NCBI GenBank assembly: GCA_964636545.1
Contig: CAZWSR010000001.1
Location: 102,821 to 166,820 of the forward strand
Source of the DNA: Candidatus Undinarchaeota archaeon
GTDB taxonomy: Archaea > Undinarchaeota > Undinarchaeia > Undinarchaeales > UBA543
Reading direction: 5' to 3'
DNA: 64,000 bases
Shown: piece by piece, positions 1 through 64,000 of the stretch
Layout: the number at the start of each line of letters is the position of its first letter
How positions within the stretch are numbered: the first letter of the stretch is position 1
Notes under the pieces: generated by a model
Told to the model about the DNA's origin: nothing
Database searches by the model: none
What the model saw: only the letters and a program-made list of their open reading frames with translations
Position numbers and translations under genes: made by a program

Positions 1-19
1 TTGTGAAATTAGTTTCAAA

Positions 20-1378
20 TTAAATTTTCTTAACAAAACCTAATTCAGCATTAACCTCAACCCCATCTCCATCTTTTAGAACTTTTGTTGCAGTTTTAGT
101 TCCAACTAAACAAGGTACTCCTAATTCTCGTGAAACAATTGCAGCATGGCAAGTTACTCCACCTTCGTCAGTTACGATTGCTGCTGCTTTCTGCATTGCT
201 GTAACATAATCTGGGTGAGTTGTTACTGCAACTAAAATATCGCCTTTTTTAACTTTTTTAAGATCAGCAACTCCGCGAACAATCACCACTTTGCCTTTTG
301 CAGTTCCTTTGGATGCAATTGTTCCAATCAGTTCGTCAGTTTTTGCTTCTTCAATTGGCAAATTAAATTCTTGGATAATTGAAAGTGCTTTGTCTCCATG
401 CTCGCACTGGATATTGCGATCACTGTCATAATAAATTGAAAATCCGTTCTTGCGCTCTGCAATAATATTTGAATCAAATTTTCCCCCATTCTGCAAGAAA
501 TCCATAATTTCATTTTTTAGAACATAACTCATGTCAAGTGTCCCAATTCCTATTCTCTTTCCAATTTCTGAAAATAGTTTTTGAGCAAGGAAAACACTTT
601 TTCTGCGGAAATCATCTTTGATATCCTTGAGATATGCAAATCCCTTTGCAATATCAATCATTTTCTTGTCTTCATCAGAAATCGCTAGCTGACTAATGAA
701 TTCATCATAAGTTATTGAATGTTTTTCAAGTGGTTTCAAGTTTGCAAGATAATCTTCAAACTCTTCCATTGTCCATGGGTCATTGTGCAAATCAAGACAA
801 GACATCCATTTGTATTCTTCAAAAAGCATAGTCTTGTCCTTTCCAGCTGCTGCATGTTCCTGAAGTTTGAAAACAGCTGCTTGGCCACGTGGGCTGAGTG
901 CTATTTTGTATAATTCTGCTTCATTTACCATGTTCTCAAAATATTTACTGAGGATATCACTTGCTTTTTTTGAAACAAGATTATTGATAATGAAACTAGT
1001 CCAAATCAGAGTGCAGTAAGGCAATTGTGCTTTGTAATATTGCTCATAAAGATCAGCAAGTTCAGAATTTTCAAGAGCTGAAAGATTTTTGCTTGCTATT
1101 TTTTCTGATGTGTTCAGATATTCTTCACCAAGCTTGACAAATAATTTTTCATATTCTTTTAATTTTGGAAGAGTAGAATATTCTTTTTCAAGTGACTGAA
1201 CAAGATTATTCCAGTTTTCTTCATGAAAAAAGCACACCTCATTCTGGTTATCAGGAACATAGATCTGGCTGTAAATCGGTTCTGGGAGTAAATCTTTGCA
1301 TTCCTCTGACAAACAGCGGAGAGAAACTTCAGTATATTGCACACCATATTCTCTTGAAATTATTTTCATCCACTTCAT
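20..1378 (-). CDS. PEP-utilizing enzyme mobile (phosphohistidine swivel) domain protein
   Basis: C-terminal GTIASKGTAKGKV...TTHPDY...TDEGGVTCHAAIVSRELGVP motif; helical N-terminal part, no ATP-grasp domain recognised. Confidence 0.85.
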   Translation of the reverse strand: MKWMKIISREYGVQYTEVSLRCLSEECKDLLPEPIYSQIYVPDNQNEVCFFHEENWNNLVQSLEKEYSTLPKLKEYEKLFVKLGEEYLNTSEKIASKNLSALENSELADLYEQYYKAQLPYCTLIWTSFIINNLVSKKASDILSKYFENMVNEAELYKIALSPRGQAAVFKLQEHAAAGKDKTMLFEEYKWMSCLDLHNDPWTMEEFEDYLANLKPLEKHSITYDEFISQLAISDEDKKMIDIAKGFAYLKDIKDDFRRKSVFLAQKLFSEIGKRIGIGTLDMSYVLKNEIMDFLQNGGKFDSNIIAERKNGFSIYYDSDRNIQCEHGDKALSIIQEFNLPIEEAKTDELIGTIASKGTAKGKVVIVRGVADLKKVKKGDILVAVTTHPDYVTAMQKAAAIVTDEGGVTCHAAIVSRELGVPCLVGTKTATKVLKDGDGVEVNAELGFVKKI

Positions 1379-1896
1379 TCAATTCCAAGCTCCTTTTTCA
1401 CATTAGCAAATCTTTTCATGTATTCTTTTGCAATTTCAGGTGGCTTTTCTTTATTGTAAACAGTTTCGTCGTAGAGGCAGCAGTCCAAAGTGTCTGCATC
1501 CTTGATTAATTCAGTGTAGACATCTTCAGAATAAATCTGCTTGTCACTGTGACTCTTGATAGCGTTTATTATAATTTCTTTTTCTTCGTCATTGTAATCA
1601 GTTAGTAATTCTTTTGCTAATTCACCACTTTTGATAGCATGTTCTTTGTAAGAGCCAGTGTCAAGAACGGCTAAGTCGTAGAGAGCTGCAATTGTTGTTG
1701 CTAAGTCGCGATCCAAATTCCTTTTCATTGCAAGAAGTCGAGTAATTTGAATGCAACTATTGATGTGCTTTAATTCAAATGTTTTGGACTCTTCTCGATT
1801 TTCATCAGAAACTTTACTGGAAAGAATCCGGTTTACAACAAGTTGTTCAATTTTTTCAGAGCGGGATAAATTATCCCCTTTGAAGTGATGGTACAT
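1375..1896 (-). CDS. HD-domain phosphohydrolase-like protein (HD reads YD)
   Basis: H...AALYD...H...HS...DADTLD spacing typical of HD domains. Confidence 0.7.
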   Translation of the reverse strand: MYHHFKGDNLSRSEKIEQLVVNRILSSKVSDENREESKTFELKHINSCIQITRLLAMKRNLDRDLATTIAALYDLAVLDTGSYKEHAIKSGELAKELLTDYNDEEKEIIINAIKSHSDKQIYSEDVYTELIKDADTLDCCLYDETVYNKEKPPEIAKEYMKRFANVKKELGIE

Positions 1897-1952
1897 AACA
1901 AAATACTGCGTTAAAAGAGAATATATAATTTGTTGTATTAAAAATAAATTAA

Positions 1953-4900
1953 CTAATCTGCGTAGTATTCTTTTAATGATTTGATTCCAAAACTTTTTTC
2001 TCGGTTTCTTTTGATTGCCTCAAGTACAATTTTTGCTCCAGCCAATGTTGTGATACATGGAACTTTCTTGAAAATACAGGCATGTCGTATCTTGTATCCG
2101 CCCCTGCTTGCGACTTCTCCACGAGTTGGCGTATTTATTACAAGCTGGATACTATCATTATTTATTACATCAACAACATTTGGAGAACCTTGACTTGGTT
2201 TAAGGAGTTTCTGATTCTTGATACCATCCACATGAAGTATTTTTGATGTGTGACCAACTGCGGCAATTTTAAAACCAAGATCTTTGAATCCTTTAGCAAC
2301 AGCATAGATGTGTTCCTTGTCCTGATCTCGAACTGCAAAAAATACTCGTCCAGAATCAGGAAGCTTAGTTCCAGCACCAAGCTGGGCTTTGTAAAATGCT
2401 TCTGCGAAATTATCTGCAATACCCATACTCTCCCCTGTGCTCTTCATTTCAGGCCCAAGACGAGAGTCAGAACCTGGAATTTTGTTAAATGGGAAAACAA
2501 TAGACTTTACAGAAACATGTTTTGGTGTTTTTTCAGTGTAGCCGAGCTCTTTCAGGGTTTTTCCAGCAAGAACCTTAGCTGCTATTTTTGCAATTGGGAG
2601 ATTTGTAGCTTTGCTGATGAATGGAACAGTCCTACTGCTTCTTGGATTTGCCTCAAGCACATAAACAGTATCACCTTTTACTGCATATTGCATATTCATT
2701 AATCCAATTACATTCATCTCAAGTGCGAGTTTTCTTGTGTAATCTTTTATTTTATTTACAATATCAGTGCCGAGGGTTTGTGGAGGAACAACACATGAGG
2801 AATCGCCAGAATGAATACCTGCTTCTTCAATATGCTCCATGATCCCGCCAATTAAAACATCCTTGCTATCGCAAACACAATCCACATCAACTTCAATTGC
2901 GTTCTGGAGAAACTTGTCAATTAAAATTGGCTGATTTTCTGAAACACTAACAGCTTCTCTGACATAGGATTCTAACTGAGAATCTTCGTGAATGATTTCC
3001 ATTGCTCGGCCACCAAGAACATAACTTGGACGAACCAGAACAGGATAACCCAGCCTTTCAACTATTTTCTGAGCATCTTCTAAACTGCGTGCAATGCCGT
3101 TTTCAGCTTGTGGAATGTTTAGTTTAGTGAGAATTTGTGTAAATTTATCCCTGTCTTCGGAAAGATCCATATCTTCAGGAGAGGTTCCAATAATATTGAC
3201 TCCTGCTTTTTTCAGTGGCAAGGACAAGTTAACTGCAGTTTGACCACCGAATTGAGTTATGACGCCGAATGGTTTTTCCTCGCGAACCACATTCATCACA
3301 TGCTCAAAATCAACTGGCTCAAAATAGAGTTTATCAGCAGTGTCATAATCAGTGCTGACGGTTTCAGGATTGTTGTTGAGAATTATTGTTTCAATACCTT
3401 CTTCTCGCAATGCCCAAACTGCATGAACAGTGCAATAATCAAATTCTATTCCCTGGCCGATTCGGATTGGTCCTGCGCCAAGAATTAACACTTTTTTATT
3501 ATCAGTGTGCCGTGTTTCTGTTTCAGTCCCTGATGTACTGTAGTAATATGGCGTTTTTGATTCAAACTCTGCAGCACAAGTATCAACCATTTTGAAACAA
3601 ACATTCTTTTTTTCTTTAGGAGAATCAATAATATTCTTTATTTTTTCAAGGAACCATAAATCAATATTTGTTAGCTCGTGGATTTCTTCAAGAGTAAAAC
3701 CAATTCTTAAAGCATCTGCAATATAGAAGAGCCGCTTGTGAGTGGGTGTTCTTAAAAGTCTCTTGAGAAGTCGAGGATCTGTTATACCGGTTGTTTCAAA
3801 ACCTTTTCTTTTTATGTCAAGACTGCAAATTGCTTTCAAAAGAGATTCTTCAAAAGTTCGACCAATTGCCATAACCTCGCCAGTAGAACGCATTTCAGTA
3901 CCGAGCTCGCATTTTGCAAGACGAAACTTTTCAAATGGCCAGCGAGGAATTTTGACAATAATATAATCAAGCGCTGGCTCAAAGCTGGCAGAAGTGTCCT
4001 GAGTGATTGGGTTTGGGATATCTGTGAGAGTTTTCCCAATTGCGATTTTTGTTGTTATGAGTGCGATTGGATAGCCAGTTGCTTTGCTTGCAAGAGCAGA
4101 AGATCTGGAAACACGCGGATTAACTTCAATTATGCAATATTCATTGCTTTTTGGATTAAGACCATATTGAATATTGCATCCACCTTCCACCCCAAGGGCT
4201 CGGATTATTTTAATGGATGCAGACCTGAGCATCTGGTATTCATCATCACTCAAAGTTTGCGACGGAGCAACAACAATACTTTCACCAGTGTGGATACCCA
4301 TTGGATCAAAGTTTTCCATGTTACAGATCGTAATGCAATTGTCATCAGAATCTCGCATAACTTCATACTCTACTTCTTTCCAGCCAGAAACACACTTTTC
4401 AATTAGAACCTGACTTATTCTGCTGAGAGTAATTCCTTTTTTAGCTATTTTTTCCAGATCAGTGATTGTGTGTGCGATTCCCCCACCAGATCCCCCAAGT
4501 GTGTAGGCTGGGCGAATAACAACTGGATACCCTATTTCGCTTGCATACACTTTTGCATCCTCAACAGTATTAACTGCTTTTGACGGGAGAACAGGTTCTC
4601 CGATTTCAATTAGCAGTTTCTTGAATTCATTCCGGTCCTCACACAATTTTATTGCTGAAATTGGAGTTCCAAGAACAGCCACATTGTGTTTTTTCAGAAT
4701 TCCTTTTTCCCCAAGCTCAGATACAAGATTCAAAGCAGTTTGACCACCAAGACTTGACAAAATTCCATCTGGTTTTTCCTTTTCAATTACTTTTTCAACA
4801 AACTCAAGAGTCAGTGGTTCAATGTAAACTGAATCTGCCATGTCTGAATCTGTTTGGATTGTTGCTGGATTGGAATTAATCAGAACTGTTTTGATTCCTT

Positions 4901-5009
4901 CTTCTTTCAGAGCTTTGAGAGCCTGTGAACCAGAGTAGTCAAATTCTGCAGCTTGACCGATTATGATTGGTCCAGAACCTATTAGGAGAACTTTTTTAAT
5001 TTGTTTCAT
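1953..5009 (-). CDS. carB: Carbamoyl-phosphate synthase large subunit
   Basis: GSGPIIIGQAAEFDYSG, two ATP-grasp halves, VDTCAAEF, C-terminal MGS domain. Confidence 0.98.
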   Translation of the reverse strand: MKQIKKVLLIGSGPIIIGQAAEFDYSGSQALKALKEEGIKTVLINSNPATIQTDSDMADSVYIEPLTLEFVEKVIEKEKPDGILSSLGGQTALNLVSELGEKGILKKHNVAVLGTPISAIKLCEDRNEFKKLLIEIGEPVLPSKAVNTVEDAKVYASEIGYPVVIRPAYTLGGSGGGIAHTITDLEKIAKKGITLSRISQVLIEKCVSGWKEVEYEVMRDSDDNCITICNMENFDPMGIHTGESIVVAPSQTLSDDEYQMLRSASIKIIRALGVEGGCNIQYGLNPKSNEYCIIEVNPRVSRSSALASKATGYPIALITTKIAIGKTLTDIPNPITQDTSASFEPALDYIIVKIPRWPFEKFRLAKCELGTEMRSTGEVMAIGRTFEESLLKAICSLDIKRKGFETTGITDPRLLKRLLRTPTHKRLFYIADALRIGFTLEEIHELTNIDLWFLEKIKNIIDSPKEKKNVCFKMVDTCAAEFESKTPYYYSTSGTETETRHTDNKKVLILGAGPIRIGQGIEFDYCTVHAVWALREEGIETIILNNNPETVSTDYDTADKLYFEPVDFEHVMNVVREEKPFGVITQFGGQTAVNLSLPLKKAGVNIIGTSPEDMDLSEDRDKFTQILTKLNIPQAENGIARSLEDAQKIVERLGYPVLVRPSYVLGGRAMEIIHEDSQLESYVREAVSVSENQPILIDKFLQNAIEVDVDCVCDSKDVLIGGIMEHIEEAGIHSGDSSCVVPPQTLGTDIVNKIKDYTRKLALEMNVIGLMNMQYAVKGDTVYVLEANPRSSRTVPFISKATNLPIAKIAAKVLAGKTLKELGYTEKTPKHVSVKSIVFPFNKIPGSDSRLGPEMKSTGESMGIADNFAEAFYKAQLGAGTKLPDSGRVFFAVRDQDKEHIYAVAKGFKDLGFKIAAVGHTSKILHVDGIKNQKLLKPSQGSPNVVDVINNDSIQLVINTPTRGEVASRGGYKIRHACIFKKVPCITTLAGAKIVLEAIKRNREKSFGIKSLKEYYAD

Positions 5010-6102
5010 GTTTCTCCATTATTTTTACAAGCCTGTCAAATTCATCGAGCTTGTCGTATGGCCCAGGTCTTGCTTCTGGGTGGTATTGTGTTGAAAAAAT
5101 TGGAAGGGATTCGTGCTCTATTGCTTCTACAGTTTGATCATTGCAGTCAGTTTCAGTTACAGTAAGGCCTGTTCCTTTTAGAGAGTCTGCATCAACACAG
5201 AAACTGTGGTTTTGGGAAGTTACAAAAACTTTTCCAGTTTTGAGATTTTTTACAGCGTGATTTCCGCCGCGATGACCGAATTTGAGTTTGAAATTCATTC
5301 CACCACACGCAGCCGCAATTATCCCATTGCCAAGACAGATTCCATTGAGTGGAACTTTTCCAACAAGCTCCTTAACAGTTTTGATTGTGTAGGTTATCAT
5401 TTCAGGGTTTCCAGGACCATTAGAAATGTGAACGCACGTTGGTTTGAGTGATAGAATTTTCTCTGCGCTTGTTTCAGGATGAACTCGTGTGACTTCAATA
5501 TTTCTCTTAACCATTTCCCTGACAATGCTGAGTTTGACACCGCAGTCAATCATTACAAGTTTGTGCTTGTTGCCCTGGCCGTGGATTATTTCTTTTTTGT
5601 CTTTGTACTCTACTTCTGCATAATCCTTCACAAGGTCCGTGTTTGCATAGTCAAATGATTTTATTTCTTCAATAATTTTTGTAATGTCTGCTGTTGGATC
5701 CTGTATTATTTTGCCAACCATTGTGCCTTTGTTTCGGATTTGGATTGTAAGAGCTCTGGTGTCAATACCATGAATTCCAGGAACATCATGTTCTTTTAAA
5801 AATTCATCTAATGATTTGACTGACTTGTAGTGAGAGGGAGTGTGACATAAATTATTAACAATCATTCCGCTAGCCCATACTTTGCTCCCTTCAAAACTTT
5901 CTTCATTAATGCCATAGTTGCCAATAAGTGGATAAGTTTGTGTTAGAATTTGTCTGTGGTATGATGGATCTGTTAGAGATTCCTGATAACCAGTCATGGC
6001 TGTGTTAAAAACAACTTCTGCAACAATATCCTTGTGAGCACCAAAAGGGTGACCCTCGTAGACTGTCCCGTCTTCCAGCACTAACCGTATCGTATCTCCC
6101 AT
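4996..6102 (-). CDS. carA: Carbamoyl-phosphate synthase small subunit
   Basis: VFNTAMTGYQE, SNGPGNP, GICLG, QYHPE; start placed at the ATG after a GGAGAG SD-like motif. Confidence 0.97.
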   Translation of the reverse strand: MGDTIRLVLEDGTVYEGHPFGAHKDIVAEVVFNTAMTGYQESLTDPSYHRQILTQTYPLIGNYGINEESFEGSKVWASGMIVNNLCHTPSHYKSVKSLDEFLKEHDVPGIHGIDTRALTIQIRNKGTMVGKIIQDPTADITKIIEEIKSFDYANTDLVKDYAEVEYKDKKEIIHGQGNKHKLVMIDCGVKLSIVREMVKRNIEVTRVHPETSAEKILSLKPTCVHISNGPGNPEMITYTIKTVKELVGKVPLNGICLGNGIIAAACGGMNFKLKFGHRGGNHAVKNLKTGKVFVTSQNHSFCVDADSLKGTGLTVTETDCNDQTVEAIEHESLPIFSTQYHPEARPGPYDKLDEFDRLVKIMEKHETN

Positions 6103-6179
6103 TAATCTCTCCAATAATTAGGTATAACCTTAAGGCGTTCTCCCTTTAAAATGTTTTGGTTATTTTGAGACAACTGTCT

Positions 6180-7112
6180 TTATAATTTGTCAAGTAAGAA
6201 TAGCATAATTGCTTTTTGAATATGCAAGCGGTTTTCTGCTTGATCAAATACAATGCTTTTTGAACCGTCAATTACATCAGCTGCTTGCTCATAACCGCGC
6301 TTTGCAGGTAAGCAGTTCATGAAAATCACATCATCTTTTGCTAAGTTTACTAATTCAGTTGTGACTTGGTATGGTTTGAAAGTTTCAACTCGTTTCTGCT
6401 CTTCCTTTTCTGGAATTCCGTAGCTCATCCAAGAGTCAGTGTAAATCACATCAGCATCTTTTGCAGCTGCTTGTGCATCATGAGAAACATAAATATTTGC
6501 CTTGCTTGTTTCTGAAATCTTTGCAATTTCATCAAGAACAGCTTGTTCTGGTTCGTATTCTGAACCTTCTGGTCCACATACTGCCATTTCCCAGCCAAGT
6601 AGTGCAGACAAACGCATTAAATCATAAGTTACATTATTGTGACAGTCGCCAAAGTAAGTCATTTTACGAGGGTTAAGGTCGCCTTTTTTCTCCTTTATTG
6701 TCTGAAAGTCGCACAGAATCTGGCAAGGGTGTGCAAAATCGTCAAGTGCATTGATTACAGGGATTGTTGAGTGTTCTGATAACTTGACCAGGTCTTCTTT
6801 CTTGAAAACGCGGGCCATCATAATATCAGCATATCGTGAAATACAGCCTGCAGTATCCTCAATGTTTTCCTTTTTGCCAAGTGGTGAATCCTTAATTGAG
6901 TAAAAAATACCGTGACCACCGAGCTGAGTCATGCCAACTTCAAAAGAAACGCGAGTCCTGAGTGACGGTTTTTCAAAAAGCATTAACAAGGTTTTGTCTT
7001 TCAAATCGCTTGCGTGTGCATCAATATTTGCCTTGATTTCAATAGATTTATCTATGATGTTCAGGCATTCTTCTTTAGTAAAATCAGTAATTTTTAGTAA
7101 ATGTCTAACCAT
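6180..7112 (-). CDS. argF: Ornithine carbamoyltransferase
   Basis: KPSLRTRVSFE, HPCQ, YTDSWMSYG, NCLP, DQAENR. Confidence 0.95.
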   Translation of the reverse strand: MVRHLLKITDFTKEECLNIIDKSIEIKANIDAHASDLKDKTLLMLFEKPSLRTRVSFEVGMTQLGGHGIFYSIKDSPLGKKENIEDTAGCISRYADIMMARVFKKEDLVKLSEHSTIPVINALDDFAHPCQILCDFQTIKEKKGDLNPRKMTYFGDCHNNVTYDLMRLSALLGWEMAVCGPEGSEYEPEQAVLDEIAKISETSKANIYVSHDAQAAAKDADVIYTDSWMSYGIPEKEEQKRVETFKPYQVTTELVNLAKDDVIFMNCLPAKRGYEQAADVIDGSKSIVFDQAENRLHIQKAIMLFLLDKL

Positions 7113-7230
7113 TTTTCCACCCTTGACAGATAATACAAGTTGTAGATTAAATAATATTCGGTTGGTTTAAAACAATTACCTAGATTAGTATACTCTTCAC
7201 TCTTAGAGTAAACTTTTCCCACTAGCTTCC

Positions 7231-7458
7231 TTACATTAACTGTTCTATTTTGCGGATTAAAGGCACTGTGAACAGCAGTAAGCCAAGCCATATTATAAAG
7301 ACACCAAGGATGAAATTCGCAACCCAGCTTTCTGCAGCGTTTCCGATAACCATGACACCGAATGCCATGACGAGAGCGCCGACAAAACTGAGGATTATCT
7401 CCTCAACTGCGAACATTATTCTTTTTTCCTGTTTGGATGTCTTTCTCTTTTTTGCCAT
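7231..7458 (-). CDS. Small two-TM membrane protein
   Basis: Basic N-terminus followed by two hydrophobic segments. Confidence 0.65.
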   Translation of the reverse strand: MAKKRKTSKQEKRIMFAVEEIILSFVGALVMAFGVMVIGNAAESWVANFILGVFIIWLGLLLFTVPLIRKIEQLM

Positions 7459-7545
7459 GATTCAGGGTATGTTAAGTTGTTTTATAAAGGTTATTATATG
7501 ACACTAAAAACAAGATATATATACAGGAGTATACACTTTTTAAAC

Positions 7546-8322
7546 ATGAAAAGGATGGCATTTACTGCTTTCGCAGTTTTCTTTCTGGTTTTAGCTAGCG
7601 CAGTTAGTGCAGGGCCAACTGACTCGTGTTCTGTAGATAAGCTCAAAGTTGAAAACATTGCAACAGAACTTACTACAAAAACAAAGCTTACTTATTATGT
7701 TGAATGTAGCCCAACAGCAGATGCTGGGCAGATAAACCGACTTGTTGTGACAGTTCCTTATCGTGATGTTTACAATGTTGAAGCAGAAGATGCTCTTGGA
7801 GGAATGAAAGTTTTTGAAGGACCAGGATATGCTGGTTTTACAAGCACTGACACTGACTCAACAATTGGAAGTTTTTTCAGAAAAGCAATTGTGCTGGAAA
7901 GCAATAACACAACTGGTTACATGATGACTCTTGGTTTCCAGAGCGACTTGATGGTTTATGAAGCAGAAAAGATTTTCAGGATTACTCCATCTGGTTTGGG
8001 TGCAAACCCAAAAGTAACTGCAGTTGGAACAGGAATTACTGAAGCTCAGATTTCAATTAACAGTGTTGATTATTCACTCTCACTTCCTCTTGGAAGCGCA
8101 GTAACTTCATCCCCAAGTGGATGTTCAGTTACAGATGGTTTTGTAAATTGTACTGGAATTAGTGCAAGTGTATTAGATAGTATGGAAATAAAATGGACAG
8201 GTAGCGGACCAGGAGTACTCTTCACACAAGTGCGAGAGTTCACTTATGACCTTCCAGACTTCTTCACAAGCTTTTTTAATGGGCTAAAGAGTACTATAGA
8301 TAGGTTATTGAACAGAGATTAA
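7546..8322 (+). CDS. Secreted or surface protein of unknown function
   Basis: Signal-peptide-like MKRMAFTAFAVFFLVLASAVSA; Ser/Thr/Gly-rich. Confidence 0.7.
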   Translation: MKRMAFTAFAVFFLVLASAVSAGPTDSCSVDKLKVENIATELTTKTKLTYYVECSPTADAGQINRLVVTVPYRDVYNVEAEDALGGMKVFEGPGYAGFTSTDTDSTIGSFFRKAIVLESNNTTGYMMTLGFQSDLMVYEAEKIFRITPSGLGANPKVTAVGTGITEAQISINSVDYSLSLPLGSAVTSSPSGCSVTDGFVNCTGISASVLDSMEIKWTGSGPGVLFTQVREFTYDLPDFFTSFFNGLKSTIDRLLNRD

Positions 8323-8323
8323 A

Positions 8324-8608
8324 ATGGGGATAGGAATTTACTTCTTTGCAGGAGTGGCGATAGTAGTTGCTGTTTTAGCTTATTTAATATATTTTCAAAA
8401 GGACCCATTTAAGGTTATTACAAAGCATCCAAGCTTATCAGGAAGGATTGAGCCGATAAAACCAAGTGGGAAAGAATCAGCACCAGTAACTGGTGTTTGT
8501 GGAATGTGTGGCGACCAGGTGACAATGCCGTTTAAGTGTAAATTCTGTAAAGGGCTTTATTGTGAGAATCATCGGTTGCCTGAAGATCATGATTGTGACG
8601 GGGTTTAG
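8324..8608 (+). CDS. Membrane-anchored AN1-type zinc finger protein
   Basis: N-terminal TM; CGMC...PFKCKFCKGLYCENHRLPEDHDC. Confidence 0.85.
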   Translation: MGIGIYFFAGVAIVVAVLAYLIYFQKDPFKVITKHPSLSGRIEPIKPSGKESAPVTGVCGMCGDQVTMPFKCKFCKGLYCENHRLPEDHDCDGV

Positions 8609-8633
8609 CTTGGATAACGAATTTAGTTACTTT

Positions 8634-8693
8634 GGTATCGGCTGTCAGCCCTCAGCAGTCAGGGCCTGATGGCTGAATGCTGACACCTTAACC
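8634..8693. repeat. Palindromic heptamer-repeat element (nnnTCAG / CTGAnnn family), no cargo
   Basis: GGTATCG GCTGTCA GCCCTCA GCAGTCA GGGC CTGATGG CTGAATG CTGACAC CTTAACC; CTGACACCTTAAC (8680-8692) is identical to 62703-62715. Confidence 0.85.
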
Positions 8694-8763
8694 AATAGGG
8701 CAAACCTTTATATACCAAATACACTACTCCAAAGTAGTGACAAACGTCACTGGTGGTTAAAAA

Positions 8764-9609
8764 ATGGTTATGTGGATGCTCATAGCAATACCAATAATTC
8801 TCGTGTTCGGAGGACTAGGACTTATTGTAAAGTCTCCAAAGAATCTTATTCTTGGAAAAGTTTTGTTTGAATTTAAGGAATATGAACGAGGAGTTATCTA
8901 CAGATTCGGTAAATACCATCGTGTTGCAGAACCTGGATGGAAATTTATTATACCAGTTATTGAGAGTTTTATCAAGTACGATCTTCGTACTGAAACAATT
9001 GACATTCCACCACAATCAGTTATCACACGCGACGCAGTTAAATTAAATATTGACGCTATTATTTATCTTAGAGTTGACGATCCAGTAAAAGCAGAACTTT
9101 ATGTTGAAGAAGATTACAGAAAGGCAATTGAAGAGCACGTAAAAGGTCGTATTCGTAACCTTGTCGGAAGCATGGAACTTGATGAACTTTATGGAAAAAT
9201 TGACACAGTTAACAAACAGCTCAGAGAAGATGTTCAGAAACTCGCAATTGAGTGGGGCGTAATGATTGTTAACGTGGAACTTATCTCAGTTGCACCGCCA
9301 CAGCAAATGGTTGATGCAATGCAAGCAGAAGAAATTGCAGAGAGATACAAACGTGCAGAAATGCAGACAGCAGAAACAACCAAGATTAGAATTGGCGCAA
9401 TTGAAGAAGCTGCTGGAAAATTGTCAACTCCTGCTTTGAATTATCTTTACATAAAAGCATTGAAAGATATGGCAGACGGCAGAGCAACAAAGATTGTGTT
9501 CCCAATGGAGCTTACAAAAGCAGTTGAGAAACTTGCTGGTGGGCTTGGTGGAAAAGACAAATCAGATCTTGCAAGCACTGCAGAAAAGCTATTGGAGAGA
9601 ATCAAATAA
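8764..9609 (+). CDS. SPFH/band 7 (stomatin-like) protein
   Basis: EYERGVIYRFG, DLRTETIDIPPQSVITRD, EWGV; N-terminal TM. Confidence 0.92.
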   Translation: MVMWMLIAIPIILVFGGLGLIVKSPKNLILGKVLFEFKEYERGVIYRFGKYHRVAEPGWKFIIPVIESFIKYDLRTETIDIPPQSVITRDAVKLNIDAIIYLRVDDPVKAELYVEEDYRKAIEEHVKGRIRNLVGSMELDELYGKIDTVNKQLREDVQKLAIEWGVMIVNVELISVAPPQQMVDAMQAEEIAERYKRAEMQTAETTKIRIGAIEEAAGKLSTPALNYLYIKALKDMADGRATKIVFPMELTKAVEKLAGGLGGKDKSDLASTAEKLLERIK

Positions 9610-9614
9610 AGTTT

Positions 9615-9686
9615 TTTAGAGTTTAGATTTTGGAATTTAGAATTTAGAGTACTCCAAATTCTAAACTCTTAATTCCAAATTCCATT
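9615..9686. repeat. Palindromic heptamer-repeat element (TTTRGAN family)
   Basis: TTTAGAG TTTAGAT TTTGGAA TTTAGAA TTTAGAG TA CTCCAAA TTCTAAA CTCTTAA TTCCAAA TTCCATT. Confidence 0.9.
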
Positions 9687-9741
9687 CAGAAAATATTAAC
9701 AAAACCCAACACTATTTATAAAAAAACAAACTAGCCCCACT

Positions 9742-10110
9742 GTGAAACAAATTATTGCTGAAACTAAGGAAGATATTTGGAGAATCCCTGCAGACACTAA
9801 TGAGCTTATTGTGGAGTTTCAGTTGTCATTGCAAGGTGCGCATGAGATTTTCAAGAGATGTGGTGAGCTTGAGAGAATTATTTTTAATGGGAAAGTTTAT
9901 GGATTGATGAGTCAAGATGTGAAGGATTATGTTGGAGAAAATTTTCATGTTGAAGTTAGAGGAGAGATTGGGAAAAGGCGGATGGACCCTGTAATTGAGA
10001 AAGAGATTAGAAATAAGTACGAAGGCGGAATGGTTAGTATTGAGCACATTGCAGAAGAATATGGAATTGATTATGATGTTGTGAAGAAGGTTATTGAGGG
10101 AAGATATTAA
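9742..10110 (+). CDS. Hypothetical protein with C-terminal HTH-like segment
   Basis: SIEHIAEEYGIDYDVVKKVI resembles an HTH; GTG start. Confidence 0.6.
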   Translation: MKQIIAETKEDIWRIPADTNELIVEFQLSLQGAHEIFKRCGELERIIFNGKVYGLMSQDVKDYVGENFHVEVRGEIGKRRMDPVIEKEIRNKYEGGMVSIEHIAEEYGIDYDVVKKVIEGRY

Positions 10111-10826
10111 TATTCCTTAAGAAGTTTTTTCAATTTAGAGCTTTTCTTTAGCAACCTGAGTTTTCGTTTAGTATATTTTCCTCTTCTTGCAACTATTTTT
10201 ACAAAATATTGTTTTCCAGCATCTAAAGTAAATGGAGATACTGGATAGAGAAAAGGATCTTCTCCCGTTTCTATTAGAACTTCGATTTGTCTCGCATTTA
10301 GAACACGACCTTTCACAAGAGCTTCTTGTTGTCCCAAATCAACAATATCAACCACAACCTCAAATCCCTTGTCCTCTAAAATTTTTTTGATTATTTTGAC
10401 ATTTTTTGGATCATCAATTTTTCTCCATCGACCATGATGGAAAGTTCCACTAGTTGCTTCATCAGGCCATAATCTTATGTAAACACTTGAGTCATCCTCT
10501 AATTCATCAAGAGCTTCTGAAAAATATTTTTGAAAATAAAGATCATCACTTAAATCATCTTTCTTAGCTATGTGCTCCAGAGCGAAATTGAAGAAGAGAA
10601 TATCTGGCTTGCCTTTTGGAACTTTGAAAGTTTCAATTGTTTTGTTAAAAATAACTATTTGGTTTTGGAGATTCGCCTTTTTCAAGTTATTTTTGGCAAG
10701 CAGCCTATTCTCTAGATTAGGGTCAATGGCATAAATTTTAGCTTTGGGACACCACTTTGCAATTGCTAATACCATTTCACCAGCACCACAACCATAATCA
10801 ACAATTACTTGCTTTCCGTTATGCAT
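10107..10826 (-). CDS. Class I SAM-dependent methyltransferase-like protein
   Basis: VIVDYGCGAG motif I, IYAIDP, FALEH. Confidence 0.8.
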   Translation of the reverse strand: MHNGKQVIVDYGCGAGEMVLAIAKWCPKAKIYAIDPNLENRLLAKNNLKKANLQNQIVIFNKTIETFKVPKGKPDILFFNFALEHIAKKDDLSDDLYFQKYFSEALDELEDDSSVYIRLWPDEATSGTFHHGRWRKIDDPKNVKIIKKILEDKGFEVVVDIVDLGQQEALVKGRVLNARQIEVLIETGEDPFLYPVSPFTLDAGKQYFVKIVARRGKYTKRKLRLLKKSSKLKKLLKEY

Positions 10827-10952
10827 ATTGATTATTAGATAAAACAGATATTTATAATGTGTGTTCGTTTCGTGACACTAACCTTAAATACGATTACAAA
10901 CTTTTAGATTGCACTATGAATAACAACTCTACGCGGAGGCATCTTTTCCTAC

Positions 10953-11189
10953 ATGAAGAAGGTGGTAGCCTGTGGCCTCGGTATCAAAGTAGAAGTGGTA
11001 GCGGAACCAGTCGGAAGCCTTTGCAGTAGAGAGGAATCTAGTTCTAATAAAATTGGAAGACCATCAAAACTAGATCAAAGAGATCGTGATGAAATTCTTA
11101 GAATAAAACCATTTTACTCAATTCGACAATTAGCCCGAATTTTCGAGGTTTCTCGGAGCAGTATAATGAGGGTGTTGAAAAATGGGTGA
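10953..11189 (+). CDS. Small Hin/resolvase-type HTH protein
   Basis: GRPSKL...YSIRQLARIFEVSRSSIMRVL. Confidence 0.7.
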   Translation: MKKVVACGLGIKVEVVAEPVGSLCSREESSSNKIGRPSKLDQRDRDEILRIKPFYSIRQLARIFEVSRSSIMRVLKNG

Positions 11190-11322
11190 AGATTGGTCGT
11201 GCTGGGAAATTGACGGGAACAAATTCGCTTTCAGAGTTGGAATAGGATTCTTAGTTTTCCTTTTTGTATTATGCTATGCAGTTTACTGGGTAGGTCGAGA
11301 TATTGTAAATGCTATACTTTGA
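11182..11322 (+). CDS. 46-aa single-TM protein, absent from the ORF track
   Basis: Hand translation MGEDWSCWEIDGNKFAFRVGIGFLVFLFVLCYAVYWVGRDIVNAIL; start overlaps the upstream stop. Confidence 0.5.
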   Translation: MGEDWSCWEIDGNKFAFRVGIGFLVFLFVLCYAVYWVGRDIVNAIL

Positions 11323-11407
11323 AGTAGTTAGTGAGATTTCTTGAAACAAAAGTTTAAAACGAAGTTGAATACTATTGAGAGTTATAATGGTATATAGGAA
11401 ATGAAAA

Positions 11408-12199
11408 ATGAGTAAGGATGAAACATGGGAAAAGATAAATATTCCAAAAAAAACACTTTGGAGAATATATTTGAAAGAGGTAAAACCGTACAACAAGCAG
11501 GTAATTGCTAGTAGATATGTAAAAAAAGATCTTTTTAAGATAGTGGAGGAATTGAGAACAGAGCAGGTACTTATAGAAAATCTTGAAAAAGTTATTAAAA
11601 AAAAGATTACAGAAGGATCTCTTGTTGTTGATGCATTGGAGACGAAAATAATTACTAAAGGAATTATCACAGTTATGTATTGCCTACTTATCCAAGAAAA
11701 TCGCGCGCAAAAACAGACACCAGTTGTTGCAATAGATGACGCAGAATATAAGGGAACTGAGGTGATTACTATAATTAAATTTAAAATTAACACAAGAAGA
11801 CGATATATAGGTAAAATAAAAAATATGGAGACAAAGAAAAACCAGTTTGAAAATCTGAAAAAGAAGCACAACATCAACCAAATAATATGTAAAAGAATTG
11901 AGAGTAAATGGTGGAGGGAGAAAAAGTTTCAAATAATGGAAAGTATGTTAAAAGATATAAATTTTTCAGATGTGAAACATATTTTCTGTTGTAATCTGAA
12001 TCTACAGAGGGATGATCTGCTGGTGGAATTTTTATAAAAATATATAGAAAAAAACAAAATTTATATTGGATATACTCATGGGAAAAATAGGGAAAAAGGA
12101 AAAACTGAATTAGAACGACAAGTAAACAAGTGGGTAGATGTGGCAGGAAATATAGGAAGAGCAATCTTAATAGAAAAACCAGAATTAATTTTGGAATGA
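11408..12199 (+). pseudogene. Orphan gene probably interrupted by an in-frame TAA at 12035-12037
   Basis: 209-aa ORF; the same frame stays open for 53 more codons to TGA at 12197-12199. Confidence 0.5.
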
Positions 12200-12255
12200 T
12201 CTCACCCCGGGCTTCACGATAATTATATAAGTTCAGATTCTAAGAGGTGTTTGTT

Positions 12256-14175
12256 ATGAAAGAGCTGATTCAGCATGTTGACTATGTGCAATGGCAAGCA
12301 AAGAAAAAGACCAAACTAGCTGGGGAACTGAAGGATGATCAGAAAAAAGGTCGGATGGAAGAGTGTTTGTTTGCTCGTTTTGCAACTGAAGTTGAGGATG
12401 AAGGTCATGAAAAGGAAGTTGCAAAGAAAGCAGTTGCTGATTTAATTAAGATTTCTGACCAGCTTAAGACAAAAAATGTTGTATTTTATCCATATGTTCA
12501 CTTGCTTTATGGTTCAAAGCCGTCAAAACCAAGAACTGCACTTGAAATTCAGAATTTAGTGAAAGAAGGACTTGAGAAAAAGGGTTTGAAAGTTAAGCTA
12601 AGTCCGTTTGGATGGTATAAAGAATTTGAAATGAAGTGTAAAGGCCATCCATTAAGTGAGTGGTCTAGGATTATTCGCGCTGGAGAAGGTGAGGGCGGAG
12701 AAGGAGAGCAGGAAGTTTCAGATGCAGTTAAAAAAGAAGAGACTTTGAAATCAAAATTCTATATTCTTGAACCAACTGGAAAGAAGCACGAGATTAAAAT
12801 TGATAATGGAAAGATTAAGGGATATGATTTTGGAAAATATCCAAAACTTGAGAAACTGTGTTTGTATGAATTAGCAAAGAACAGAACTGTTGACAAAGCA
12901 CCACCACATATTGAATTAATGAAGAAACTGGAAATTGCTGATTATGAACCAGGCAGTGATCCAGGAAACTTGAGATTTTATCCAAATGGACGATTGATTA
13001 AGGGCTTGCTTGAAGATTATACCACCAGAGAAGTTATTGATTATGGTGGTATGGAAGTTGAAGCACCAATAATGTATGATTATGAGCATCCGGTTTTGAA
13101 AAAATACTTGAATCGTTTCCCAGCAAGGCAATATATTGTCAAAACCCCGAATAAAGAATGTTTCTTGAGGTTTTCAGCTTGCTTTGGACAATTTTTAATG
13201 GCACATGATGCAACTATTTCGTATAAGAACATGCCAATGCGAATTTACGAGATGACTAAGTACAGTTTCAGGACTGAAAAGCGCGGGGAATTGGCAGGTT
13301 TAAGGCGATTACGAGCATTTACCATGCCAGATGTTCATGCACTGTGCACTGATGTTAAGAGTGCGAGTGAGGAGCTTTTAGTTAGGTTTAATCTTGCTGA
13401 AAGGGTACTGAAAGGCTATGGTTTTGATAAGAAAACTGATTTGGAATTTGCAATGCGTTGGGTTAAGGACTTTGAAGATGAACATCCTGAAGTAATTAAA
13501 GATCTTGCAAAGAAATGGGGAAGGCCAATGCTTGTTGAAGTTTGGGACAAACGCTTTTTCTATTTTGTTTTGAAATATGAAATTAATTTTGTTGATGCTT
13601 TAGATAAGGCAGCAACTTTGACAACTGATCAGATTGATGTCGAGAATGGAGAAACTTATGATTTGAATTATATTGGCGAAGATGGAAAAGAGCACAGGCC
13701 AGTTATTTTGCACATGTCACCAGGTGGAGCTATTGAGCGAGCGATTTATGCTTTACTTGAAAAAGCGTACATGGATCAGCAGAAAGGAAAGAAAGTTATT
13801 TTGCCACTTTGGTTGTCTCCAACACAGGTTCGTATTTGCGCTGTTTCAGATTCTCATGTTAAGGCATGTTTGAAAATTGCTGATGAACTGGATAAAGCAA
13901 CTATTCGTGTTGATGTTGATGACAGAGGAGAAAGTGTTGGCAAGAAGATTTCTGGAAGTGAGAAAGAGTGGGTGCCTTATACTTTAGTTATTGGAGACAA
14001 GGAACTGAAAGCAAAGAAGATTCCTGTTAGAGTTCGGGAAGAAGGAAAAGTTGTTGACATGAGTTTGGATGAGCTTGTTAAAGTGATTCAGAAAGAAACT
14101 GAGGGAATGCCATTTAAGAAATTGAGTTTGCCAAGAGAATTGTCAAAAAGACCTAAGTTTACTGGTGGGAATTAA
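12256..14175 (+). CDS. thrS: Threonine-tRNA ligase, archaeal type with N-terminal editing domain
   Basis: YPYVHL, PFGWYK, CKGHPLSE, LRFSACFGQF, LRRLRAFTMPD, LPLWLSPTQV; GAGGTG SD upstream. Confidence 0.97.
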   Translation: MKELIQHVDYVQWQAKKKTKLAGELKDDQKKGRMEECLFARFATEVEDEGHEKEVAKKAVADLIKISDQLKTKNVVFYPYVHLLYGSKPSKPRTALEIQNLVKEGLEKKGLKVKLSPFGWYKEFEMKCKGHPLSEWSRIIRAGEGEGGEGEQEVSDAVKKEETLKSKFYILEPTGKKHEIKIDNGKIKGYDFGKYPKLEKLCLYELAKNRTVDKAPPHIELMKKLEIADYEPGSDPGNLRFYPNGRLIKGLLEDYTTREVIDYGGMEVEAPIMYDYEHPVLKKYLNRFPARQYIVKTPNKECFLRFSACFGQFLMAHDATISYKNMPMRIYEMTKYSFRTEKRGELAGLRRLRAFTMPDVHALCTDVKSASEELLVRFNLAERVLKGYGFDKKTDLEFAMRWVKDFEDEHPEVIKDLAKKWGRPMLVEVWDKRFFYFVLKYEINFVDALDKAATLTTDQIDVENGETYDLNYIGEDGKEHRPVILHMSPGGAIERAIYALLEKAYMDQQKGKKVILPLWLSPTQVRICAVSDSHVKACLKIADELDKATIRVDVDDRGESVGKKISGSEKEWVPYTLVIGDKELKAKKIPVRVREEGKVVDMSLDELVKVIQKETEGMPFKKLSLPRELSKRPKFTGGN

Positions 14176-16226
14176 AAGTTATTTTTCTTTTTAACATATA
14201 ATAAAGCAATTACTCCACCAACCATTATAAAACCAATAACAGCAGAGAATGTTCCACCGCGGCTCCCAGTAACCAATCCAGACATTCCTGAAAGCTCACC
14301 AATATTCACTTCAGGGTCAGCTTCTTTTAAAATATCTTCAATTGGCTCAATATTCAGCTGAGGAATTGTTCCAGGTGAAGTTTCGCTGAGTAATTGGATT
14401 TTTGAAAGTAATGCTTGCCTTGTTTCTTCAACATCTGCACTGATTTCATCTTTCCGGTTGTTTACTTTGAGAATTTCTGTTTTTTCATTGTCATTTGGAT
14501 CAGTTGCTCTGACAATTATTTCCTGTTCTCCTGTTTTTAGTGGAATTATTGTCAGAAATCCGCCATTTTTATCAATTAAAACATCCTCGTCAACTCCAGA
14601 AATGTGCATTGTTGCATCAGGATCTGTTATTCCAGCAACAACCATCATGTCTTGTGAAACTTTTGATTCAAAACCAGGTTGGACAATCTCTAATTTCAAT
14701 TCTAAATCTCTTGCAGTGTCGCTAACTGAACGCTGATTAGTGTCCTCGTTTCCTGCTGTATCTTCTGCTCTAACAATGTAATAATAATCTTGTCTGTGTA
14801 TTAATTCAGTGTCTGTAAAGCTGTTCAGTGTAGTGATTTTGTGAGGAACTGAAAAGTCGAATGTGCTAATTGTTGAACGGTAAATATTGTATTGCTTGAA
14901 ATCTGAATCTTCAGAAGCTGGCCAAGTTAAAGTGATGCTTGAGTCAGGATTTGCAACTGCAGATAAGTCAGAAACGGCTTGAGGAGCTGAGGAATCTGGT
15001 GCGAGTTTAACTATATTTGAAATTTCAGCTTCGTTTCCTGCTTCATCAACTGCAGCAATTGCGTAATATGTTTCACTTTGTGGAAAATGTGTGTAAGTTG
15101 TGATTTCGCCTGTGATAATAATTGGATCTGTGTCTAAGTTTCGGGTTGACGAAGCATAAACATGATAATAATCAGCACCAGCAACTTCAGTCCATTCTAA
15201 AACAATTTTTCCACCTTTTTGACTGGAGGCAGTTAATTCAGTTTCTAATGGTGGATCTTCATCTGAAACTGCACTTAGAATTTGAGAAGGATCTCCGATA
15301 TTTCCTGAAGTATCAACAGCAGCGATTGCATAGAAATATTCTCTACCATCTTTTGCTTTTTCATCAGTGTAAGTTAGCTCACGAGTTGCTTCATCTGGGT
15401 CATCAAGGTCAATTTCATCAGAAAGTGATTTTAATTTGTAAATATTGTATTCCTGCACTTCAACATTGTCTTCAGAAGCTTGCCAGCGAAGTTTGATGTC
15501 TCCACCTTGAATTGGAGATACAACCAAACCAGTTACTGAGCTTGGTGCTGTTTCATCTTTTAAATCAATACACCCAATATTTGAGATTGGTGCAATATTT
15601 CCTGCTAAATCAACTGCAGAAATTCCATAACAGTAGGTTTGGCCGTCTCTGGCTGTTGAATCTTCATACTCAGTTTGTTTAGTTGTGAAAATGTCAGCGA
15701 GTTGCTTGTTTTCGTCAGTGAATTCTGAAATACTTCTGTAAATATTGTATTGTAGTAATCCAATTTCTGGAGAAACTTCATCCCACTCAAGATTTACTCT
15801 GTCTTTGAGTTCTGCATCCATTTCAGTTGAATCTGGTTTGATGTAGTAAGCTGAAATATCTGAAGTGCGTTTGTAAATTGGAGTAAATTCAACTTCAATA
15901 CTTGCTGATTCGCCATTTGCCATTTGAACTGAACCATCTTTTACATCTGAACTAATTGTAAAACTGCCTTTGTAGAAACCATTGTTGATATCAGTGAGCT
16001 TGATAGTGGTTTTTTCAATATCGTTTATTGAGATTTTTGCATTTATTTCAGTACAGCAAGTGATGCTGTTGGATGCTAGAATGTAAACTGTTGAGCCATC
16101 AGTGAAATAATCAGATTGGATTGTGTATTCTGAATCGCGGTAGGTTTTAACTTCAGATGATGCAAGCGCAGGGCTGGATAAGATTATTAGAAATAATAGT
16201 GTAAATATTACTGTTCTCCCCCACAT
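14172..16226 (-). CDS. Cell-surface fibronectin type III repeat protein
   Basis: Signal peptide; about four LxW...YNIY...YxIxAVDxxGN repeats; Ig-like domain; C-terminal TM anchor. Confidence 0.88.
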   Translation of the reverse strand: MWGRTVIFTLLFLIILSSPALASSEVKTYRDSEYTIQSDYFTDGSTVYILASNSITCCTEINAKISINDIEKTTIKLTDINNGFYKGSFTISSDVKDGSVQMANGESASIEVEFTPIYKRTSDISAYYIKPDSTEMDAELKDRVNLEWDEVSPEIGLLQYNIYRSISEFTDENKQLADIFTTKQTEYEDSTARDGQTYCYGISAVDLAGNIAPISNIGCIDLKDETAPSSVTGLVVSPIQGGDIKLRWQASEDNVEVQEYNIYKLKSLSDEIDLDDPDEATRELTYTDEKAKDGREYFYAIAAVDTSGNIGDPSQILSAVSDEDPPLETELTASSQKGGKIVLEWTEVAGADYYHVYASSTRNLDTDPIIITGEITTYTHFPQSETYYAIAAVDEAGNEAEISNIVKLAPDSSAPQAVSDLSAVANPDSSITLTWPASEDSDFKQYNIYRSTISTFDFSVPHKITTLNSFTDTELIHRQDYYYIVRAEDTAGNEDTNQRSVSDTARDLELKLEIVQPGFESKVSQDMMVVAGITDPDATMHISGVDEDVLIDKNGGFLTIIPLKTGEQEIIVRATDPNDNEKTEILKVNNRKDEISADVEETRQALLSKIQLLSETSPGTIPQLNIEPIEDILKEADPEVNIGELSGMSGLVTGSRGGTFSAVIGFIMVGGVIALLYVKKKNNF

Positions 16227-16251
16227 AAGAATATTGTAGTAGAGGTGGTTT

Positions 16252-16596
16252 TTATATGTTTATGTGCTTCGGTAGCTTGTGGATGTCATGCTTTCGCAAA
16301 CCACCTGTGAACTTTTTTGGAATATGCATTAATTCGTGAATAAGAATTTCATCTTGTTTTTCTTTTGGAAGAGGGTCAAACCGTTCGCCAATGATTTCAA
16401 TGACATACCGCGGTTCCATGTAGAGTGCTAATTGCCAGATTTTCGGGAAAGACCAAATTCTTGCGAGAACTCGTTCTGCAGCTGAACCAGAACTGCGGAA
16501 ACAGTAAACACGATCAGCATTAACATTATTGAAATCTTTAGCTAGTTCTATTATTCGCAATTTAATATCTGGTGCGCGGTGGTACTTTATGGGCAT
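16252..16596 (-). CDS. Putative zinc metallopeptidase
   Basis: ILIHELMHIP (HExxH), ARIW, HD at the C-terminus. Confidence 0.8.
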   Translation of the reverse strand: MPIKYHRAPDIKLRIIELAKDFNNVNADRVYCFRSSGSAAERVLARIWSFPKIWQLALYMEPRYVIEIIGERFDPLPKEKQDEILIHELMHIPKKFTGGLRKHDIHKLPKHINI

Positions 16597-16634
16597 AGAA
16601 AGAAATAGGTTGAGTGGGTTTAAAGAGTTTTAGT

Positions 16635-17291
16635 CTACATTTCGATTTTATATTTTTTAAAATCCTTAATTGCTTGTTGATCGCGATTTGAGTTCTTGTA
16701 GTCAGTATATTTCAAATCAACAACAACATCAAATCCAAGTTCCCGGAACATTTTTGCATAAGTGCGAACGCAAGCACCGAATTCGACACCCGTTATAAAG
16801 ATAGCATGGTCATCTTTGTGTAGAGAATGGTCAATACAAATTTGTGTGACAACAGCTTTTGGCCATGGCCATTTTTTATCTTCTTCCAATTCCTCACCAT
16901 CTTTTTTAACCTCTCCTTTTCTTGGATCAATGTAGAATTTCCGGTAAGTAACATATTTTTCATCAAAATGAACAGGAATAAGAATTGGTTGTTTTTTCCC
17001 TCGTTCAGTAAACTGAGCATAGAAAAGTTTTTCCATGGCTCTGTACATTTTTGGATCAGTAAGCTGAACAGGCCAAGGCCTTGTTTCTTGAACTTCGTCG
17101 AAAAGAATTTTGAGGGGGCCGTGATCAAATTCTGACTTGCTAGAAGTATCTAAAATTATTATAGGTTCTTCTTTGGAATCAATTAATTCCTCCATTTTCT
17201 TTACATGCTTGGAAAAATCCTTTTTAGTCTCAATATTAAATGATCCTGCATTTGGATGCACAAGCACATAGACATTCGTTTTGCGACCCAT
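16635..17291 (-). CDS. Divergent isochorismatase/cysteine-hydrolase-like orphan
   Basis: IFITGVEFGACV...RELGFDVVVD resembles the C-terminal motif of cysteine hydrolases. Confidence 0.45.
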   Translation of the reverse strand: MGRKTNVYVLVHPNAGSFNIETKKDFSKHVKKMEELIDSKEEPIIILDTSSKSEFDHGPLKILFDEVQETRPWPVQLTDPKMYRAMEKLFYAQFTERGKKQPILIPVHFDEKYVTYRKFYIDPRKGEVKKDGEELEEDKKWPWPKAVVTQICIDHSLHKDDHAIFITGVEFGACVRTYAKMFRELGFDVVVDLKYTDYKNSNRDQQAIKDFKKYKIEM

Positions 17292-17331
17292 AACATTTTT
17301 AATATGGTAGAGGAAGTATATAATTCTTAAC

Positions 17332-18153
17332 ATGAACACAAAAATCCTTTACTGGACCAAGAATCCAGCAGCTCAGAATATTATGAAACAGTTTAATGAG
17401 CTTGGAGTAGATGTAGAAGTTTTTGAAACAGAGAAGGATTTTTTGTATTTGACTGATGAGGATATTAACGGGGCGCAGGGGCGCAGGGGCGCAGGGGCTC
17501 AGACTGATTTATTGATATTTCCAAGCACGCACAAGAGCGCTGCAAATAAAAAGTCATTAACTATTCACGCTACAGGTAATTTTGGGAATGCTGATTATGG
17601 TGGAGAGCCAAAGAAATTGAATCCAACAAGTTCTGAGGCGATTGCAATAGGACTACGCAGTATGGCGAATCAGGCACTAGGTAGTAGGCAGGGGGCAGTA
17701 GGTTTTGAAGTTTGTTTGGAAGTAACACATCATGGACCGACAATTAAAACTCCGTTAGTTTTTATTGAAATTGGTTCAACTGAAGAAGAATGGGGAAATG
17801 TGGAAGCTGGGAAGGTTATTGCAAATGCTATTAAGGATATTATTGAATACCTCAAACCCCCAACCCCAAACCCCAAACCTTTCACAAACTACATCGGCTT
17901 CGGCGGTCCTCACTATGCACCAAGCTTTACAAAAAAAATTATTGAAAATGAGAATATTGCAATTGGCCATATTTTGCCAAAATATCAGCAAGATAATGTT
18001 ACTAAAGATATTATTCAGCAAATGTTAGATGGAAGTAATGCAAAGAAAGCTGTTTTTGATTGGGATGGAATGAATTCTGAGCAGAGGAATAAGGCTGTTG
18101 GGATTTTAGATGAGTTGGGGATTGAGTGGTGTAAGACAAAGGAATTAGTTTAA
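17332..18153 (+). CDS. dtdA: D-aminoacyl-tRNA deacylase (archaeal DTD2 type) with three repeat-derived insertions
   Basis: STHKS, LTIHATGN, EVTHHGPT, FIEIGSTEEEW, GFGGPHY, GHILPKY. Confidence 0.93.
   Translation: MNTKILYWTKNPAAQNIMKQFNELGVDVEVFETEKDFLYLTDEDINGAQGRRGAGAQTDLLIFPSTHKSAANKKSLTIHATGNFGNADYGGEPKKLNPTSSEAIAIGLRSMANQALGSRQGAVGFEVCLEVTHHGPTIKTPLVFIEIGSTEEEWGNVEAGKVIANAIKDIIEYLKPPTPNPKPFTNYIGFGGPHYAPSFTKKIIENENIAIGHILPKYQQDNVTKDIIQQMLDGSNAKKAVFDWDGMNSEQRNKAVGILDELGIEWCKTKELV
17470..17504 (+). repeat. In-frame octamer tract in dtdA
   Basis: GGGGCGCA x3 + GGGGCTCA GAC, encoding GAQGRRGAGAQ. Confidence 0.9.
17672..17703 (+). repeat. In-frame heptamer tract in dtdA
   Basis: AGGCACT AGGTAGT AGGCAGG GGGCAGT AGG. 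Confidence 0.75.
17850..17880 (+). repeat. In-frame heptamer tract in dtdA
   Basis: CCTCAAA CCCCCAA CCCCAAA CCCCAAA, encoding LKPPTPNPKP. Confidence 0.75.
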
Positions 18154-18170
18154 ACTTTCTTAAAAATATC

Positions 18171-18819
18171 CTACTTTTTTTTATCATCCTCTACAATAGA
18201 ATTTAATTTTTTCCAGTGTTCTTTACAATAACCTTCTATGTAATCTTCAGCTATTTTGTTTGGAGATATTTCAGTAAGGTTTGCGATATCTTCAGAGATT
18301 GTCATTGAACAGAATTTTTTTCGACCACTTTTATTATGACAGTGACCTAATCCAAATAAATGTCCTATTTCATGTAGTGATCTTTTTAAGATCATATGTA
18401 GAAGTTGATCTTTAGACACATCTGAATCAAGCTGCCATGTGCTTACGAGACAATCTGGAGCATCTGCAAAACCAAGCCATGGCGAGAGTGGACCATATGC
18501 ATGATACTCTGAAAGAATTTTTAAGTTTGGTTAAAACAAGAAGGTCATAACCTGAATTTTTTTGAATATTTTTCCGAAAAAGAGGAAAATCGCCAGCAAA
18601 TGGCCCATCCCCACGTAATAAATCAAGATGGAGAAAAAAAGAACGATCACCGTTAGTATCTTTAACGAAATAAGAATTATCATTAAAATCAAAAACAGGC
18701 CTTATTTCTATACTTTCGTACTGTTTTACTAAGATATTTGAAAGATGTTCCTTTAAGCCGTCTAAGAGATTGGAAGGAAGATTAGAATGGAACGTTGTGA
18801 GGATCAGTTTTCTTTTCAC
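18171..18819 (-). pseudogene. Archaemetzincin-like Zn protease split by a one-base frameshift
   Basis: HEIGHLFGLGHC...CSM...C in the 3' part; removing one A from the A5 run (18518-18522) joins the two ORFs. Confidence 0.7.
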
Positions 18820-18868
18820 ATGAAAGATATAAGTGAGCTATCTTAAATAAGTTGAGATTTTGAAAGAG

Positions 18869-18941
18869 TAGCCCCGAGCAGATTCGAACTGCTGTCAAGA
18901 GATCCAGAATCTCTCATGCTTGACCACTACACTACGGGGCT
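18869..18941 (-). tRNA. tRNA-Gln(CTG)
   Basis: AGCCCCG...CGGGGCT-A acceptor stem, AGAGA-TT-CTG-GA-TCTCT anticodon arm, GTTCGAATC T-loop; no encoded CCA. Confidence 0.95.
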
Positions 18942-19023
18942 AACAACACTTTTGATAATAGTAACCCTTTATAATTTTTTTTCTATTGAAAAACTATATT
19001 TAGATGGAAAACAAGTATTGTTT

Positions 19024-19947
19024 ATGGAATTTTACTTCCTGACACTAGAGCCAGAAGAATATGATGAACCAGATGAGGAGCTCTACAAAATTCATTATGA
19101 ACTTCTGAAAAAACTAATTGAGAGAATTAAGAAACGACCAGGTGAAGGGCCAATATTCATAACACTTCCAGAATTTGCATATGCTTTTATTGATGATAAA
19201 GATATTGAAAAGGAACAAAAAAAATTAATAAACCTTTTGAAAAAAATAAACAGACCAGTGTTTCTTTCACTAAACGCACTGATTGTTAAGAAGCAAACAA
19301 CACACCCAACAGCACAACAGTTTGAGAATATGCTTGAAAAATCCGGCACTTGGGGTTGGCTTATCACAAATAACAATAAAGGAGAGGTTAATATGAACCA
19401 CAAAACAGGTTTTGGTGATGGGTTGAAAAGAATATATAAATTTTATAAAAAAAGGAACACGGTTGCTGACGGGTATACAAATGACGATTGTTTTACATTC
19501 TGCAGGAAAAAATGGTGGTATAGAATATATATGAGGACGATGCTTGCACTGGAAGAATATAAAATTGGAGTATGTGCATTAACTTGTTCTGACCTAATGA
19601 ATGAGAGTTTTTTGCGGCCGCAGAAAGGTTGGAAGAAAGTGTATCTTGCACCCGCACAACATTTATCAGTTAGACAAATGGACATTGTTAAAAGACAACT
19701 AAAAAAACAGAGAGACGAAAACATACTTGTAGCAATAATGGATCCCTTCAAAACAATAGGTAAAACAATTAAGTTTTTCAAAAGAAAATGTGGAGTTTTC
19801 AGTTACTCAAAAGAGAAAGATAAAATTCTTCAGTACAAAGGAGTAGATATTGGAGAAGTAACTGCGGAGATTAGCAAATGCAAAATTGAAGCAGAAGTTT
19901 ATCACATTGAAATACTTGACCGCAGTGATTTGAAGGAGTTTGTTTAG
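19024..19947 (+). CDS. Divergent carbon-nitrogen hydrolase (nitrilase-fold)-like protein
   Basis: ITLPEFA, HKT and IGVCALTCSD match E-K-C triad contexts; start moved downstream of the tRNA. Confidence 0.55.
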   Translation: MEFYFLTLEPEEYDEPDEELYKIHYELLKKLIERIKKRPGEGPIFITLPEFAYAFIDDKDIEKEQKKLINLLKKINRPVFLSLNALIVKKQTTHPTAQQFENMLEKSGTWGWLITNNNKGEVNMNHKTGFGDGLKRIYKFYKKRNTVADGYTNDDCFTFCRKKWWYRIYMRTMLALEEYKIGVCALTCSDLMNESFLRPQKGWKKVYLAPAQHLSVRQMDIVKRQLKKQRDENILVAIMDPFKTIGKTIKFFKRKCGVFSYSKEKDKILQYKGVDIGEVTAEISKCKIEAEVYHIEILDRSDLKEFV

Positions 19948-19989
19948 ATATAGCAAACTTCATATACACCTTATTTTTACGGAAAGAAC

Positions 19990-21078
19990 ATGAATGTAGA
20001 TATTAACAAGCTTTGGAATGATATGGATTATTCTGACAAACTCAGAAACCATTGTTATGCTGTTAACAAAAAAGCACTGGAGCTGGCAGACTCACTTATT
20101 GCTGACGGGATTAAAGTTAATAGAGATATTGTTGATGCAGGTTCACTACTTCACGATTTTGGTAGAGCAAAAAAACATGAATTAAATCACGGAGTTCTTG
20201 GTTATGAGAAACTTGTAGAACTTGGTGTTGATGAGGAAATTGCACGTATTGCAAGAAATCATGTTGGTGCTGGAATACGAAAAGAAGAAGCTGAAAAACT
20301 CAGCTTACCTGATGAAGATTTCATGCCAACCACAATTGAGCAGAAAATTGTTTCTTATGCTGACAACCTAATTGATAATAACAAATTAGTTGGATATGAA
20401 AAAGAACTAGTTGGTTGGAAAAAGCGTTGGGGAAATAACGCAGTTCAAGTTCAAAGGTTCAGAATGCAACATGAGGAATTGGAAAATTATATTGATTCTG
20501 CTGGAATGATTGCGCTTGAAGAAAGTGCAGGAATTCCAAAAAAAGATTTGATGGAGAAAGCAGGAAAAGGTGTTGCAGAATTTGTGAAAACATTTGATCT
20601 TGAAAACAAGAAAGTTTTGGTGTTCTGCGGCTCTGGAAATAATGGCGGAGATGGTTTTGTAACTGCACGATATTTGAAAGAAGCTGGAATTAGTGTTGAA
20701 ATGGCTGTTTTTGACGAGCAGAAAACAAAATTATCTAAAGAGAATTTCAAAAAAGCTGAAGAGCTTGGTATACCATTCCATACAATTCTTGCACCAGAGA
20801 GTGTTGGGGGGTATGGAGCAGATATTGTTGTTGATGCTATTTGTGGAACTGGTTTGCGAGGAGAAGCACGAGAGCCGCTTGCTAGCGTTATTGACTGGAT
20901 AAATCGGAAAGAAGTAATAACTATTTCTGTTGATATTCCATCTGGATTAAACCCAGATAATGGCGAGGCTAATGGTATTTCAGTGAATGCAGATTATACA
21001 ATTTGTGTGCACAAAGTGAAAAAAGGCCTTGTTGGAAATGAAAATGCTGGTGAAATGCGAATTGTGAAGATTTTTTAG
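19990..21078 (+). CDS. HD-domain / NAD(P)H-hydrate epimerase (YjeF_N) fusion
   Basis: N-terminal HC...LLHDFGR...HG...HVGAG...YADNL; C-terminal LMEKAG, GSGNNGGDG, VDAICGTG, SVDIPSG. Confidence 0.88.
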   Translation: MNVDINKLWNDMDYSDKLRNHCYAVNKKALELADSLIADGIKVNRDIVDAGSLLHDFGRAKKHELNHGVLGYEKLVELGVDEEIARIARNHVGAGIRKEEAEKLSLPDEDFMPTTIEQKIVSYADNLIDNNKLVGYEKELVGWKKRWGNNAVQVQRFRMQHEELENYIDSAGMIALEESAGIPKKDLMEKAGKGVAEFVKTFDLENKKVLVFCGSGNNGGDGFVTARYLKEAGISVEMAVFDEQKTKLSKENFKKAEELGIPFHTILAPESVGGYGADIVVDAICGTGLRGEAREPLASVIDWINRKEVITISVDIPSGLNPDNGEANGISVNADYTICVHKVKKGLVGNENAGEMRIVKIF

Positions 21079-21119
21079 AATCGAAAGCAGTTTAAAGAAG
21101 TAAAACCATAGGAAAAAGC

Positions 21120-22330
21120 ATGGCAGGAAGATATAAGCATACAGAAGATGTTTTGGATAGATTAGAACAGTATGTTGACGACCTAGAGGTATTTGAACGG
21201 AACGAAGATGAGGAATCTATACACAGATTTATAATAGAAAACAGTTTGGATGGATGGCTTGAGAATCAGTTTGGAGATACTGAGTGTAAAAACTTAAAAA
21301 CAAGAAAACTTGGAGATGATGAGGATGCAGTTGGTGTGGTATCTTGGCTTGGTATTGCTGGTTTTTTATTACAATTGGACAGATTTTGAAAAGGAATATT
21401 TATGACAAATATGATTACGTCCCTTTGTGGAGAAAAGGAAGAGATGATAAAAAATATTCATATGAGTTTACAAAAGAAAAGGGTGCAGGGGAAGAAACAA
21501 AGGTTTTTGAGAATTTCCTTAAAAAAGTAATAAAAGATGAAAGTCCAAAATTCGGATTTCTTTTTGGAGATCGCAAAGAGGATAAAAAAGGAAAGAAGAT
21601 AATAATTGAAGCAGTAATGCCAGCAAAAGAACTTGCAGAAGTTCTAGATGAATTTGTTGATAAACTTCCTGAAAACTATAGAGGACCACGCTGGAAAATA
21701 AAGAAAAGGGAAAATGAGAAAGATAAGAAATTAAAGGAAGTACTGGAAAAAATAGCACTTCACGGACCAAAAGAAGAAGATGTTAGAACCGCGATTCATT
21801 ATCTCTTATCATTAAAAGAAAGTATAAAATTTTCAAAAGAAAAAATTAAGAGAGTGAAAGAAAAACTTGCGTATCTGACACGTACAGGTGTATGGAAAAG
21901 TTTGAAAAACCACAGATGGCGTGAAATCACTTATTTAAGAAATAAATTTTTGGGAACTTATTATTATGAGCCAGGGCTTTTGAAACATTCATGGGCCAAA
22001 GAGAATATTTTAAAGAAAATGAAGGAAGGGAAGCTTAAAACAAGATTAACTTCCGAAGAATTGAAAGAAAAAATAAAGGTATTAAAAACTAAATGCAAGA
22101 TTGAAAACACAATGCCAAAATTCTTGTTCTTTGACAATGACCAGTTTGCTAAAATTGATGGAATAATGAAAGGAAGTATGACCTTCTTTAGTACTCGTAG
22201 AAAAAATAGCAAGAATTTGCCAATACTTGTTTGTATGGACAAAAACAGTGTGACTGCAAAGTGTATGTGTCTTGGTTATAGGACAGATGAAAAGGTTTAC
22301 AAAAGAATACGAAGATATCAGAAAAAGTAA
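21120..22330 (+). CDS. Orphan gene(s): two overlapping ORFs probably joined by a -1 frameshift
   Basis: ORFs 21120-21389 and 21344-22330 overlap across T TTT TTA (21362-21368). Confidence 0.5.
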
Positions 22331-23068
22331 TTATTCTTTAACTGGTTCTTCTAATTCCTGAACTTTCTCTTCCACTTTCTTTTCTGCTTCATCAATATTC
22401 TCAACATATAATTCTTTGAAAAATTCTTCTTGATGCAGAGTAACTTTGTGCTCATTTGCTAAATGAAGAAGTGGGAGGAAGGTTTCAATAATTCCTCGGC
22501 AGTTCTTTTTCTCAGTGAGATTTGAGAATGGGATTTTCTTTAAGCTGTGGGTGACGATTTGCTTGTAAAGATTATCGATTTTTTCAGAAATGTCTTCTTC
22601 TGGAAGGTCTAGCTTGAACTTTATCTTTCTTCCTCGTGGTTTTGGCGGCTCCATTGAAACTTTTAATTTGTCAATTAAGTCACCAAGAGTTATTTTTCTG
22701 ATGTGTTTTCGCTTGACATTTATGTTAAGATCTGGCACATCTGCCATTAATTCGCGCTCATCGCCGTCTTGGTCAAACAGATCCTCGTCAGTGAAATCAG
22801 TAAAATCATCATCAGAACCAGAAACATCTAGCGAAAGCAAAAGTTCTGACTTCATTTTTAAGAGAATTGAAACAGTAAGAATAAGACGAGCTGGAACTCG
22901 CAAGTCAAGTTGTTTCATTTCATTAACTCGAGCTGTGTATTTTGAAGTTAGTTTAGAAATATCAATGTCCCAAGGATCAAGGTCTTCAGCTTTTACAATA
23001 TCAAGTAAAACAAATTCCCATGCATTTTCGCTCTGAAGCATCTGCTCAATATTAGATTCTATATCCAT
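22331..23068 (-). CDS. scpA: Segregation/condensation protein A (kleisin)
   Basis: LDPWDIDI, ILLKMKS, FLPLLHLA...LHQEEFF; directly downstream of smc. Confidence 0.93.
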   Translation of the reverse strand: MDIESNIEQMLQSENAWEFVLLDIVKAEDLDPWDIDISKLTSKYTARVNEMKQLDLRVPARLILTVSILLKMKSELLLSLDVSGSDDDFTDFTDEDLFDQDGDERELMADVPDLNINVKRKHIRKITLGDLIDKLKVSMEPPKPRGRKIKFKLDLPEEDISEKIDNLYKQIVTHSLKKIPFSNLTEKKNCRGIIETFLPLLHLANEHKVTLHQEEFFKELYVENIDEAEKKVEEKVQELEEPVKE

Positions 23069-23070
23069 TT

Positions 23071-25788
23071 TTATTCCCCCTGTGGTGGCTTTTCTGGCTG
23101 TTCAACAGGAACTTCTTGGGGACTGTCAAGATTTGGCACATCAAGGTTTTCAATTGGTGTTTCAGTAGGTGCTTCAGGTTCTAGATTGGGTAATTCAAGT
23201 GGAATGTCTTCAAGCATTGGCTCATTTGATTCTTCCACTGCCTCCTGCCCACTGCCTTCTGCCTCGTCTTCTATAATTTCTTCCATCTTTGGCTCTTCAA
23301 CTTCTTTTTCTGCAATCTCGTCATTCGTTCCAATTTCAATTCCAACAAGTTTGGAAGTGCCATCTGATTGCATTGAAACACCGAATAGGCGCTCTGCATT
23401 TCTGACAACAGAATTATTGTGACTGATAATTAGAAGTTGGGATTTTTTTGCTCGCTCTTGCATTAAAGTGACGAATCGCATTGAGTTTGCTTGGTCAAGA
23501 GCAGCATCAACTTCGTCAAGAACATAAAATGGGGATGGTTTGTAGCTCTGGAGAGCAATTAAGAATGCTAATGCAGTCATTGTTTTTTCACCACCAGACA
23601 AGGAATCAATACTGAGAATCTTTTTTCCAGCTGGTTTTGCTTCAACAAACAATCCGCTTGCTAGTGGATCTTCTGGATCTTCAATTATTAAACGAGCTTC
23701 TCCCTCAGGTGAAAGTTTTGGGAAAACTTGTGAAAATTCTTCTCCGACCTTGTTGAAAACTTCAAAGAAAACTTCCTTTTTACGTTTTTCAATATCTTCA
23801 ATAAAGTCAATAATGGAATTGCGCTCACTCTTGAGAGTATTGAATTTTTCTTCAAATACTTGGAATTCTTTCATGTGCTGACCATACAGTTCAATTGCTT
23901 TCATATTCACTGGCTCAAGTTTTATGACATTATTGTTAACTTTGATTAAGCGCTCATCCATTTTTTCAATGTCGCCTTCTTCAAAGTCCATATCCTTGAA
24001 CTTCTCCATGTTCAGGCGAATGTCAGTGAGTTTTGCATCAATTTGCGCTTTTTCAATTCTAATATCAGAAATTTTGCGGGTTGCGGATTCTTTTTGAAGG
24101 CGAACTTGATCACATTTTTCTCTGAGCTTGTCAATTTCCAAATCAAGAACTTCAGAATCTCTCTGCATAGATTCCATTGTGTTTCCAACTTCCTTGTCCT
24201 TTTTCAAATAATCTTCATATTCTTTTTTGAGTGCCTCGTTACTGAGTGAAAGATCTTCAATTTCATCAAGGAGCTTGTCTCTGGTTTTGACATATTCCTC
24301 AATTTCTGAACCTGAACCTTTCTTTCCTCTTTTCTGAGATCCGCCACTAATTGATCCAGCTCTTTCTGCAATATCACCAAGAAGAGAAACCATTCTGATT
24401 TTACCAATGTGTGATTTTACTTTGTCAATATCTTCAACAATGTGAGTATTTCCAAAAGCGTATTGGAAGGCTTTATCGAATTTGCTGTCGTATTTCACAA
24501 GATTAAGTGCAAGTCCGATAATTCCAGCCCCATTTGTTTCCCTGATTTCTTTTGGTGGTTGGATTTTGTTGAGCGGGAGGAAAGTTGCGCGACCCATGCT
24601 GTTTTCTCTAAGGAAATTAACGCACTTGATTGCAGTATCGTCACTGTCAACAATCACAAAATGACTTCGTTTTCCAAGAGAATTTTCAATTGCACTTGCA
24701 TATTTTGCATCGTGAGTCATTAATTCAGAAACTGTTCCATGAATTCCTTCAATTTCTGATTTGAGATTGGAAATAAATCGTGCAGGAGTTGAACTGCGGG
24801 CTTGCAGGTTTGAGACCATCCCATCTATTCTTGAAATTTCAGATTGTTTGCTCTCTATTTTGCTTTCGTTAATTGAAATTCGGCCTTTAATGCGCTCTGC
24901 TTCGAATTTGACACCGACTTGCTCTGTGCTACCTTCGTGAATGAGCTTGGTATCAATTCCTTTTTTGCGTGATTGTTTTTCAGTGAGCTTGTTGTTGATA
25001 TCTGAAAATTCAGATGCAAATTTCTGCTCTTCTGTTTGTTCTAAACTTATTTTTTCCTGAATTTTGGATTCAATTACTTCTGCGTTTTTTAATTTAGTAA
25101 ATGCTAATTGTCCTTCAAGCCCAGCTGCCTCATCTTTGAGTGCTTTGTATTTTTCAGCATCTTCTTTTTCTTTCCTTAGTGATTCTACATGCTTTTTGCG
25201 CTCAGACATCACAATTACAATTTCTTTTATGTGAACTTCAACTGCACCAAGATCTTTCTGTGCTTTGTCTCGCTTTTCATCGTATTCTGAAATTCCACAG
25301 ATTTCATCAAGAACTTGTCTTCGGCCAAATGGGTCCATTTCAATGAAGTTCGTGACATCTCCTTGCAAGACAATGTTGTGACCACTGGCCTTGAACATGT
25401 GAGAAGAAAGAAGGTCAACCATTTGCTGTTTTGTGCATTTTTGGTTATTGACTTTGTAAGACATTGTACCGTTTCTGGTGAGACGGCGAGTTACGCGGAC
25501 TTCGTCATTTTCAAAAGGTAGTTCTCGCTTTTTGTTATCTAAAACTAGAGTGACTTCCATAGCAGTGGCTGGTGGATTACCTTTGCCCCCGTTGTAGATG
25601 AGATGCGCAAGCCGTTCTGCCCTCATTGAGCGTGCAGATGAACGCCCAAGAACAAAACAGATGGAGTCACAAATGTTTGACTTTCCAGAACCATTTGGTC
25701 CAACGAATGCTGTTAGGCCTTCGGAAAGCGGGATAACGACCTTCTTGTTGAAGGATTTGAAGCCCTGCATCTCTAAGCTCTTAATCAC
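23071..25788 (-). CDS. smc: SMC protein with short arms and an acidic C-terminal tail
   Basis: GFKSF, GPNGSGKSN, VLQGD, hinge GRATFLPL, LSGGEK, LDEVDAALD, ISH. Confidence 0.95.
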   Translation of the reverse strand: MIKSLEMQGFKSFNKKVVIPLSEGLTAFVGPNGSGKSNICDSICFVLGRSSARSMRAERLAHLIYNGGKGNPPATAMEVTLVLDNKKRELPFENDEVRVTRRLTRNGTMSYKVNNQKCTKQQMVDLLSSHMFKASGHNIVLQGDVTNFIEMDPFGRRQVLDEICGISEYDEKRDKAQKDLGAVEVHIKEIVIVMSERKKHVESLRKEKEDAEKYKALKDEAAGLEGQLAFTKLKNAEVIESKIQEKISLEQTEEQKFASEFSDINNKLTEKQSRKKGIDTKLIHEGSTEQVGVKFEAERIKGRISINESKIESKQSEISRIDGMVSNLQARSSTPARFISNLKSEIEGIHGTVSELMTHDAKYASAIENSLGKRSHFVIVDSDDTAIKCVNFLRENSMGRATFLPLNKIQPPKEIRETNGAGIIGLALNLVKYDSKFDKAFQYAFGNTHIVEDIDKVKSHIGKIRMVSLLGDIAERAGSISGGSQKRGKKGSGSEIEEYVKTRDKLLDEIEDLSLSNEALKKEYEDYLKKDKEVGNTMESMQRDSEVLDLEIDKLREKCDQVRLQKESATRKISDIRIEKAQIDAKLTDIRLNMEKFKDMDFEEGDIEKMDERLIKVNNNVIKLEPVNMKAIELYGQHMKEFQVFEEKFNTLKSERNSIIDFIEDIEKRKKEVFFEVFNKVGEEFSQVFPKLSPEGEARLIIEDPEDPLASGLFVEAKPAGKKILSIDSLSGGEKTMTALAFLIALQSYKPSPFYVLDEVDAALDQANSMRFVTLMQERAKKSQLLIISHNNSVVRNAERLFGVSMQSDGTSKLVGIEIGTNDEIAEKEVEEPKMEEIIEDEAEGSGQEAVEESNEPMLEDIPLELPNLEPEAPTETPIENLDVPNLDSPQEVPVEQPEKPPQGE
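23236..23263 (-). repeat. In-frame heptamer tract in the SMC tail
   Basis: Coding strand GGCAGAA GGCAGTG GGCAGGA GGCAGTG. Confidence 0.65.
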
Positions 25789-25831
25789 TGTGAAATAGTA
25801 TAGCGCCTAGTGTATTTAAGAGTTTTGTCAA

Positions 25832-25902
25832 AATGGAGTTTGGAGTTTAGAATTTAGAGTTTAGAGTAACTCCAAATTCCAAAATCTAAATTCTAAATTC
25901 TA
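25832..25902. repeat. Palindromic heptamer-repeat element (TTTRGAN family) overlapping the aspS stop
   Basis: AATGGAG TTTGGAG TTTAGAA TTTAGAG TTTAGAG TAA CTCCAAA TTCCAAA ATCTAAA TTCTAAA TTCTA. Confidence 0.9.
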
Positions 25903-27207
25903 CGGAGTTAATCTCTTAGCATCTCTTGGGAACAAAACAGCTTCCCGTACATTTGGCAAGCCAAGCATGACCATAACCAATCTGTCAACACCAATAGCCC
26001 AGCCAGCATGTGGCGGCATTCCGTATTTGTAAAACTCAATTGTTGATTCAAAGCCCTTTGGATTCATGCCTTTTGATTTCAAACCAGCAATGTACATGTC
26101 AGGATCGTGGATTCTGCGGCCACCTGAAGCTAATTCCATTCCTTCAAAAATTAAATCAAATCCGTATGATAGTTTTTTGTCTTTCTCATGTGGGTGGATG
26201 TAGTACGGTTTTTGCTCCATTGGCATTTCAGAAACTATCACAGGCCCTTTGTAAAGTTCTTGAATTATTCTCTCTCCCTCAGGTGGGATGTCCTCACCCC
26301 ATTTTAGTTTAAGTCCTTTGCCTGCAATTTGTTTTAGAATTTCAGTATAAGTTTTCACAACCATTTTCTTTGGCTGAGTAAGTGTGACTTTGAGGGTTTC
26401 AAGTTCTTTTTTGCAATTCTTTGCAACATCTGAGTAAATTCGCTTTAGGATGCCTTCTGCAACTGACCAAGTTGCTGTTTCATCAACAAAACCCATTTCA
26501 ATATCAAGTTGTGTTACTTCTGCTAAATGTTGAGTTGTGTCAGATGGTTCTGCGCGGAATACCTGACCAATTTCAAATACTTTTTCAAAACAAGATGTCA
26601 TTAATTCTTTGTAGATTTGCGGGCTTTGTCGCAAAAATGCTTCTTTATCAAAATAATTAATTGGGAAAAGTTCTGCACCACCTTCTGTGGCGCTTGCAAT
26701 CATTTTTGGTGTCTCAATTTCGCGGAAATCGCCTTCAGTTAGGTAATCGCGAGCTGATTTAAGAACTTGAGCGCGAATTGCGAAAATTGCCGATATTCGT
26801 GGTTTTCGGAGGTCAAGAACACGTGCGTCAAGGCGTGTGTCAAGCTCTGCCAAAACCTTCTCATTTACTTCAAGTGGTAGTGGTGTTTTGGACTTGTTTA
26901 GCAAAAGAATGTCGTCCAGGATGACTTCAACGCCCCTGTTTGTCTTATCTGTCTTTTTTACTGTTCCTTTTACTGCGACAGCAGACTCTCGTGTGATTTC
27001 TGAGAGTTTTTCAAAGGCCTTTGGTGCATTTTTCTTAAGAACCGTTACTTGAGCATCGCCTTCGCGGTCTGCAAGAACTAGAAAAGCTAGGTTTCCGTGG
27101 AGGCGAACGTCTCGCAACCAACCCATTAATGTTACTTTTTTCCCATCTAGAGCTGGAACTATTTCATTAGTGAAGTGTGTTTTAGTCCAGTTGGATAGTG
27201 AGTCCAT
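25900..27207 (-). CDS. aspS: Aspartate-tRNA ligase, archaeal type
   Basis: RLDARVLDLR, ATEGGAELF, QSPQIYK, FRAE, PPHAGWAIGVDR, LFPRD. Confidence 0.93.
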   Translation of the reverse strand: MDSLSNWTKTHFTNEIVPALDGKKVTLMGWLRDVRLHGNLAFLVLADREGDAQVTVLKKNAPKAFEKLSEITRESAVAVKGTVKKTDKTNRGVEVILDDILLLNKSKTPLPLEVNEKVLAELDTRLDARVLDLRKPRISAIFAIRAQVLKSARDYLTEGDFREIETPKMIASATEGGAELFPINYFDKEAFLRQSPQIYKELMTSCFEKVFEIGQVFRAEPSDTTQHLAEVTQLDIEMGFVDETATWSVAEGILKRIYSDVAKNCKKELETLKVTLTQPKKMVVKTYTEILKQIAGKGLKLKWGEDIPPEGERIIQELYKGPVIVSEMPMEQKPYYIHPHEKDKKLSYGFDLIFEGMELASGGRRIHDPDMYIAGLKSKGMNPKGFESTIEFYKYGMPPHAGWAIGVDRLVMVMLGLPNVREAVLFPRDAKRLTP

Positions 27208-27518
27208 TAGATTATGTTATAAAACAAAACCCAGTAGAACAGCCAGAATATTATGAATGGGTAGAAGCCGTTTGCGAGCCACCATTTTTTTGTGCGTTTT
27301 TCAGTGCCGTCTGCTTGTTTTTCTAGCGGATGCCACTTTGTGAATTTCTGTATTCCCTGACCAGTTGCCCAGGAAAATACTACCATCATTATTAAAGCAA
27401 GTTTTCCACTTGTTAAAACACTTGACACCAAGCCGACTAGTGAGCCGACAGCTGCGTGAACCAGAGTTGACTTTAACTCAGGAGTCCATTTTAATTCAAA
27501 GTTCCAGTTAAGTTTCAT
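27207..27518 (-). CDS. Small three-TM membrane protein (possibly EMC6-like)
   Basis: Three hydrophobic segments, KWWLANG...FWLFYWVLFYN; AGGTGA SD. Confidence 0.6.
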   Translation of the reverse strand: MKLNWNFELKWTPELKSTLVHAAVGSLVGLVSSVLTSGKLALIMMVVFSWATGQGIQKFTKWHPLEKQADGTEKRTKKWWLANGFYPFIIFWLFYWVLFYNII

Positions 27519-28179
27519 TTGTGAAATCACCTAATTGTTTTTGTTTTACATCTCCGATGAGATTTTCAATTGTTTCCCACGTATGCCTTACGATTTTTGG
27601 GAAGCCAGGATGTTCATTAAGCCAGTTCCTTAAAAAGGTTTGCGTCTTTGGATCGGACGGGTAGCCAGAGCCAAGATCACCATACAAATGTTTTAAGGAT
27701 GCAACTTCAGCATCACGGTCAACTTTTGCAAGTATGGAAGCTGCTGAGACAATTGGATAAGTGTCGTCTGCTTTGCATTCTGCAATGACTTTACAATCAA
27801 CTGTGAGCTGTGGAGTTAGTTTTGCAACAACATTCATTGTGTTTGCTTCAATTGAATCTAGATAAACAACATCTGGCTTAAGTTCATTGATTATTTTTGC
27901 CATATTTGAAAGTTCAAGAGCATTAAGATTGCCTTCAGCTCGCTTGTTATTGTCAATTTCTTCAGGTGAAATCTTGACAACGCGATGAGATTTTACTTTG
28001 GTTCGGATTTTGTGGTACAAATCAGCTCGCTGTTTTGGAGTATGTCTTTTTGAGTCCCTTACTCCGAGTTTTTGAAGGTCTTTTAATTTGTCTTCTTCCA
28101 TCATAGCTCCAGCTATCACTAATGGACCAATTACTGCACCACGTCCTGCCTCATCAATACCAAGAATTAATTTTGTCAT
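27508..28179 (-). CDS. rnhB: Ribonuclease HII
   Basis: GIDEAGRGAVIGP, DSK, KADD, SAASILAKV, GSGYPSDP. Confidence 0.97.
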   Translation of the reverse strand: MTKLILGIDEAGRGAVIGPLVIAGAMMEEDKLKDLQKLGVRDSKRHTPKQRADLYHKIRTKVKSHRVVKISPEEIDNNKRAEGNLNALELSNMAKIINELKPDVVYLDSIEANTMNVVAKLTPQLTVDCKVIAECKADDTYPIVSAASILAKVDRDAEVASLKHLYGDLGSGYPSDPKTQTFLRNWLNEHPGFPKIVRHTWETIENLIGDVKQKQLGDFTNET

Positions 28180-28244
28180 TTCCCTCTCAATGAAAATGAT
28201 TGGAAGTATTTATGTAGTTTTGTATTAATGAGAATATGTAGAAA

Positions 28245-29573
28245 ATGACAGAAGTAGACCATGAAAGACTGGAAAAGTTTTTAGCTAAAGGTGGTAGTCT
28301 GAAACCTCCTCCGCAACTCTGGTTCGATCAAGATGATTTTAATAGAGTAAGGCCTAGAACAATAAAAAGTGGAACTGATGTTGTGCTGGCAATGGATTTG
28401 CCTTCAAAAATAAAGAGATTTGAAAGAATACGATGGAAGAGCGACTATGTTGCTATACTCAATATAAATAATCAAGACAGAAATATGTTGATATTTAATA
28501 AGGATTTTGACACGAAAAATTGGATAGCTCTGCAAAAAATACTTTCACCAGTTTTGTCTACGAAAATGACTAGAGAGGAAGCGCTTTCCATTTTGATATT
28601 TTGCACTAGTCTTGCATATTCATACTCATTAAATCAGTTTGTGTTTTCAAAAGGTGTTGTTAAAAAAATGAATTCAGCTCTTGGTAATCGTTTGCAAGTG
28701 AAAGAGACAAACAAGACAGATACACTGCTGAAACAATTGAAAATAAAAAAGGACGAGCTGAAGAAAATTGTTTTGGATCAATTACAATTATTCCTTGAAA
28801 AAACAGAATCAAATAGAGAGTTCCCAGTTCCAATGGAACTGTTTAGGATGGGGCGTTTGATTTCAACTAGAGAGAATTCGTTTGTAAGTATGATTAAAAA
28901 ACAAGCAGAACGAAAATGCAAAAACGTGATTGTGGATGTTGGATGTTTCAAAAGTGTGTTTTTCCACACCTTGATGGAAAAGCAAGAAAAACTTTTGAAA
29001 AACAGTTGCCTAGTTGGACTTGATATTGGTGGAATCTCAGAACCAGTGTGGAGACTTTACAAGGAAGTAAAAGATTTTGATGAGATAAGAAAAGTAATTC
29101 AAAACGCTGGAGCATTTCGGCCGGGCGCAGAGCAGTGGTTCAGGTACACTGACATAAAGAAAATTCCAAAAACGGAACGGAATAAGTTGTTTGTTAATAG
29201 AAAATATCCAAATGTAATACTTATTGTTGGGAAGAGAGGGATGAATGAATATGAACATCGAAAGTACAGAAGTGGGCCTGGAGATTATAGAAAAATTGGA
29301 CGAATATTTTCAGATGAAGTTTTGAAGAATCGGTTTGGAATGGTGACTTACAGGAGAATGTTCAAGCACGAGCACAATATTGTAGGAAATCCATTAGAAT
29401 TTCTTGAAAAATATTCAAATGCATTTTACATTTGTTCAGAAAGGTATGAAAATGACCAGAGGAGAATAAGAAGAGGAATTGGAAATGCAAGAAAAGTGTT
29501 GAAAGATTGGAGAACAAAAGAGTGGAAAGAAGAACACTCATACTTTTTATTTGCTGAGAGGAAGAAGAAATGA
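28245..29573 (+). CDS. Orphan protein with possible SAM-binding motif
   Basis: 442-aa ORF; VIVDVGC...LVGLDI. Confidence 0.55.
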   Translation: MTEVDHERLEKFLAKGGSLKPPPQLWFDQDDFNRVRPRTIKSGTDVVLAMDLPSKIKRFERIRWKSDYVAILNINNQDRNMLIFNKDFDTKNWIALQKILSPVLSTKMTREEALSILIFCTSLAYSYSLNQFVFSKGVVKKMNSALGNRLQVKETNKTDTLLKQLKIKKDELKKIVLDQLQLFLEKTESNREFPVPMELFRMGRLISTRENSFVSMIKKQAERKCKNVIVDVGCFKSVFFHTLMEKQEKLLKNSCLVGLDIGGISEPVWRLYKEVKDFDEIRKVIQNAGAFRPGAEQWFRYTDIKKIPKTERNKLFVNRKYPNVILIVGKRGMNEYEHRKYRSGPGDYRKIGRIFSDEVLKNRFGMVTYRRMFKHEHNIVGNPLEFLEKYSNAFYICSERYENDQRRIRRGIGNARKVLKDWRTKEWKEEHSYFLFAERKKK

Positions 29574-30280
29574 AATTCGAAATAAACCCTGAAATATTTG
29601 AGAAGTTCCCAGGACTGAATCTGGGTGTAGTTATTGCAAAAAATGTTGATAATGCTGGTGAGAATGTTGAGATTATTAAGTTTTTGAGGGAACAAGAAAA
29701 GGCAGTTGCTGATACGTTGGAAACTGAAACTCTTTCCCAAAACCCGAAGATAGCGCCATGGAGAGCAGCTTATTCAAGTTTTGGAGCAAAGCCGAAAAAA
29801 TACAAATGCTCAGTTGAAGCACTGATGAGGAGAGCAATTAAAGGTGAAGAGCTTCCACATATTAGTAAATTAGTTGATGTTTACAATGCACTGAGTTTGA
29901 AGCATATTTTGCCAATGGGTGGAGACGATATTGACAATATTGATGGGAATGTTATGCTGAAAATTGCTGACGGAACTGAGAAATTTGTTCCACTATTGTC
30001 TAAAGAAGTTGAAAATCCACATGCAGGTGAAGTTGTTTATGAAGATGATAAAGATATTTTGTGCAGAAGATGGAACTGGCGGGAATGTGATAAGAGTAAA
30101 ATGACTGAGGAGACCAAGAATGTTATTTTGTATGTTGAGGGTTTGGTTCCTGTTGAAAAAGCTGAGGTTGAAAGTGCTATTTCAGAGTTGGCTGAGCTTG
30201 TGAAGAAGTATTGTGGAACTGAGACAACTGAAATTGTTACTAAGATTTTGAGTAAGGAAGATTCGAGTGTTGAATTTTAA
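29570..30280 (+). CDS. Stand-alone B3/B4 domain protein (PheRS editing-like)
   Basis: WRAAY, SVEALMRR, LVDVYN, GGDD, CRRWNWRE. Confidence 0.9.
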   Translation: MKFEINPEIFEKFPGLNLGVVIAKNVDNAGENVEIIKFLREQEKAVADTLETETLSQNPKIAPWRAAYSSFGAKPKKYKCSVEALMRRAIKGEELPHISKLVDVYNALSLKHILPMGGDDIDNIDGNVMLKIADGTEKFVPLLSKEVENPHAGEVVYEDDKDILCRRWNWRECDKSKMTEETKNVILYVEGLVPVEKAEVESAISELAELVKKYCGTETTEIVTKILSKEDSSVEF

Positions 30281-30876
30281 GCCATTCCAAAACCGTATAG
30301 AACTGCCATGAAATTACCAGCTGCAAAAATTATTGTTGCTAAGATTAGATTAGGACGAAAATGATAAGCAGTTGATATTAGTAATCCAAAAAAGAATGTC
30401 AGAATTACAAACAACAGGCTTGGATATATTGAATGCATTAGTGCAAAAATTATAGAAGTTATGAGAATTGCCAGCCAAGGTTTTGAGGTTAAATTTTCAA
30501 GACGTGGTAAGAGAAAACCAAGATAAAGAAAAGCTTCCGCAAATGCTACAAGAATGAACAAGCCGTAAAAATGATAGTATGAAGTATAACCTGGAAAAAA
30601 AGATAAATTAAGAAACTGTGTAACAATAGCAAGGCCGAGGATTGCAGAAAATAGAGTTGCACCATAGAAGGGTAATGCTTTAAGAAGATTGTCAACACGC
30701 AGGCCAATATCTTTTATGTGGATTTTTTCGTGGAAAAGTATTGCAAGTATGGAGATCAGAACAACTGCAACTGCACCCCAGCGGAAAGCATATGGAATTA
30801 GATTAAAATAAATTAAAAGAATTGGAAGTGGGAATAGTAAGATGATTTGGAGCCATTTGAGGAATTGTTTGTTCAT
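30277..30876 (-). CDS. CPBP/Abi-family intramembrane protease-like protein (degenerate motifs)
   Basis: Multi-TM; AEAFLYLG in place of EExxxRG; SIIFALMH. Confidence 0.65.
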   Translation of the reverse strand: MNKQFLKWLQIILLFPLPILLIYFNLIPYAFRWGAVAVVLISILAILFHEKIHIKDIGLRVDNLLKALPFYGATLFSAILGLAIVTQFLNLSFFPGYTSYYHFYGLFILVAFAEAFLYLGFLLPRLENLTSKPWLAILITSIIFALMHSIYPSLLFVILTFFFGLLISTAYHFRPNLILATIIFAAGNFMAVLYGFGMA

Positions 30877-30950
30877 TAGAGAATATTGCTGTTTTTAACT
30901 TATAAAACAATCCCACAAAGTATTTAACACCAGAATAATTAGCCCACTGC

Positions 30951-32567
30951 ATGGAAACAAAAACCATTGTGCGTAATGTGCAGATAATAATTGTATTAGC
31001 ACTCTTCACCTACTTTTCTTGGTGGAAGAGCTTAAGTGTTCAAGTTGTTTACACGAACCTTTTCTTTATTTTACCAATAGCACTTTTGATGTTTAATGCA
31101 TTCAAATGGCAAGGCAAGGGCAAAATGCCGTTCCAAATGGGGAGCGGTTCCAAGAAGATAGGAACATATATTTTCCTTATTGTGATTGCAGCAGTTGCGT
31201 GGAATGTTGTCTGGGTAGGAATGTCAACGGGCTTTTATGGCGTAGATGATGCAGTTGATTTTGAAGCACAAGACATAACACTTGGAAATATTGATAATGT
31301 TAATTTGTTCCAGACAGATGTGATAAGAAAAGTTCCGCACAATACAGGTGAAATTAGGTTGCGTGCTAACCGTTTTGGTTGGGCAGATGTTGTGAATACT
31401 GATCCATTATATGAAAATGGAAAACTGGTTTGGAGAGCGGTTATTGAACCAAAAGGTTTGATAAATCAATTAACAAAGAGTGCTCCAGCTGTTGCAGAGA
31501 CCTCTGCAGAAATTGAAAGCAGTCCAACAGTTATTGAAAAAGATTTGAAATATTCAGAAGCTAAATTATTTACACAGTTTTCAATGAGACGGGCTTGGTA
31601 TGCTAACAGGTTCTTGCTTGTTGATGATGGTTATATTACAACAGGAGCTGATGGTTCTTATTGGTGGGTTTACCCAAGAATTGGAATTAAATGGTTCCTT
31701 TTCACTTACAAAAAAGAGTTCCGAGGAGTTACTTTAGTGAGTGCAGAAAGTAGTGAGATAAAACATTATGATGAGAATGAATTAGGCGAAGCAGAGGCGT
31801 TCCTTGGAAAAGATCATTTGAGAGTTTATCCAGAATCACTTGCGCTTCAACAAGCCGATATTTATGGAACTAACAGATTTGGATGGTGGGCAAAGTATGT
31901 TACTCAGAGATCTGGAGATGGAGAGTCACTTTATGAAATTCCAGGCGGACAACTACAAGCTGGTGCTGGATGGTGGCAGAAATATCCATTCTTGACAGTT
32001 TATTCTGATGAATTGTACTGGGTTACTGTTTACGAGCCAGTTGGAGGAGAAATTAGCGGTGCGCGTATTGCTGCAATTCTCTTAGTAGGTGCTGAGAGTA
32101 GCAATTCTGGTGAAATTACAATGCTGAAATTTGATAAATTAGAGAAGAACTTGCCAGGAGTGAATAAGATTTTGAGGTTTGCAAGAGCAGAAGTGCAGAA
32201 TTTCGAGGGCTGGATACCTCAGCAAGTTCAGATTTATCAAGATAATGGGAACTGGTATGCACTTTCTTCAATTGTGAGCGGTTCCGGAAGTGGTCAGAGG
32301 ATAATGGCTCTTGCTGGAGTTGATTTACTTGGTGAAGAGGAGAGAGCATATGTGGTGAAAACATCTGATTATGAGAATTTAGATGCAGCTCACAGTGCAT
32401 TAGTTGCTAGAATGTTTGGAGGCGCTGAACTACTACCAATTCGAGAAGAAATTGACGATCCAGGAATTGTTGTGAGTGATCCTGCTCAAGAAAATGATGT
32501 TGAAGAACGGCTTGATGAAATGGATGCTAAGCTGGACAAGATTATGGAGAAACTGGAAATAGAATAA
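30951..32567 (+). CDS. Membrane-anchored protein of unknown function
   Basis: Three N-terminal TM segments, large Trp/Tyr-rich domain, C-terminal coiled-coil-like tail. Confidence 0.75.
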   Translation: METKTIVRNVQIIIVLALFTYFSWWKSLSVQVVYTNLFFILPIALLMFNAFKWQGKGKMPFQMGSGSKKIGTYIFLIVIAAVAWNVVWVGMSTGFYGVDDAVDFEAQDITLGNIDNVNLFQTDVIRKVPHNTGEIRLRANRFGWADVVNTDPLYENGKLVWRAVIEPKGLINQLTKSAPAVAETSAEIESSPTVIEKDLKYSEAKLFTQFSMRRAWYANRFLLVDDGYITTGADGSYWWVYPRIGIKWFLFTYKKEFRGVTLVSAESSEIKHYDENELGEAEAFLGKDHLRVYPESLALQQADIYGTNRFGWWAKYVTQRSGDGESLYEIPGGQLQAGAGWWQKYPFLTVYSDELYWVTVYEPVGGEISGARIAAILLVGAESSNSGEITMLKFDKLEKNLPGVNKILRFARAEVQNFEGWIPQQVQIYQDNGNWYALSSIVSGSGSGQRIMALAGVDLLGEEERAYVVKTSDYENLDAAHSALVARMFGGAELLPIREEIDDPGIVVSDPAQENDVEERLDEMDAKLDKIMEKLEIE

Positions 32568-32639
32568 CACCCAGACCTTGTAATTTATGACTGGGTGAAT
32601 CTTGAAGCGGCTGTGGCCACTTCAAGATAAGCAATAAAC

Positions 32640-32647
32640 TTTAAATA
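32640..32647 (+). promoter_or_regulatory. TATA box of tRNA-iMet
   Basis: TTTAAATA about 25 nt upstream of the tRNA 5' end. Confidence 0.6.
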
Positions 32648-32671
32648 GCCACGACTTCAGAAAATCCGTAT

Positions 32672-32746
32672 AGCGGGGTAGGGCAGCCTGGAGTGCCCGT
32701 CGGGCTCATAACCCGGAGGTCGGTGGTTCAAGTCCACCCCCCGCTA
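32672..32746 (+). tRNA. Initiator tRNA-Met(CAT)
   Basis: AGCGGGG...CCCCGCT-A (A1:U72), GGG/CCC anticodon stem with CT-CAT-AA loop, GGTTCAAGTCC. Confidence 0.96.
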
Positions 32747-32748
32747 CT

Positions 32749-32782
32749 CATCAGCTATCGGCTAACAGCCAACAGCTATCAA
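32749..32782 (+). repeat. Single heptamer arm immediately 3' of tRNA-iMet
   Basis: CATCAG CTATCGG CTAACAG CCAACAG CTATCAA. Confidence 0.8.
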
Positions 32783-32789
32783 ACTTGTT

Positions 32790-33353
32790 ATGACCAAATC
32801 CAACCTAATCAAACCAGCAATTCCGAAAGACCTTTTCAAATACATTGCAGTTTTTGCAGGGATTGTTTTGATTGTTATTTACGGAATCTTTTTCCTGAAA
32901 ATTAATTTTAAAACAGTGATGATACTGTTTGGTTTTGTGTTGATAGGCGCTGTTTCACGATTACCGCAAAGGATGGCGCCAGTTGCAATTGGTATTGAAC
33001 TGGTTTCGCTAGTTACAATTGTTTCAGCAATGAAGTATAGTCCAGTTATTGGTGCTTTAGTTGGCGTTTCAGCAGCTGCTTTGTCTGGATTTTATACAAT
33101 TGAAAGGCCACAGGACGTTATTGTGATGAGTATTGGATTTATTGGAATGGGTTTGCTGACTCCGCTGTTAGTTAATTGGTTTGGATTAGGAATTGGTGTT
33201 GTGGTGATTACAGCAATTTATGATTTGTTTACTGGAATTTTCTATTCTTTGACTGGGCATAGTTGGGTTGGAGTAATTAGGTTTGCAGCAATGCATATCC
33301 CATTCAACTTTTTTGTAGTAATAGGACTAAGTCCGATGTTGATGGTATTGTAA
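32790..33353 (+). CDS. Multi-TM membrane protein (ECF S-component-like topology)
   Basis: About six hydrophobic segments; GIELVS...GALVG. Confidence 0.65.
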   Translation: MTKSNLIKPAIPKDLFKYIAVFAGIVLIVIYGIFFLKINFKTVMILFGFVLIGAVSRLPQRMAPVAIGIELVSLVTIVSAMKYSPVIGALVGVSAAALSGFYTIERPQDVIVMSIGFIGMGLLTPLLVNWFGLGIGVVVITAIYDLFTGIFYSLTGHSWVGVIRFAAMHIPFNFFVVIGLSPMLMVL

Positions 33354-33419
33354 AAAATAAAATTAGGGCGCAGATTTTACACTACACCCTTTTAGATTGT
33401 GTCTAGCACAGTTCAAAGC

Positions 33420-33728
33420 TTAAAGCTTCTTTATGTGCTCAACTCTTACCTTTGACACTACTGGTTTCCAAACTTGTGCTGGGAGCCAGCTTGGCCTGTT
33501 TTCAGGGGACTTGACTTTCTTTCTTGATCCCTTGAACACGTGAATAGAGTATGATCCGTCTGAATTTCTCCTTCCACGCTGTCGTAGCCTGATGTCAGTT
33601 AGGTTTCGAGTTGCTGCTTTTAGAGCTGCCTGTCGTGGAGCAGATCCAGTGAAAACTCTCTCAGAGTCTTTGGACTTGTTCCTCAAAACGTAGGTCTTTT
33701 TTGCTCTTGTTTTTCTTTTTTTTGCCAT
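33420..33728 (-). CDS. Non-histone chromosomal protein MC1
   Basis: VFTGSAPRQAALKAA, IRLRQRG, HVFKG, PSWLP...WKP. Confidence 0.93.
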   Translation of the reverse strand: MAKKRKTRAKKTYVLRNKSKDSERVFTGSAPRQAALKAATRNLTDIRLRQRGRRNSDGSYSIHVFKGSRKKVKSPENRPSWLPAQVWKPVVSKVRVEHIKKL

Positions 33729-33959
33729 TTTTATTCCACCTCCTTTGGACATTCGAAATATTAACAAAAACGGTAAGCTAGAACCATATATAAGCATATC
33801 GACACGCTTGGTGCCGGTTTTGAGTAGTAAAGTATATATACTAGGATTTACTCGCGTTTTTCCCGCAACAAAAACGATAGCAAGCGAAGTATTTTTGAAA
33901 AGGGTTTTCCCAGTGAAGTATTAAGTAAATTCCCGGAAGAACTGAGTGTGGTGAAAAAC

Positions 33960-34343
33960 ATGGATGAAATGATAGCGTATCTTAGAAGATTAGGATTAAC
34001 AGAATACCAAGCAAGGGTGATGATTGTACTGTTTTGCAAACATGAAACAACTGCAAAAGAGATTTGCAAGTATGGTGGATTGCCAAACTCAAAAGTATAT
34101 CAGGTACTGAAACGGCTTGAGGACAAAGGTTTTGTGTCTTACAATTACACAAGCCCGCGGGAGTATGTTGGAATGAGACCAGGGAAAGCACTGAACATGC
34201 TGTTGAAAAAGCAAGAGAAAGAACTAGATAAGCTGAAAGAATTTAAGAAAAAGCGGATTGATACACTCAAAAAACTAGAGTTGCATGAGATAAAAAGAGA
34301 GAGTCCGCATCCTATGTGGAGTACAGAACAGTACAAACAATGA
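33960..34343 (+). CDS. TrmB-family HTH transcriptional regulator
   Basis: LGLTEYQARV...TAKEI...PNSKVYQVLKRLEDKGFV...PREY. Confidence 0.9.
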   Translation: MDEMIAYLRRLGLTEYQARVMIVLFCKHETTAKEICKYGGLPNSKVYQVLKRLEDKGFVSYNYTSPREYVGMRPGKALNMLLKKQEKELDKLKEFKKKRIDTLKKLELHEIKRESPHPMWSTEQYKQ

Positions 34344-34694
34344 TTACTCTTCTTTCAAATCTAAAATAGCTTTTGCCAAATCCCCGCCAGATGCTTGAAG
34401 AGCAGATTTTGCAGCTTCAGGAGTTGAGCCAGTCTGTGATGTGACCATTTCTACATCGCCTTCATCAACTTCAGCTTCAGCAGCAGCTCCACCTTCAGAT
34501 GAACTACCAGAAACCTGATACATTTCCTTACCCTGTACATTCATCTTGGAAACATCAGGATTTGTAATGACAATTTGGGTTCCATCAGCTTTCTTAATAA
34601 TAACTTCAGTAGCGTCGATCTCGTCAACACTCATACCGAGTTTCTGCATCATCTTCTGCATATTTCTTGGATTCATGTTCATTCCTGGAAACAT
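34344..34694 (-). CDS. nac: Nascent polypeptide-associated complex protein
   Basis: MNPRNMQKMMQKLGM, ATEVII, YQVSG, C-terminal UBA-like GDLAKAI. Confidence 0.95.
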   Translation of the reverse strand: MFPGMNMNPRNMQKMMQKLGMSVDEIDATEVIIKKADGTQIVITNPDVSKMNVQGKEMYQVSGSSSEGGAAAEAEVDEGDVEMVTSQTGSTPEAAKSALQASGGDLAKAILDLKEE

Positions 34695-36106
34695 TATTTT
34701 TTCACCTCTTTCTTTGTTGCAACTTTCTTAATTATAGGTTTCGGTGCAGGTGGAATTGTGCTAGTGCCAGCAGTTTTGACAATTTCACGAGTACTTAGAA
34801 CATTCAAACCAGGAACTCTTTTCATTCTAAATGGTTTTGTGTGGCCAAGAACAAATTTGATTCCTTTTGAATGTGCATTGTTGATTAGCACTTGTTCAAT
34901 AGGAGAATCAATCACGAGTGCCTGAGCAGCGCCGTTTTGCAAATTCTTCATTACACTTGAAAGTTCAGTTAATGGAACTCTTCCAATTTCTCTGAAGCTT
35001 GCACCAGATTGTTTCAAAAGGCAGGCGTTCTTGCTTCCAGCAATTCCAGAAGCGATTTTTCCAAGTGCCTTGTAGTTTGGCTTGAACTCTGTTTTTGGAT
35101 CTAGAAGCTCTCGAGGAGTTGCAGTTGCTGGATATGAAGAAGCTGGACTTCTCCTATCTGTTCTCTGGGCGTCTCTTCGATCAGGGGTTCTTCGGTCAGT
35201 TCTGTACTCTGTTCTTTGTCTTGAGTATGGTCTGGTTGGAGAACGTGTTGAAACTGATCTTGGAGCATAGGTTGTAGTTGCTTTTTGGCGCATGACAGTT
35301 TCTATTGTTAATTTGCTTCTAAGTGCTTTGATGAGGTCTTTTTGAGTCATTTCCTCAACTTCCATTCCAGATGGAGCTTTTGCAACATATTCGATTTTGA
35401 CAAATTGCATCAAGCTCTTCAAAATAAGATCTCCACCGCGGTCTCCGTCAAGGAAAACTGTTATTTCCTTGCCAGCGCACAAATCCTTGATTGATGCGTG
35501 GATGTTGGTTCCGCCAACACTGAGAACATTTGGCATGTTTGATCTAAGAAGATTTATAACATCTGCTCTACCTTCAACAAGAATTAGATCTTTTGCACTG
35601 CCGATATCAGGACCGCCTGCAAGTTTTGCAGGTCCGTATTCCTTCAATTCTCCAGTACGAACACTTACTTTGACTTTGTCACTGAGCTCGTTTGAGCCAG
35701 GTGAACCTTGTCCAAGTGAAGAAAGTAGTGCTTTTGCACGGTCAACAACATAATCGCGCTTTGCAGTGCGGACATCCTCAATCTCGCTAATTGCAATTTT
35801 TGAATCGCATGGACCGATTCTTTCAATTGTTTCAAGAGCAGCTGCAATTAAAGCAGTGTCTTCTTTACTGAGCGAAGTTGGAATGTCAATTGAACCAGTG
35901 CTTTTGCCGTCAGCAGAAGAAACCTTGACCTCTATTCGTCCAATTCTTCCGCCTTTTTGCAATTCTCTGAGCTCTAACTCATTTCCGAGTAGACCTTCTG
36001 TTTGTCCAAAAATAGCGCCGATAACATCCGGTCTCTCAACAACTCCAGTTGTCGCTATTTTTGCTTTAATTATGTATTTTGTGGCTGAAACGCCTATTTT
36101 ACCCAT
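34694..36106 (-). CDS. dnaG: Archaeal DnaG primase-like protein
   Basis: VVERPDVIGAIFGQTEGLLG, GRIGRI, TOPRIM LVEGRADV, FLDGDRGG. Confidence 0.96.
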   Translation of the reverse strand: MGKIGVSATKYIIKAKIATTGVVERPDVIGAIFGQTEGLLGNELELRELQKGGRIGRIEVKVSSADGKSTGSIDIPTSLSKEDTALIAAALETIERIGPCDSKIAISEIEDVRTAKRDYVVDRAKALLSSLGQGSPGSNELSDKVKVSVRTGELKEYGPAKLAGGPDIGSAKDLILVEGRADVINLLRSNMPNVLSVGGTNIHASIKDLCAGKEITVFLDGDRGGDLILKSLMQFVKIEYVAKAPSGMEVEEMTQKDLIKALRSKLTIETVMRQKATTTYAPRSVSTRSPTRPYSRQRTEYRTDRRTPDRRDAQRTDRRSPASSYPATATPRELLDPKTEFKPNYKALGKIASGIAGSKNACLLKQSGASFREIGRVPLTELSSVMKNLQNGAAQALVIDSPIEQVLINNAHSKGIKFVLGHTKPFRMKRVPGLNVLSTREIVKTAGTSTIPPAPKPIIKKVATKKEVKK

Positions 36107-36214
36107 TAGTGCCTCCTTTGGAAATTATCTAAAAATCAACATCAAACAATATAGAAATAAATCATTACTGTGCTATTCTAGTGAGCATGCATCGTGATTC
36201 TATTTCTTTTGAGT

Positions 36215-36490
36215 TTAGTCGTGAGTAACAGCAGATATTGCTGTCTTGACTTGTGACCACAGGCAGTTTATTTCAACAATCTTTGTTGTTGATGTTTTTC
36301 CTGTGATGATGTCGATTTTTGGAATTGTTCCTATATGTTTTTTTATTGTTTTTTTCAGGAACTGTGTGATTTCCGTATTTGCTTTTCCATTGATTGGCTT
36401 GGAATTTACCCAAACCTTGAGTTTGTGATCGCCTAAAACCTGAATTTTCTGTCTTGTTGCGTTGGTTTTGGCAATGACTGTAACTTTCAT
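36215..36490 (-). CDS. DUF167 (YggU-like) protein
   Basis: LKVWVNSKPINGKAN...IITGKTSTTK. Confidence 0.85.
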   Translation of the reverse strand: MKVTVIAKTNATRQKIQVLGDHKLKVWVNSKPINGKANTEITQFLKKTIKKHIGTIPKIDIITGKTSTTKIVEINCLWSQVKTAISAVTHD

Positions 36491-36496
36491 GGAATT

Positions 36497-36580
36497 GCTC
36501 TTAGACCGGTACTAACACCCAGATTCACAGCATGACAAGGTCGTACTCCACTGAGTAACCCTCGCACCGGGCTAAAAAGC
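36497..36580 (-). ncRNA. Candidate structured RNA or 5' leader upstream of the DUF167 gene
   Basis: Long closing stem GCTTTTTAGCCCGGTGC / GTACCGGTCTAAGAGC with internal hairpin AGGGT-TACTC-AGTG-GAGTA-(CG)-ACCTT; TATA-like TTATATAC about 25 nt upstream. Confidence 0.45.
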
Positions 36581-36622
36581 AATATAAATTGGTGGAAAAT
36601 GAGTATATAATAGTTATGGTGA

Positions 36623-37504
36623 CTAAACTTGTACTGCTTTTATCAAATCCTTTGCAGTTATCATTCCAACACATTTTTCCCCTTCCATTACAGGCAAACC
36701 ACTAATATTGTGCTGAGTCATGAGCTGAGCAGCGTCCTGAAGAGTTGCATTTAGGTCAATTGTTTTTGGTTTGCTCATTAATCGAGAAATTTGCGTGTTC
36801 AAGAAGTCTCTTGAGAATTGGCGAGCGAATTCAAATACTAAATCCTTTGATGTGACTATTCCAACTAAGTGCCTTTCTTGAAGAATTGGGATTCTGCGGA
36901 AGCTGTTTCGAGCCATTGTTTTGGAAATATCAAGAACAGTTTCACCAGGAGTACCGAAAATGATTTCTTTTGCCATATGATCTTTGACCAGTTGGCCGGT
37001 GAGGGATTTTGACATTAAATTCACTATTCGCTTTTCAGTAATCATCCCAATAAGTACATCATTACGCTCAACAGGAACTCCGCCAAGCCCTGTTTTTTTC
37101 AAATGAGCTAGGGCATCCTTGAGTGAATTTGAGCTTTTGAGAGCAGTTACGCGCTGAGTCATTATTTCGCGAACTGGCTCATTCATTGCAGCTGTTAAAT
37201 TACCTTGGTGCTTTTCCTTAATGAGGTTGTAGTGTTCTCCGCCGCCAAGGAAATTCATAATGTCTTTACAAGTGACAACTCCTTCAATTCTGCCTACAGA
37301 GTCAATTAGAAAAACTCGTCTTGTTTGAAGAGAAAGCATTTTTTCTGCAGCATGTTTGATTGTGTCTTCTTTACGCATTGATGCGGTGTTGCGGACTGTA
37401 GCAAGAATTGAACCATCTGGGGACGCATCACGGCGCTTTCGCTCGTACTTTGGACTCCAGTCAAAAGACAAGATTTTATTTTTCAGATTTTTGAATGTAT
37501 TCAT
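36623..37504 (-). CDS. Protein with four CBS domains
   Basis: Repeated CBS motifs (GVVTCKDI, GGVPV, RRIPI, SGLPV...GMITAKDL). Confidence 0.9.
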   Translation of the reverse strand: MNTFKNLKNKILSFDWSPKYERKRRDASPDGSILATVRNTASMRKEDTIKHAAEKMLSLQTRRVFLIDSVGRIEGVVTCKDIMNFLGGGEHYNLIKEKHQGNLTAAMNEPVREIMTQRVTALKSSNSLKDALAHLKKTGLGGVPVERNDVLIGMITEKRIVNLMSKSLTGQLVKDHMAKEIIFGTPGETVLDISKTMARNSFRRIPILQERHLVGIVTSKDLVFEFARQFSRDFLNTQISRLMSKPKTIDLNATLQDAAQLMTQHNISGLPVMEGEKCVGMITAKDLIKAVQV

Positions 37505-37505
37505 G

Positions 37506-38063
37506 TTATTCAGTTGATTCGCGACAGTTCTCACAAATAAAGGCTTCGTTCACTTCAAAAAGTTTCTCAGCATAATTTCCACAGGTTTCACAATTTCCTT
37601 CTGTTGGAGAATCGCGGAATGAGATATCTTCGCTCTTTATGTTTGTGAGTTCGCGGAGCGTCTCCATTTCAGCTGGAGCTGCTTTTACAATATCGTCTGC
37701 AGTTAGGATTCCAATGAGATTTCCCTTGTCCATTACAGGGAGTTTCCTCTTGCCAGTTTTTACAATAAGTTTTGCAACATCCATTAATCCTTCTTCAGGT
37801 GAAACTGTGATTAATTTTTTAGACATAACTTGCTTGACAAGTATGTCACCAGGATCTTTTTTATGAGCCAATAAACCAACAAAATCACGTTCTGTGATAA
37901 TGCCAACTGGCTTGTGATCGTCTACAACAACTAGACCGCCGATGCCGTTTTTAAGCATTGTCTTGGCTGCATCATTTACAGTGTCCTCTGGAGTGATTGT
38001 AATCACTGGAGAAACCATTACATCTCTAATTGGAATTTTTGAACTTACCATTTTAACCCACAT
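37506..38063 (-). CDS. CBS-pair protein with C-terminal zinc ribbon
   Basis: GIITERD, KLPV...GILTADD, CETCG...CENC. Confidence 0.9.
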   Translation of the reverse strand: MWVKMVSSKIPIRDVMVSPVITITPEDTVNDAAKTMLKNGIGGLVVVDDHKPVGIITERDFVGLLAHKKDPGDILVKQVMSKKLITVSPEEGLMDVAKLIVKTGKRKLPVMDKGNLIGILTADDIVKAAPAEMETLRELTNIKSEDISFRDSPTEGNCETCGNYAEKLFEVNEAFICENCRESTE

Positions 38064-38097
38064 AAGACGATAGTGTGTTGAGGTTTAAAAAGTTTGC

Positions 38098-38559
38098 TTA
38101 AGAAAAATCTTTGGCTACAATAGGAGGAACAAACTGTTGCCAAGGTTGTCCGTTCTTTTTTAATTCTCGAATTTTTGTAGCAGAAATTCCGTCAAGAAAG
38201 TCAACTTCTTTTACTTCAAACCCGCAGGACTTGATAAAATCAAGTCGGACATTGTCTCCAGAAACATACATAGTATCAAATGGATTTGCTTTTTTTCTGA
38301 CCTCATCAGCCCATAGCTGATGGGTTTCTTGATCATTTATGAGAACAATTCGGTAATTTGTTATGTTTTCAGATTGTAGTACTTGTTCAATTAATTCTTT
38401 TCTTTTAGTTGAAGTTAGGGGGTTTTGTTCCGTGATTTCGCTGTTTGCTGAACCAATCCCGATTATGATTTTGTCACATTCTTTCAAAATCTGCTTAATG
38501 ACATGCAAGTGCCCGTTATGGAATGGCTGAAATCTGCCAATGAATAATCCAGTTGTCAT
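38098..38559 (-). CDS. nadM: Nicotinamide-nucleotide adenylyltransferase
   Basis: FIGRFQPFHNGH, GIGSA, NPLT, ISATKIR. Confidence 0.9.
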   Translation of the reverse strand: MTTGLFIGRFQPFHNGHLHVIKQILKECDKIIIGIGSANSEITEQNPLTSTKRKELIEQVLQSENITNYRIVLINDQETHQLWADEVRKKANPFDTMYVSGDNVRLDFIKSCGFEVKEVDFLDGISATKIRELKKNGQPWQQFVPPIVAKDFS

Positions 38560-38610
38560 TGAAATAACAGCGGGTGTTCTATTTAATAAAAGTTTTGATA
38601 AAGGGAAAAA

Positions 38611-39297
38611 TTGTTAAAGCAGGAAAGTGTAGTAAGAACTGTGACTGAGAAAGGAATTGTTTCATGGGATAGAATATTTTACATTAGCGCCGGTCTTGCA
38701 GGTTTAGGAATTTTAACTGGATTTTTCAGTGATACAATTTCATTTATTTGTTGGGTTCTTATTCTTGCTTTGTGGAGTGAGATTCCAGGATTCATTAACA
38801 TACACCTGAATGAAATAAACATCTCAGAATTCATAGTGGTACTGCTTGCAATACACTTTGGAGGAATACCAATGGGGCTTCTGGCAGCAGTTTATGTTGC
38901 AGCTTTGCCGATTTGTAGCAGAATGTGGAAGCCAGCATTTGCAATAAAGGGAGCAGTTGCCACATTTATTGCAATTTCAACTTCTCCATTGTTTTATTAT
39001 TATGTTTTTAATCAGAATTTATTATGGACTTTATACACGTACACAGCTATTTTGTTTATAACATTTGGTTTGTTTTCTTTGTTTTTGACAACTGGGGCTT
39101 TTTTTGAAGACCTTAGGCTTTGTATGATTTCTCTACCTATTGCTTATTTGACAAACTTGATTTATGTTTATGCTCTAGAGGATTGGGTTGGTGGATGGTT
39201 TGTTCCAACACCACACTTCCCAGGCGCGTATAAATTAATAATAATCGCGTTTATGCTAGCAATTGGTGGAGTTGCGATTGTTAATCGGAAAAAGTAA
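38611..39297 (+). CDS. Multi-TM membrane protein
   Basis: About seven hydrophobic segments; start uncertain. Confidence 0.65.
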   Translation: MLKQESVVRTVTEKGIVSWDRIFYISAGLAGLGILTGFFSDTISFICWVLILALWSEIPGFINIHLNEINISEFIVVLLAIHFGGIPMGLLAAVYVAALPICSRMWKPAFAIKGAVATFIAISTSPLFYYYVFNQNLLWTLYTYTAILFITFGLFSLFLTTGAFFEDLRLCMISLPIAYLTNLIYVYALEDWVGGWFVPTPHFPGAYKLIIIAFMLAIGGVAIVNRKK

Positions 39298-39350
39298 ACT
39301 GTAGAGAGTTAAGAAAATTATAATAAGGAGTAAGATTACACTTTACAAAA

Positions 39351-40742
39351 ATGTTTATGAAGAAACAGCTTGGGGAAGCGACACGACTTGTTAAAAATGC
39401 GAAGAGCATACAGGTTATTACTCACTTGGATGCTGACGGCCTGTCTGCAGGCGGTATTATTTCTCAAGCACTTGAAAGAGCAGGGAAAAAGTTTGAGATT
39501 AAAGCAATTCCGGGAATACACAAGGAAAATGTTGGAGATCTTCCAAAAGCTGATTTAACTATTTTCACAGATTTGGGTTCTGGACAGCTTGATATTTTAA
39601 ATCCGCATTTCAAAAATGATAATGTTTTGATTTTAGATCACCATATGCCGTTTGGGAATACATGGAACAAATTAGTTCAGATTAATCCGCATTTGATTGG
39701 AAAAGATGGATCAAGAGAAATAAGTGGAGCTGGTGTTGCTTATCATTTTGCAATTGAAATGAGTTCTGAAAATGTTGATTTAAGTCAATTGGCAGTTGTA
39801 GGAGCTGTTGGCGATATTCAGAATTTCTGGGGGAAGCTGGAAGGTATGAATGCAGAGATTTTGGATGATGCAGTTGAGGCAGGAATTGTTTCAACTGAAA
39901 AGGATATTTTGTTTTATGGCAGACATACAAGACCGATTTTCAAAACACTTCAATATTTTACTGACCCATATGTTCCAGGAGTTTCAAATAATGAAAACGG
40001 GGCTATTGCACTGCTTGGAATGCTTGGAATTCCGTTTAAGCAAGATGGAAAGTGGCGGTCGCCAGTTGATTTAAATGAAGATGAAAAGCGGGCGCTTGCA
40101 GATGAATTGATTCGTAGAGCAATGGCAGATGTTCCGCCTGAGTTGATGGCGCATATCCCCGGAATTGTTATTGGAGAGCAGTATACTTTAGAGAAGGAAG
40201 ATCCACGAACTGAACTTCGGGATGCTTCTGAATTTTCAACTTGTTTGAATGCAACTGGACGAAATGATAGACCAGAAGTTGGTTTGGAAATTGCAAAAGG
40301 GAACAAAAAAGAGTATAGAACTGAAATGCTGAGAATACTTGCAAAACATAGGAAAGGTATTGCAACGAGCTTGCGAGTTGTTGAAGAATCTGGAACCCAA
40401 GTTGGGCCAAATGATCATGTTCAGTGGTTTGATGGAGGAGAGGAGATTAGTGCAAAGATTATTGGAACTATTGCAAGTATGACACTTGGAAGCGAAGGAA
40501 CTGATCCTTACAAACCAATGGTTGGAATGGCAAGAACTGAATTTGGAACTAAAGTTTCTGCAAGGTGTTCAAGGTTGTTGGTTTTGAATGGAATTGACTT
40601 GGCAACATCTTTGAGAGCTGCTGCTGGAAAAGTTGGCGGAACTGGAGGCGGACACATGGTTGCTTGTGGTGGAAATATCCCAGAAGGCAAAGAGGAAAAG
40701 TTTATTGCTGAGTTTGAGAAGGAATTATTGAGGGAAAAATGA
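39351..40742 (+). CDS. RecJ-like DHH/DHHA1 nuclease
   Basis: HLDADG, TDLGSG, LDHH, GAVGD, LNATGR, GGGH. Confidence 0.93.
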   Translation: MFMKKQLGEATRLVKNAKSIQVITHLDADGLSAGGIISQALERAGKKFEIKAIPGIHKENVGDLPKADLTIFTDLGSGQLDILNPHFKNDNVLILDHHMPFGNTWNKLVQINPHLIGKDGSREISGAGVAYHFAIEMSSENVDLSQLAVVGAVGDIQNFWGKLEGMNAEILDDAVEAGIVSTEKDILFYGRHTRPIFKTLQYFTDPYVPGVSNNENGAIALLGMLGIPFKQDGKWRSPVDLNEDEKRALADELIRRAMADVPPELMAHIPGIVIGEQYTLEKEDPRTELRDASEFSTCLNATGRNDRPEVGLEIAKGNKKEYRTEMLRILAKHRKGIATSLRVVEESGTQVGPNDHVQWFDGGEEISAKIIGTIASMTLGSEGTDPYKPMVGMARTEFGTKVSARCSRLLVLNGIDLATSLRAAAGKVGGTGGGHMVACGGNIPEGKEEKFIAEFEKELLREK

Positions 40743-41227
40743 TATTATCAAATTCTGAAATCAAAAAACTAGTGGATGAGAAAGCACTGTTAGAGAATCA
40801 CGAGGAAAAGAATATTGGTGGTGCTGGAGTTGATTTGCGAGTTGGAAAGTTTTACAGAATGAAGACGGGTGCGAAACTGGGTGTTGATGAGCGAGAACTG
40901 CCTGAGATTGAGGAAATTTCGGAAGATTGGATTGAAGTTCAGCCATCAGAGTATATTTTAGTTGAAACTGTGGAGAAAGTTAATATGCCAAATGATATTG
41001 CAGCTTGGATGCGGCACAGGAGCACTTTGCAGAGGAGTGGGGTTGGTTTGTTGACTGCGTTGATTGATCCTGGTTTTAAAGGAACTCTGACTTTTGGATT
41101 ACGGAATTTTGGAGCTCATTCATTTAAATTGCAGAGAGGTGCAAGAGTTGGGCAGATTATTTTCTCAAAAATGTCTGGTGCTGGGAAAGAGTATGATGGA
41201 CGGTACCAGGGCGGGAAAGTTGTTTAG
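40739..41227 (+). CDS. dCTP deaminase/dUTPase family protein
   Basis: GVDLRV, RSTLQRSG, IDPGFKG, GARVGQI, YDGRYQ. Confidence 0.9.
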   Translation: MILSNSEIKKLVDEKALLENHEEKNIGGAGVDLRVGKFYRMKTGAKLGVDERELPEIEEISEDWIEVQPSEYILVETVEKVNMPNDIAAWMRHRSTLQRSGVGLLTALIDPGFKGTLTFGLRNFGAHSFKLQRGARVGQIIFSKMSGAGKEYDGRYQGGKVV

Positions 41228-42024
41228 CACTTGTATTTTTTAATTAATCCTTCAATATATTTCATACCTTTCAAAACATTCTCGTCAGTATCGTAAGCAG
41301 CTTCAAAAGTTAAATCCCCTTTGTATTTTGCATCTTTCAGGATTTTGACAACGTTTTCGTAATAATATTCATTTGGTTTTGGAGCTTCGTGTACATCTGT
41401 TCTTTTGAAAGTGTCAACAGGGACTAAATGAACATCAGCAATAAATGGTGTCATGTCTTTGAGGAAGTGTAGCATTTCAGTAAGAGAACCAGTAGCAGCT
41501 GCAGCATGTGCAGTGTCAAAACACATTTTGATATTTGGATGACTGACTTCCTTTAACACACCCCAGAGTTCGTGTTCAGCATAACCAACTTCAGATGGCT
41601 GGAACTTGTTCTCCATACAAACAATTATATCGAGTTCAGCTGCTTTTTTTGCAAAAAGATCCATTGATTCAACTAATTGCGGAACTCCTTCATGATAATG
41701 TGGTTCTGACGCATGAATTACAATCTTTTTTGCACCAACATATTTCGCATTCTCAATTGATTTGAAAAAAATTTGACGACTGTGTTCAAGGTCTACTGGA
41801 TCTTTGTATGACGCAGTTGCAATAAAATCTTTTTCAGCGAAGAATGGTGCGTGAACAGAATATGTGAGTTTGTGCTTTTTTCTGAGCTCAACAATTTTAT
41901 CTAAATCTCCAGAGAAGTGAGGGGTACCTATTTGGATGTGTTTGAAACCAAGAGCTGCTGCTTTATGCACTGCTTCGTGCGCGGGCAGTTTTATCCACCT
42001 GTTTGTTGAGATTTCAACTTTCAT
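41224..42024 (-). CDS. Sugar phosphate isomerase/epimerase (AP endonuclease 2 TIM barrel) family
   Basis: SVHAP, VIH, MEN, FDTAH, VHL, TFE. Confidence 0.85.
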   Translation of the reverse strand: MKVEISTNRWIKLPAHEAVHKAAALGFKHIQIGTPHFSGDLDKIVELRKKHKLTYSVHAPFFAEKDFIATASYKDPVDLEHSRQIFFKSIENAKYVGAKKIVIHASEPHYHEGVPQLVESMDLFAKKAAELDIIVCMENKFQPSEVGYAEHELWGVLKEVSHPNIKMCFDTAHAAAATGSLTEMLHFLKDMTPFIADVHLVPVDTFKRTDVHEAPKPNEYYYENVVKILKDAKYKGDLTFEAAYDTDENVLKGMKYIEGLIKKYKC

Positions 42025-42061
42025 TAAAAAGTGTTGGTAGATTAAGTATAAAAAGAATTAG

Positions 42062-42943
42062 ATGGTAACCCAACTAATGATTGGAACACTAATACTGATA
42101 ATCGCACTTGCTGCAACACTTTATGGTAGTTATACTGATTGGAAAATTAGGGAAGTTCCAAATTGGGTGAGTTATTCGCTTGTGATTGTTATGCTTGCAC
42201 TTCGGCTTATTGATTTTGCACTAACACGAAACTTGACTAATTTGCTTTATGCACTTGGAACAGGTGGAGCTTTCTTGGTTTTGGGATTGGTTATGTTTTA
42301 CACAAGTCAGTGGGGCGGCGCTGATATGAAGATTTTAACTGCAATGGGAATTGGTTTTGGAAATTTGTTAGGTCCAATTTTCCCAACATATTTTGCACCT
42401 TGGCCATTTGGAATAACTTTTCTAACAAACTTGCTGATAGTTGCTGCAATTTATTCTGTGCTTTATGGGTTTGTGATTTCTTATGAAAACAAGAAGGTGT
42501 TCAAAGACATGAGAAAGAGTATGAAAAATCATGAAATGAAAATTATATTGATTGTTTTTGCAATAAGTTGTGTTGGGATTTTATTTGATCGCGTTTTCAG
42601 TATGATAGCGCTTCTGCCACCGCTTTGGCTGTTGATGAGATATATGAAAAGTGTTGAAAAGAATTGTTTGGTTCGGGAAAGAACTTGGAAAGATGTTGTT
42701 GAATTTGATGTGCCTGTGAAAGAAGTTAAATCTGGTGGGAGAGTTCTTCAAGATACAGAGGACCCTAATGGATTTACTTTGGAAACATTAGCTAAATGCA
42801 GGACTCTTGCTAAAAAAGGTAAACTGCCAAAGAAAATTATTGTGAAATGGGGAATACCAATGATTCCAGTGTTTCCGATTGCGATTTTGCTAAGTATTTA
42901 TTTTGGAGATTTGTTATTTTTGCTGATGAATTATGTTGCCTAA
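42062..42943 (+). CDS. A24 prepilin peptidase
   Basis: SYTDWKIREVPN, WGGADMK, IPMIP; multi-TM. Confidence 0.9.
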   Translation: MVTQLMIGTLILIIALAATLYGSYTDWKIREVPNWVSYSLVIVMLALRLIDFALTRNLTNLLYALGTGGAFLVLGLVMFYTSQWGGADMKILTAMGIGFGNLLGPIFPTYFAPWPFGITFLTNLLIVAAIYSVLYGFVISYENKKVFKDMRKSMKNHEMKIILIVFAISCVGILFDRVFSMIALLPPLWLLMRYMKSVEKNCLVRERTWKDVVEFDVPVKEVKSGGRVLQDTEDPNGFTLETLAKCRTLAKKGKLPKKIIVKWGIPMIPVFPIAILLSIYFGDLLFLLMNYVA

Positions 42944-42974
42944 AACTTATTAAGCAGATTGGAGATGATTTATT

Positions 42975-43610
42975 ATGGAAAAACTGTTTTGGCAAGATGC
43001 TTATTTGAAAGAATGTGATACTATTGTTAAGAGTGTGAATTTTAAAGATGTTATTTTAGACAAGTCCGTGCTTTTTGGGTTTTCAGGCGGACAAGCAAGC
43101 GACAAGGGAACTATTGGTGGAAATCCAGTTCTGGAAGCTGTGGTCAGTGGTGACGATATTGTTTATGGTTTGGAGAATGAACCAGATTTCAAGGAAGGAG
43201 ACACTGTTAAAGTTGAATTGGATTGGGAAAACAGATACAAAATAATGAAACTACACACTGCAGCACATATTGTTTATTATATTTTCAAAGAAATGAGTGG
43301 ACAGACTAAACTTGTTGGTTCAAATGTTTCTGTTGAGAAATCACGGATTGATTATGAAATGGAAACACCAATTTCAGAATATTTTGAAAAAATTCAGGAG
43401 AAGCTTGATGAAATTATTGCGCAGGATGCTGAAGTGAAGGTCTATGATGATACTGAAAAAGAAGGAAGGCGATGGTGGGAACTTCTTGAGTGGAAAATGC
43501 CTTGTGGCGGAACCCATGTCAAGCGAACTGGAGAAATTGGGAAAATTAGATTGAAAAGGAAGAACACTGGTGCTGGGAAAGAACGAATTGAAATTATTTT
43601 AGAAAATTAA
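42975..43610 (+). CDS. alaX: AlaX alanyl-tRNA editing protein
   Basis: GGQASDKG, MKLHTAAH, MPCGGTHV. Confidence 0.92.
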   Translation: MEKLFWQDAYLKECDTIVKSVNFKDVILDKSVLFGFSGGQASDKGTIGGNPVLEAVVSGDDIVYGLENEPDFKEGDTVKVELDWENRYKIMKLHTAAHIVYYIFKEMSGQTKLVGSNVSVEKSRIDYEMETPISEYFEKIQEKLDEIIAQDAEVKVYDDTEKEGRRWWELLEWKMPCGGTHVKRTGEIGKIRLKRKNTGAGKERIEIILEN

Positions 43611-43613
43611 TTA

Positions 43614-43841
43614 TCAAACAAACCAAAAGAAAACAGCAATAAGCAAACCAACACCAACAAAAACCATTCCTTTCTTTTTTGCAGTTTCTATCCACTCTGC
43701 ATTCATTTCTGGCTTTTCGCCAGTTGCTCTTCTGCGAATAATTTTGCGATCAGTGTGGAACATTTTTTCAGGATAAAGATAATACACAACACCAAGTACA
43801 ATTAATGGAATTCCAACAGTGAAAACCAGTAGTTTTGTCAT
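43614..43841 (-). CDS. Small two-TM membrane protein
   Basis: Hydrophobic termini flanking a basic loop. Confidence 0.65.
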   Translation of the reverse strand: MTKLLVFTVGIPLIVLGVVYYLYPEKMFHTDRKIIRRRATGEKPEMNAEWIETAKKKGMVFVGVGLLIAVFFWFV

Positions 43842-44767
43842 TAGAAAAAGTCCAGCAAAGTTCCTTTCTTTACATTTTTCTCAGAATATTTCTTAGCTCG
43901 CTCTATTCGCTCCTCAATTTGCCTCTGAGTTATTTCGCGAGGAAACCAAGAACCCATTTTAGAAAGTGTAAATGAAGCCATTGCAGCTCCAACCCATCCA
44001 GCTTTTTCAGCATCTCCGGATTTGAGGTACTCTGCAAGGAAGCCACCAGCAAAAGCATCACCGCACCCAGTTGCATCTATTTTTGAAGAGCGTAGACTTG
44101 GATACAAATGGAAATGGTCGTCGTGGTGCATTGCAGAACCTTTTGCACCCTTTGTCAAAACCACTATCTTGGGACCGAGTTTGGCGATTTCTTTTACACC
44201 ATCGTAAACATTTTCTTTATTTGAAAGAAGTTTGACTTCGTGATTGTTGCAGAAAAGAACATCGACATTTTTGAGGAGTTTTGCGAACTCTTGGTCATAT
44301 TCTGACTCGTATGTTGGCCAGAGTGTGAGAGAAATTGTTGAACCAGGATTTGGGAACTGTAGGAATTTGACTTGGTGGCGAGGGTGAGAAGCAGACAAAT
44401 GGATGTGCCTTGCATTTTTGTATGTGTTTGGAAAGTCTTTTTTTGCAAGAGCATCATCAACTGTGAAAATTTCACTGAACTTGGTCAGCTTTCCGGTTTT
44501 GTCATAATTTAGTTCAAATCTGCAGGATGTTTTTTGAGTTGATACACCAGTTAAGTCAATTCCACGCTCGTCAAGTTCATTTATCCAGTTTTGTTTGTAG
44601 TCCTTTCCAATTCTGGTGACTACGCCAGTTGAAGCGCCGTAAGAAGAAGCTGATGTGAGAACTGCAGCTGCTGATCCACCAGGAACAGTCCGCTGTCCAG
44701 TACCGTCAATTTTAATAGTATCTACAGAAACATTCCCCACTGCAATTAAATCAAGCGCATCTGCCAT
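43841..44767 (-). CDS. PfkB-family carbohydrate/nucleoside kinase
   Basis: VGNVSVD, PGGSA, TKGAKGS, DATGCGDAFAGG; start moved to MADAL. Confidence 0.92.
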   Translation of the reverse strand: MADALDLIAVGNVSVDTIKIDGTGQRTVPGGSAAAVLTSASSYGASTGVVTRIGKDYKQNWINELDERGIDLTGVSTQKTSCRFELNYDKTGKLTKFSEIFTVDDALAKKDFPNTYKNARHIHLSASHPRHQVKFLQFPNPGSTISLTLWPTYESEYDQEFAKLLKNVDVLFCNNHEVKLLSNKENVYDGVKEIAKLGPKIVVLTKGAKGSAMHHDDHFHLYPSLRSSKIDATGCGDAFAGGFLAEYLKSGDAEKAGWVGAAMASFTLSKMGSWFPREITQRQIEERIERAKKYSEKNVKKGTLLDFF

Positions 44768-44813
44768 TAAGTAAACCCCACAAATGTTGGATTGCGCTAA
44801 TAGGTTAAATAGA

Positions 44814-45386
44814 TTATGCTTCCTTGAAGATTTGTCCCTGAAACTTGTATACTTTTGTCTTTTCCAAATCCTTATAAGCAGTAGCAGGCAAGCCAGCTTT
44901 AATGCAGGTTTGCTCAAGGAATTTTTTCTCATCCCAGTGCAAATCCCAGGCAACTTGCGGAAGAAGGAGGCCTTTGTTCGTACCCTGTTCAACAATTAAT
45001 CCATCTTTTCCAATTGTTATTTCATGAGTGTAGGATGCTTCGTGTTTTACTTCAATGAGTTTTGGTTGAGTGAGAACAGTTATTTCGATTTTCGTGGAGG
45101 AGAGTTCTTCTTTTGTTATTGGTGGGAAGCGTGGGTCTTGTGTTGCTGCATGAACTGCGCAATCCATTACAGCGTTAATTAGTGGTTTGATTGGATCTGA
45201 GTGGCCAATGCATCCACGTAAGTCTCCATTGGAAGTGTTGAGAGTTACAAAAACTCCGCGATTCTCATTGAGAATTGGGTGGGATGCTGCTGGTTTTATT
45301 TTTGATTTGCCTAAAAGATGAGAAGTGATTGTGTCTCTTGCAAGTTTGAGGAGAAAATCGCCTTGAGTTTTGGTTAGTTTAGTCAT
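44814..45386 (-). CDS. AMMECR1 domain protein
   Basis: GVFVTL, LRGCIG, DPRF, GLLLPQV, KAGL. Confidence 0.93.
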   Translation of the reverse strand: MTKLTKTQGDFLLKLARDTITSHLLGKSKIKPAASHPILNENRGVFVTLNTSNGDLRGCIGHSDPIKPLINAVMDCAVHAATQDPRFPPITKEELSSTKIEITVLTQPKLIEVKHEASYTHEITIGKDGLIVEQGTNKGLLLPQVAWDLHWDEKKFLEQTCIKAGLPATAYKDLEKTKVYKFQGQIFKEA

Positions 45387-45832
45387 TTTGGTAGCTCCGC
45401 GTGGAATGGGCCAGTGAAAAGTTCACTTTTCTTTATTTTCTTTATAACTTCCTTACCATGATCACAAAATGAATGGAGGGGTTTTATTTTAAATCCTTTC
45501 CTGTTCAATTTTTCAATTGCTAATTTCAAAAATAATAAACACCAATCTTTTCGAAATTCACTAAGGTTCTGAGGGTTACTAAAGATTCCAAAAAGAATGC
45601 CTTGAAAAACATCATGTCTGAATATTACCCGCCTACTTTTTCTTGTTCTAGTCGCTTGTTCACCAATAAATGCAGCTTCTTGAAAAAGAAACGCCATTAT
45701 TTTTTTGTTTTTGAACCGCTTAACATTGTATTCAATTGAACCAGAAGAAGACTTAGTAGTAAAATAATCTTGCAAGCGGTCTTCAATTTCTTGAGAACTA
45801 AAAAAACTCTTACTTTTTGAAGGTTTGCTCAT
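45383..45832 (-). CDS. Orphan hypothetical protein
   Basis: 149-aa ORF with 4-nt overlaps to both neighbours. Confidence 0.6.
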   Translation of the reverse strand: MSKPSKSKSFFSSQEIEDRLQDYFTTKSSSGSIEYNVKRFKNKKIMAFLFQEAAFIGEQATRTRKSRRVIFRHDVFQGILFGIFSNPQNLSEFRKDWCLLFLKLAIEKLNRKGFKIKPLHSFCDHGKEVIKKIKKSELFTGPFHAELPK

Positions 45833-47409
45833 TCTTCACCAAGAAGCATCTCTGCCATCCTTGCGAAAGCAGGCCTGGTTATCAAAAGTCCAACAAGCAC
45901 ACCAAGTATTGTCACAATTGCGAATCCACGGAGTGCGTATAATCCAGTGAAACCAGGATAAGCAAGCGGTAGCATTGCAGCAATTGTTGTTGAAGCAGCA
46001 ATCACTACAATCTTGAAGGCTGTTTTGACACTTTTCTTCAGGCTGTATGACTGAGATCCACCAGATAGAATCTGGTCAGTAATCACAATCTGTTGATCGA
46101 CTGCTGTTCCAAGAACCGCTATCATACCTGCTATTGCTGGTAAGTCAATTGACCATTTTATCATTGCAGCAAAACCGATTATGATTACTAATTCAGCAAC
46201 ATCAACAAAGATAATTGGAAGAACAACTTTCATTTTTCGGTAGCGAATTAAAACAACAAGGAAGACCGCAAATATTGCTGCTAGTCCTGCGTAAAGTGCG
46301 CCCCGAATAAATCCTTTTCCAAGTTTTGGGTCAACATAATCTTGTGAGAAAACACGCAATTCTTTCACATCTTTTGGTAATCGTCCAGCTTCCAGAACAA
46401 TCTTAACTTTTTGTGCGTCTTCAGCTTGGCCAGTTTGAACAAGAAGGTTTTTGGAATCTTCGCCATATTTCCAGGTCTGGTAAAGTGCTTGAGCAGGAGG
46501 CGCTGAGTATTGGAGTGTGTTGTCCAAGAACATTTCAATTTTTGGAAGGCACATTCCAGTCCCAATTCCAGTTGAACAAGCGAAAGAAGCATTGCAGTCA
46601 TCGTCAGATGCGCAGACTGATGGAATCTCTGGTGTGCTGGCAACATAATCTTCACGAAGTTTAGCTGCACCTTTGTTGTTGATTGCAAATGCAACTTGCC
46701 ACAAGCCAGAACGGGAATCTCTTTGTGGTTCGCCAATTGGCGGAACAATGTATTCTCCAGTGATGATTGTCTTGTTTAGAGCTTTGAGTTCAAATAATCC
46801 AACACTTTTGACAATATCAACAACTTGTTCTGAACCTTCCCCTGCCATTTCAACTTCAATGTAAGTTAGGCCATTAACGTCAGTAATTGTACGCACAACA
46901 ACGTTTTTCAAGCCGTAAGCATTCATTCGTGCCATTAAAACACTAGTTGTTGTGTCAATTAGCTCATCATCAACTGGTGCACTCTCGTTTGCTGGAACTG
47001 GCCTTAAGACAACTCGTGCTCCACCTTGTAGATCAAGGCCAAGTTCAAGTTTAGTGTTCTTTGTAAGCATTACATTGATTCCACTGTATGCAACAGATGG
47101 GTTTTTTGGATCTTCTGTGAGTGTTGCTGAGTAAATTCTGCTTTCAATATCAAGTGTGATGTTTTGTCCAGGGGCGAGTGTGGAAATTTCTTTAGCATAT
47201 TCTTCAAGAGTTACAACTGGAACATTGTTAACTGAATTAATCATTTCGCCTGGCTGAACTTGCTCAAAAAATGGAGAATCGTGAGCAACGTATGCTACTG
47301 CTACTCCATCTGGTTTGAAACTTGGAATTGAGAAAATTGCTAAGAATAAAAAGATTAGAAGAACCAATACGCGAGGATTCTTAATGATACGTTTTATTCT
47401 TGACGCCAT
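45829..47409 (-). CDS. secD: Preprotein translocase subunit SecD
   Basis: LGLDLQGG, IDLPAIAGMIAVLGTAVDQQIVITD, LRGFA. Confidence 0.93.
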   Translation of the reverse strand: MASRIKRIIKNPRVLVLLIFLFLAIFSIPSFKPDGVAVAYVAHDSPFFEQVQPGEMINSVNNVPVVTLEEYAKEISTLAPGQNITLDIESRIYSATLTEDPKNPSVAYSGINVMLTKNTKLELGLDLQGGARVVLRPVPANESAPVDDELIDTTTSVLMARMNAYGLKNVVVRTITDVNGLTYIEVEMAGEGSEQVVDIVKSVGLFELKALNKTIITGEYIVPPIGEPQRDSRSGLWQVAFAINNKGAAKLREDYVASTPEIPSVCASDDDCNASFACSTGIGTGMCLPKIEMFLDNTLQYSAPPAQALYQTWKYGEDSKNLLVQTGQAEDAQKVKIVLEAGRLPKDVKELRVFSQDYVDPKLGKGFIRGALYAGLAAIFAVFLVVLIRYRKMKVVLPIIFVDVAELVIIIGFAAMIKWSIDLPAIAGMIAVLGTAVDQQIVITDQILSGGSQSYSLKKSVKTAFKIVVIAASTTIAAMLPLAYPGFTGLYALRGFAIVTILGVLVGLLITRPAFARMAEMLLGEE

Positions 47410-48275
47410 GTTAGTATGTTAGCATTCAACAACCATGTGTTTGGAATGTCAGCAAGGAGGCCAACAAGTAGGATGGTTGCGATTTGTCTGAGAACAATTG
47501 AATATGCTCCACCGACAAGTAAGAGTGCTAGAAGTACTGAAATTGTTGATGCACTCATTGTTAATCCGGTTTTTAGGCCGCGGTTTATTCTTTCAAATAG
47601 TTCGCCATCTCTTTCCCTAATGATTTTGTTGGTGAGTAAGATGTTTGTGTCAACACTGTAACCAATAATCATGAGAACTGCTGCAATTGTTGAAAGTGAT
47701 AAGTGCATTCCAGTCATTGCCATGAATCCGAAAATCATGATAAGATCGTAGGTTGCTGAGATGAGAATTGCAATTGATGGTAGTGGTTTTCTGAAGTAGA
47801 ATGCAACAACTGCTGCCATAAAGAGGAATGCGAACATGAATGCCCATTTTGCCTGGCTCCAGAATGAGGATGCAAGTGCTGGACCAAGTACGCGAATTGA
47901 GTAAGTTTGGGGAGTTAGAGTGATTGCAAGAGAAGTTTCTATTGCACCAGTGATTTGTGCTTCAGCATGCTCTCCGCCAACTGAGATGATTACTGTTTCT
48001 TGAACGCGGGTTGCTGGATTAGTTGTTGTGACAATGTCAATGTCGTCAGTGCCGATTGCAGAAGCTAATGAAGATTTAATTGTGTCTCTGTCTATTGATT
48101 CTGAGTGGTGGACAGTGATTTGAGTTCCGCCTTCTAAATCAATTCCTCGCTTTAGAAGTGTGCCGTCTTGTACATAAGAATATCCAATAAAGAAAATTGC
48201 AATTGCTAGAAGTGCGAGCGGAATAACAATTAGCTTGCGAATATTCGTTCTAGTAAGTTCAAGTTTGATTCCCAC
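47394..48275 (-). CDS. secF: Preprotein translocase subunit SecF
   Basis: GIDLEGGT, LMIIGYSVDTNILL, DIPNTWLLNA. Confidence 0.93.
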   Translation of the reverse strand: MGIKLELTRTNIRKLIVIPLALLAIAIFFIGYSYVQDGTLLKRGIDLEGGTQITVHHSESIDRDTIKSSLASAIGTDDIDIVTTTNPATRVQETVIISVGGEHAEAQITGAIETSLAITLTPQTYSIRVLGPALASSFWSQAKWAFMFAFLFMAAVVAFYFRKPLPSIAILISATYDLIMIFGFMAMTGMHLSLSTIAAVLMIIGYSVDTNILLTNKIIRERDGELFERINRGLKTGLTMSASTISVLLALLLVGGAYSIVLRQIATILLVGLLADIPNTWLLNANILTWRQE

Positions 48276-48352
48276 GGCTCTTTATACAGAATAAGTGATA
48301 TTTAAATGTGAAGGATAACCTTAAAACTCTCCTCAAACACTAAATTGTTGAT

Positions 48353-48640
48353 ATGAGTACATTAACTTTGCTCGGGTTTGGATTAATAACTCTTGGATGG
48401 CTGATTCAGTTCTACAAGATGTCCCAGAAAAAAGAAAAAGGTTTTGACTTTAAGTTTCTGGTAGTTTACGCAGTTGGTGCATTTGCACTGTCTTATGCAA
48501 GTTTCAGTGCTGGAGACATTATTGGCGGACCACTAGCATTAGCTACTGGAATTCTGGCACTTGGGATTGGATACATGATTCAGAAAGATGGAACAGAAAC
48601 TAAAGACAACAAGGAGCCAGAGAAACTGAATCTCGTCTGA
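48353..48640 (+). CDS. Small three-TM membrane protein (PQ-loop-like)
   Basis: Three hydrophobic segments, WLIQFYK. Confidence 0.6.
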   Translation: MSTLTLLGFGLITLGWLIQFYKMSQKKEKGFDFKFLVVYAVGAFALSYASFSAGDIIGGPLALATGILALGIGYMIQKDGTETKDNKEPEKLNLV

Positions 48641-48706
48641 GGAGAAATTAACAAATAATCCCAAAGCATATATAGTAAATAGGACATTTATTATTTCTAA
48701 TTCTGA

Positions 48707-50112
<1,406 letters not shown>

Positions 50113-50144
50113 ATTTATATAATAAGAGAGATAAAGGAATCCTG

Positions 50145-50657
50145 ATGATGCCGAGGTCTCACTTCCTGTTTGGAATATTTGCTGGAGCTGTGGCTTCGAT
50201 TTTTGTGCAGGACTTTTCATTGTTTTACATATTTATTGCTGGAGTTGCTGCTGTGTTGGTTGATATTGATCATTTTATTTGTCATATGTTTTCAACTGGA
50301 GATTTTTCACCAGCTGGAATGTGGAAACGCTGTTTTAATGACAAATACAAGAAGCATTTGAAAGATCCAGTTTACAGAAGCAAGTTCGTGCATGGGTGGA
50401 AAGGGTTAATTATTTTGACAATTTTGATACTGCCGCTTGCGTTTTACAATCCATTAATTGCAATATCAGTTTATGCTGGATATTACAGCCACTTGTCTGC
50501 AGATTGGTTAGCAAGTAGGAAATTTTATAGAAGCATAAAACCGTATATTCTGGAGATTCGGCATTTGATGTATCCAGTTTATGTTGATGAATTAATTTTT
50601 GATGTTTTTGTTTTTAATATGGCTGCGATAATAATATTGTATCGAGGTTTGATATGA
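50145..50657 (+). CDS. Membrane metal-dependent hydrolase (YdjM-like)
   Basis: SH...DIDH...H...SHLSAD. Confidence 0.75.
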   Translation: MMPRSHFLFGIFAGAVASIFVQDFSLFYIFIAGVAAVLVDIDHFICHMFSTGDFSPAGMWKRCFNDKYKKHLKDPVYRSKFVHGWKGLIILTILILPLAFYNPLIAISVYAGYYSHLSADWLASRKFYRSIKPYILEIRHLMYPVYVDELIFDVFVFNMAAIIILYRGLI

Positions 50658-51517
50658 TCTGGTTGGTGTTTGCGCTCGGAGCTGCACTATTTACTGGGCT
50701 TTCAGATATTCTTGCTAAGAAATTGCTGAAGACAGATGATTTGTATATAGTTGCATTGGGGAAGAATTTATTTGCTCTCCCATTCCTAGTCCCAATATTG
50801 TTTTTTATTACAATTCCTCCGCTAGGACCTGTTTTTTGGAAAACACTATTGATTCTCGCACCACTTGATATTATTGCAATTATATTATATCTGAAGGGGA
50901 TACAGAGTTCACCAATTGCGCTAACTGTACCTTTCCTTTCATTTAGTCCAGTGTTTCTGATTTTAACTGGGTTTTTGATATTAGGAGAGGTTCCAACACT
51001 TCTAGGAGCTGGCGGAATCCTGTTTGTTGTTTCAGGAGCTTATGTTTTGAATATTAGGAGTTGGAGGAAGGGTTTGTTTGCTCCGTTTAAGGCGATTTTT
51101 CATGAGAAAGGGTCGGTTTTGTTTCTAGGGATTGCCCTTATTTATTCTGTAACTGCTGTTCTTGGGAAGAAATTGATATTGCATACAAGCACAATGTTTT
51201 TTGCTGGATTTTATGCACCACTTATAGCATTGATGTTGGTGCCGATTGCACTTAAAAAATCAAACAATATCAAGAAGATTTTCAAAAAACCGTTTTGGTT
51301 GATTGTGCTTGGGGCGTTGTTAGCTGGAACACTGATTTTTCATATTATTGCCATTAGTATGGTGGAAGCAGTGTATATGATTTCTATTAAGAGGACGAGT
51401 ATTATTATTTCAACTGTGCTGGCATATTTGATATATAAAGAAGATCATGTTGCTGAGCATTTGGTTGGAGCTGGATTGATGTTTTTGGGTGTTGTTGTTA
51501 TTTTGTTGTTAGGTTAA
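50654..51517 (+). CDS. EamA/DMT family transporter
   Basis: About ten TM segments, two EamA repeats, LILGE, IKRTS. Confidence 0.9.
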   Translation: MIWLVFALGAALFTGLSDILAKKLLKTDDLYIVALGKNLFALPFLVPILFFITIPPLGPVFWKTLLILAPLDIIAIILYLKGIQSSPIALTVPFLSFSPVFLILTGFLILGEVPTLLGAGGILFVVSGAYVLNIRSWRKGLFAPFKAIFHEKGSVLFLGIALIYSVTAVLGKKLILHTSTMFFAGFYAPLIALMLVPIALKKSNNIKKIFKKPFWLIVLGALLAGTLIFHIIAISMVEAVYMISIKRTSIIISTVLAYLIYKEDHVAEHLVGAGLMFLGVVVILLLG

Positions 51518-51549
51518 AGAATATAAGTTAAAACAACTAACTAATTTGT

Positions 51550-52566
51550 ATGGCTAAATTGAAAGGGGCGTTTAAACTAAAATATATTGATGTGATAGAA
51601 ATTGCTCCAGAAATAGCAATCAAATTGAAGAAAATAAATTTGTCAAATGACAAATGGAAAAAAATAATTTTAGGAATGGATAAAAGGGAAGTGAGAACAA
51701 CTTCTGCAAGAGCAATAGCGATTAAACACTTGAGAGAAGTACGAACAACTGGAGAAATTATTAAAATCCTTGAAGAAGCAGAAGAGGATCTAAGTAAACA
51801 GGAAAAGGAAGACAGGGAAAAACGAGAAGACTTTATAAAAATAATAAAAAGAGCAGGAGTAGAAAATGCAGAGAAGATTACTGATTTTCACTGCGGAACA
51901 GGAGATAATTATTTTGCACTTAGATTGAGATTGAGTTATAATGGAGAGTATCATGGTATTAATGGAAGTTTGAACGATATTAAAAATTTCAAAGATAGGG
52001 GGAGTAAAACAAAACTCTTCCTGCACCATGTAGAGGTGATGGATAAAAGGAGTGAAATTCCAACAGAAGCTGTAGGAGCAGATATAGTTTTTTGTGAGAA
52101 AGTTATGCATGAAACAAGAAATCCGAAAGACCTATTATACATTCTTAAGAAAATGAATTTTGTTCTCAAGCCAGGTGGCCGACTTATTTTGGCCGTGTAT
52201 TCAGCAGAAGCTATTAATCGTGCGTTAGAGTTGGAAGATAGGAAAACAAGAAAAAAGTTAGATAAGAAAAGAATAATAGAGAAAAAAGCAGGGGGGTCAA
52301 TTTTTGTTGGAGTTTTCAAGAAAAAAGCTGGTGCAAAAAGAGGAGATGTGTACGCCAAGGGGGGTTCTTACTACACAAAAGAAGAGATTGGCAAGAACCT
52401 TATAATGAGTAATTTTAAAAAAATTTATGAAGAACCTTTAAAGATTGATGACAAAAGAGTTACTAAGCGTATTTTCAAACTGATAGGAAACAAAGCAACA
52501 GATGATAATATAGAAGAAATGAAAGGAGAAATTTATGCGTGGTATATTGTTGCACAGAAAATATAA
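51550..52566 (+). CDS. Divergent class I SAM methyltransferase-like protein
   Basis: ITDFHCGTG, ADIVFCEKVMH, VLKPGGRL. Confidence 0.75.
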   Translation: MAKLKGAFKLKYIDVIEIAPEIAIKLKKINLSNDKWKKIILGMDKREVRTTSARAIAIKHLREVRTTGEIIKILEEAEEDLSKQEKEDREKREDFIKIIKRAGVENAEKITDFHCGTGDNYFALRLRLSYNGEYHGINGSLNDIKNFKDRGSKTKLFLHHVEVMDKRSEIPTEAVGADIVFCEKVMHETRNPKDLLYILKKMNFVLKPGGRLILAVYSAEAINRALELEDRKTRKKLDKKRIIEKKAGGSIFVGVFKKKAGAKRGDVYAKGGSYYTKEEIGKNLIMSNFKKIYEEPLKIDDKRVTKRIFKLIGNKATDDNIEEMKGEIYAWYIVAQKI

Positions 52567-52569
52567 TAA

Positions 52570-53928
52570 TTACTTTTTCCGCTCATGCAATTTCATATGC
52601 CCTTTTTGGATTCCTTCAGTTGTAATTGCTTTTAATGCAGCGAAGTTTTGTGCAAGGCCTGCTGCTGCCATTACTTGAGCAAGTTCTTGAGCTGATTTTA
52701 CACCCAAGATTTTGAGATTTACTTGAGCTTGTGGGTGTTTTGTTGAACCGCCGACTGTGGCGACTGCTAGTGGTAATTCAATAGAGGCCTTTAAGTCATT
52801 GTTTCCTGTTAGTTCGTAGTGAGTTAATGGTTTGTAGGATGGAGTGTGGATTGTAGAGTGTAGAGTGTGGACTTCGCCTCCACGCCGCCCCGGCGCACCT
52901 GCGCCCCCTGAAACACTAGCATAGGCATGCGCTCCTGCTTCTACTGCTCGCCAGTCATTGCCAGTTGCTATGCAGATTGCTGAAATTGCATTCATTATTC
53001 CCTTGTTGTGAGTTGCTGCGCGGTATGGATCTACTTCTGCAACTTGATTTGCTTTGATGATGAGGTTGATTGTTTGTTCACTGAGGAGTTCTTTTTTGAA
53101 AACACACTCTGCTCTTGCTAATCGGCGGTCTGCTAAGTTGGAAACTATCTTTAGAACGGCTTTTCCACCAAGTTCTTCCAGTTTTGGAGCAATTGCTTCA
53201 ACCATTGTATTGACTATGTTGGCACCCATTGCATCTTTGCAGTCTACGTATAGGTGGATTCTGATGATTTGGGCAGTGGGCAGTGGGCAGTGGGTTGTAG
53301 GTGAGGATTCGTTATTTTCAGGCGCCTCTACGGCGCCCCGGCGCCCCGGATCCACAGGTAAAATATCAACAGAGAGATCTTTTGCACCGCCACCTAAGTT
53401 AATGAGTGTTGGGTTTTTTGAATTTGCTATTGTGAGAAGTTCCTGCTTCATATTTAGAATGTGTTGCACTACGTTCTCTTGCTCCTGGTTCAGGGTAGTG
53501 GGTAGTGGGCAGTGGGCAGTAGGAGAAGATTTGTTATTTTCGTTCTGAGCCCCTGAGCCCCTGAGCCCCGGCGCCCCGAATAAATGTATTTGCCCAATCA
53601 TTATTGAATCATCTGCTGAAGTTTTGAATCCACCACATTCGCGAGCAAGTTTTGCAGAGTTTGATGCAGCTGCAACTACTGAAGGTTCTTCAAGAACCAT
53701 TGGAATAATGTAATCTTTGTTATTTATTAGGAAATTTACAGCTACCCCGATTGGTAGTGAGAAATTTCCAATAACATTTTCAATTAATTTTTCTGAAAAA
53801 TCAGTTACACTAGGAAAATTTTTCAGTGTTTCTGCTTCTGCATCAGTTAATTCAGCAAATTCTTTAATAAAATTAAGTCGCTCTTCAGGTGAGCGTTCGT
53901 AAAATTTTGAAACTCTTGAAGTTTTCAT
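52570..53928 (-). CDS. mvaA: HMG-CoA reductase, class II, with three repeat-derived insertions
   Basis: ENVIG, EEPSVVAAAS, DAMGAN, THNKGIMN, GNDWRA, GIQKGHMKLH. Confidence 0.95.
   Translation of the reverse strand: MKTSRVSKFYERSPEERLNFIKEFAELTDAEAETLKNFPSVTDFSEKLIENVIGNFSLPIGVAVNFLINNKDYIIPMVLEEPSVVAAASNSAKLARECGGFKTSADDSIMIGQIHLFGAPGLRGSGAQNENNKSSPTAHCPLPTTLNQEQENVVQHILNMKQELLTIANSKNPTLINLGGGAKDLSVDILPVDPGRRGAVEAPENNESSPTTHCPLPTAQIIRIHLYVDCKDAMGANIVNTMVEAIAPKLEELGGKAVLKIVSNLADRRLARAECVFKKELLSEQTINLIIKANQVAEVDPYRAATHNKGIMNAISAICIATGNDWRAVEAGAHAYASVSGGAGAPGRRGGEVHTLHSTIHTPSYKPLTHYELTGNNDLKASIELPLAVATVGGSTKHPQAQVNLKILGVKSAQELAQVMAAAGLAQNFAALKAITTEGIQKGHMKLHERKK
52840..52908 (-). repeat. In-frame octamer + heptamer insert 3 in HMG-CoA reductase
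   Basis: + strand TGGAGTG TGGATTG TAGAGTG TAGAGTG TGGACTT ... CGGCGCAC CTGCGCCC. Confidence 0.85.
53271..53349 (-). repeat. In-frame octamer + heptamer insert 2 in HMG-CoA reductase
   Basis: + strand GGGCAGT x3 GGGTTGT, spacer, CGGCGCCC x2. Confidence 0.9.
53493..53578 (-). repeat. In-frame octamer + heptamer insert 1 in HMG-CoA reductase
   Basis: + strand GGGTAGT x2 GGGCAGT x2, spacer, CTGAGCCC x3 CGGCGCCC. Confidence 0.9.
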
Positions 53929-53952
53929 TTTTCTGAGTGGTATTGTAGCGGT

Positions 53953-54345
53953 TTAGTCTACTAGTTTAAATTTGTACCCGTACGAAATTGCTCCAGCTTT
54001 TCCATCTTCAGCTAATTTGCGGAAGCAAACACTGACTCTTTTCTTTATTGCAACATCTTCTGGATTGCAATCCACTAATTGAGCAGTTATTCGCGGACCT
54101 TCGTCCAATCTAATTATTGCAACAACATATGGTGCAAGGTTTTCAAAACCAGGAGGCGCTGCCCTGATTGTTGTGAAAGTTACTATTTGGCCTTGGCCGC
54201 TCAAGTCAAACCTGTCAAACACGTGCTCACTGCACTTTTTGCAGAGTGAACGAGGTGGAAAATTAATCCAATCGCATGATTTGCACTTGTTTGCAATCAA
54301 ATTGTAGCGTTGCGGGATCTCTCTCCAGAATCTTGGAACATTCAT
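53953..54345 (-). CDS. DUF35 Zn-ribbon/OB-fold scaffold of the thiolase-HMGCS complex
   Basis: CKSC...FPPR..CKKC, PYVVAII, ISYGYKF; operon context. Confidence 0.92.
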
Positions 54346-55502
54346 CGTGAGAAAATATGAACAGATGCAGTACCCCCACTACCGCCAACATTATGAGTAA
54401 GAACATAGTCAGGATCAGAAATTTGCCGCTTTCCAGCTTTTCCGCGTAATTGAAGAACTGCTTCAACTGCTTGAGCTACACCAGTTGCTCCAACAGGATG
54501 ACCTTTTGATTTTAATCCACCTGAAGTGTTAATTGGAATTGAACCATTGAGTACGGTATTATTTTCTTCAACAAATTTGCCACCTTGGCCTTTTTCACAG
54601 AAGCCGAGGTCTTCAATTGCGCAAATTTCAGCAATTGTAAAGCAGTCGTGTACTTCAGCGCAGCTTATCTGTTTTGGAGCGATTCCAGCCATTTCATATG
54701 CTTGTTTTGCTGCATGTACTGTTGCCCCGATAGTGCAAATATCTTTTCGATTGTGGAGAGCAATTGAACCAGTAGCTTGACCAGTTCCAGCGAGCCAGAT
54801 TGGTTCTTCACATAATTCTTTTGCTTTTTCTGCATTTGCCATAATTACAACTGAAGCACCGTCGCTAATTGGTGAGCAATCCAAAAGTTTGATTGGGTCT
54901 GCGATTTTTGATGAGTTCATTACTTGGTCAATTGTTATTTCTCGTTGGAACTGTGCTTTTGGATTGCGAGCGCCATTGTAATGGTTTTTTACAGCAACTT
55001 GTGCAAGCTGTTCTTCTGTTGTTCCGTGTTCGTACATGTGCCTTCTTGCTATCATTGCATAAAGTCCAGGGAAAGTTGCACCTTGGAATGCTTCCCATTC
55101 GCGGTCTGCAGCTGAAGATAATGCATCTGTTGTCCGGTTTGTCATCACATCAGTCATTTTTTCAACACCACCAGCAGCAACTATGTCGTATTTTCCTGAC
55201 TTTATTCCCATGTAAGCGGCGGCGATGGCCATTCCGCCTGAAGCGCATGCAGCTTCTATTCGCATTGCAGGTTTTGGGATCATTCCGGTGTGATCCATTG
55301 CTAATGAGGCTAAGTGTTCTTGTTCAATGAATTGTCCGCCGCTCATGTTTCCGCCAAAAAGTGCGTCAATGTCATTTGAACTAATTCCTGCATCTTGGAT
55401 TGCTTGTGCACCAGATTTTACAAATAAAGAACGGAATGATTCATTCCAAAGTTCACCGAATTTGGTAATTCCGATTCCGATTATTGCGACTTGTTGGCTC
55501 AA
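54342..55502 (-). CDS. Acetoacetyl-CoA thiolase, archaeal type
   Basis: [35 protein letters not shown]; TTG start inferred from SD spacing. Confidence 0.93.
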
Positions 55503-55520
55503 GATATACAACCCCCTTTT

Positions 55521-55561
55521 GTCTGAGCCCCTGGGCCCCGGCGCCCCGGTGCCCCTGAACC
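55521..55561 (-). repeat. Intergenic octamer arm
   Basis: GT CTGAGCCC CTGGGCCC CGGCGCCC CGGTGCCC CTGAACC. Confidence 0.88.
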
Positions 55562-55572
55562 AATTTCACAAA

Positions 55573-56616
55573 TCATTCTGTTTTAATTTTCCCCCTGTAT
55601 TTTGCATACATACCATATTCAATATAGCGGCGCTTGTTAATGAAATGAGAAGTTTTTGGAGCTAATTCTTGTGCTTCTGTTATTTTGTCAGTGACTGTGA
55701 AAATAAATGAGTCAGATCCAGCTCCAGAACCGTAGGATGTGAGAAGGATTTTTTCGCCAGGTAGTGCATTGTCAAGAACTGCAGCTAGTGCAAGTGGAGT
55801 TGCACCAGAATATGTGTTTCCAATTTGTGGTGAAAGTAGGCCAGGCACTAGTTGTTCTTCAGTAAAGCCAAGTCGTTTTGCAGCTTGTCTTGGAAATTTG
55901 CCATTTGGTTGATGTGGGATGAAATAATTAAAGTCAATTGGCTCTAAACCAGATTTTTCAAGAATGTTTTTAGTGCAGGAGATGATGTGTTTGAAATATG
56001 CTGGCTCGCCAGTGAATCTGCCGCCGTGTTGTGGATATGTTTGATTTTCTCTGCGCCAGAAATCTGGTGTGTCTGTTGTGAAAGAAAGTGTGTGTTCAAG
56101 TTTTGCGAGAAGATTTTCGCGTCCGATTACAAAAGCTGCCCCACCAGCTGCAGCAGTGTACTCCAAAGTACTTCCAGGAGCACCCTGAGATGTGTCTGAG
56201 CCAGCTGCTAGGCCGTAATTAATCATTTCTGACTTGACAAGCCCGAAAATTGCCTGCATTGCAGCAGTTCCAGCCTTGCAAGCGAACTCGAAGTCAGCTG
56301 CTGTTAGGTTTGGTGTTGCTTCCAGAGCTTCTGCGAGAATAGTTGCTGTTGGTTTGACAGCATATGGGTGAGATTCAGAACCAACATAGATTGCACCAAG
56401 TTTTGCTGGAGAAATTCTTGCTCGCTTCATAGCGTTTCGCCCTGCTTCTACAGCGATTGTAGCAGCATCTTCGTCAGGTGCAGGAACAGACTTTTCAGAA
56501 ATCATAAGACCTTTTTTCAGTGCTTCTGCGTTCTGGCCCCATACTTTTGCAATTTCTTCAACTTTAATTCTGTACGCAGGCACGTAACTACCGTAGCCAA
56601 CTATTCCAGCATCCAT
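55573..56616 (-). CDS. Hydroxymethylglutaryl-CoA synthase
   Basis: [38 protein letters not shown]. Confidence 0.96.
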
Positions 56617-56741
56617 ATGGAGACAGTGGTTGAAGAGTTTTAAAGGATTACGAAGTGGAAGGAAAAGTTGCAGTTGTTGGTAAAAAAGTTGCAGAGGAGA
56701 CAGATAGTAAACATTATTAACCCACGCTTCTTTGTTTAGTT

Positions 56742-57821
56742 ATGGATTTAGAAAAGCGCATTGAGCTTATTACAAGAGAACCAATTGAAGAAGTTATTAC
56801 TAATGAGGATTTGAAAGGATTATTAGAAACAAAGACTGCGCCAATGGCTTATGATGGTTTTGAGCCAAGTGGATTATTGCATTTGGCATCTGGGCTTATG
56901 CGAGCTGAGAAAATTAATGATTTATTGAAAGCTGGGGTTGGATTTACACTTTTTATAGCAGATTGGCACGCAGCACTGAATAATAAATTTGATGGAAATA
57001 TGGACATGATAAAAACTGCTGGAGAATACCTAATAGAAGGTTGGAAAGCGTGTGGAGTTGACACAAAGAAAGTGAAAATGGTTTGGGCATCTGATTTAGT
57101 TAACTCAGAAGGATATTGGGAAGGGGTGATGAGATTTGCAATAAAAACTTCACTCAAACGCGCAATGAGAACTGCCCCGATTATGGGAAGAGAAGCAGGA
57201 GAAGATATGCTCACATCTCAAGTACTTTATCCGTTCATGCAGGCGTATGACCCATTCCACATGAAAATTGATATTTTGCAGCTAGGAATGGACCAGAGGA
57301 AAGTGACAGTGCTTAGCAGGGAAATGGCAAAAAAGATGAAACTACCGAAGCCTGTTCTTTTACATCATCATTTGCTTGCAGGATTGCAAGGAGTAGATGC
57401 TGGAAGGATGGGACAAGAAGATACAGAACCAGGAGCAGATGCTAAGATGAGTAAGTCAAAACCAAGCAGCTGCGTGTTTATTCACGATTCCAAGAAAGAA
57501 ATTCAGGAGAAATTGAATAAAGCACATTGCCCAGAGAAAGTTGTTGAAGGAAATCCTATTTTGGAGATGTGGAGATACATTATTTTCAGGAAAGTTGATG
57601 GTTATACAATTAAGAGACCTGCAAAGTTCGGTGGAGATTTGGAAATTCACGATTATGAAGAGTTGGAGAAACTATATTCTGGTGGAAAACTGCACCCAAT
57701 GGATTTGAAAAATGCAACTTCTGAAGTTATGGATAAGATTTTAGCTCCAGTTAGAAAACATTTTGAGAAAGGAAAGGCGAAAGAGTTATATGAAACTGTA
57801 AAGAAAGCTAAAGGGTTGTGA
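56742..57821 (+). CDS. tyrS: Tyrosine-tRNA ligase, archaeal type
   Basis: YDGFEPSG..HLAS, ADWHA, YPFMQ, GMDQ, KMSKS, LHPMDLK. Confidence 0.96.
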   Translation: MDLEKRIELITREPIEEVITNEDLKGLLETKTAPMAYDGFEPSGLLHLASGLMRAEKINDLLKAGVGFTLFIADWHAALNNKFDGNMDMIKTAGEYLIEGWKACGVDTKKVKMVWASDLVNSEGYWEGVMRFAIKTSLKRAMRTAPIMGREAGEDMLTSQVLYPFMQAYDPFHMKIDILQLGMDQRKVTVLSREMAKKMKLPKPVLLHHHLLAGLQGVDAGRMGQEDTEPGADAKMSKSKPSSCVFIHDSKKEIQEKLNKAHCPEKVVEGNPILEMWRYIIFRKVDGYTIKRPAKFGGDLEIHDYEELEKLYSGGKLHPMDLKNATSEVMDKILAPVRKHFEKGKAKELYETVKKAKGL

Positions 57822-57822
57822 A

Positions 57823-60258
57823 ATGACAGAACACACTTTCTGCTTGCTGGATATTGACTATGAACTTGTAGATGGAAAAGCAATTATTCGAATGTTTGGC
57901 CGCACTAAGCAGGGGAAAAGTATCCTAGTTACTGACAAGAATTTTGAACCGTACTTTTATGCAATGTTGGATGGGAAGTTTGAAGATGTTAAGAAGAAAT
58001 TGCTTGAGAAGAAAACATCTGACTATGAAATTGTGAAAGTTGAGAAAGTAAAGAAAATTTACAAAACAAAAGAAATTGAATTAGCTAAAGTTTACACCAA
58101 GAATCCAACTCAAGTGAGGGAAGCAAGAGAGGGTGTGAAAAGAATTGATGGTGTTAAGAATTATTTTGAAGCAGATATTTTATTTGGAAGACGTTATATT
58201 TTGGATAATGATTTAGAGCCAATGACTTTGGTTAAAGTGAAAGGCACTCCTTTTGAAAGTCCTTTGAAAGTTGATATGGCAATTGATATGGAAGGAAAAC
58301 CAGAAGCAGTTGAGGGTGAAATTCCTAAAATGAATGTTGCAAGTTTTGATATTGAAGCATATTCGCCAAAAGGACTTCCGCAGCCAGAAGATGATCCAAT
58401 GATAATGCTGAGTGTTGCAAGTGATGGAGTGGAGAAGGTTTTCTCAACAAAAGAAGGGCCTGATTTTGTGAAAGTTGTTAAAGATGAGAAAGGAATTCTG
58501 GAAGAATTTGAAAAGTTTTTGGAAAAAGAAGATATTGATATTATTACTGCATACAACTCAGATAATTTTGATATGCCGTACCTTTCAACTAGAGCGAAGA
58601 TATTGAAGCACAAAATCAAATTAGGTAGAGATGAAAGGGGAATTAATCAGAAAAGTAAGGGGCGATATCATTCAGCTGGAGTAACTGGGCGAGAGCATAT
58701 TGATCTTTACCATTATGTGAATATTATTTTAAGGGGAGCACTTGGTCAAGTGAATAAACGGACTTTGAAAAGCGTTGCTGGGCACTTTTTGAAAGAGGAA
58801 GAAGGGAAAAAAGACATGGATTGGCGCGAGATTGATAAATATTGGAAAGGTGACAAGAAAAAACTAAATGAGTTTTATGAATATTCAATGACTGACGCTA
58901 TTGTTACAAAGAAATTGTCAGATATTTTTATGCCAAGAGAATATGAAATTGCGAAATTGGTTAGGGTGCCATTATTTGATGCTAGCAGAACAACTTACGG
59001 GCAACTTGTTGAAGCATATTTGATGTGGAATGCAATTAAGCGGAATGAGTTGATCCCAAACAGGCCAATGGATGAGGAAAAAGAGGCAAGAGCAAAGTTT
59101 GAGGCATTTGAAGGGGCGTTTGTGCTGGAACCAGAGAAGGGAATGCATGAAAATGTTGCACTTTTCGATTTCAGGTCACTGTATCCAACAATTATTATTT
59201 CCCATAATATTGATCAGAGCACAATTGATTGTGATTGTTGCAAAGGAAAAGCAAAGGTAGTTGCTGGCGGACACTGGTTCTGCGAGAAAAGACAGGGGCT
59301 CATGCCAATGGTTTTGAAAAATATTCTTGAAAAGAGAGTTGAGATTAAGAAAGAGTTGGCAAAACAGAAAAAAGGTTCTGAGGAATATGTTAGATTGAAT
59401 AATACTCAGTATGCTTTGAAGATTTTGGCAAATTCTGCTTATGGTTATTTGGCTTATCGTGGTTCTCGTTGGTATACAAGAGATGGTGCAAGTTCTGTTA
59501 CTGCGCTTGGACGAGAATATATTAAAAAAATTGTTGATATTGCAGAGAAAGAATTTGATTTGAAACCAATTTACGGAGATACTGATTCTATTTTTATTAC
59601 AACAAAAGATGAAAGTCCTAAAATTAGAGAAATTGGAGAGAAATTCCAGAAAAGAGTGAATGGTGAACTGCCTGGAGTTATGGAACTTGAGTTTGAAGAT
59701 CTTTTCAAACGCGGAGTTTTTGTTGCTAAGAAACGGTATGCAATGATAAATGACAAAGATGAGCTGAAAATCAAGGGTTTGGAGTTTGTGAGACGAGATT
59801 GGTCGCCAATTGCAAAGGAAACGCAAAAGAAAACAATTGAAACACTTTTGAAAGATGGAGATGTTGAGAAAGCATTTACAGTTGTGCGGAATGCTGTTAA
59901 GAGAATTACTGAGGGAGATGTTACAATTGAGGATTTGGCTGTTTATACTGATTTGTCAAGACCGCTAGATAAATATTTGGTAACTGCTCCACATGTTGCA
60001 GTTGCAAAGATTTTGAAAAGAAATGGTGAGGATATTAAGACTGGATCAACTATTGGGTATGTTATTTCTGAAGGCGGGGGCAAGGTTTCTGACAGGGCCA
60101 AGCCAGTTGAAGGATTTAATATCAAGACTTATGACAAAAAATATTATATTGAGCACCAGATTATTCCTGCTGTTTCAAGAGTGATGGAGGCGCTTGGCTA
60201 TGGAGAAGATGAATTGATGGGGAAGAAGCAAGGGAAGCTGAGTGAATATTTTGGATAA
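57823..60258 (+). CDS. polB: Family B DNA polymerase
   Basis: FDIE, YNSDNFD, DFRSLYP, KILANSAYGY, YGDTDS, KKRY; no intein. Confidence 0.98.
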   Translation: MTEHTFCLLDIDYELVDGKAIIRMFGRTKQGKSILVTDKNFEPYFYAMLDGKFEDVKKKLLEKKTSDYEIVKVEKVKKIYKTKEIELAKVYTKNPTQVREAREGVKRIDGVKNYFEADILFGRRYILDNDLEPMTLVKVKGTPFESPLKVDMAIDMEGKPEAVEGEIPKMNVASFDIEAYSPKGLPQPEDDPMIMLSVASDGVEKVFSTKEGPDFVKVVKDEKGILEEFEKFLEKEDIDIITAYNSDNFDMPYLSTRAKILKHKIKLGRDERGINQKSKGRYHSAGVTGREHIDLYHYVNIILRGALGQVNKRTLKSVAGHFLKEEEGKKDMDWREIDKYWKGDKKKLNEFYEYSMTDAIVTKKLSDIFMPREYEIAKLVRVPLFDASRTTYGQLVEAYLMWNAIKRNELIPNRPMDEEKEARAKFEAFEGAFVLEPEKGMHENVALFDFRSLYPTIIISHNIDQSTIDCDCCKGKAKVVAGGHWFCEKRQGLMPMVLKNILEKRVEIKKELAKQKKGSEEYVRLNNTQYALKILANSAYGYLAYRGSRWYTRDGASSVTALGREYIKKIVDIAEKEFDLKPIYGDTDSIFITTKDESPKIREIGEKFQKRVNGELPGVMELEFEDLFKRGVFVAKKRYAMINDKDELKIKGLEFVRRDWSPIAKETQKKTIETLLKDGDVEKAFTVVRNAVKRITEGDVTIEDLAVYTDLSRPLDKYLVTAPHVAVAKILKRNGEDIKTGSTIGYVISEGGGKVSDRAKPVEGFNIKTYDKKYYIEHQIIPAVSRVMEALGYGEDELMGKKQGKLSEYFG

Positions 60259-60812
60259 TGGATAAATTATACGAAGCAATCAAAGTTTTGCGAGAAGGTG
60301 GAGTTATTGTTTATCCTACTGAAACTGTTTATGGACTAGGCGCTAATATTTTTAATGAGGATGCTGTGAAGAAAGTTTATGCTTTGAAAGGAAGAAAATT
60401 TGACAAGCCGCTTTCAGTTGCAATGCGAAGGGAGGATATGAATGAATATGGTGTTGTGAGTGATACGCAGTTGATTGATTTAGAATTGAGTTTGCCAGGA
60501 CCAGTTACAATTGTTGCAAGAAAGAAAAAGATTCCAGATTGGATTACAAATACTGATTTTGTTGGGATGAGAGTGCCAGAGCACCCAGATGCTTATGAAT
60601 TAGTTTCAAGGTTTGGGCCAATAACAAGTACTTCTGCTAATAAAGCTGGAGGGAAAAGTCCGATTTCAGTTGATGAAATTCCAAAAAGTATTTTGGACAA
60701 AGTTGATTATGTTATTGATGATGGGGAAACAAAATATAAACAAGGAAGTACAGTGATTAAAGTTACTGATAGTATTGAAATATTGCGGGAGGGAGCATGG
60801 AAGAAGAAGTAA
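60258..60812 (+). CDS. tsaC: L-threonylcarbamoyladenylate synthase (YrdC domain only)
   Basis: YPTETVYGL, KGR...KPL, PGPVT, STSAN, STV. Confidence 0.93.
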   Translation: MDKLYEAIKVLREGGVIVYPTETVYGLGANIFNEDAVKKVYALKGRKFDKPLSVAMRREDMNEYGVVSDTQLIDLELSLPGPVTIVARKKKIPDWITNTDFVGMRVPEHPDAYELVSRFGPITSTSANKAGGKSPISVDEIPKSILDKVDYVIDDGETKYKQGSTVIKVTDSIEILREGAWKKK

Positions 60813-61693
60813 TTCAAAAATACAAACAAGCTGGAGAAATATTGAAGAAAGCACAGGAGCTTGCGAAAGAAATTGTTAAGCCAGGTGCTGGAATTCAAGA
60901 AATCACTGATAAAATTGAAGCAAAGATTTTGAAAGATGGTGGAAAGATTGGATTTCCACTAAATGTTTCAATAAATGAAAACGCTGCACACTTTACTCCG
61001 GACACGAATTGTGATTTGAAATTTGAAAAAGAGGATTTAGTGAAGATTGATATTGGGGTGCATGTTGACGGTTATATTGCTGACTCCGCTATTACACTGA
61101 GTATGAATAATTGTGCTGAGCATAAGAATTTGATAAAGGCTGCTGAAGCTGGTCTGAAAGCTGCTTTGGAAATTGCAAAGCCAGGAGTTACACTAGGTGA
61201 ACTTGGAACTGCTATTGAAACTGCAATTACTGAATTTGATGTTGTGCCAATTGCGAATTTGACTGGTCATTTGCTTGAGCAGAACAATTTGCATGCTGGA
61301 CTTTCAATTCCGAATATCAAAAATGAGTCAGATATTACATTAGAAGAAGGAATTGCAATTGCTATTGAGCCATTTTCAACAACTGGAGCTGGAATGGTTA
61401 CTGATGCAAAAGAAGTTTACATTTACGAATATTTGCAAGACAAACCAACTAGGAATCGGGAAGCAAGAAAGATTTTGGAAATGTCAAAAAACGAATTTGG
61501 TGGGCTTCCGTTTGCAATTAGATGGGTTGAAAAGGAATTTGGAAAACTGAAAGCAAGAATGGCAATAAATGAGCTTGCAAAGAGCAAGGCACTTTATCAA
61601 TATCCGGTTTTGAAGGAAAAAACTGGTGCATTGGTTGCGCAGGCGGAACATACAGTATTAATACTGGATACGCCTATTGTCACAACGAAATAA
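60797..61693 (+). CDS. map: Type II methionine aminopeptidase
   Basis: AAHFTP, DIGVHVDGYIAD, NLTGH, AIEPF, QAEHT. Confidence 0.96.
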   Translation: MEEEVIQKYKQAGEILKKAQELAKEIVKPGAGIQEITDKIEAKILKDGGKIGFPLNVSINENAAHFTPDTNCDLKFEKEDLVKIDIGVHVDGYIADSAITLSMNNCAEHKNLIKAAEAGLKAALEIAKPGVTLGELGTAIETAITEFDVVPIANLTGHLLEQNNLHAGLSIPNIKNESDITLEEGIAIAIEPFSTTGAGMVTDAKEVYIYEYLQDKPTRNREARKILEMSKNEFGGLPFAIRWVEKEFGKLKARMAINELAKSKALYQYPVLKEKTGALVAQAEHTVLILDTPIVTTK

Positions 61694-62196
61694 TGGCAAA
61701 ACGAGTTTGGTTTAGCAAAGAGAAATTCAAACTAATGTTTGATGATCAAGTAAACGAATATACAAGTTTAGGAGGCAATTTTTTCTATGGTTTCTTATTT
61801 TTCATTACTTTTGCACTAGGTTACACTGCAGAAATGCCTGAGATGATGGATGCTGCGCGCGTTCTTCTGATTGCAGGAATCTTGTTTACTATTGTCGGTT
61901 TTGGATTGAAATACGTTGTTGGAAGAACAAGACCAAATAAAGTTAGTTTAAGATGGGCAAGTGCAATGGAAAGAATGAATGATGCATCGTTCCCAAGCAT
62001 ACATTCTGGACGAGCAGTTATAATTGCATATACTTTTGGGCATTTATTGCCAAGTTTTGGAAAGCTTATTTTCTGGATAATAATGTTGGGGGTTCCATTA
62101 ACAAGAGTTTATTTGAAAAAACACTTTTGGAGCGACATTATTGCAGGGGTGTTATTTGGATTTTTGATTGCTTACGGCGTGAGATTGGTGATATAG
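61693..62196 (+). CDS. PAP2-family membrane phosphatase
   Basis: K...RTRP, SFPSIH, TRVYLKKHFWSD. Confidence 0.9.
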   Translation: MAKRVWFSKEKFKLMFDDQVNEYTSLGGNFFYGFLFFITFALGYTAEMPEMMDAARVLLIAGILFTIVGFGLKYVVGRTRPNKVSLRWASAMERMNDASFPSIHSGRAVIIAYTFGHLLPSFGKLIFWIIMLGVPLTRVYLKKHFWSDIIAGVLFGFLIAYGVRLVI

Positions 62197-62715
62197 GTTA
62201 AGGTATCAGCAGTCGGCCCTCAGCCCTCGGGTCAGAATAACTGGAAGACTGCATTATACATCTGGCATTTTCTTAATAAAACTGTATGTCATTTTTGCAA
62301 GACACTCAATTTCTTCTTTTAAGACAAGATGTGTTTCTTTTGGAATATATCCTAAATCACGAGCTAAAAGCAGATGATAATCAAGTTCTTTTATAGAATG
62401 ATAAGAATAAAATAAATATCTTCTGGCTGCAGGAGTTGTGTTTTGACCACAACCTTCAACAATATTTGTAGGAATTGATGCACTTGACCGTCTTATTTGA
62501 TCAATCAACCGATATCTCTCTTTGGAAGGAAATGTATCCACGAGTTTATCTAATTTTAATACAAGATTATGAGCTTTTTTCCAAATAATTAATTCTGTAT
62601 AATCTCTTGTCATAAATTTATCATGCCGATATCCTCTTTATAAAAATTTGTAAACTCGCTTGAGTTGGTGGCTATTGTCACCTGACGGCTGAGGGCTGAT
62701 ACCTGACACCTTAAC
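62196..62715. mobile_element. Putative element: four-helix-bundle gene bracketed by inverted heptamer-repeat arms
   Basis: Left arm 62196-62235 and right arm 62682-62715 are inverted (27/34 by hand); perfect terminal GTTAAGGT/ACCTTAAC; mobility is inferred only. Confidence 0.55.
62254..62613 (-). CDS. Four-helix-bundle protein (23S rRNA IVS protein / Avd-like family)
   Basis: LIIWKKA...FPSKERYRLIDQIRRSSASIPTNIVEG...ELDYHLLLARDLGY. Confidence 0.92.
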   Translation of the reverse strand: MTRDYTELIIWKKAHNLVLKLDKLVDTFPSKERYRLIDQIRRSSASIPTNIVEGCGQNTTPAARRYLFYSYHSIKELDYHLLLARDLGYIPKETHLVLKEEIECLAKMTYSFIKKMPDV

Positions 62716-62741
62716 AAATATAAACAACTACTACTATACAC

Positions 62742-63059
62742 ATGTATAGAAAAATGAATGAAAAAACCCTAAAACAACGGAATTTGATTTTGCGAACCAT
62801 GGCGAAAGCGCGAGCAGAAGATGGTTTAGAGTTTTTGTGGCTAAGGGAATTAACTAGACGGACTGGTTTGAATATGGGAACAGTTGGCTGGGTTTTGCAC
62901 AGATACTTATCACCAGATTATATTGAATTTCCTGAAGTAGATGCACTGATACAGCACGGTTTGAAGATCCGTCCAATTAAATTAAAGGACAAAATTTATG
63001 AGCAAATGATTGGGAAAGCAACGAAGAAAGAAGGAAAATCAGAAGTAAAAGCAGAGTAA
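62742..63059 (+). CDS. Winged-helix-like DNA-binding protein
   Basis: LWLRELTRRTGLNMGTVGWVLHRYL. Confidence 0.65.
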   Translation: MYRKMNEKTLKQRNLILRTMAKARAEDGLEFLWLRELTRRTGLNMGTVGWVLHRYLSPDYIEFPEVDALIQHGLKIRPIKLKDKIYEQMIGKATKKEGKSEVKAE

Positions 63060-63130
63060 AAACCCGACCACCATAACCTATTTAACTACTAAAATTCAAC
63101 AAAAAGTAACGATAACTAGAGGGGATTATA

Positions 63131-63625
63131 ATGACAAAGAATGATGAAAAACCAGAAGCAGAAGCACCAGCGGAAGCTGTTAAAGAAGCACCTAAAAGTG
63201 AGGATGCTGACATGGAAAAGCAATTGGAAGCAGAAGATGAAAGACTCCCATTTCCAAATGCTAGAGTTGTAGCTTTAATGAAAAAAGAGCTTGACAAAGA
63301 GAAGATGATTCGAGCCCGTGTGAAGAAAGAAATGAATGAATTTTTAGGTAGAATTGTTAGAAATGTAGCCAGAGAGATGAATAAGAGCCCATATACAGTG
63401 ATTGAAGGTGGCGACTTGCACAGAGCAATCAAGAAGTATGAGAAAATGGAAGAGATTGCTTCACAAAAGGAGAGATTGATAGGGTACATGGACCGAATCA
63501 AGCAGGATTGTAATGTTCTTATATCTGATGTTGAGCGATCTTTTGATTTAGAAGGGCAGACCAAGGCGTTTAATGCACCAAAGAAAGAAGAAGAACCTGT
63601 TGAAGAAGCACCTACTGAAGAATAA
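63131..63625 (+). CDS. Histone-fold protein with acidic tails and C-terminal helical extension
   Basis: RLPFPNARVVALMK...MIRARVK...TVIEGGDLHRAI. Confidence 0.7.
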   Translation: MTKNDEKPEAEAPAEAVKEAPKSEDADMEKQLEAEDERLPFPNARVVALMKKELDKEKMIRARVKKEMNEFLGRIVRNVAREMNKSPYTVIEGGDLHRAIKKYEKMEEIASQKERLIGYMDRIKQDCNVLISDVERSFDLEGQTKAFNAPKKEEEPVEEAPTEE

Positions 63626-63679
63626 ATATTTTTTAGGGGAGTGTAAAAACTTCTCTGTAGTTTTAAAAGAAAGAGTGAG

Positions 63680-63698
63680 AGCGCGTTTTTACGCGCGC
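63680..63698. terminator. Short GC hairpin between convergent genes
   Basis: GCGCGT-TTTT-ACGCGC. Confidence 0.3.
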
Positions 63699-63714
63699 CC
63701 TAGATTATTTGGGT

Positions 63715-64000
63715 TTATCGGCAAATACCGTCGTTGCGGTCGTCTAGATCGCACTTGGTTGAGCCTGGGCATTCATAATTTGCAAAAGATTTAATATTGC
63801 CATCACAGAAATATTTTCGTGCAGTATCTCCATTTATACACATATCATTAAATGTTTTTCCATCTTTGTCAACAACTTGTCCTTGAACTCGAAGGTTCAA
63901 AACATCAAACTCATGACATTGTCCATCAGGAACTTCAACAGGAACTTCGTTTTCGAGTTCTTCCTCTTCTTCATCTACTGGAACAGCAGATGAGCTACCC
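63715..64000 (-). CDS. C-terminal part of a Cys-rich, probably secreted protein running off the window edge
   Basis: DMC...YFC...ECP...KC...GIC pattern; frame is open to the window end. Confidence 0.6.
   Translation of the reverse strand, partial: GSSSAVPVDEEEEELENEVPVEVPDGQCHEFDVLNLRVQGQVVDKDGKTFNDMCINGDTARKYFCDGNIKSFANYECPGSTKCDLDDRNDGICR

Follow-up and report, generated by a model that had tools for sequence, protein, structure and literature searches.

The spacer between an AN1-type zinc-finger gene and an SPFH/Band 7 gene of a Candidatus Undinarchaeota archaeon contains a 60-bp palindrome, the repeat units of which recur some 54 kb further on in the arms of a longer element that encloses the gene of a four-helix-bundle (4HB) protein. 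What is this palindrome, and how did it come to lie between the two genes? The window (the whole stretch of DNA that was analysed, 64,000 nucleotides) corresponds to C1:102821-166820 of an 840-kb assembly of 39 contigs, which is 83% complete and in which archaeal LSU and SSU rRNA were matched with 1739 and 837 bits, respectively. The AN1 gene (8324-8608, plus strand, 94 aa; PF01428, E 4.9e-12) has the hairpin in its 3' untranslated stretch, 26 nt past the stop codon, and the SPFH gene (8764-9609, plus strand, 281 aa; PF01145, E 2.1e-41) starts 71 nt beyond it. By itself, the 8634 hairpin is one more repeat copy. Following it up joins three topics that the literature searched handles apart from each other, namely the 4HB protein of rRNA intervening sequences (IVS), the heptanucleotide repeats of bacteria, and the small palindromes in the gene gaps of a compact archaeal genome.

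The hairpin and its repeat family

Positions 8634-8693 form an imperfect palindrome, with nnnTCAG units up to the junction TCAGG-G-CCTGA (8659-8669) and CTGAnnn units beyond it, just as an earlier sequence-only reading of the window had described. On the plus strand, the left arm (8634-8663) consists of the nnnTCAG units GGTATCG GCTGTCA GCCCTCA GCAGTCA GG, and the right arm (8665-8693) of CTGAnnn units that end with the family terminal CTGACACC-TTAAC. Inverted arms of 21 nt at 8643-8663 and 8665-8685 are 81% complementary with 1 nt between them, and a second pairing of 22 nt (8634-8655 with 8666-8687) is 77% complementary. Folded as RNA, 8620-8705 has a calculated energy of -33.8 kcal/mol, whereas shuffled sequences average -21.5 (z -3.64), and 0 of 200 shuffles were as stable. 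An intrinsic terminator, composed of a G+C-rich stem and a T run, was considered for this hairpin and rejected. No T run follows the stem, which is succeeded by TTAACCAATAGGGCAAAC (8694-8705 reads CAATAGGGCAAA), so the hairpin is neither a bacterial-type nor an archaeal-type terminator. When the whole window was searched with Rfam at gathering thresholds, two tRNAs were the only matches, and no family was found at the hairpins.

The longer element lies at 62.2-62.7 kb. Its left arm (62197-62239, plus strand) begins at the PAP2 stop codon, and its right arm (62673-62716, plus strand) ends with the 13-mer CTGACACCTTAAC; taken as 55-nt arms, the two are 76% complementary and 433 nt apart. The cargo gene between them (62254-62613, minus strand) encodes a 4HB protein of 119 aa that is matched by PF05635 (E 8.5e-32) and TIGR02436 (E 2.6e-30). 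This protein matches PDB 2GSC (XCC0516 of Xanthomonas), the sole solved relative by sequence, with E 3.3e-16. The Avd model NF033474 matches it with E 9.4e-5 and 22.7 bits, far under the 80-bit cut-off. Upstream of the cargo gene stand a mini-hairpin, AAACTCnnnnGAGTT, and an A/T-rich TATA-like box (62633-62666, minus strand); by eye rather than by score, both are conserved upstream of 4HB genes in the order.

The 13-mer is identical at 8680-8692 and 62703-62715, and GGTATC and GCCCTCAGC are found in the left arm of the longer element at 62199-62223; both observations of the sequence-only reading were reproduced. The 13-mer statistic alone is weak evidence: with up to two mismatches there are 3 matches against 1.25 expected, and 3 were reached in 14 of 100 shuffles. 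The strong evidence lies at the level of the family. The sequence-only reading had left it to a genome search whether the motif has further copies, and this search brought up at least 19 alignable ones. Arrays of at least three TC[AG]G or C[TC]GA units at 7-nt spacing number 44 at 30 sites of the 840-kb genome, compared with 0, 0, 2, 0 and 1 in five shuffles. They include 14 left-right pairs, 13 with a loop of 3-16 nt and one with a loop of 451 nt, which is the 4HB gene, and the 13 gene-less pairs have the same arm-to-arm junction, TCAGG-N-CCTGA.

The alignable copies are roughly 85-105 nt long and have common arms, a common unit order and common non-repeat ends (AGGTRTCAG ... CTGAYACC-TTAACCAA). 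Past a stop codon, the element is made up of an A-rich stretch, AGGTRTCAG, three more nnnTCAG units, G-N-C, a run of three to four CTGAnnn units in which CCGAGGG often occupies a constant position, and finally CTGAYACC and TTAACCAA. The 19-copy alignment was made from 12 pairs and seven 'solo' sites that show both arms on inspection, leaving out the 4HB element, C1:8251 (of another unit type) and nine solo arrays (C1:29515, C1:30018, C3:57500, C3:65943, C4:17703, C5:3383, C7:747, C7:27324 and C9:5622). The family comprises one gene-bearing member, with the PF05635/TIGR02436 4HB gene, and at least 18 gene-less members. Judged by alignment, homology of the 8634 copy extends to its ends and takes in at least 18 other gene-less copies as well as the arms at 62.2-62.7 kb.

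Within this family the 8634 copy has some peculiarities. Its right arm has one unit fewer than most copies (a 7-nt gap in the 19-copy alignment), its right end matches the family exactly, and its left end is degenerate, with TTGGTATCGG instead of AGGTRTCAG. It was missed by the strict lag-7 array detector and was caught by the palindrome scan (C1:111463-111505) and the unit regular expression. The conserved non-repeat tail (8688-8705, plus strand) combines TTAACCAA with TAGGGCAAAC, a Shine-Dalgarno-like AGGAC module that is degenerate here, and is closer to the tails of gene-less copies, for example C6_32523 (TTAACCAATAGGACAAAC), than to that of the 4HB element. The nearest relatives of the 8634 copy are seven gene-less copies, and the 4HB arms tie for 8th to 11th place (score 37) among 19 comparisons. 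The sequence-only reading had called the palindrome a cargo-less copy of the 4HB arms. Of that proposal the membership of both in one homologous family stands, and a special one-to-one link with the 62.7-kb element fails, the common 13-mer being the family's conserved end.

Copies lie 0-12 nt past stop codons, and 16 of the 19 are oriented with both flanking ORFs according to crude ORF calls and our own reading of them. A Shine-Dalgarno-like GGA(C/T/A)AAA and an ATG are found within 10 nt downstream of 12 of the 19 copies; in four others, the 8634 copy included, a TATA-like box comes after the copy, and C14_6690 is unclear. The sequence ACCTTAAMCMA occurs 17 times in the genome, 14 times directly after a CTGA-type arm. 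No compensatory changes were found by RNAalifold in the 19 copies, in which the invariant TCAG:CTGA cores alone are paired, and selection for the stem is therefore unproven.

Gain at the AN1-SPFH spacer and turnover at neighbouring sites

AN1-SPFH synteny was found in 9 relatives, and the spacer is readable in 8 of them, two congeners and six more distant genomes, the ninth having an N gap. Its length is 155 nt in the own genome, compared with 71 nt (G001) and 98 nt (G002) in the congeners, and most of the other relatives have an even shorter one. G001 and G002 belong to the same genus as the own genome, with an SPFH identity of 86-90%, and in both of them about 13-14 nt separate the AN1 stop codon from the conserved SPFH promoter, where the own genome has about 97 nt. 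Compared with the congeners, the whole inserted unit (8609-8705, plus strand, with boundaries good to about +/-10 nt) comprises the heptad hairpin, preceded by a 5' flank that contains TTGGATAA and followed by the tail ACC-TTAACCAA-TAGGGCAAAC. The TATA-type promoter and leader of the SPFH gene (8706-8763, plus strand) are conserved in the congeners, and the insertion leaves both intact.

The hairpin is absent from the AN1-SPFH spacer in 8 of 8 readable relatives, including both congeners. Because it is absent in congeners and distant relatives alike, the approximately 97 nt at 8609-8705 are a lineage-specific gain, and an excision footprint is not supported. The sequence-only reading had raised the prospect of a 4HB gene between the AN1 and SPFH genes of relatives, and this was contradicted: none was found in the 9 syntenic relatives, one of which has the N gap in its spacer. 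No target-site duplication was recognisable when filled and empty sites were compared, the flanks being diverged and the boundaries good to +/-10 nt.

In the natural population sampled, the 8634 copy is fixed. Metagenomic contigs of four runs from four studies bridge the hairpin with 0 differences. The lack of an empty-site allele or joint in the contigs of the four metagenomes is weak evidence, since contigs drop rare variants. Near-identical sequence was found in seawater and hydrothermal-vent metagenomes.

Contig C8 of G001 and contig C7 of G002 are colinear with the window at 69-84% identity, and the neighbouring sites show gain, loss, and states with and without cargo between congeners. 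The PAP2 spacer (62196-62742) holds TCAG arms and the 4HB gene in the own genome, a gene-less TCAG-type hairpin in G001 and a solo array of another type in G002. The next spacer (63060-63130) has a short arm-like start or remnant only in the own genome and a 4HB element in both G001 and G002. At the junction at 61693, two genes abut in the own genome and in G001, and a 71-nt hairpin is present in G002. Right after the SPFH stop codon, at 9614-9684 (plus strand), the own genome has a second heptad hairpin, of the GARTTT / AAAYTC type, where G001 has arms of another unit type around about 110 nt and G002 has nothing. The site at 25830-25905 is occupied by a hairpin in the own genome, by other sequence in G001 and by nothing in G002.

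Heptad arrays across genomes and their association with the 4HB gene

Arrays of 7-nt units extend well beyond the TCAG type. Among the 1772 arrays that TRF detected in the own genome, 279 have a period of 7, which ranks second in frequency, and many of these stand head to head. Ungapped palindromes with 16 or more pairs and a loop of no more than 14 nt number 43; 2 of these are runs of N and 36 are heptad-periodic, 34 of the latter with a G/T-rich 5' arm. With low-complexity sequence filtered out and a threshold of 16 matches in 21, a lag-k scan identified 120 arrays at lag 7, compared with 2, 17, 29, 23, 4 and 2 at lags 5, 6, 8, 9, 10 and 11. The 120 arrays merge into 103 loci. An array is present in about one gene gap in nine of this ~0.84-Mb genome. 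According to crude ORF calls, which take up 90.5% of the genome, 77 of the 120 arrays are mostly intergenic and 27 of the 103 loci fall within an ORF. The unit types GARTTT, GGYAGT, SGTT, GGGGATC-like and TCAG coexist; GARTTT and GGYAGT are the most abundant and have no gene-bearing copy in the assembly.

A selected, locus-specific stem was found to be unsupported for the GARTTT type, since arms of the same locus pair no better than arms of different loci. Across its 13 loci, most right arms taken from elsewhere give better pairing than the right arm of the locus itself (18.2 vs 14.3). Some loci are chimeric, with non-complementary arms of different unit types. Arrays inside coding regions come in multiples of three units, and at 17846-17885 of the window an in-frame difference of 21 nt separates the own genome and G002, which have the longer form, from G001.

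All four PF05635 genes of the own genome have inverted heptad arms, each of a different unit type, and the four 4HB proteins are 33-50% identical. In the order as a whole, PF05635 was found in 7 of 13 genomes with 24 matches. Of 21 4HB loci in the order, 20 have a higher inverted than direct flank similarity, and strict lag-7 arrays occur in 13 (in both flanks of 5), against 0, 2 and 1 loci at lags 6, 8 and 9.

The association is also seen at the level of genomes. The seven genomes with PF05635 have 3.6-16.6 lag-7 arrays per 100 kb: 16.6 in the own genome (G000, four matches), 13.9 in G010 (nine), 11.7 in G005 (three), 9.2 in G007 (two), 8.0 in G001 (three), 4.5 in G002 (two) and 3.6 in G008 (one weak match). 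The six genomes without PF05635 have a single array in about 286 kb sampled, found in the 77.6 kb of G003; there are none in 60 kb of G004, 50.6 kb of G006, 45.3 kb of G009, 45 kb of G012 and 7.5 kb of G011. The split is clear-cut and is repeated within one genus, to which both G010 and G003 (98% complete) belong. The contigs of G010 were not picked for carrying PF05635, and these densities come from small samples of 45-130 kb and from kin that are not independent.

For bacteria, one genome per species was taken, resulting in 80 loci, 74 of them with both flanks, from Bacteroidota, Chloroflexota, Cyanobacteria, Planctomycetota, Verrucomicrobiota, Acidobacteriota and others. Lag-7 arrays were found in 58 of the 74 loci (in both flanks of 29), against 0, 2 and 0 at lags 6, 8 and 9. 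They are concentrated next to the gene, with arrays in 40 of 68 and 42 of 68 near flanks compared with 4 of 68 and 1 of 68 far flanks of equal size. Inverted similarity exceeds direct similarity in 59 of 74 loci, direct wins in 14 and one is a tie; an inverted score of at least 14 is reached in 51 of 74 loci vs 21 of 150 cross-locus controls. The unit types are the same as in the own genome (AGGTATC..., nnnTCAGC / GCTGAnnn). Strand polarity is weak at the bacterial loci (G/T-rich in 24 of 42 arrays on the upstream side, A/C-rich in 33 of 45 on the downstream side), and 'telomere-like healing' was dropped as a general model for this reason. Between loci, arm units differ by 1.66 mismatches when the proteins are at least 70% identical and by about 3 when they are below 55%. 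A 'code' that relates protein to arm was also considered; arm units track protein identity only at 70% and above, which reflects co-inheritance and is not evidence of recognition.

Known systems and the origin of the gene-less copy

Bacterial 23S rRNA can contain an IVS with an 'S23p' / 23S_rRNA_IVP ORF (PF05635), as in Leptospira and Coxiella. The archaeal elements resemble it in that the same protein family lies between inverted repeats able to pair into a long stem, that gene-bearing and gene-less forms both exist, and that the distribution is patchy and mobile-looking. At 62197-62716 a PF05635 gene is indeed enclosed by inverted repeats, and the 8634 copy is gene-less. Unlike the bacterial IVS, the archaeal elements have arms of 7-nt units and stand between protein genes instead of in rRNA, so that membership by rRNA insertion failed for both the 8634 and the 62197 element. 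The LSU rRNA pieces of the assembly cover model positions 155-2163 in 1954-1956 nt, with no large insert. Relevant passages of two published studies describe rRNA insertion sequences of CPR bacteria that carry the 23S_rRNA_IVP family, there called functionally uncharacterised (PMC11270868), and 23S_rRNA_IVP genes as scattered inserts in cas loci (PMC3936711); heptads are not mentioned in these passages on the family.

The arrays also recall the heptamer repeats of bacteria, which are described, in the portions of the literature drawn on here, as 7-nt units in arrays of 2-6 or more, mostly intergenic and located no more than 50 bp from a stop codon or a short way upstream of a start codon. The cyanobacterial STRR are further heptameric repeats. 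All of these traits (7-nt units, intergenic position, proximity to stops or starts, convergent pairs) are found in the own arrays, and GGGGATC-type and CTGA-type units are also present in the own genome. Rehm et al. reported GGGNATC heptamers in Xanthomonas and Nostoc and, in Xanthomonas, 70-75 arrays per genome that form convergent pairs and are transcribed (Rehm et al., 2015; PMC4692102). MacGregor described TAACTGA repeats that closely precede start codons in Beggiatoaceae, Cyanobacteria and Bacteroidetes (MacGregor, 2015; PMC4679880). In these papers the repeats are read as G-quadruplex formers or as sites of translational regulators, with no link to mobile elements stated, whereas the arrays described here are tied to a 4HB gene and occur in an archaeon. 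The outline and passages of PMC4692102 do not mention the 4HB family, and PMC4679880 nowhere uses the terms 'helix bundle', 'intervening sequence' or 'S23'. No link of PF05635/TIGR02436 to heptamer repeats was found in the literature searched, which included a minority of the subscription journals.

Small genomic palindromes provide a third comparison. Well-known systems of this kind are MITEs, Correia elements, REP/BIME palindromes and REP with RAYT transposases. The 19 aligned copies are short, non-coding, numerous and bounded by terminal inverted repeats, as MITEs are. With MITE and REP sequences they also share their position in gaps after genes, an orientation bias, a presence that varies between close relatives and a longer relative with a gene. 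They differ in that this longer relative has no known transposase, its only gene being PF05635, in that no target duplication was seen, and in that the arms are internally periodic with several unit types coexisting. REP/BIME with RAYT was rejected, since the cognate Y1 (IS200/IS605-like) transposase gave 0 matches in a genome that is 83% complete. Searches of this assembly with Y1_Tnp, TnpB zinc ribbon and RVT_1 all gave 0 matches, and RNase III had no match in it. Avd, the accessory 4HB protein of diversity-generating retroelements, is a distant sequence relative of the cargo protein; in contrast to Avd systems, no reverse transcriptase was found in the own genome, and there is no template/variable repeat pair.

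Taken together, we estimate at roughly 60% the probability that the unit at 8609-8705 belongs, as a MITE-like copy lacking the gene, to a heptad-armed family in whose full-length form a PF05635/TIGR02436 gene lies between the arms. This reading is based on the arms shared with the 4HB element, on the flanking of 4 of 4 own and most foreign 4HB loci by such arms, and on the genome-level co-occurrence of gene and arrays. Against it count the absence of a transposase-like gene from the 83%-complete assembly, the absence of a visible target duplication, the lack of empty-site alleles in the metagenomic contigs (weak evidence, as noted) and the gene-less state of the two most abundant unit types. 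The lack of a known catalytic activity in the 4HB family, arms that pair equally well within and between loci, and the missing compensatory changes weigh on the same side, as do the solo arrays, chimeric loci and arrays inside genes.

The order of events could also have been the reverse, although we regard this as rather unlikely. Some other process would then spread the heptad hairpins, the 4HB cassette, with its own promoter and mini-hairpin, would home into their loops, and the 8634 copy would be a primary element rather than derived from a gene-bearing one. The own 4HB proteins, each in its own unit type, are too diverged (33-50% identical) to be recent hops of one cassette, and arms and protein have diverged in parallel (1.66 mismatches for proteins at least 70% identical, about 3 for those under 55%). 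Moreover, genomes without the gene are also without the hairpins, which a gene-independent generator does not predict. Nevertheless, several findings fit such an order, namely the roughly 100 heptad-array loci vs only four 4HB genes in the genome, the two abundant unit types that have no gene-bearing copy, and the gene-less TCAG-type hairpin of G001 exactly at the site of the own arms and gene. The 23S_rRNA_IVP genes reported as scattered in rRNA insertion sequences and between cas genes, in the passages cited above (PMC11270868, PMC3936711), fit it as well.

A host regulatory structure kept by selection appears improbable. Its role might be to stabilise a 3' end, to punctuate or insulate AN1 from SPFH, or to bind protein as an array, and the family would then be repetitive because its copies share a function rather than because they are mobile. 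Much in the placement of the family suits such a role: the copies stand 0-12 nt past stops, a Shine-Dalgarno-like GGA(C/T/A)AAA and an ATG come directly after 12 of 19, 16 of 19 are oriented with transcription, and the fold is stable. The 8634 copy is fixed and unchanged in four metagenomes, and bacterial heptamer repeats have been interpreted as regulatory in the passages cited (PMC4692102, PMC4679880). However, at the orthologous site both congeners and the six more distant relatives with a readable spacer lack the hairpin (a further spacer has an N gap), unit types differ at the same site between congeners, and neither covariation nor a T run was found. A regulatory role would in any case be compatible with mobility.

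The sequence-only reading had proposed either an excision footprint or a MITE/REP-like derivative, and the second of these holds at the level of the family. The first, that is, an excision or deletion footprint of a 4HB element that once lay between AN1 and SPFH, is very unlikely. One family member does have cargo between the same kind of arms, and the spacer at 63060-63130 resembles a remnant where G001 and G002 keep a 4HB element; yet 0 of 9 syntenic relatives have a 4HB gene or arms at the AN1-SPFH site, the 8634 tail is closest to those of gene-less intercistronic copies, and thirteen gene-less pairs with the junction TCAGG-N-CCTGA are most simply explained if the gene-less form multiplied. 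Local origin by heptanucleotide microsatellite slippage or expansion on both strands, with no transferred sequence, is hardly credible even though unit number varies among copies, arrays also occur alone or in genes in multiples of three units, and variable unit positions are not complementary between arms, because no seed repeat is present at the congener site and the 19 copies have common non-repeat ends and a common unit order.

If the unit is a gene-less, MITE-like copy, it would have arrived by copy-and-paste, most likely from another gene-less copy, because its tail TTAACCAATAGGGCAAAC nearly equals the tails of intercistronic copies and includes their Shine-Dalgarno-like module. Movement would depend on factors supplied in trans, for which the family's own 4HB protein, judged by co-occurrence only, is the one candidate visible. 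We take Avd to be a nucleic-acid-binding protein and the 4HB protein to be its relative; to our knowledge, the 4HB family has no known catalytic activity. When transcribed with the AN1 mRNA, the element would fold into a ladder of 4-bp TCAG:CTGA rungs with small internal loops between them, which probably serves as a punctuation mark or 3'-end structure and affects the host mildly or hardly at all. The 7-nt register would belong to the family, and to the 4HB-linked system that extends across bacteria, rather than to the 8634 site. The solo arrays, the chimeric loci and the in-frame arrays inside genes suggest that array making or extension in 7-nt steps as such is part of the process, and not only the copying of whole hairpins.

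A wider reading is offered tentatively, as a possibility that we consider less likely than likely. PF05635/TIGR02436 would be the signature gene of cross-domain selfish elements, the arms of which are inverted 7-nt arrays. The bacterial heptamers (GGGNATC, TAACTGA, STRR) and the approximately 100 archaeal hairpins would be their gene-less offspring or by-products, and a 4HB oligomer would be the trans factor that recognises, copies or extends the arrays by 7 nt at a time. Were this true, DNA would move here without a known transposase or reverse transcriptase. If the link between gene and arrays is causal, it would provide a role for a family that has thousands of members and a solved structure but no function, and it would indicate that DNA can move, or repeats arise, by a new route.

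The arrays reshape intercistronic regions, bringing in Shine-Dalgarno-like tails, and even add 7-residue linkers inside proteins. Solo arrays also adjoin tRNA genes at 32749-32781 and at C1:93218, in the own genome only.

Heptad arrays between and within genes

Comparison of the window with the colinear contigs of two congeners, G001 and G002, revealed junctions at which heptad arrays are present in one genome and absent from another. At the junction of the MetAP-like and PAP2 genes (window 61693), the two genes are directly adjacent in the present genome and in G001, and in G002 (contig C7) they are separated by a complete heptad hairpin of 71 nt and of the GGTATCAGG type. The spacer at window 55512-55572 is filled by a G+C-rich heptad-like stretch (GCCCCTG GGCCCCG GCGCCCC GGTGCCCC), and the corresponding spacer is reduced to 14 nt in G001 and to 0 nt in G002. 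Another spacer, of 71 nt (window 63060-63130), starts with AAACCCGACCACCATAACC, which aligns to the outer right-arm end of the four-helix-bundle (4HB) element found at the same site in both congeners. The spacer may be a deletion remnant. In the present genome, solo arrays, consisting of a single arm, are inserted immediately next to tRNA genes at window 32749-32781 and at C1:93218-93255, and the equivalent junctions are 0-10 nt long in G001 and G002.

Arrays were also found inside long open reading frames, at window 17846-17885, 23237-23265, 52836-52876, 53264-53304 and 53486-53526. At 17846, 21 nt, that is three units or seven codons in frame, are shared by the present genome and G002 and are missing from G001, and at 52836 different heptads occupy the equivalent place in G001. 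It is concluded from these arrays that heptad arrays also give rise to peptide linkers.

Arms of unlike or unusual composition

In five chimeric loci of the present genome (C10:1660-1732, C14:4045-4117, C1:30544-30635, C5:19664-19745 and C5:41849-41945), the left and right arms differ in unit type and are therefore non-complementary. Such loci are compatible with recombination between elements, or with arms that were made independently. Among bacterial 4HB loci, the flanking arrays are direct instead of inverted in 14 of 74 (L072, L073, L085, L086, L090, L104, L118 and others). In L072, AGGAGG comes after the upstream array, which is of CTGA type, and lies 22 nt ahead of the 4HB match. This layout resembles that of the gene-less hairpins of the present genome, after which come a tail similar to a Shine-Dalgarno sequence and a start codon. 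At the archaeal locus L041 (contig C18 of the relative G010), the arrays flanking the 4HB gene are built of an 8-nt unit (GACTCGNN), not a 7-nt one.

Upstream region of archaeal 4HB genes

The 4HB genes in this archaeal order share a conserved upstream arrangement: a mini-hairpin, (T)AAACTC-nnnn-GAGTT(A), then an A-rich stretch and TTTATAAA. The arrangement occurs at window 62633-62666 and in the flanks upstream of the genes at L001-L003 and L025-L041, and it is likely a promoter plus an operator-like hairpin.

Ribosomal RNA contigs and scaffold gaps

Two near-identical contigs, C27 and C28 (loci L175 and L176), each span LSU rRNA positions 155-2163 (1725 and 1739 bits), and no large insert in the LSU rRNA lies within these positions on either contig. 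The pair represents strain variants or an assembly duplicate. In the palindrome scan, scaffold gaps (N runs) at C7:10070-10169 and C20:4698-4797 scored as perfect; these are artefacts and are excluded from the palindrome count.

Follow-up and report, generated by a model that had tools for sequence, protein, structure and literature searches.

A class of repeat element that occurs in both Archaea and Bacteria has one cargo-bearing copy in the 64,000-nt stretch of DNA analysed here (the window), alongside about a dozen copies without cargo; this assignment is well supported. It is equally well supported that the PF05635/TIGR02436 gene, when present, occupies the centre of an inverted array pair. 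The layout is the same as that of ORF-bearing 23S rRNA intervening sequences (IVS) and of the "four helix bundle" or "S23 ribosomal protein" genes of cyanobacterial plasmids, again with good support. Since these share one layout, the dispersed arrays look like an archaeal counterpart of the heptamer repeats of cyanobacteria known as STRR, a name that reportedly goes back, with its description, to 1990.

Repeat arrays in the window and the source genome

Tandem Repeats Finder was run on the window at period 7 or 8. It returned arrays at 9615-9684, 17470-17502, 17849-17879, 23237-23264, 25836-25902, 52842-52868, 53270-53294, 53331-53349, 53493-53520, 53545-53577 and 55527-55555. Direct reading added 8634-8693, 32748-32784 and two arms, 62197-62235 and 62677-62715. 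Together, these bear out the original prediction of at least 13 repeat loci. The arrays outside protein genes and without cargo are as follows.

8634..8693, no strand: palindrome without cargo, nnnTCAG/CTGAnnn family, with CACCTTAACC as its end (sequence, fold)
9612..9686, no strand: cargo-less palindrome of the TTTRGAR/YTCYAAA family (Tandem Repeats Finder, fold)
25832..25902, no strand: TTTRGAR palindrome without cargo, in the interval from the smc start to the aspS stop (fold)
32748..32784, + strand: single array of CAGCTAN units immediately 3' of tRNA-Met(CAT) (direct reading)
55521..55555, + strand: intergenic single octamer array (GCCCCNGN) in the gap between thiolase and HMG-CoA-synthase-like genes (Tandem Repeats Finder)

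The three palindromes had been predicted to lie near stop codons without cargo, and all three fold as hairpins (z -4.3, -4.1 and -3.5, respectively). The first starts 26 nt past the stop of a zf-AN1 gene, upstream of the TATA-like box of the SPFH gene. It folds as DNA at -16.7 kcal/mol, with 0 of 200 shuffles as good, and its terminal motif is common to 12 other loci. The second, 6 nt past the SPFH/Band 7 gene stop (ORF end 9609), was also matched by 0 of 200 shuffles and is one of 12 such palindromes listed from the source genome. The third abuts the aspS stop. The two predicted single arms were found directly past tRNA-Met and between genes at 55521, where the fold is not significant (z -1.8).

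The repeat system extends beyond the window and is genome-wide, which corrects the earlier window-only view. The source genome (G000) belongs to a marine archaeon with a small genome of about 1 Mb; the assembly is a draft of 840 kb, about 83% complete. Chance was estimated from three third-order Markov simulations. The proposed genome scan found 97 period-7 arrays scoring at least 36, compared with 0, 2 and 0 in the simulations, and 36 period-8 arrays compared with 3-4. After merging, 141 arrays formed 117 elements, which appear as inverted pairs (hairpins), single arms, mixed pairs and intragenic arrays. The units are degenerate 7-mers, sometimes 8-mers, and an array has about 4.5 units, roughly 32 nt. 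This is the modal length both in G000 (50/207) and in the acidobacterium G042 (46/148).

As predicted, the units combine a fixed core with variable positions. Of the differences within G000 arrays, 91% affect the two unit positions that vary most (74% expected under an even spread), and the concentration exceeds expectation in 39 of 45 arrays. Distant loci do share exact ends: 13 of the 16 genomic occurrences of GGTTAAGGT close the end of an nnnTCAG palindrome. Copies within one array family are not near-identical, unlike what is expected from fresh transposition, and no consistent target-site duplication was seen at the elements. The original prediction saw no reverse transcriptase or transposase in the window. 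In the 83%-complete genome, no reverse transcriptase, HUH (Y1) transposase or TnpB gene was found. Mismatches between arms show no strand-specific G-U wobble bias (117 vs 127); they are weakly periodic, with 16.0% of mismatch pairs a multiple of 7 apart, compared with 13.1% at random.

The cargo-bearing element and its relatives

The predicted cargo-bearing form consists of a PF05635 ORF between inverted arms, with the following parts.

62197..62235, no strand: arm (GGTTAAGGT, then nnnTCRG units), 3' of the cargo gene (direct reading)
62254..62613, - strand: cargo gene for a 119-aa four-helix-bundle protein, PF05635/TIGR02436 (Pfam E 8.5e-32)
62634..62666, - strand: conserved stretch between the 5' arm and the ATG, with the palindrome AACTC-N5-GAGTT, an A-rich run and TTTATAAA
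62677..62715, no strand: arm of CTGAnnn units ending in CACCTTAAC, 5' of the cargo gene (direct reading)

The 3' arm begins directly after the stop of a PAP2 gene and does not fold alone (z +0.76). The two arms are complementary to each other (locus L004), scoring 45 against a shuffle maximum of 25. The motif of the conserved stretch is visible in most of 21 archaeal cassettes, and we take the stretch to be a putative archaeal promoter. The cargo protein scores 104.8 bits on TIGR02436. Its AlphaFold2 model has four helices (pLDDT 95.3), and Foldseek matched it to 2gsc and 2rld, then to Avd (4dwl), the accessory protein of diversity-generating retroelements. Although the fold is alike (TM-score 0.77-0.85 to 4dwl), the sequence identity is 10% and the score on the Avd model is 22.7 bits against a cut-off of 80, which rules out Avd itself. 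Also unlike Avd systems, G000 has no template and variable repeat pair, and no reverse transcriptase was found in it.

In G000, inverted arrays enclose all four PF05635/TIGR02436 genes, and the array family differs from gene to gene. The predicted link between arrays and four-helix-bundle genes holds across genomes of both domains. The flanks were inverted-complementary at 91 of 101 PF05635 loci from archaea and bacteria, where each locus had to beat 100 shuffles; the direct-orientation control gave 9 of 101. The median period-7 self-match of the arms was 0.75 in this set. By eye, inverted arrays were visible at most of 21 archaeal and 11 G042 loci. The 18 sampled gene-positive genomes hold 237 arrays in 2,075 kb, totals that are dominated by G000 and G042, come partly from related, non-independent genomes and include contigs picked for holding the gene; the 23 gene-negative genomes hold 5 in 1,031 kb. 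At least one array was present in 13/18 and 4/23 genomes, respectively, so that 5/18 gene-positive samples had none.

The architecture reaches further than the original prediction, into bacteria, cyanobacterial plasmids and a true rRNA intervening sequence. Named carriers include plasmids of Nostoc punctiforme, Calothrix and Stanieria. Relatives of the cargo protein occur in 24 plasmid records, most of them cyanobacterial (20 of 21 listed, by the first word of the organism name, with 3 more unnamed). One cyanobacterial copy has direct rather than inverted arrays, and another has a 3' array alone. In Azospirillum, a plasmid rRNA copy carries a 23S rRNA intervening sequence with inverted GAGGACR arms. 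G042 has 11 paralogues, most with visibly distinct arm families.

Turnover of arrays and cassettes

Species of one genus differ by gain, loss and extension of arrays and cassettes. We compared G000 with two congeners (G001 and G002) and, as the proposed check anticipated, found cassettes, palindromes, single arms and in-frame inserts at sites that are filled in one genome and empty in another, with the same flanking genes kept. The window cassette (site A) ties the forms together: in G000 the cassette sits in an nnnTCAG palindrome, in G001 an empty palindrome of the same family has abutting arms, and in G002 the site has a short array from a different family. At site C, G001 and G002 both have the complete element with its arms, and G000 has a clean empty site. 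The site of palindrome 8634 is empty in both congeners. That of palindrome 25832 is empty in G002, and G001 has an unrelated insert of about 530 nt with a 170-aa ORF. G001 keeps tRNA-Met and the gene downstream of it but lacks the array there; array 55521 has variant units in G001 and is missing in G002.

Comparison with orthologues also established the predicted in-frame inserts in dtdA, smc and mvaA.

17470..17502, + strand: in-frame GGGGCKCA octamer array in dtdA, 33 nt = 11 codons (peptide NGAQGRRGAGAQ)
17849..17879, + strand: in-frame ACCYCAA heptamer array in dtdA (peptide LKPPTPNPKP)
23235..23264, - strand: in-frame heptamer array of ACTGCCT type, in the acidic tail at the C-terminal end of smc (Tandem Repeats Finder)
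52841..52908, - strand: mvaA in-frame composite insert 3, GGGGCNCN octamers, then CACACTC heptamers (direct reading)
53267..53350, - strand: mvaA in-frame composite insert 2, octamers, a AAAATAACGAAT-type spacer, then ACTGCCC heptamers
53493..53577, - strand: mvaA in-frame composite insert 1, octamers, spacer, then ACTRCCC heptamers

The first dtdA array is missing from both congeneric orthologues; the second is missing in G001 and has variant units in G002. The smc array has no counterpart at the aligned position in G001 or G002 and falls past the end of the SMC_N Pfam match (residue 812 of 905). In mvaA the inserts combine an octamer array, a spacer and a heptamer array, which amends the earlier description. 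At the site of insert 3, G001 has octamers with a different heptamer (AACTACC), and G002, G005, G007 and G003 have none. Insert 2 is missing in 5/5 orthologues compared. The site of insert 1 has the octamer array alone in G001 and nothing in G002 and three more distant orthologues. Arrays grow stepwise at one site between congeners, new arrays tend to arise beside existing ones, and families switch at one site (site A and the mvaA insert sites). These filled and empty sites bear out the claim that the repeats add loops to proteins: within genes, the families that persist are all free of stops and come in multiples of three bases, becoming extra loops.

Origin of the arrays and role of the protein

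We infer a pentameric cargo protein, as in the solved relatives 2gsc and 2rld (chains A-E each). Such a pentamer would bind the hairpin formed by an array, at a ratio of about one protomer to each repeat unit. A comparable binding mode is that of the Avd pentamer on a retroelement RNA stem-loop. Excerpts of 10.1101/2023.10.23.563531 describe Avd as a pentameric barrel "similar to S23 ribosomal proteins" in which all five protomers contact one RNA stem-loop via flipped-out bases. With hairpins held in single-stranded DNA or RNA, the protein might then direct host enzymes of replication or repair to copy arrays to new sites. Each gene would be the trans-acting partner of its own repeat family, as in RAYT/REPIN systems, without a recognisable nuclease. 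We regard the whole explanation (element class, turnover, and the protein as trans-acting partner of its own repeats) as tentative, its chances falling a little short of even. Several findings count against it: the weak periodicity of arm mismatches and their lack of wobble bias, within-family divergence of copies with no consistent target-site duplication, gene-positive samples devoid of arrays, tracts identical within the species, the two cyanobacterial copies that depart from the inverted layout and, as described next, different arm families around related proteins and arrays that match no resident arm.

A rather unlikely second reading is that another agent makes the palindromes, through replication slippage, template switching at hairpins or an unrecognised enzyme. 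The PF05635 cassette would then be a small gene, selfish or hitch-hiking, whose homing sites are hairpin loops, like the helix loops that it enters in 23S rRNA. It would be transcribed by read-through and released by stem processing, and its protein would play no part in making repeats. Site A fits this reading, as the cassette lies exactly in the loop of a palindrome that is empty in G001. The proteins of L004 and L008 are 62% identical and have different arm families (nnnTCAG and GGCGTTR), so a cassette moving between existing palindromes fits at least as well. At score 16, about 85% of the arrays in G000 find no match among the four resident cassette arms, and the most abundant families, TTTRGAR, ACTRCCY and GGGGCNCN, have no cassette in the assembled 83%. 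Bacterial cassettes must be read from outside, because only about 10-40 nt with a ribosome-binding site separate the arm from the ATG. The Azospirillum arms extend an rRNA helix, and parts of PMC4990558 report stem cutting by RNase III and doubt that the protein is produced in vivo. However, a target made by the host should exist without its passenger, whereas gene-negative genomes are nearly array-free. Site C also counts against a passenger, as do the promoter-like stretch conserved inside the arms of archaeal cassettes and the greater closeness of dispersed arrays to their own than to foreign cassette arms. In G042, 32-46% of dispersed arrays match their own arms, compared with a foreign mean of 3-14% (100 draws, foreign maximum 11-29%), and in G000 15% do at score 16, compared with 2% for foreign arms.

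It is improbable that the arrays act as ordinary cis-elements, for example as hairpins in 5'-UTRs, sites of protein binding, or stabilisers or terminators at 3' ends, with PF05635 proteins as trans-acting regulators or RNA chaperones and species differences due to slippage turnover rather than mobility. Such a function would suit the palindromes, since 29 of 30 in G000 are intergenic, and the expected stop codon enrichment was found, elements within 40 nt of stop and start codons numbering 37 and 14 (proximity counts, in which one element can count twice). The nnnTCAG palindromes keep a constant spacing to the start codons downstream of them, and their GGTTAAGGT end is conserved. Tracts are also stable within the species: the proposed search for unit-number variation found none in contigs from four public runs (four studies). 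Regulatory roles for heptamer repeats are proposed in parts of 10.1101/2022.06.06.494920 (Nostoc) and PMC4679880. However, 51 of the 141 merged arrays lie inside ORFs, including those of essential enzymes, and cannot be terminators there. Filled and empty sites differ between congeners despite the same flanking genes, families switch at one site, and neither a set length of about 4.5 units nor such a number of sequence families matches the needs of a single regulator. Assembly or binning errors or low-complexity noise are extremely improbable and already contradicted: the draft does have 39 contigs, and public-run contigs break at array 55521, but arrays are enriched over the simulations, the four independent runs have long contigs that span the mvaA inserts, array 55521 and the cassette and differ there at 0-1 positions, and finished plasmids of named strains have the same architecture.

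The closest known systems share parts of the proposed element. ORF-bearing IVS of the Leptospira, Coxiella and Xanthomonas type place a PF05635 "S23p" ORF in terminal inverted repeats that form a stem, and the Azospirillum copy has heptamer arms. According to parts of PMC4990558, the Coxiella IVS has tandem GACAGAT heptamers ahead of the S23p ORF, with a copy number that varies between strains, and a 28-bp terminal stem cleaved by RNase III; these parts note heptamers for Coxiella only and make no general link to dispersed repeats. Unlike an IVS, the window copy lies between protein genes rather than in rRNA, has its own putative promoter and is accompanied by more than 100 cargo-less arrays, some in protein genes.

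Dispersed, mostly intergenic tandem heptamers of 2-6 units and several families are described for Cyanobacteria, Beggiatoaceae and Bacteroidetes in parts of PMC4679880, which also place them in ORFs in stop-free orientation and give their origin as unknown. A search of the article text found none of the terms "helix bundle", "S23", "intervening sequence" and "archaea"; the supplementary tables may list neighbouring genes. The plasmid-borne relatives of the cargo protein are likewise mostly cyanobacterial, whereas the present host is archaeal, its genome being about 1 Mb. REP/REPIN-RAYT systems, as outlined in parts of PMC3116915, serve as a working analogy only: a low-copy gene is flanked by its own inverted repeats, many cargo-less palindromic copies lie between genes, and a genome holds several gene-repeat families, as G042 does here. 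Unlike the RAYT HUH/Y1 nuclease, the cargo protein is a helical bundle, and no Y1_Tnp was found in G000. The repeats here are degenerate tandem units rather than one conserved palindrome, and copies are also intragenic.

We found no published paper that draws a general link between heptamer arrays, PF05635 genes and IVS. The element class described here joins heptamer arrays, four-helix-bundle genes and intervening sequences, puzzles that have been studied separately.

Repeat arrays and cassettes in the Undinarchaeota genome

Using Tandem Repeats Finder and direct reading, we located degenerate 7-mer or 8-mer arrays at no fewer than 13 loci of the window, in the places where the original prediction had put them. 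The genome that holds the window (G000) is a draft of 840,427 bases in 39 contigs, with a completeness of 82.8% and a GC content of ~37%; the window covers 102821-166820 of its contig C1. When the genome was scanned, 97 period-7 arrays scored at least 36; three simulations with a third-order Markov model gave 0, 2 and 0. Period 8 gave 36 arrays (3–4 simulated) and period 14 gave 60 (5–15 simulated). After merging and removal of low-complexity tracts, 141 arrays were kept: 77 intergenic, 51 within ORFs (110 aa or longer) and 13 at ORF edges. Like the cyanobacterial heptamer repeats (STRR), the tandem heptamers are dispersed, belong to few families and are mostly intergenic in spite of a coding share of ~86% (same crude ORF call as for array placement).

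The arrays form 117 elements, of which 30 are palindromes, 8 are mixed or direct pairs and 79 are single arrays. All palindromes except one (29/30) are intergenic, and 42 of the 79 single arrays lie inside ORFs. Genome-wide, proximity to stop codons, named in the original prediction, was commoner than proximity to start codons: within 40 nt there were 37 counts for stops and 14 for starts, and one element may be counted twice. Units also keep a fixed core with variable positions, as expected. In G000, 91% of unit differences fall at the two most variable positions (74% if even), and this measure is above expectation in 39 of 45 arrays; in the acidobacterium G042 the values are 88% and 75%. The most frequent copy number is 4.5 units in both genomes (50/207 arrays in G000, 46/148 in G042), with a steep drop above 5. 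We infer that a set length of ~4.5 units is not what simple slippage would produce. The longest array of G000 (C6:2360-2449) is far outside this size, with 12.9 units of alternating AGGTTTG/GGGTTTG (period 14, 94% matches), and is directly followed by an octamer array.

The three cargo-free palindromes named in the original prediction fold as DNA hairpins (z -4.3, -4.1 and -3.5). No significant DNA hairpin was obtained for the single arm at 55521 (z -1.8) or for one cassette arm by itself (z +0.76), and the short single arm at 32748 forms a small hairpin only (z -3.5). The shared ends could be traced to GGTTAAGGT, which closes nnnTCAG palindromes in 13 of its 16 occurrences in G000; in the window these ends are at 8682-8693 and 62197-62205 / 62707-62715. 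In several nnnTCAG copies, the GGTTAAGGT end is ~15–25 nt upstream of a start codon, with a AAAAGGACAAA-like stretch of similar kind after this end, which suggests that the palindrome ends stand in a fixed relation to gene 5′ ends. A pair of TTTRGAR palindromes (C1:48462-48526 and 50836-50908), located upstream of the window and separated by ~2.3 kb, share the same four-unit arm, oppositely oriented, and thus bracket the intervening stretch. Clustering by consensus heptamer (rotation, reverse complement, one mismatch) did not separate families, as nearly all arrays joined one cluster.

The cargo-bearing element of the window is composed as follows.

Cassette of the window (L004)
62197-62235, first arm
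62254-62613 (-), cargo gene, PF05635 family
62677-62715, second arm, inverted

The arms are complementary (alignment score 45, shuffle maximum 25), and the cassette has a PAP2 gene on one side and a small ORF on the other; the neighboring small ORFs matched no Pfam family. The cargo ORF belongs to PF05635 (110 bits, cut-off 33.8) and TIGR02436 (104.8 bits, cut-off 24). Proteins of this kind also go by the names "23S rRNA intervening sequence protein" and "S23 ribosomal protein". An AlphaFold2 model of the protein is a four-helix bundle (pLDDT 95.3). Foldseek ranked XCC0516 (2gsc, TM 0.84–0.93) and BT_0352 (2rld, TM 0.77–0.88) as the closest solved structures, each deposited with chains A–E. 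Avd (4dwl), the accessory protein of diversity-generating retroelements (DGR), and the DGR ribonucleoprotein came next, in agreement with the proposed kinship to the Avd fold. Assignment of the protein as Avd was rejected, with an NF033474 score of 22.7 bits against an equivalog cut-off of 80. A further difference from DGRs is that no reverse transcriptase (RVT_1) was matched in G000 or among the window ORFs. Y1_Tnp (PF01797) and the TnpB zinc ribbon were likewise unmatched in G000; in an 83% complete genome none of the three results is proof of absence.

G000 has four PF05635 genes, each between inverted arrays of its own family (nnnTCAG, ATCNGGK, GTTATTC-type and the CTAGGGGN octamer). Between the 5′ arm and the ATG, archaeal cassettes have a conserved AACTC-N4-5-GAGTT, an A-rich run and TTTATAAA, which we take to be a putative promoter with a small operator-like palindrome. 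In the archaeal cassettes L001, L008, L017 and L016, the PF05635 frame does not stop at the conserved C-terminus and reads on into the 3′ arm, so that the last residues and the stop codon come from repeat units.

Other features of G000 are those of a small archaeal genome (archaeal-type ThrRS editing domain, DtdA, chromatin protein MC1, family-B DNA polymerase, tRNA genes). Near-identical DNA was present in contigs of 20 public runs from 16 studies, labeled as seawater, marine, hydrothermal-vent or plain metagenome; no RNA run was among them. An Rfam gathering scan of the window returned two tRNAs and nothing else. In an otherwise housekeeping stretch, a gene for a 114-aa "putative phage metallopeptidase" (PF18894; 16252-16596, -) adjoins one for a protein of 684 aa that has fn3 and glucodextranase-B domains (14172-16226, -).

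Turnover between congeners and stability within the species

The window is collinear with contigs of two congeners, G001:C8 and G002:C7, in inverted order and at ~70–85% nucleotide identity. When filled and empty sites were compared, the tracts were found to vary by site among the three genomes.

Repeat sites in G000 and the congeners G001 and G002 (window positions unless a contig is given)
Site A, 62196-62715: G000, cassette in nnnTCAG palindrome; G001, abutting cargo-free arms of different units; G002, short CCTAGCnC array
Site B, ~63059-63070: G000, remnant of ~2.5 units; G001, cassette; G002, cassette
Site C, G000 C3:72313-72352: G000, clean empty site; G001 and G002, whole element with GGCTTGT arms
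8634 palindrome: G000, present; G001, absent; G002, absent
25832 palindrome: G000, TTTRGAR palindrome present; G001, unrelated insert of ~530 nt; G002, empty site
32748 array: G000, present; G001, absent; G002, no anchor found
55521 array: G000, present; G001, present with variant units; G002, absent
dtdA octamers: G000, present; G001, absent; G002, absent
dtdA heptamers: G000, present; G001, absent; G002, present with variant units
smc array: G000, present; G001, absent; G002, absent

The G001 insert opposite 25832 (L117:18124-18636, on G001:C8) has a 170-aa ORF for which a Pfam search gave no family.

The predicted in-frame insertions in mvaA are three composites of ~22–27 residues each, and they are missing from G002 and from the further compared genomes G005, G007 and G003. 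In G001, site 1 has the octamer part only and site 3 has octamers together with another heptamer family. These patterns indicate that new arrays join existing ones and that the family at one site changes. By our own reasoning, only stop-free units can persist in genes, because TTTAGAA-type units carry stop codons. Inside G000 ORFs, the TTTRGAR family is represented by TTTGGAR variants only. The persistence of stop-free units inside ORFs agrees with PMC4679880.

Within the species, in contigs assembled from four runs of four studies, the tracts are fixed: the mvaA inserts, array 55521 and the cassette show 0–1 differences and no gaps there.

No target-site duplication was found at the compared filled and empty sites, and none was consistent. 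At G000 C7:42860-42975, a TTTRGAR palindrome has TGGCTCAGCAGC on both sides, and G001 has TGGCTCAGCAGC once at the orthologous place; this possible 12-nt direct repeat is the sole candidate target-site duplication seen. MITEs would be expected to have target-site duplications and near-identical copies; in G000, the copies of any one family show differences from unit to unit.

The gene and the arrays in other genomes

We compared period-7 arrays (score at least 36, low-complexity tracts removed) in sampled DNA of genomes with and without the PF05635 gene.

Period-7 arrays in sampled DNA (per genome, arrays/kb sampled)
With gene, 18 genomes: 237 arrays, 2,075 kb; 13 genomes with at least one array
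Without gene, 23 genomes: 5 arrays, 1,031 kb; 4 genomes with at least one array
Gene-positive: G000 86/840; G001 2/75; G002 2/66; G005 7/100; G007 3/58; G010 12/67
Gene-positive: G042 97/400 (simulation 0)
Gene-positive: G041 1/100; G043 5/100; G044 12/77; G015 0/52; G008 2/38
Gene-positive Acidobacteriota (102 kb only): G077 3/20; G078 0/20; G050 5/20; G061 0/2; G084 0/20; G086 0/20
Gene-negative: G003 1/115; G004 2/113; G006 1/106; ten other archaea 0/400; ten Acidobacteriota 1/297

Without G000 and G042, the gene-positive samples still hold 54 arrays in 835 kb. These counts come from small samples of genomes that are in part related and so not independent; incomplete genomes may hide the gene, and some gene-positive samples are contigs chosen for holding it, which adds at most two arrays per cassette. 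The gene was matched in 34 of 61 sampled Acidobacteriota genomes, or 32 of 59 without the unpublished G067 and G092, which enter into this tally only.

Among related archaea, 8 of 41 genomes (G000 counted) have a PF05635 gene, and 0 of the 24 scored merely as "same domain". Of the 21 full-length archaeal loci, most have inverted arrays that can be seen by eye. A wider scan, with one genome per species, kept the best 80 of 475 relatives; because its query was an alignment of six sequences, these loci are biased to close relatives. They are mostly from Acidobacteriota, and also from Chloroflexota, Planctomycetota, Gemmatimonadota, the verrucomicrobial Lacunisphaera, Gammaproteobacteria and a Binatus, with two archaeal records. 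At each of 101 loci we aligned the upstream flank to the reverse complement of the downstream flank and repeated this with 100 shuffles. The inverted flanks beat all shuffles at 91 loci, compared with 9 in the direct-orientation control, so the proposed association with four-helix-bundle genes is well supported. A mismatched-pair control was spoiled by the arm families that many acidobacterial loci share, and the shuffles and direct-orientation control were used in its place. The median arm self-match at a shift of 7 was 75% of positions over the 101 loci. The ten loci that failed include L012, L013, L009 and L021, where arrays were seen by eye but are short.

G042 has 11 matches to the gene, most of them with inverted heptamer arrays seen by eye, mostly of their own family each; G077 has 22 matches. 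A share of the 95 G042 arrays resembles these arms, in line with the predicted unit sharing. At alignment scores of 16, 18 and 20, 46%, 37% and 32% of the arrays matched own arms, compared with means of 14%, 7% and 3% and maxima of 29%, 19% and 11% for equal-sized foreign arm sets (100 draws). Matching was by alignment to whole arms, as the Tandem Repeats Finder consensus missed several cassettes. For G000, unit sharing was upheld only in part: own cassette arms matched 15% of arrays at score 16 and foreign arms 2%, but most arrays were unmatched. Most arrays are thus without a matching cassette in the assembled part of the genome. The most abundant families (TTTRGAR, ACTRCCY and GGGGCNCN) have no resident cassette there.

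A relative of the window protein was found in 24 plasmid records. Going by the first word in the name, cyanobacteria account for 20 of the 21 listed; three have no organism named in the tally. Among six records inspected, those of Nostoc punctiforme, Calothrix and Stanieria have inverted heptamer arms, and the Nostoc PCC 7120 copy has a 3′ array only. In the Pseudanabaena galeata plasmid (L217, NZ_CP112875.1 45871-47012), the gene lies between cas6 and cas4, with long AAAAGCT/AAAAGCC arrays of ~10–17 units on both sides that are direct, not inverted. The Azospirillum lipoferum plasmid AZO_p2 (L220, NC_016586.1 14001-15130) has an unannotated PF05635 ORF with inverted GAGGACR heptamers either side. 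This ORF lies in an apparent 23S rRNA gene, for which PLSDB has no feature; given this position and the arms, we read the locus as a true intervening sequence (IVS). In Coxiella, tandem GACAGAT heptamers of strain-dependent copy number precede the S23p ORF, and the IVS has a terminal stem of 28 bp that RNase III cleaves, according to PMC4990558. The window ORF resembles an IVS in being enclosed by terminal inverted repeats able to form a stem, and differs in lying outside 23S rRNA.

Role of the PF05635 protein and significance

From these data, it is safe to place the cargo-bearing element, the cargo-free palindromes, the single arrays and the arrays inside genes in one class. It is equally safe to say that this class also occurs in bacteria, and that the ORF-bearing intervening sequences of rRNA and the heptamer repeats of cyanobacteria belong to it. 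REPIN-RAYT systems are similar in that a gene is flanked by its own inverted repeats and accompanied by dispersed cargo-free copies. However, a RAYT system needs an HUH/Y1 transposase, and the protein here is PF05635.

We tentatively prefer the reading that the PF05635 protein is a trans-acting partner of its own repeat family and would, in pentameric form, bind the hairpins with one protomer on each unit. The ~4.5-unit mode, the five-chain crystals of relatives and the stem-loop grip of the Avd pentamer argue for it; in Avd, all five protomers hold the stem-loop through equivalent contacts, as described in 10.1101/2023.10.23.563531. It is weakened by the cassette-free state of the abundant families, by the occurrence of related cassette proteins in different arm families and by the weak periodicity of arm mismatches (16.0% vs 13.1%). 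Selection on the arms at the RNA level was not detected, as mismatches had no strand bias (G-U sense 117, antisense 127).

The main rival, that the cassette merely homes into hairpin loops made by something else, appears somewhat unlikely. The near-lack of arrays in the gene-free genomes of our limited samples speaks against it. We consider it rather doubtful that PF05635/TIGR02436 is the specificity-and-ruler subunit of an unrecognized way of making and spreading repeats, free of transposase and reverse transcriptase. In such a process the pentamer would grip five 7-nt hairpin units, and host polymerases would be made to reiterate units and copy them to new sites, ORFs included. If this were true, one mechanism would lie behind STRR, the heptamer repeats of Beggiatoaceae and Bacteroidetes, and ORF-bearing rRNA intervening sequences, and it would be a steady source of new protein loops in both domains.

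Taken one by one, the pieces are known: the heptamer repeats, the intervening sequences, and also the protein fold and its relation to Avd. Short tandem heptamer repeats, ORF-carrying 23S rRNA intervening sequences and the large four-helix-bundle family have so far been described apart. To our knowledge, Avd is the only understood member of this very large family. In the literature searched, which was covered in part so that others may have priority, we found no general physical link between gene and arrays beyond the Coxiella paper, no statement of the cross-genome association or the archaeal occurrence, and no account of inserts kept in frame at orthologous sites that are filled in one genome and empty in another. 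Neither the gene family nor archaea turned up when the text of the main heptamer-repeat paper (PMC4679880) was searched.

The present data tie the repeats, the intervening sequences and the four-helix-bundle family together, physically and across genomes of Archaea and Bacteria: the gene is centered in inverted heptamer arrays, and among the sampled genomes arrays are common only with the gene. It also accounts for the poor assembly of such genomes at these tracts that the gene and the arrays are linked. The inserts in mvaA, dtdA and smc give a concrete route from repeat insertion to extra loops in conserved enzymes. With the gene and the arrays linked, the function of the PF05635 family becomes directly testable, and the same tests bear on the origin of the repeats.

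Follow-up and report, generated by a model that had tools for sequence, protein, structure and literature searches.

A PF05635 gene between inverted heptamer arrays in an archaeal spacer: a probable intervening-sequence-type cassette outside rRNA

Introduction

How did a small gene, antisense to both its neighbours and enclosed by inverted repeats, come to lie directly behind the stop codon of a PAP2 gene, and to what kind of element does it belong? The question is raised by a 520-bp block at 62196-62715 of the window, as the whole 64-kb stretch of archaeal DNA analysed is called here. The block bears on three puzzles that date from about 1990, namely the origin of the intervening sequences (IVSs) of rRNA, the role of the conserved ORF that some of them carry and the nature of the heptamer repeats that abound in cyanobacteria and other bacteria. 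Many genomes have annotated members of the ORF family concerned, S23p or IVP ("four helix bundle protein"), to which the accessible part of the literature assigns no function.

The evidence favours the reading that the block represents a widespread type of cassette, composed of a PF05635 gene and inverted heptamer arrays, which would be of IVS type, gained or lost as a unit, and located here outside rRNA in an archaeal host; we regard this as probable. That the host is archaeal is seen from the PolB gene of the window, whose best named relatives are "archaeon" (60%) and "Candidatus Undinarchaeales archaeon" (57%). To date, cassettes of this type have been recognised solely as ORF-bearing IVSs that interrupt bacterial rRNA.

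Architecture of the cassette

The PAP2 ORF (61693-62196, plus strand) ends with TAG and its last G, at 62196, is also the outer end of the left arm, as the initial annotation had read it. In gene orientation this is the downstream arm (62196-62235, minus strand); it begins 19 nt past the stop codon of the gene, is built of CTGA/CCGA-type 7-nt units and contains stops in all three frames of the minus strand. The right, or upstream, arm (62682-62715, minus strand) consists of five TNAG-type 7-nt units, one TAAG followed by four TCAG. Each arm has about five 7-nt units with TCAG/TCGG in common, and reading of their alignment confirms that they match at 27/34 positions as inverted repeats, with perfect 8-bp outer ends. 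Between the arms lies the four-helix-bundle gene (62254-62613, minus strand), with 119 aa in the ORF list; both flanking ORFs are on the plus strand, so that the gene is indeed antisense to its neighbours. Conversely, the description of the downstream neighbour (62742-63059, plus strand) as a winged-helix protein is unsupported, as this ORF has no match in Pfam, NCBIfam, PADLOC or PHROGs.

The sole inverted pair returned by the repeat search is 62185-62239 / 62673-62727, 55 nt long, 76% complementary and 433 nt apart. Overall arm complementarity at the cassette is modest (76-79%), and this is all that would speak for an inverted repeat arisen by chance in an AT-rich spacer. Comparison of the cassette flank with the reverse-complement flank gives a score of 45 (z = 12.5, 100 shuffles). 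When the flanks of 55 window ORFs were tested for inverted repeats, the cassette gene reached z = 13.1 and the runner-up 4.3, so that it is the only tested ORF with strong repeats of this kind. Moreover, TCAG/TCRG at 7-nt spacing has 10 matches in the whole window, versus 0.36 expected, all of them located at the cassette or at 8638-8690. These values, together with the recurrence of the same build in distant relatives, refute a chance origin, to which we give practically no weight. Tandem Repeats Finder returned 0 rows for the window arms, to which it is blind because their units share only TCAG/TCGG; TCAG spacing is thus the one measure of their periodicity, while head-to-tail 7-nt units are clear in the relatives.

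In folds, the arms form the closing stem on both strands, at -139.2 kcal/mol (z -5.1) on the minus and -136.8 kcal/mol (z -4.6) on the plus strand. The minimum-free-energy stems of both strands contain symmetric internal loops only (3x3, 1x1); a bulge-helix-bulge, with two 3-nt bulges on opposite strands and a 4-bp helix between, is absent from them. The window cassette has no clear target-site duplication, its outer flanks having only ATATA in common. Apart from the four-helix-bundle gene it contains no ORF; matches to transposase families were absent, and neither a transposase nor a recombinase is associated with it.

The encoded protein

The gene product is a four-helix-bundle, IVS/Avd-like protein of the PF05635/TIGR02436 family, as had been recognised from the letters. 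It scores 110 bits against the PF05635 profile (cut-off 33.8) and 104.8 bits against TIGR02436 (cut-off 24), and it retains all 15 invariant residues of the alignment A1. The predicted structure (pLDDT 96.7) has four helices, at residues 9-25, 30-55, 60-86 and 92-115, and its best structural matches are Xcc0516 (PDB 2gsc; TM 0.90, sequence E-value 3.3e-16), BT_0352 and phage Avd (TM 0.78). Xcc0516 is reported as a homopentameric ring in the accessible text of PMC4990558.

The resemblance to the Avd of a Bordetella phage raises the possibility that the gene belongs to a diversity-generating retroelement (DGR) as its Avd accessory gene, and weak matches to PF22296 (18.8 bits), NF033474 (22.7 bits) and phrog_3206 (E 3e-06) point in the same direction. 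However, the first two scores are far under the curated cut-offs of 40 and 80 bits. The ORFs scanned at 52570-63999 include no reverse transcriptase, only 1.3 kb of the window being left downstream of the cassette, and the ORFs at 52570-63625 all belong to other families or lack a family match. For the cassette protein itself, PADLOC gave no match and PHROGs the weak Avd match only. A DGR origin is therefore very improbable, and assignment of the gene to the IVS-type cassette is retained.

Putative internal promoter

A TATA-like box, TTTTTATAAA (62646-62637, minus strand), was read from the sequence inside the arms, where the initial annotation had placed it; the midpoint of its core precedes the ATG at 62613 by about 27 nt. 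Archaeal promoters obey a spacing rule for the TATA box relative to the start, and by this rule the spacing suggests a predicted promoter that fits a leaderless mRNA. With transcription from this box, the mRNA of the gene would begin at the ATG or close to it and leave out the upstream arm, so that pairing of the arms would be confined to DNA or to read-through RNA.

Heptamer arrays around distant homologues

The comparison comprised the 80 best-scoring loci among the matches listed, with 39-48% identity, 79 being bacterial and 1 from Bathyarchaeia; the contigs that encode the closest homologues (P0001-P0006, 57-99% identity) and the PolB relatives with 81-90% identity lie outside this set. 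Arms were detected by local alignment of each flank with the reverse-complement flank, scored against shuffles, with a threshold of z>4. Whether other genes of the family lack arms, the case that the initial annotation had held against its own reading, is answered by the counts: among the 80 listed loci, flanking inverted repeats reach z>4 in 63/79 testable genes and z>6 in 57/79, and significant arms are missing in 16/79. The identical test gave z>4 in 15/410 control ORFs, and 2 of the 11 top-scoring control ORFs that were scanned proved to be further PF05635 genes. None of 20 arm-bearing loci is located in rRNA, and 17 of the 18 plasmid records bearing a homologue are cyanobacterial.

Arrays with a period of 7, 14, 21 or 28 account for 142/167 of those within 200 nt of family genes versus 117/419 elsewhere, and heptamer-period arrays are about 12 times denser per kb near family genes than elsewhere. 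Such an array is found on at least one side in 78/84 genes and on both sides in 52/84. The units have the consensus TNAGNNN (T 0.79, N, A 0.80, G 0.93), and a comparable signal is absent in the shuffled control; reverse-complemented downstream arms give a consensus identical to that of the upstream arms, and the window units fit it. In the Bathyarchaeia locus, TCAG/CTGA arrays are present and the ORF stop codon lies within the downstream array. Only 32/62 loci have every frame of their outward-reading strands closed. Heptamer profile and protein identity are correlated (Mantel r = 0.23, a value reached in 0/2000 permutations, host relatedness not being controlled). The window cassette has led to a testable rule: PF05635 genes, those of two archaea as well as the bacterial ones, are flanked on both sides by TNAG heptamer arrays in inverted orientation.

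The arms might serve as an IVS at the RNA level: they would pair in the transcript, and a double-strand-specific or splicing nuclease would cut the stem and free or circularise the gene loop, in the way that RNase III processes rRNA IVSs. The closing stem found in folds of both strands agrees with this, as does the identical architecture of L088, a true 23S IVS, and, in the accessible text of PMC4990558, excision by RNase III is documented for the ORF-bearing IVS of Coxiella. Arm mismatches, conversely, show no strand-specific wobble: over 62 loci, 52 are G-U on the sense strand, 51 on the antisense strand and 181 of other kinds, and in the window arms the G-U counts by strand are 1 vs 3. The idea of arms tuned to the sense RNA was dropped on this flat result and, because the mismatches lack a G-U strand bias, arm complementarity looks like a DNA-level feature rather than one adapted to a single RNA strand. 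Other evidence against the RNA-level reading is the lack of a bulge-helix-bulge in the stems and the TATA-like box within the arms, by which the gene's own mRNA would be left without a 5' arm. Archaeal transcription ends at T-runs, and plus-strand T-runs inside the cassette could end read-through transcripts. To our knowledge RNase III is missing from most archaea, which we also count against this reading, and on balance we consider it unlikely. Of the initial proposal that the arms loop out the gene in RNA or ssDNA, pairing in the folds stands, whereas the wobble bias expected of an RNA-type function does not appear.

Presence and absence in cyanobacterial plasmids

Among the 14 non-self records listed for the Nostoc plasmid modules, the gene is annotated under the match in 5 and not in 9. 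Alignment of two occupied and two empty Nostoc alleles delimits a block of about 445 nt, ordered arm-ORF-arm, of which the empty alleles lack both arms; its borders coincide exactly with a stop and a start codon, which in the empty alleles are separated by 3 nt. The Nostoc cassettes carry a direct repeat of 6-7 nt at both ends, and the empty site itself resembles heptamer units. The neighbouring Nostoc spacer contains variable gene-less arrays of the same unit type as the cassette. In one Pseudanabaena plasmid the arrays and the gene lie between cas6 and cas4, and in a second plasmid, with 88.9%-identical flanks, cas6 and cas4 are 36 nt apart. Thus, the homologous gene and its arms are present or absent as one unit between adjacent genes of related plasmids.

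The cassette ORFs of the two occupied Nostoc alleles are 98.4% identical and their flanks 91.5-98.3%; as one flanking ORF is equally conserved (98.3% vs 98.4%), there is no clear sign of a recent transfer of the Nostoc cassette. The Nostoc polymorphism could be either an insertion or a precise deletion, since its direction is unpolarised. The presence or absence of the unit in plasmids, the same build in L088 and the results for the window, where the rRNA search of all 64 kb found none and the cassette flanks are protein-coding genes, together uphold the original view of a self-contained, IVS-like cassette outside rRNA.

Heptamer hairpins without a gene

Three gene-less heptamer hairpins occur elsewhere in the window. 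The first (8632-8692, strand unassigned) is a TCAG-heptamer hairpin of the same type and orientation as the cassette arms, with fold z of -4.2 and -3.0, and begins 24 nt past the stop of a zf-AN1 gene (8324-8608). It has an exact 13-nt outer right end in common with the cassette and matches the two arm regions at 20/23 and 27/32 positions (scores 31 and 39; shuffle maxima 22 and 18). The other two, equally without an assigned strand, are AT-rich: the hairpin at 9612-9684, of AGAGTTT/AGAATTT type (fold z -5.3), lies 3 nt past the stop of ORF 8764-9609, and that at 25836-25902 (fold z -5.6) overlaps with its right edge the stop codon of a class II aminoacyl-tRNA synthetase gene (25900-27207, minus strand). 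They are about 85% identical to each other over 65 nt (score 83, shuffle maximum 30). The AT-rich hairpins are of the same element class as the TCAG hairpin and of a different sequence family, and of the three only 8632-8692 is clearly related to the cassette arms. GC-rich heptamer/octamer runs inside ORFs fold no better than shuffles and were set aside as a separate phenomenon.

Could the arms be unrelated to the gene, as copies of a genome-wide intergenic heptamer hairpin of terminator-like or REP-like kind into which the gene merely fell? The hairpins just described, located 0-24 nt behind stop codons and in one case sharing arm sequence with the cassette, are compatible with this, as is the inverted partner found for 15/69 distant heptamer arrays in bacterial loci. 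However, an exact 7-mer is shared with the resident cassette by 15/69 distant arrays, versus a mean of 5.4 with the arms of a random other locus, which points to common descent and not to independence. The association of gene and arms in 63/79 listed loci from many phyla against 15/410 control ORFs, the Nostoc empty alleles without both arms and the unit type that tracks protein identity in the Mantel analysis also oppose this explanation, which we judge improbable; gene and arms are best treated as parts of one cassette.

Proposed origin and function

The cassette consists, in gene orientation, of a PF05635 gene between two inverted arrays of about 4-5 heptamers, TNAGNNN upstream and its complement downstream. 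By analogy with the plasmid cassettes, it may have inserted into the spacer that immediately follows the PAP2 stop codon. We know of no transposase for this cassette type, and entry probably proceeds via recombination at short heptamer-like homology rather than by a transposase of its own. Once in place, the gene would be transcribed from the putative internal TATA box as a leaderless mRNA, while the arms may act as a closing stem that brings the flanks together, in DNA or in read-through RNA, and also as putative three-frame stop barriers. By analogy with the nucleic-acid-binding Avd pentamer, to which it is related, the protein may act on nucleic acid, and the heptamer arrays themselves are a possible target.

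A broader and more speculative proposal unites the PF05635 proteins and the TNAG heptamer arrays of bacteria and archaea as the two components of a single system, in which a ring pentamer would bind about five phased heptamers on one strand, comparable to the binding of spaced triplets by TRAP, and would thereby maintain, spread or regulate heptamer-hairpin elements. We hold it to be doubtful as it stands. If it is true, ORF-bearing rRNA IVSs, ORF-less IVS hairpins and STRR/TAACTGA arrays would be one class of selfish elements, whose trans factor has been overlooked for thirty years. Under the proposed rule of a PF05635 gene between inverted TNAG arrays, the rRNA IVS becomes a special case, and the three puzzles named at the outset are joined into one experimental question. 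Genes of the PF05635 type occur inside cas operons and in other unrelated contexts, as described in the accessible text of PMC3936711, because, on the present reading, cassettes are gained and lost as units between tightly packed genes; an association with cas genes that arose by insertion need not imply a common function.

Comparison with known systems

The closest parallel is the ORF-bearing IVS of 23S rRNA, known from Leptospira and Coxiella; in Coxiella, tandem heptamers (GACAGAT) are reported to precede the ORF (PMC4990558, accessible text). The locus L088, from Azospirillum lipoferum 4B AZO_p2, is a genuine IVS of this kind, with the order arm-ORF-arm, arms of 36 nt that are 86% complementary and ACAG-type period-7 arrays on both sides. 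In both the 23S IVS and the window cassette, a PF05635/S23p-type ORF (about 120 aa) occupies a loop (about 400 nt) that is closed by a stem of complementary termini (about 30-36 nt); the arms contain tandem heptamers, and the whole measures about 430-520 nt. Unlike the 23S IVS, the window copy is archaeal, lies in a spacer between protein genes, runs antisense to them and contains a TATA-like box of archaeal type. Excision by RNase III, the functional mark of an IVS, is unlikely to apply to it.

The STRRs are heptamer tandem repeats of cyanobacteria, and together with the TAACTGA repeats they resemble the cassette arms: 7-nt units, 2-6 or more per array, lie in intergenic spacers beside start or stop codons and have stops embedded in the unit. 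A TAACTGA-type unit is present in the arms of homologues, for example at L043. These repeats, however, were described as direct and without an associated gene, whereas the cassette arrays are inverted pairs around one gene family. TAACTGA direct repeats are described from Beggiatoaceae, Cyanobacteria and Bacteroidetes in PMC4679880, whose accessible text has no mention of 23S, S23, four helix or intervening sequence. No link between heptamer arrays and PF05635 genes was found in the literature covered, which was mostly without subscription journals and supplements.

The Avd of DGRs has its fold in common with the cassette protein (TM 0.78) and a distant sequence similarity; a DGR includes a reverse transcriptase and template/variable repeats, which the cassette lacks, and the cassette protein stays below the cut-offs of the Avd models. 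MITEs, REP elements and Rickettsia palindromic elements resemble the cassette in having inverted repeats at their ends, copies without a gene in the same genome and a habit of inserting into tight spacers. Unlike in those elements, the cassette arms are phased heptamers whose sequence varies from copy to copy, while the 7-nt period and the TNAG core are kept.

Organization of the cassette

The four-helix-bundle ORF (62254-62613, minus strand, 119 aa) has as its neighbours a PAP2 gene (61693-62196, plus strand) and a 105-aa ORF (62742-63059, plus strand), and is enclosed by two inverted arms at 62196-62235 and 62682-62715, the left arm starting at the third base of the PAP2 stop codon. This layout was recovered as described in the initial annotation; in our reading of the flank alignment the inner 34 nt of the arms match at 27/34 positions and the outer 8-bp ends are perfect, and a repeat search extends the arms into a 55-nt inverted pair with 76% complementarity. 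Read along the gene, the upstream arm consists of five 7-nt units, one beginning with TAAG followed by four beginning with TCAG, and the downstream arm is their complement. The window has 10 matches to TCAG/TCRG spaced 7 nt apart, vs 0.36 expected, and all 10 are confined to the cassette or to 8638-8690; the arms were not called by Tandem Repeats Finder, because their units have just four bases in common. The fold proposed as a check behaves as anticipated, since on either strand of the cassette the closing stem is formed by the arms (z -5.1 and -4.6). The cassette is 520 nt long, within the range of homologous cassettes (408-650 nt), and the 64-kb window contains two tRNAs and no rRNA.

A TATA-like box, TTTTTATAAA, is found at 62646-62637 on the minus strand, with its core centred about 27 nt 5' of the ATG. 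Archaeal promoters follow a spacing rule between TATA box and start site; thus transcription from this putative promoter would begin at or adjoining the ATG, and the mRNA would be leaderless, without the upstream arm. The right-hand ORF, previously considered a winged-helix gene, has no match in Pfam, NCBIfam, PADLOC or PHROGs, and no family is assigned to it; the next ORF, 63131-63625, has a weak histone-fold match alone (E 0.044).

The family assignment was confirmed by HMM, both PF05635 (110 bits, cut-off 33.8) and TIGR02436 (104.8 bits, cut-off 24) scoring above cut-off. The protein matches Xcc0516 (PDB 2gsc) with E 3.3e-16, and its predicted structure is a four-helix bundle (pLDDT 96.7), with TM-scores of 0.90 to 2gsc, 0.81-0.84 to BT_0352 and 0.78 to a phage Avd, the accessory protein of diversity-generating retroelements. 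Identity with Avd itself was rejected: none of the Avd models reaches its cut-off, and the 10 kb upstream and 1.3 kb downstream contain no reverse transcriptase. Six proteins are the nearest homologs (57-99% identity); past these, identity falls to about 39-52% and the few organism-named matches are bacterial. The best named relatives of the neighbouring PolB are 'archaeon' (60%) and 'Candidatus Undinarchaeales archaeon' (57%); the host is an archaeon.

Heptamer arms in the gene family

The window protein was aligned with 36 homologs, and a genome scan gave at least 80 homologous loci with 39-48% identity, the matches listed comprising 79 bacterial loci from many phyla and one from Bathyarchaeia. 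For each gene, the 200 nt upstream were aligned to the reverse-complemented 200 nt downstream, with 100 shuffles as reference for the score; one of the listed 80 loci was untestable. A lack of arms at other family genes in this lineage had been named in the initial annotation as evidence against a cassette; among the matches listed, arms are found at z>4 in 63/79 testable loci and at z>6 in 57/79 (median z 8.2). Among 410 other ORFs from the same listed loci, used as control, 15 have z>4 (median 0.29), and two of the best 11 control ORFs scanned are additional PF05635 genes. Four ordinary genes, coding for a cytochrome c (locus L061, 6527-6931), a glutamine amidotransferase (L023, 3908-4480), a dehydrogenase (L078, 6978-7922) and an aldo-keto reductase (L052, 6388-7413), also score as repeat-flanked (z 8.5-19.5), probably because the spacers on either side of them contain arrays of a single heptamer type.

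Almost all arms in the listed loci are tandem heptamers. Of the 167 tandem arrays located no more than 200 nt from one of the 84 family genes in these loci, 142 have a period of 7, 14, 21 or 28, vs 117/419 elsewhere, making arrays of this kind about 12 times denser per kb near family genes; an array is present on at least one side of 78/84 genes and on both sides of 52/84, with a median of 4.4-4.5 units. Phased upstream units of the listed loci show T (0.79), any base, A (0.80) and G (0.93), followed less strongly by C/T and T; the downstream arms, once reverse-complemented, have the same profile, and shuffled arms give no comparable TNAG signal. A typical cassette in these loci measures 475 nt (range 408-650), with 30-nt arms, the upstream one stopping 33 nt short of the start codon and the downstream one lying at the stop codon, which falls within the arm in 30/62 listed loci. 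None of the 20 arm-bearing loci scanned is located in rRNA. Loci with more similar proteins tend to have more similar heptamer profiles (Mantel r 0.23, reached by 0/2000 permutations), a correlation that ignores host kinship.

Four of the 80 listed loci (L005, L017, L031 and L045) have a pair of four-helix-bundle genes within 10 kb, and in L005 and L031 the second copy is likewise flanked by inverted repeats. In L003 (3375-3501) a tRNA gene ends 20 nt ahead of the upstream arm. On Nostoc sp. PCC 7120 pCC7120gamma (L081, 1400-1900) a family member is sandwiched by two IS transposase genes; the 7-nt-periodic runs on its sides are mutually non-complementary, so this copy has no arms.

Occupied and empty sites

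Heptamer repeats are known from cyanobacteria, and 17/18 plasmid records with a homolog are cyanobacterial. In Nostoc a five-gene module is repeated in many plasmids at 86-93% identity; among the 14 non-self records listed, the family gene is annotated under the match in five and not in nine. Alignment of two occupied and two empty alleles reveals a block of about 445 nt, in which the ORF is preceded by TCAG-type heptamers and followed by CTGA-type ones. The block lies precisely in the gap separating a stop codon from the start codon that comes next, a gap of 3 nt in the empty alleles. The block has a 6-7-nt direct repeat at each end, and the empty site resembles two heptamer units. Gene and arms are thus gained or lost as a unit, by either insertion or precise deletion; the identity of cassette vs flanks is not decisive on recent transfer. 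A neighbouring Nostoc spacer has variable gene-less arrays of the same unit type.

In Pseudanabaena, P. galeata carries a cassette with long arrays between cas6 and cas4; on a plasmid of another strain, with 88.9%-identical flanks, these genes are 36 nt apart, separated by a short direct heptamer array without the gene. The P. galeata arrays on pPg_01 (L082, 1283-1962) are very long, about 15 and 11 units; the two directly beside the ORF are direct, not inverted, repeats of each other, and an additional inverted array lies further upstream.

Gene-less hairpins are also present in the window. The one at 8632-8692 is made of TCAG units in the same orientation as the cassette, has in common with it a 13-nt outer right end and aligns to the arm regions at 20/23 and 27/32 positions. 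Two AT-rich heptamer hairpins, at 9612-9684 and 25836-25902, are about 85% identical to each other. Cassette and hairpins all lie 0-24 nt 3' of a stop codon. Among distant heptamer arrays of the listed bacterial loci, 15/69 have an inverted partner and 15/69 have an exact 7-mer in common with the resident cassette (5.4 expected).

Short repeats are found within coding sequences too. The HMG-CoA reductase gene (52570-53928, minus strand) has three GC-rich inserts that keep the reading frame, each about 80-100 nt long (52836-52916, 53262-53362, 53478-53582). In every insert, G-rich heptamers (GGGCAGT, GGGTAGT, GAGTGTA) are combined with a spacer and with C-rich octamers (CTGAGCCC, GGCGCCCC). The inserts produce Gly/Ala/Pro/Arg-rich loops in an otherwise full PF00368 domain and fold no better than shuffles. 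They resemble Rickettsia palindromic elements, which are in-frame repeat insertions. The D-aminoacyl-tRNA deacylase gene (17332-18153), which codes for a conserved enzyme, contains two in-frame runs, one of an octamer (GGGGCGCA, 4 copies, 17470-17502) and one of a heptamer (ACCCCAA, 4.4 copies, 17849-17879); another octamer run occupies the thiolase/HMG-CoA synthase spacer (55527-55555).

Possible roles of the arms

In 62 listed loci, 52 of the arm mismatches are G-U pairs if the sense strand is read and 51 if the antisense strand is read, with 181 mismatches of other kinds; arm complementarity is therefore strand-neutral. This neutrality and the putative internal promoter speak against a stem adapted to pairing in the RNA of the gene itself, and are more in keeping with an inverted repeat that works on DNA or with pairing in read-through RNA from either strand. 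One strand of each TNAG variant contains a stop codon, and with units of 7 nt, three of them place it in all three frames. Outward-reading arm strands are closed in all three frames in 32/62 listed loci (3.5 expected) and inward-reading ones in 19-20/62 (about 5 expected); in the window cassette both outward strands are closed in this way.

Strand-neutral pairing and stops in all frames lead us to read the arms as having two roles: they may form a closing stem that draws the cassette flanks close to each other, and may act as a translational barrier, with which the cassette would fit a 3-nt spacer without frame fusion. The conserved T, A and G of the units would point to a conserved reader. 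The family protein is the obvious candidate, being related to the nucleic-acid-binding Avd and, for the Xcc0516 type, described as a pentamer in PMC4990558; 4-5 units would suit five subunits, although such a reading of the heptamers is only what we infer.

Relation to intervening sequences

Intervening sequences (IVSs) of 23S rRNA genes that carry this ORF between terminal inverted repeats are already known. In the Azospirillum lipoferum 4B plasmid AZO_p2 (L088) a homolog match without annotated feature lies inside a 23S rRNA gene, its ORF flanked by 36-nt arms, 86% complementary, both being period-7 arrays of ACAG-type units. For the Coxiella IVS, PMC4990558 reports a 28-bp terminal stem, cleavage by RNase III and GACAGAT heptamers repeated in tandem ahead of the S23p ORF, and it describes the origin and function of IVSs as unknown. 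TAACTGA repeats are reported in PMC4679880, and family genes are scattered through cas loci and rRNA insertions of CPR (Candidate Phyla Radiation) bacteria (PMC3936711, PMC10910872, PMC11270868). No published link of heptamer arrays to PF05635 genes, or free-standing armed cassettes, was found in a literature search that was thin on subscription journals; both seem to be new.

From the layout of the A. lipoferum and Coxiella elements, the window cassette is therefore counted as built like an ORF-bearing IVS, in keeping with the initial proposal of an IVS-like cassette outside rRNA. The two are alike in having the same arm-ORF-arm plan; the ORF-bearing IVS, however, sits in rRNA, whereas the window cassette occupies a spacer between archaeal protein genes.
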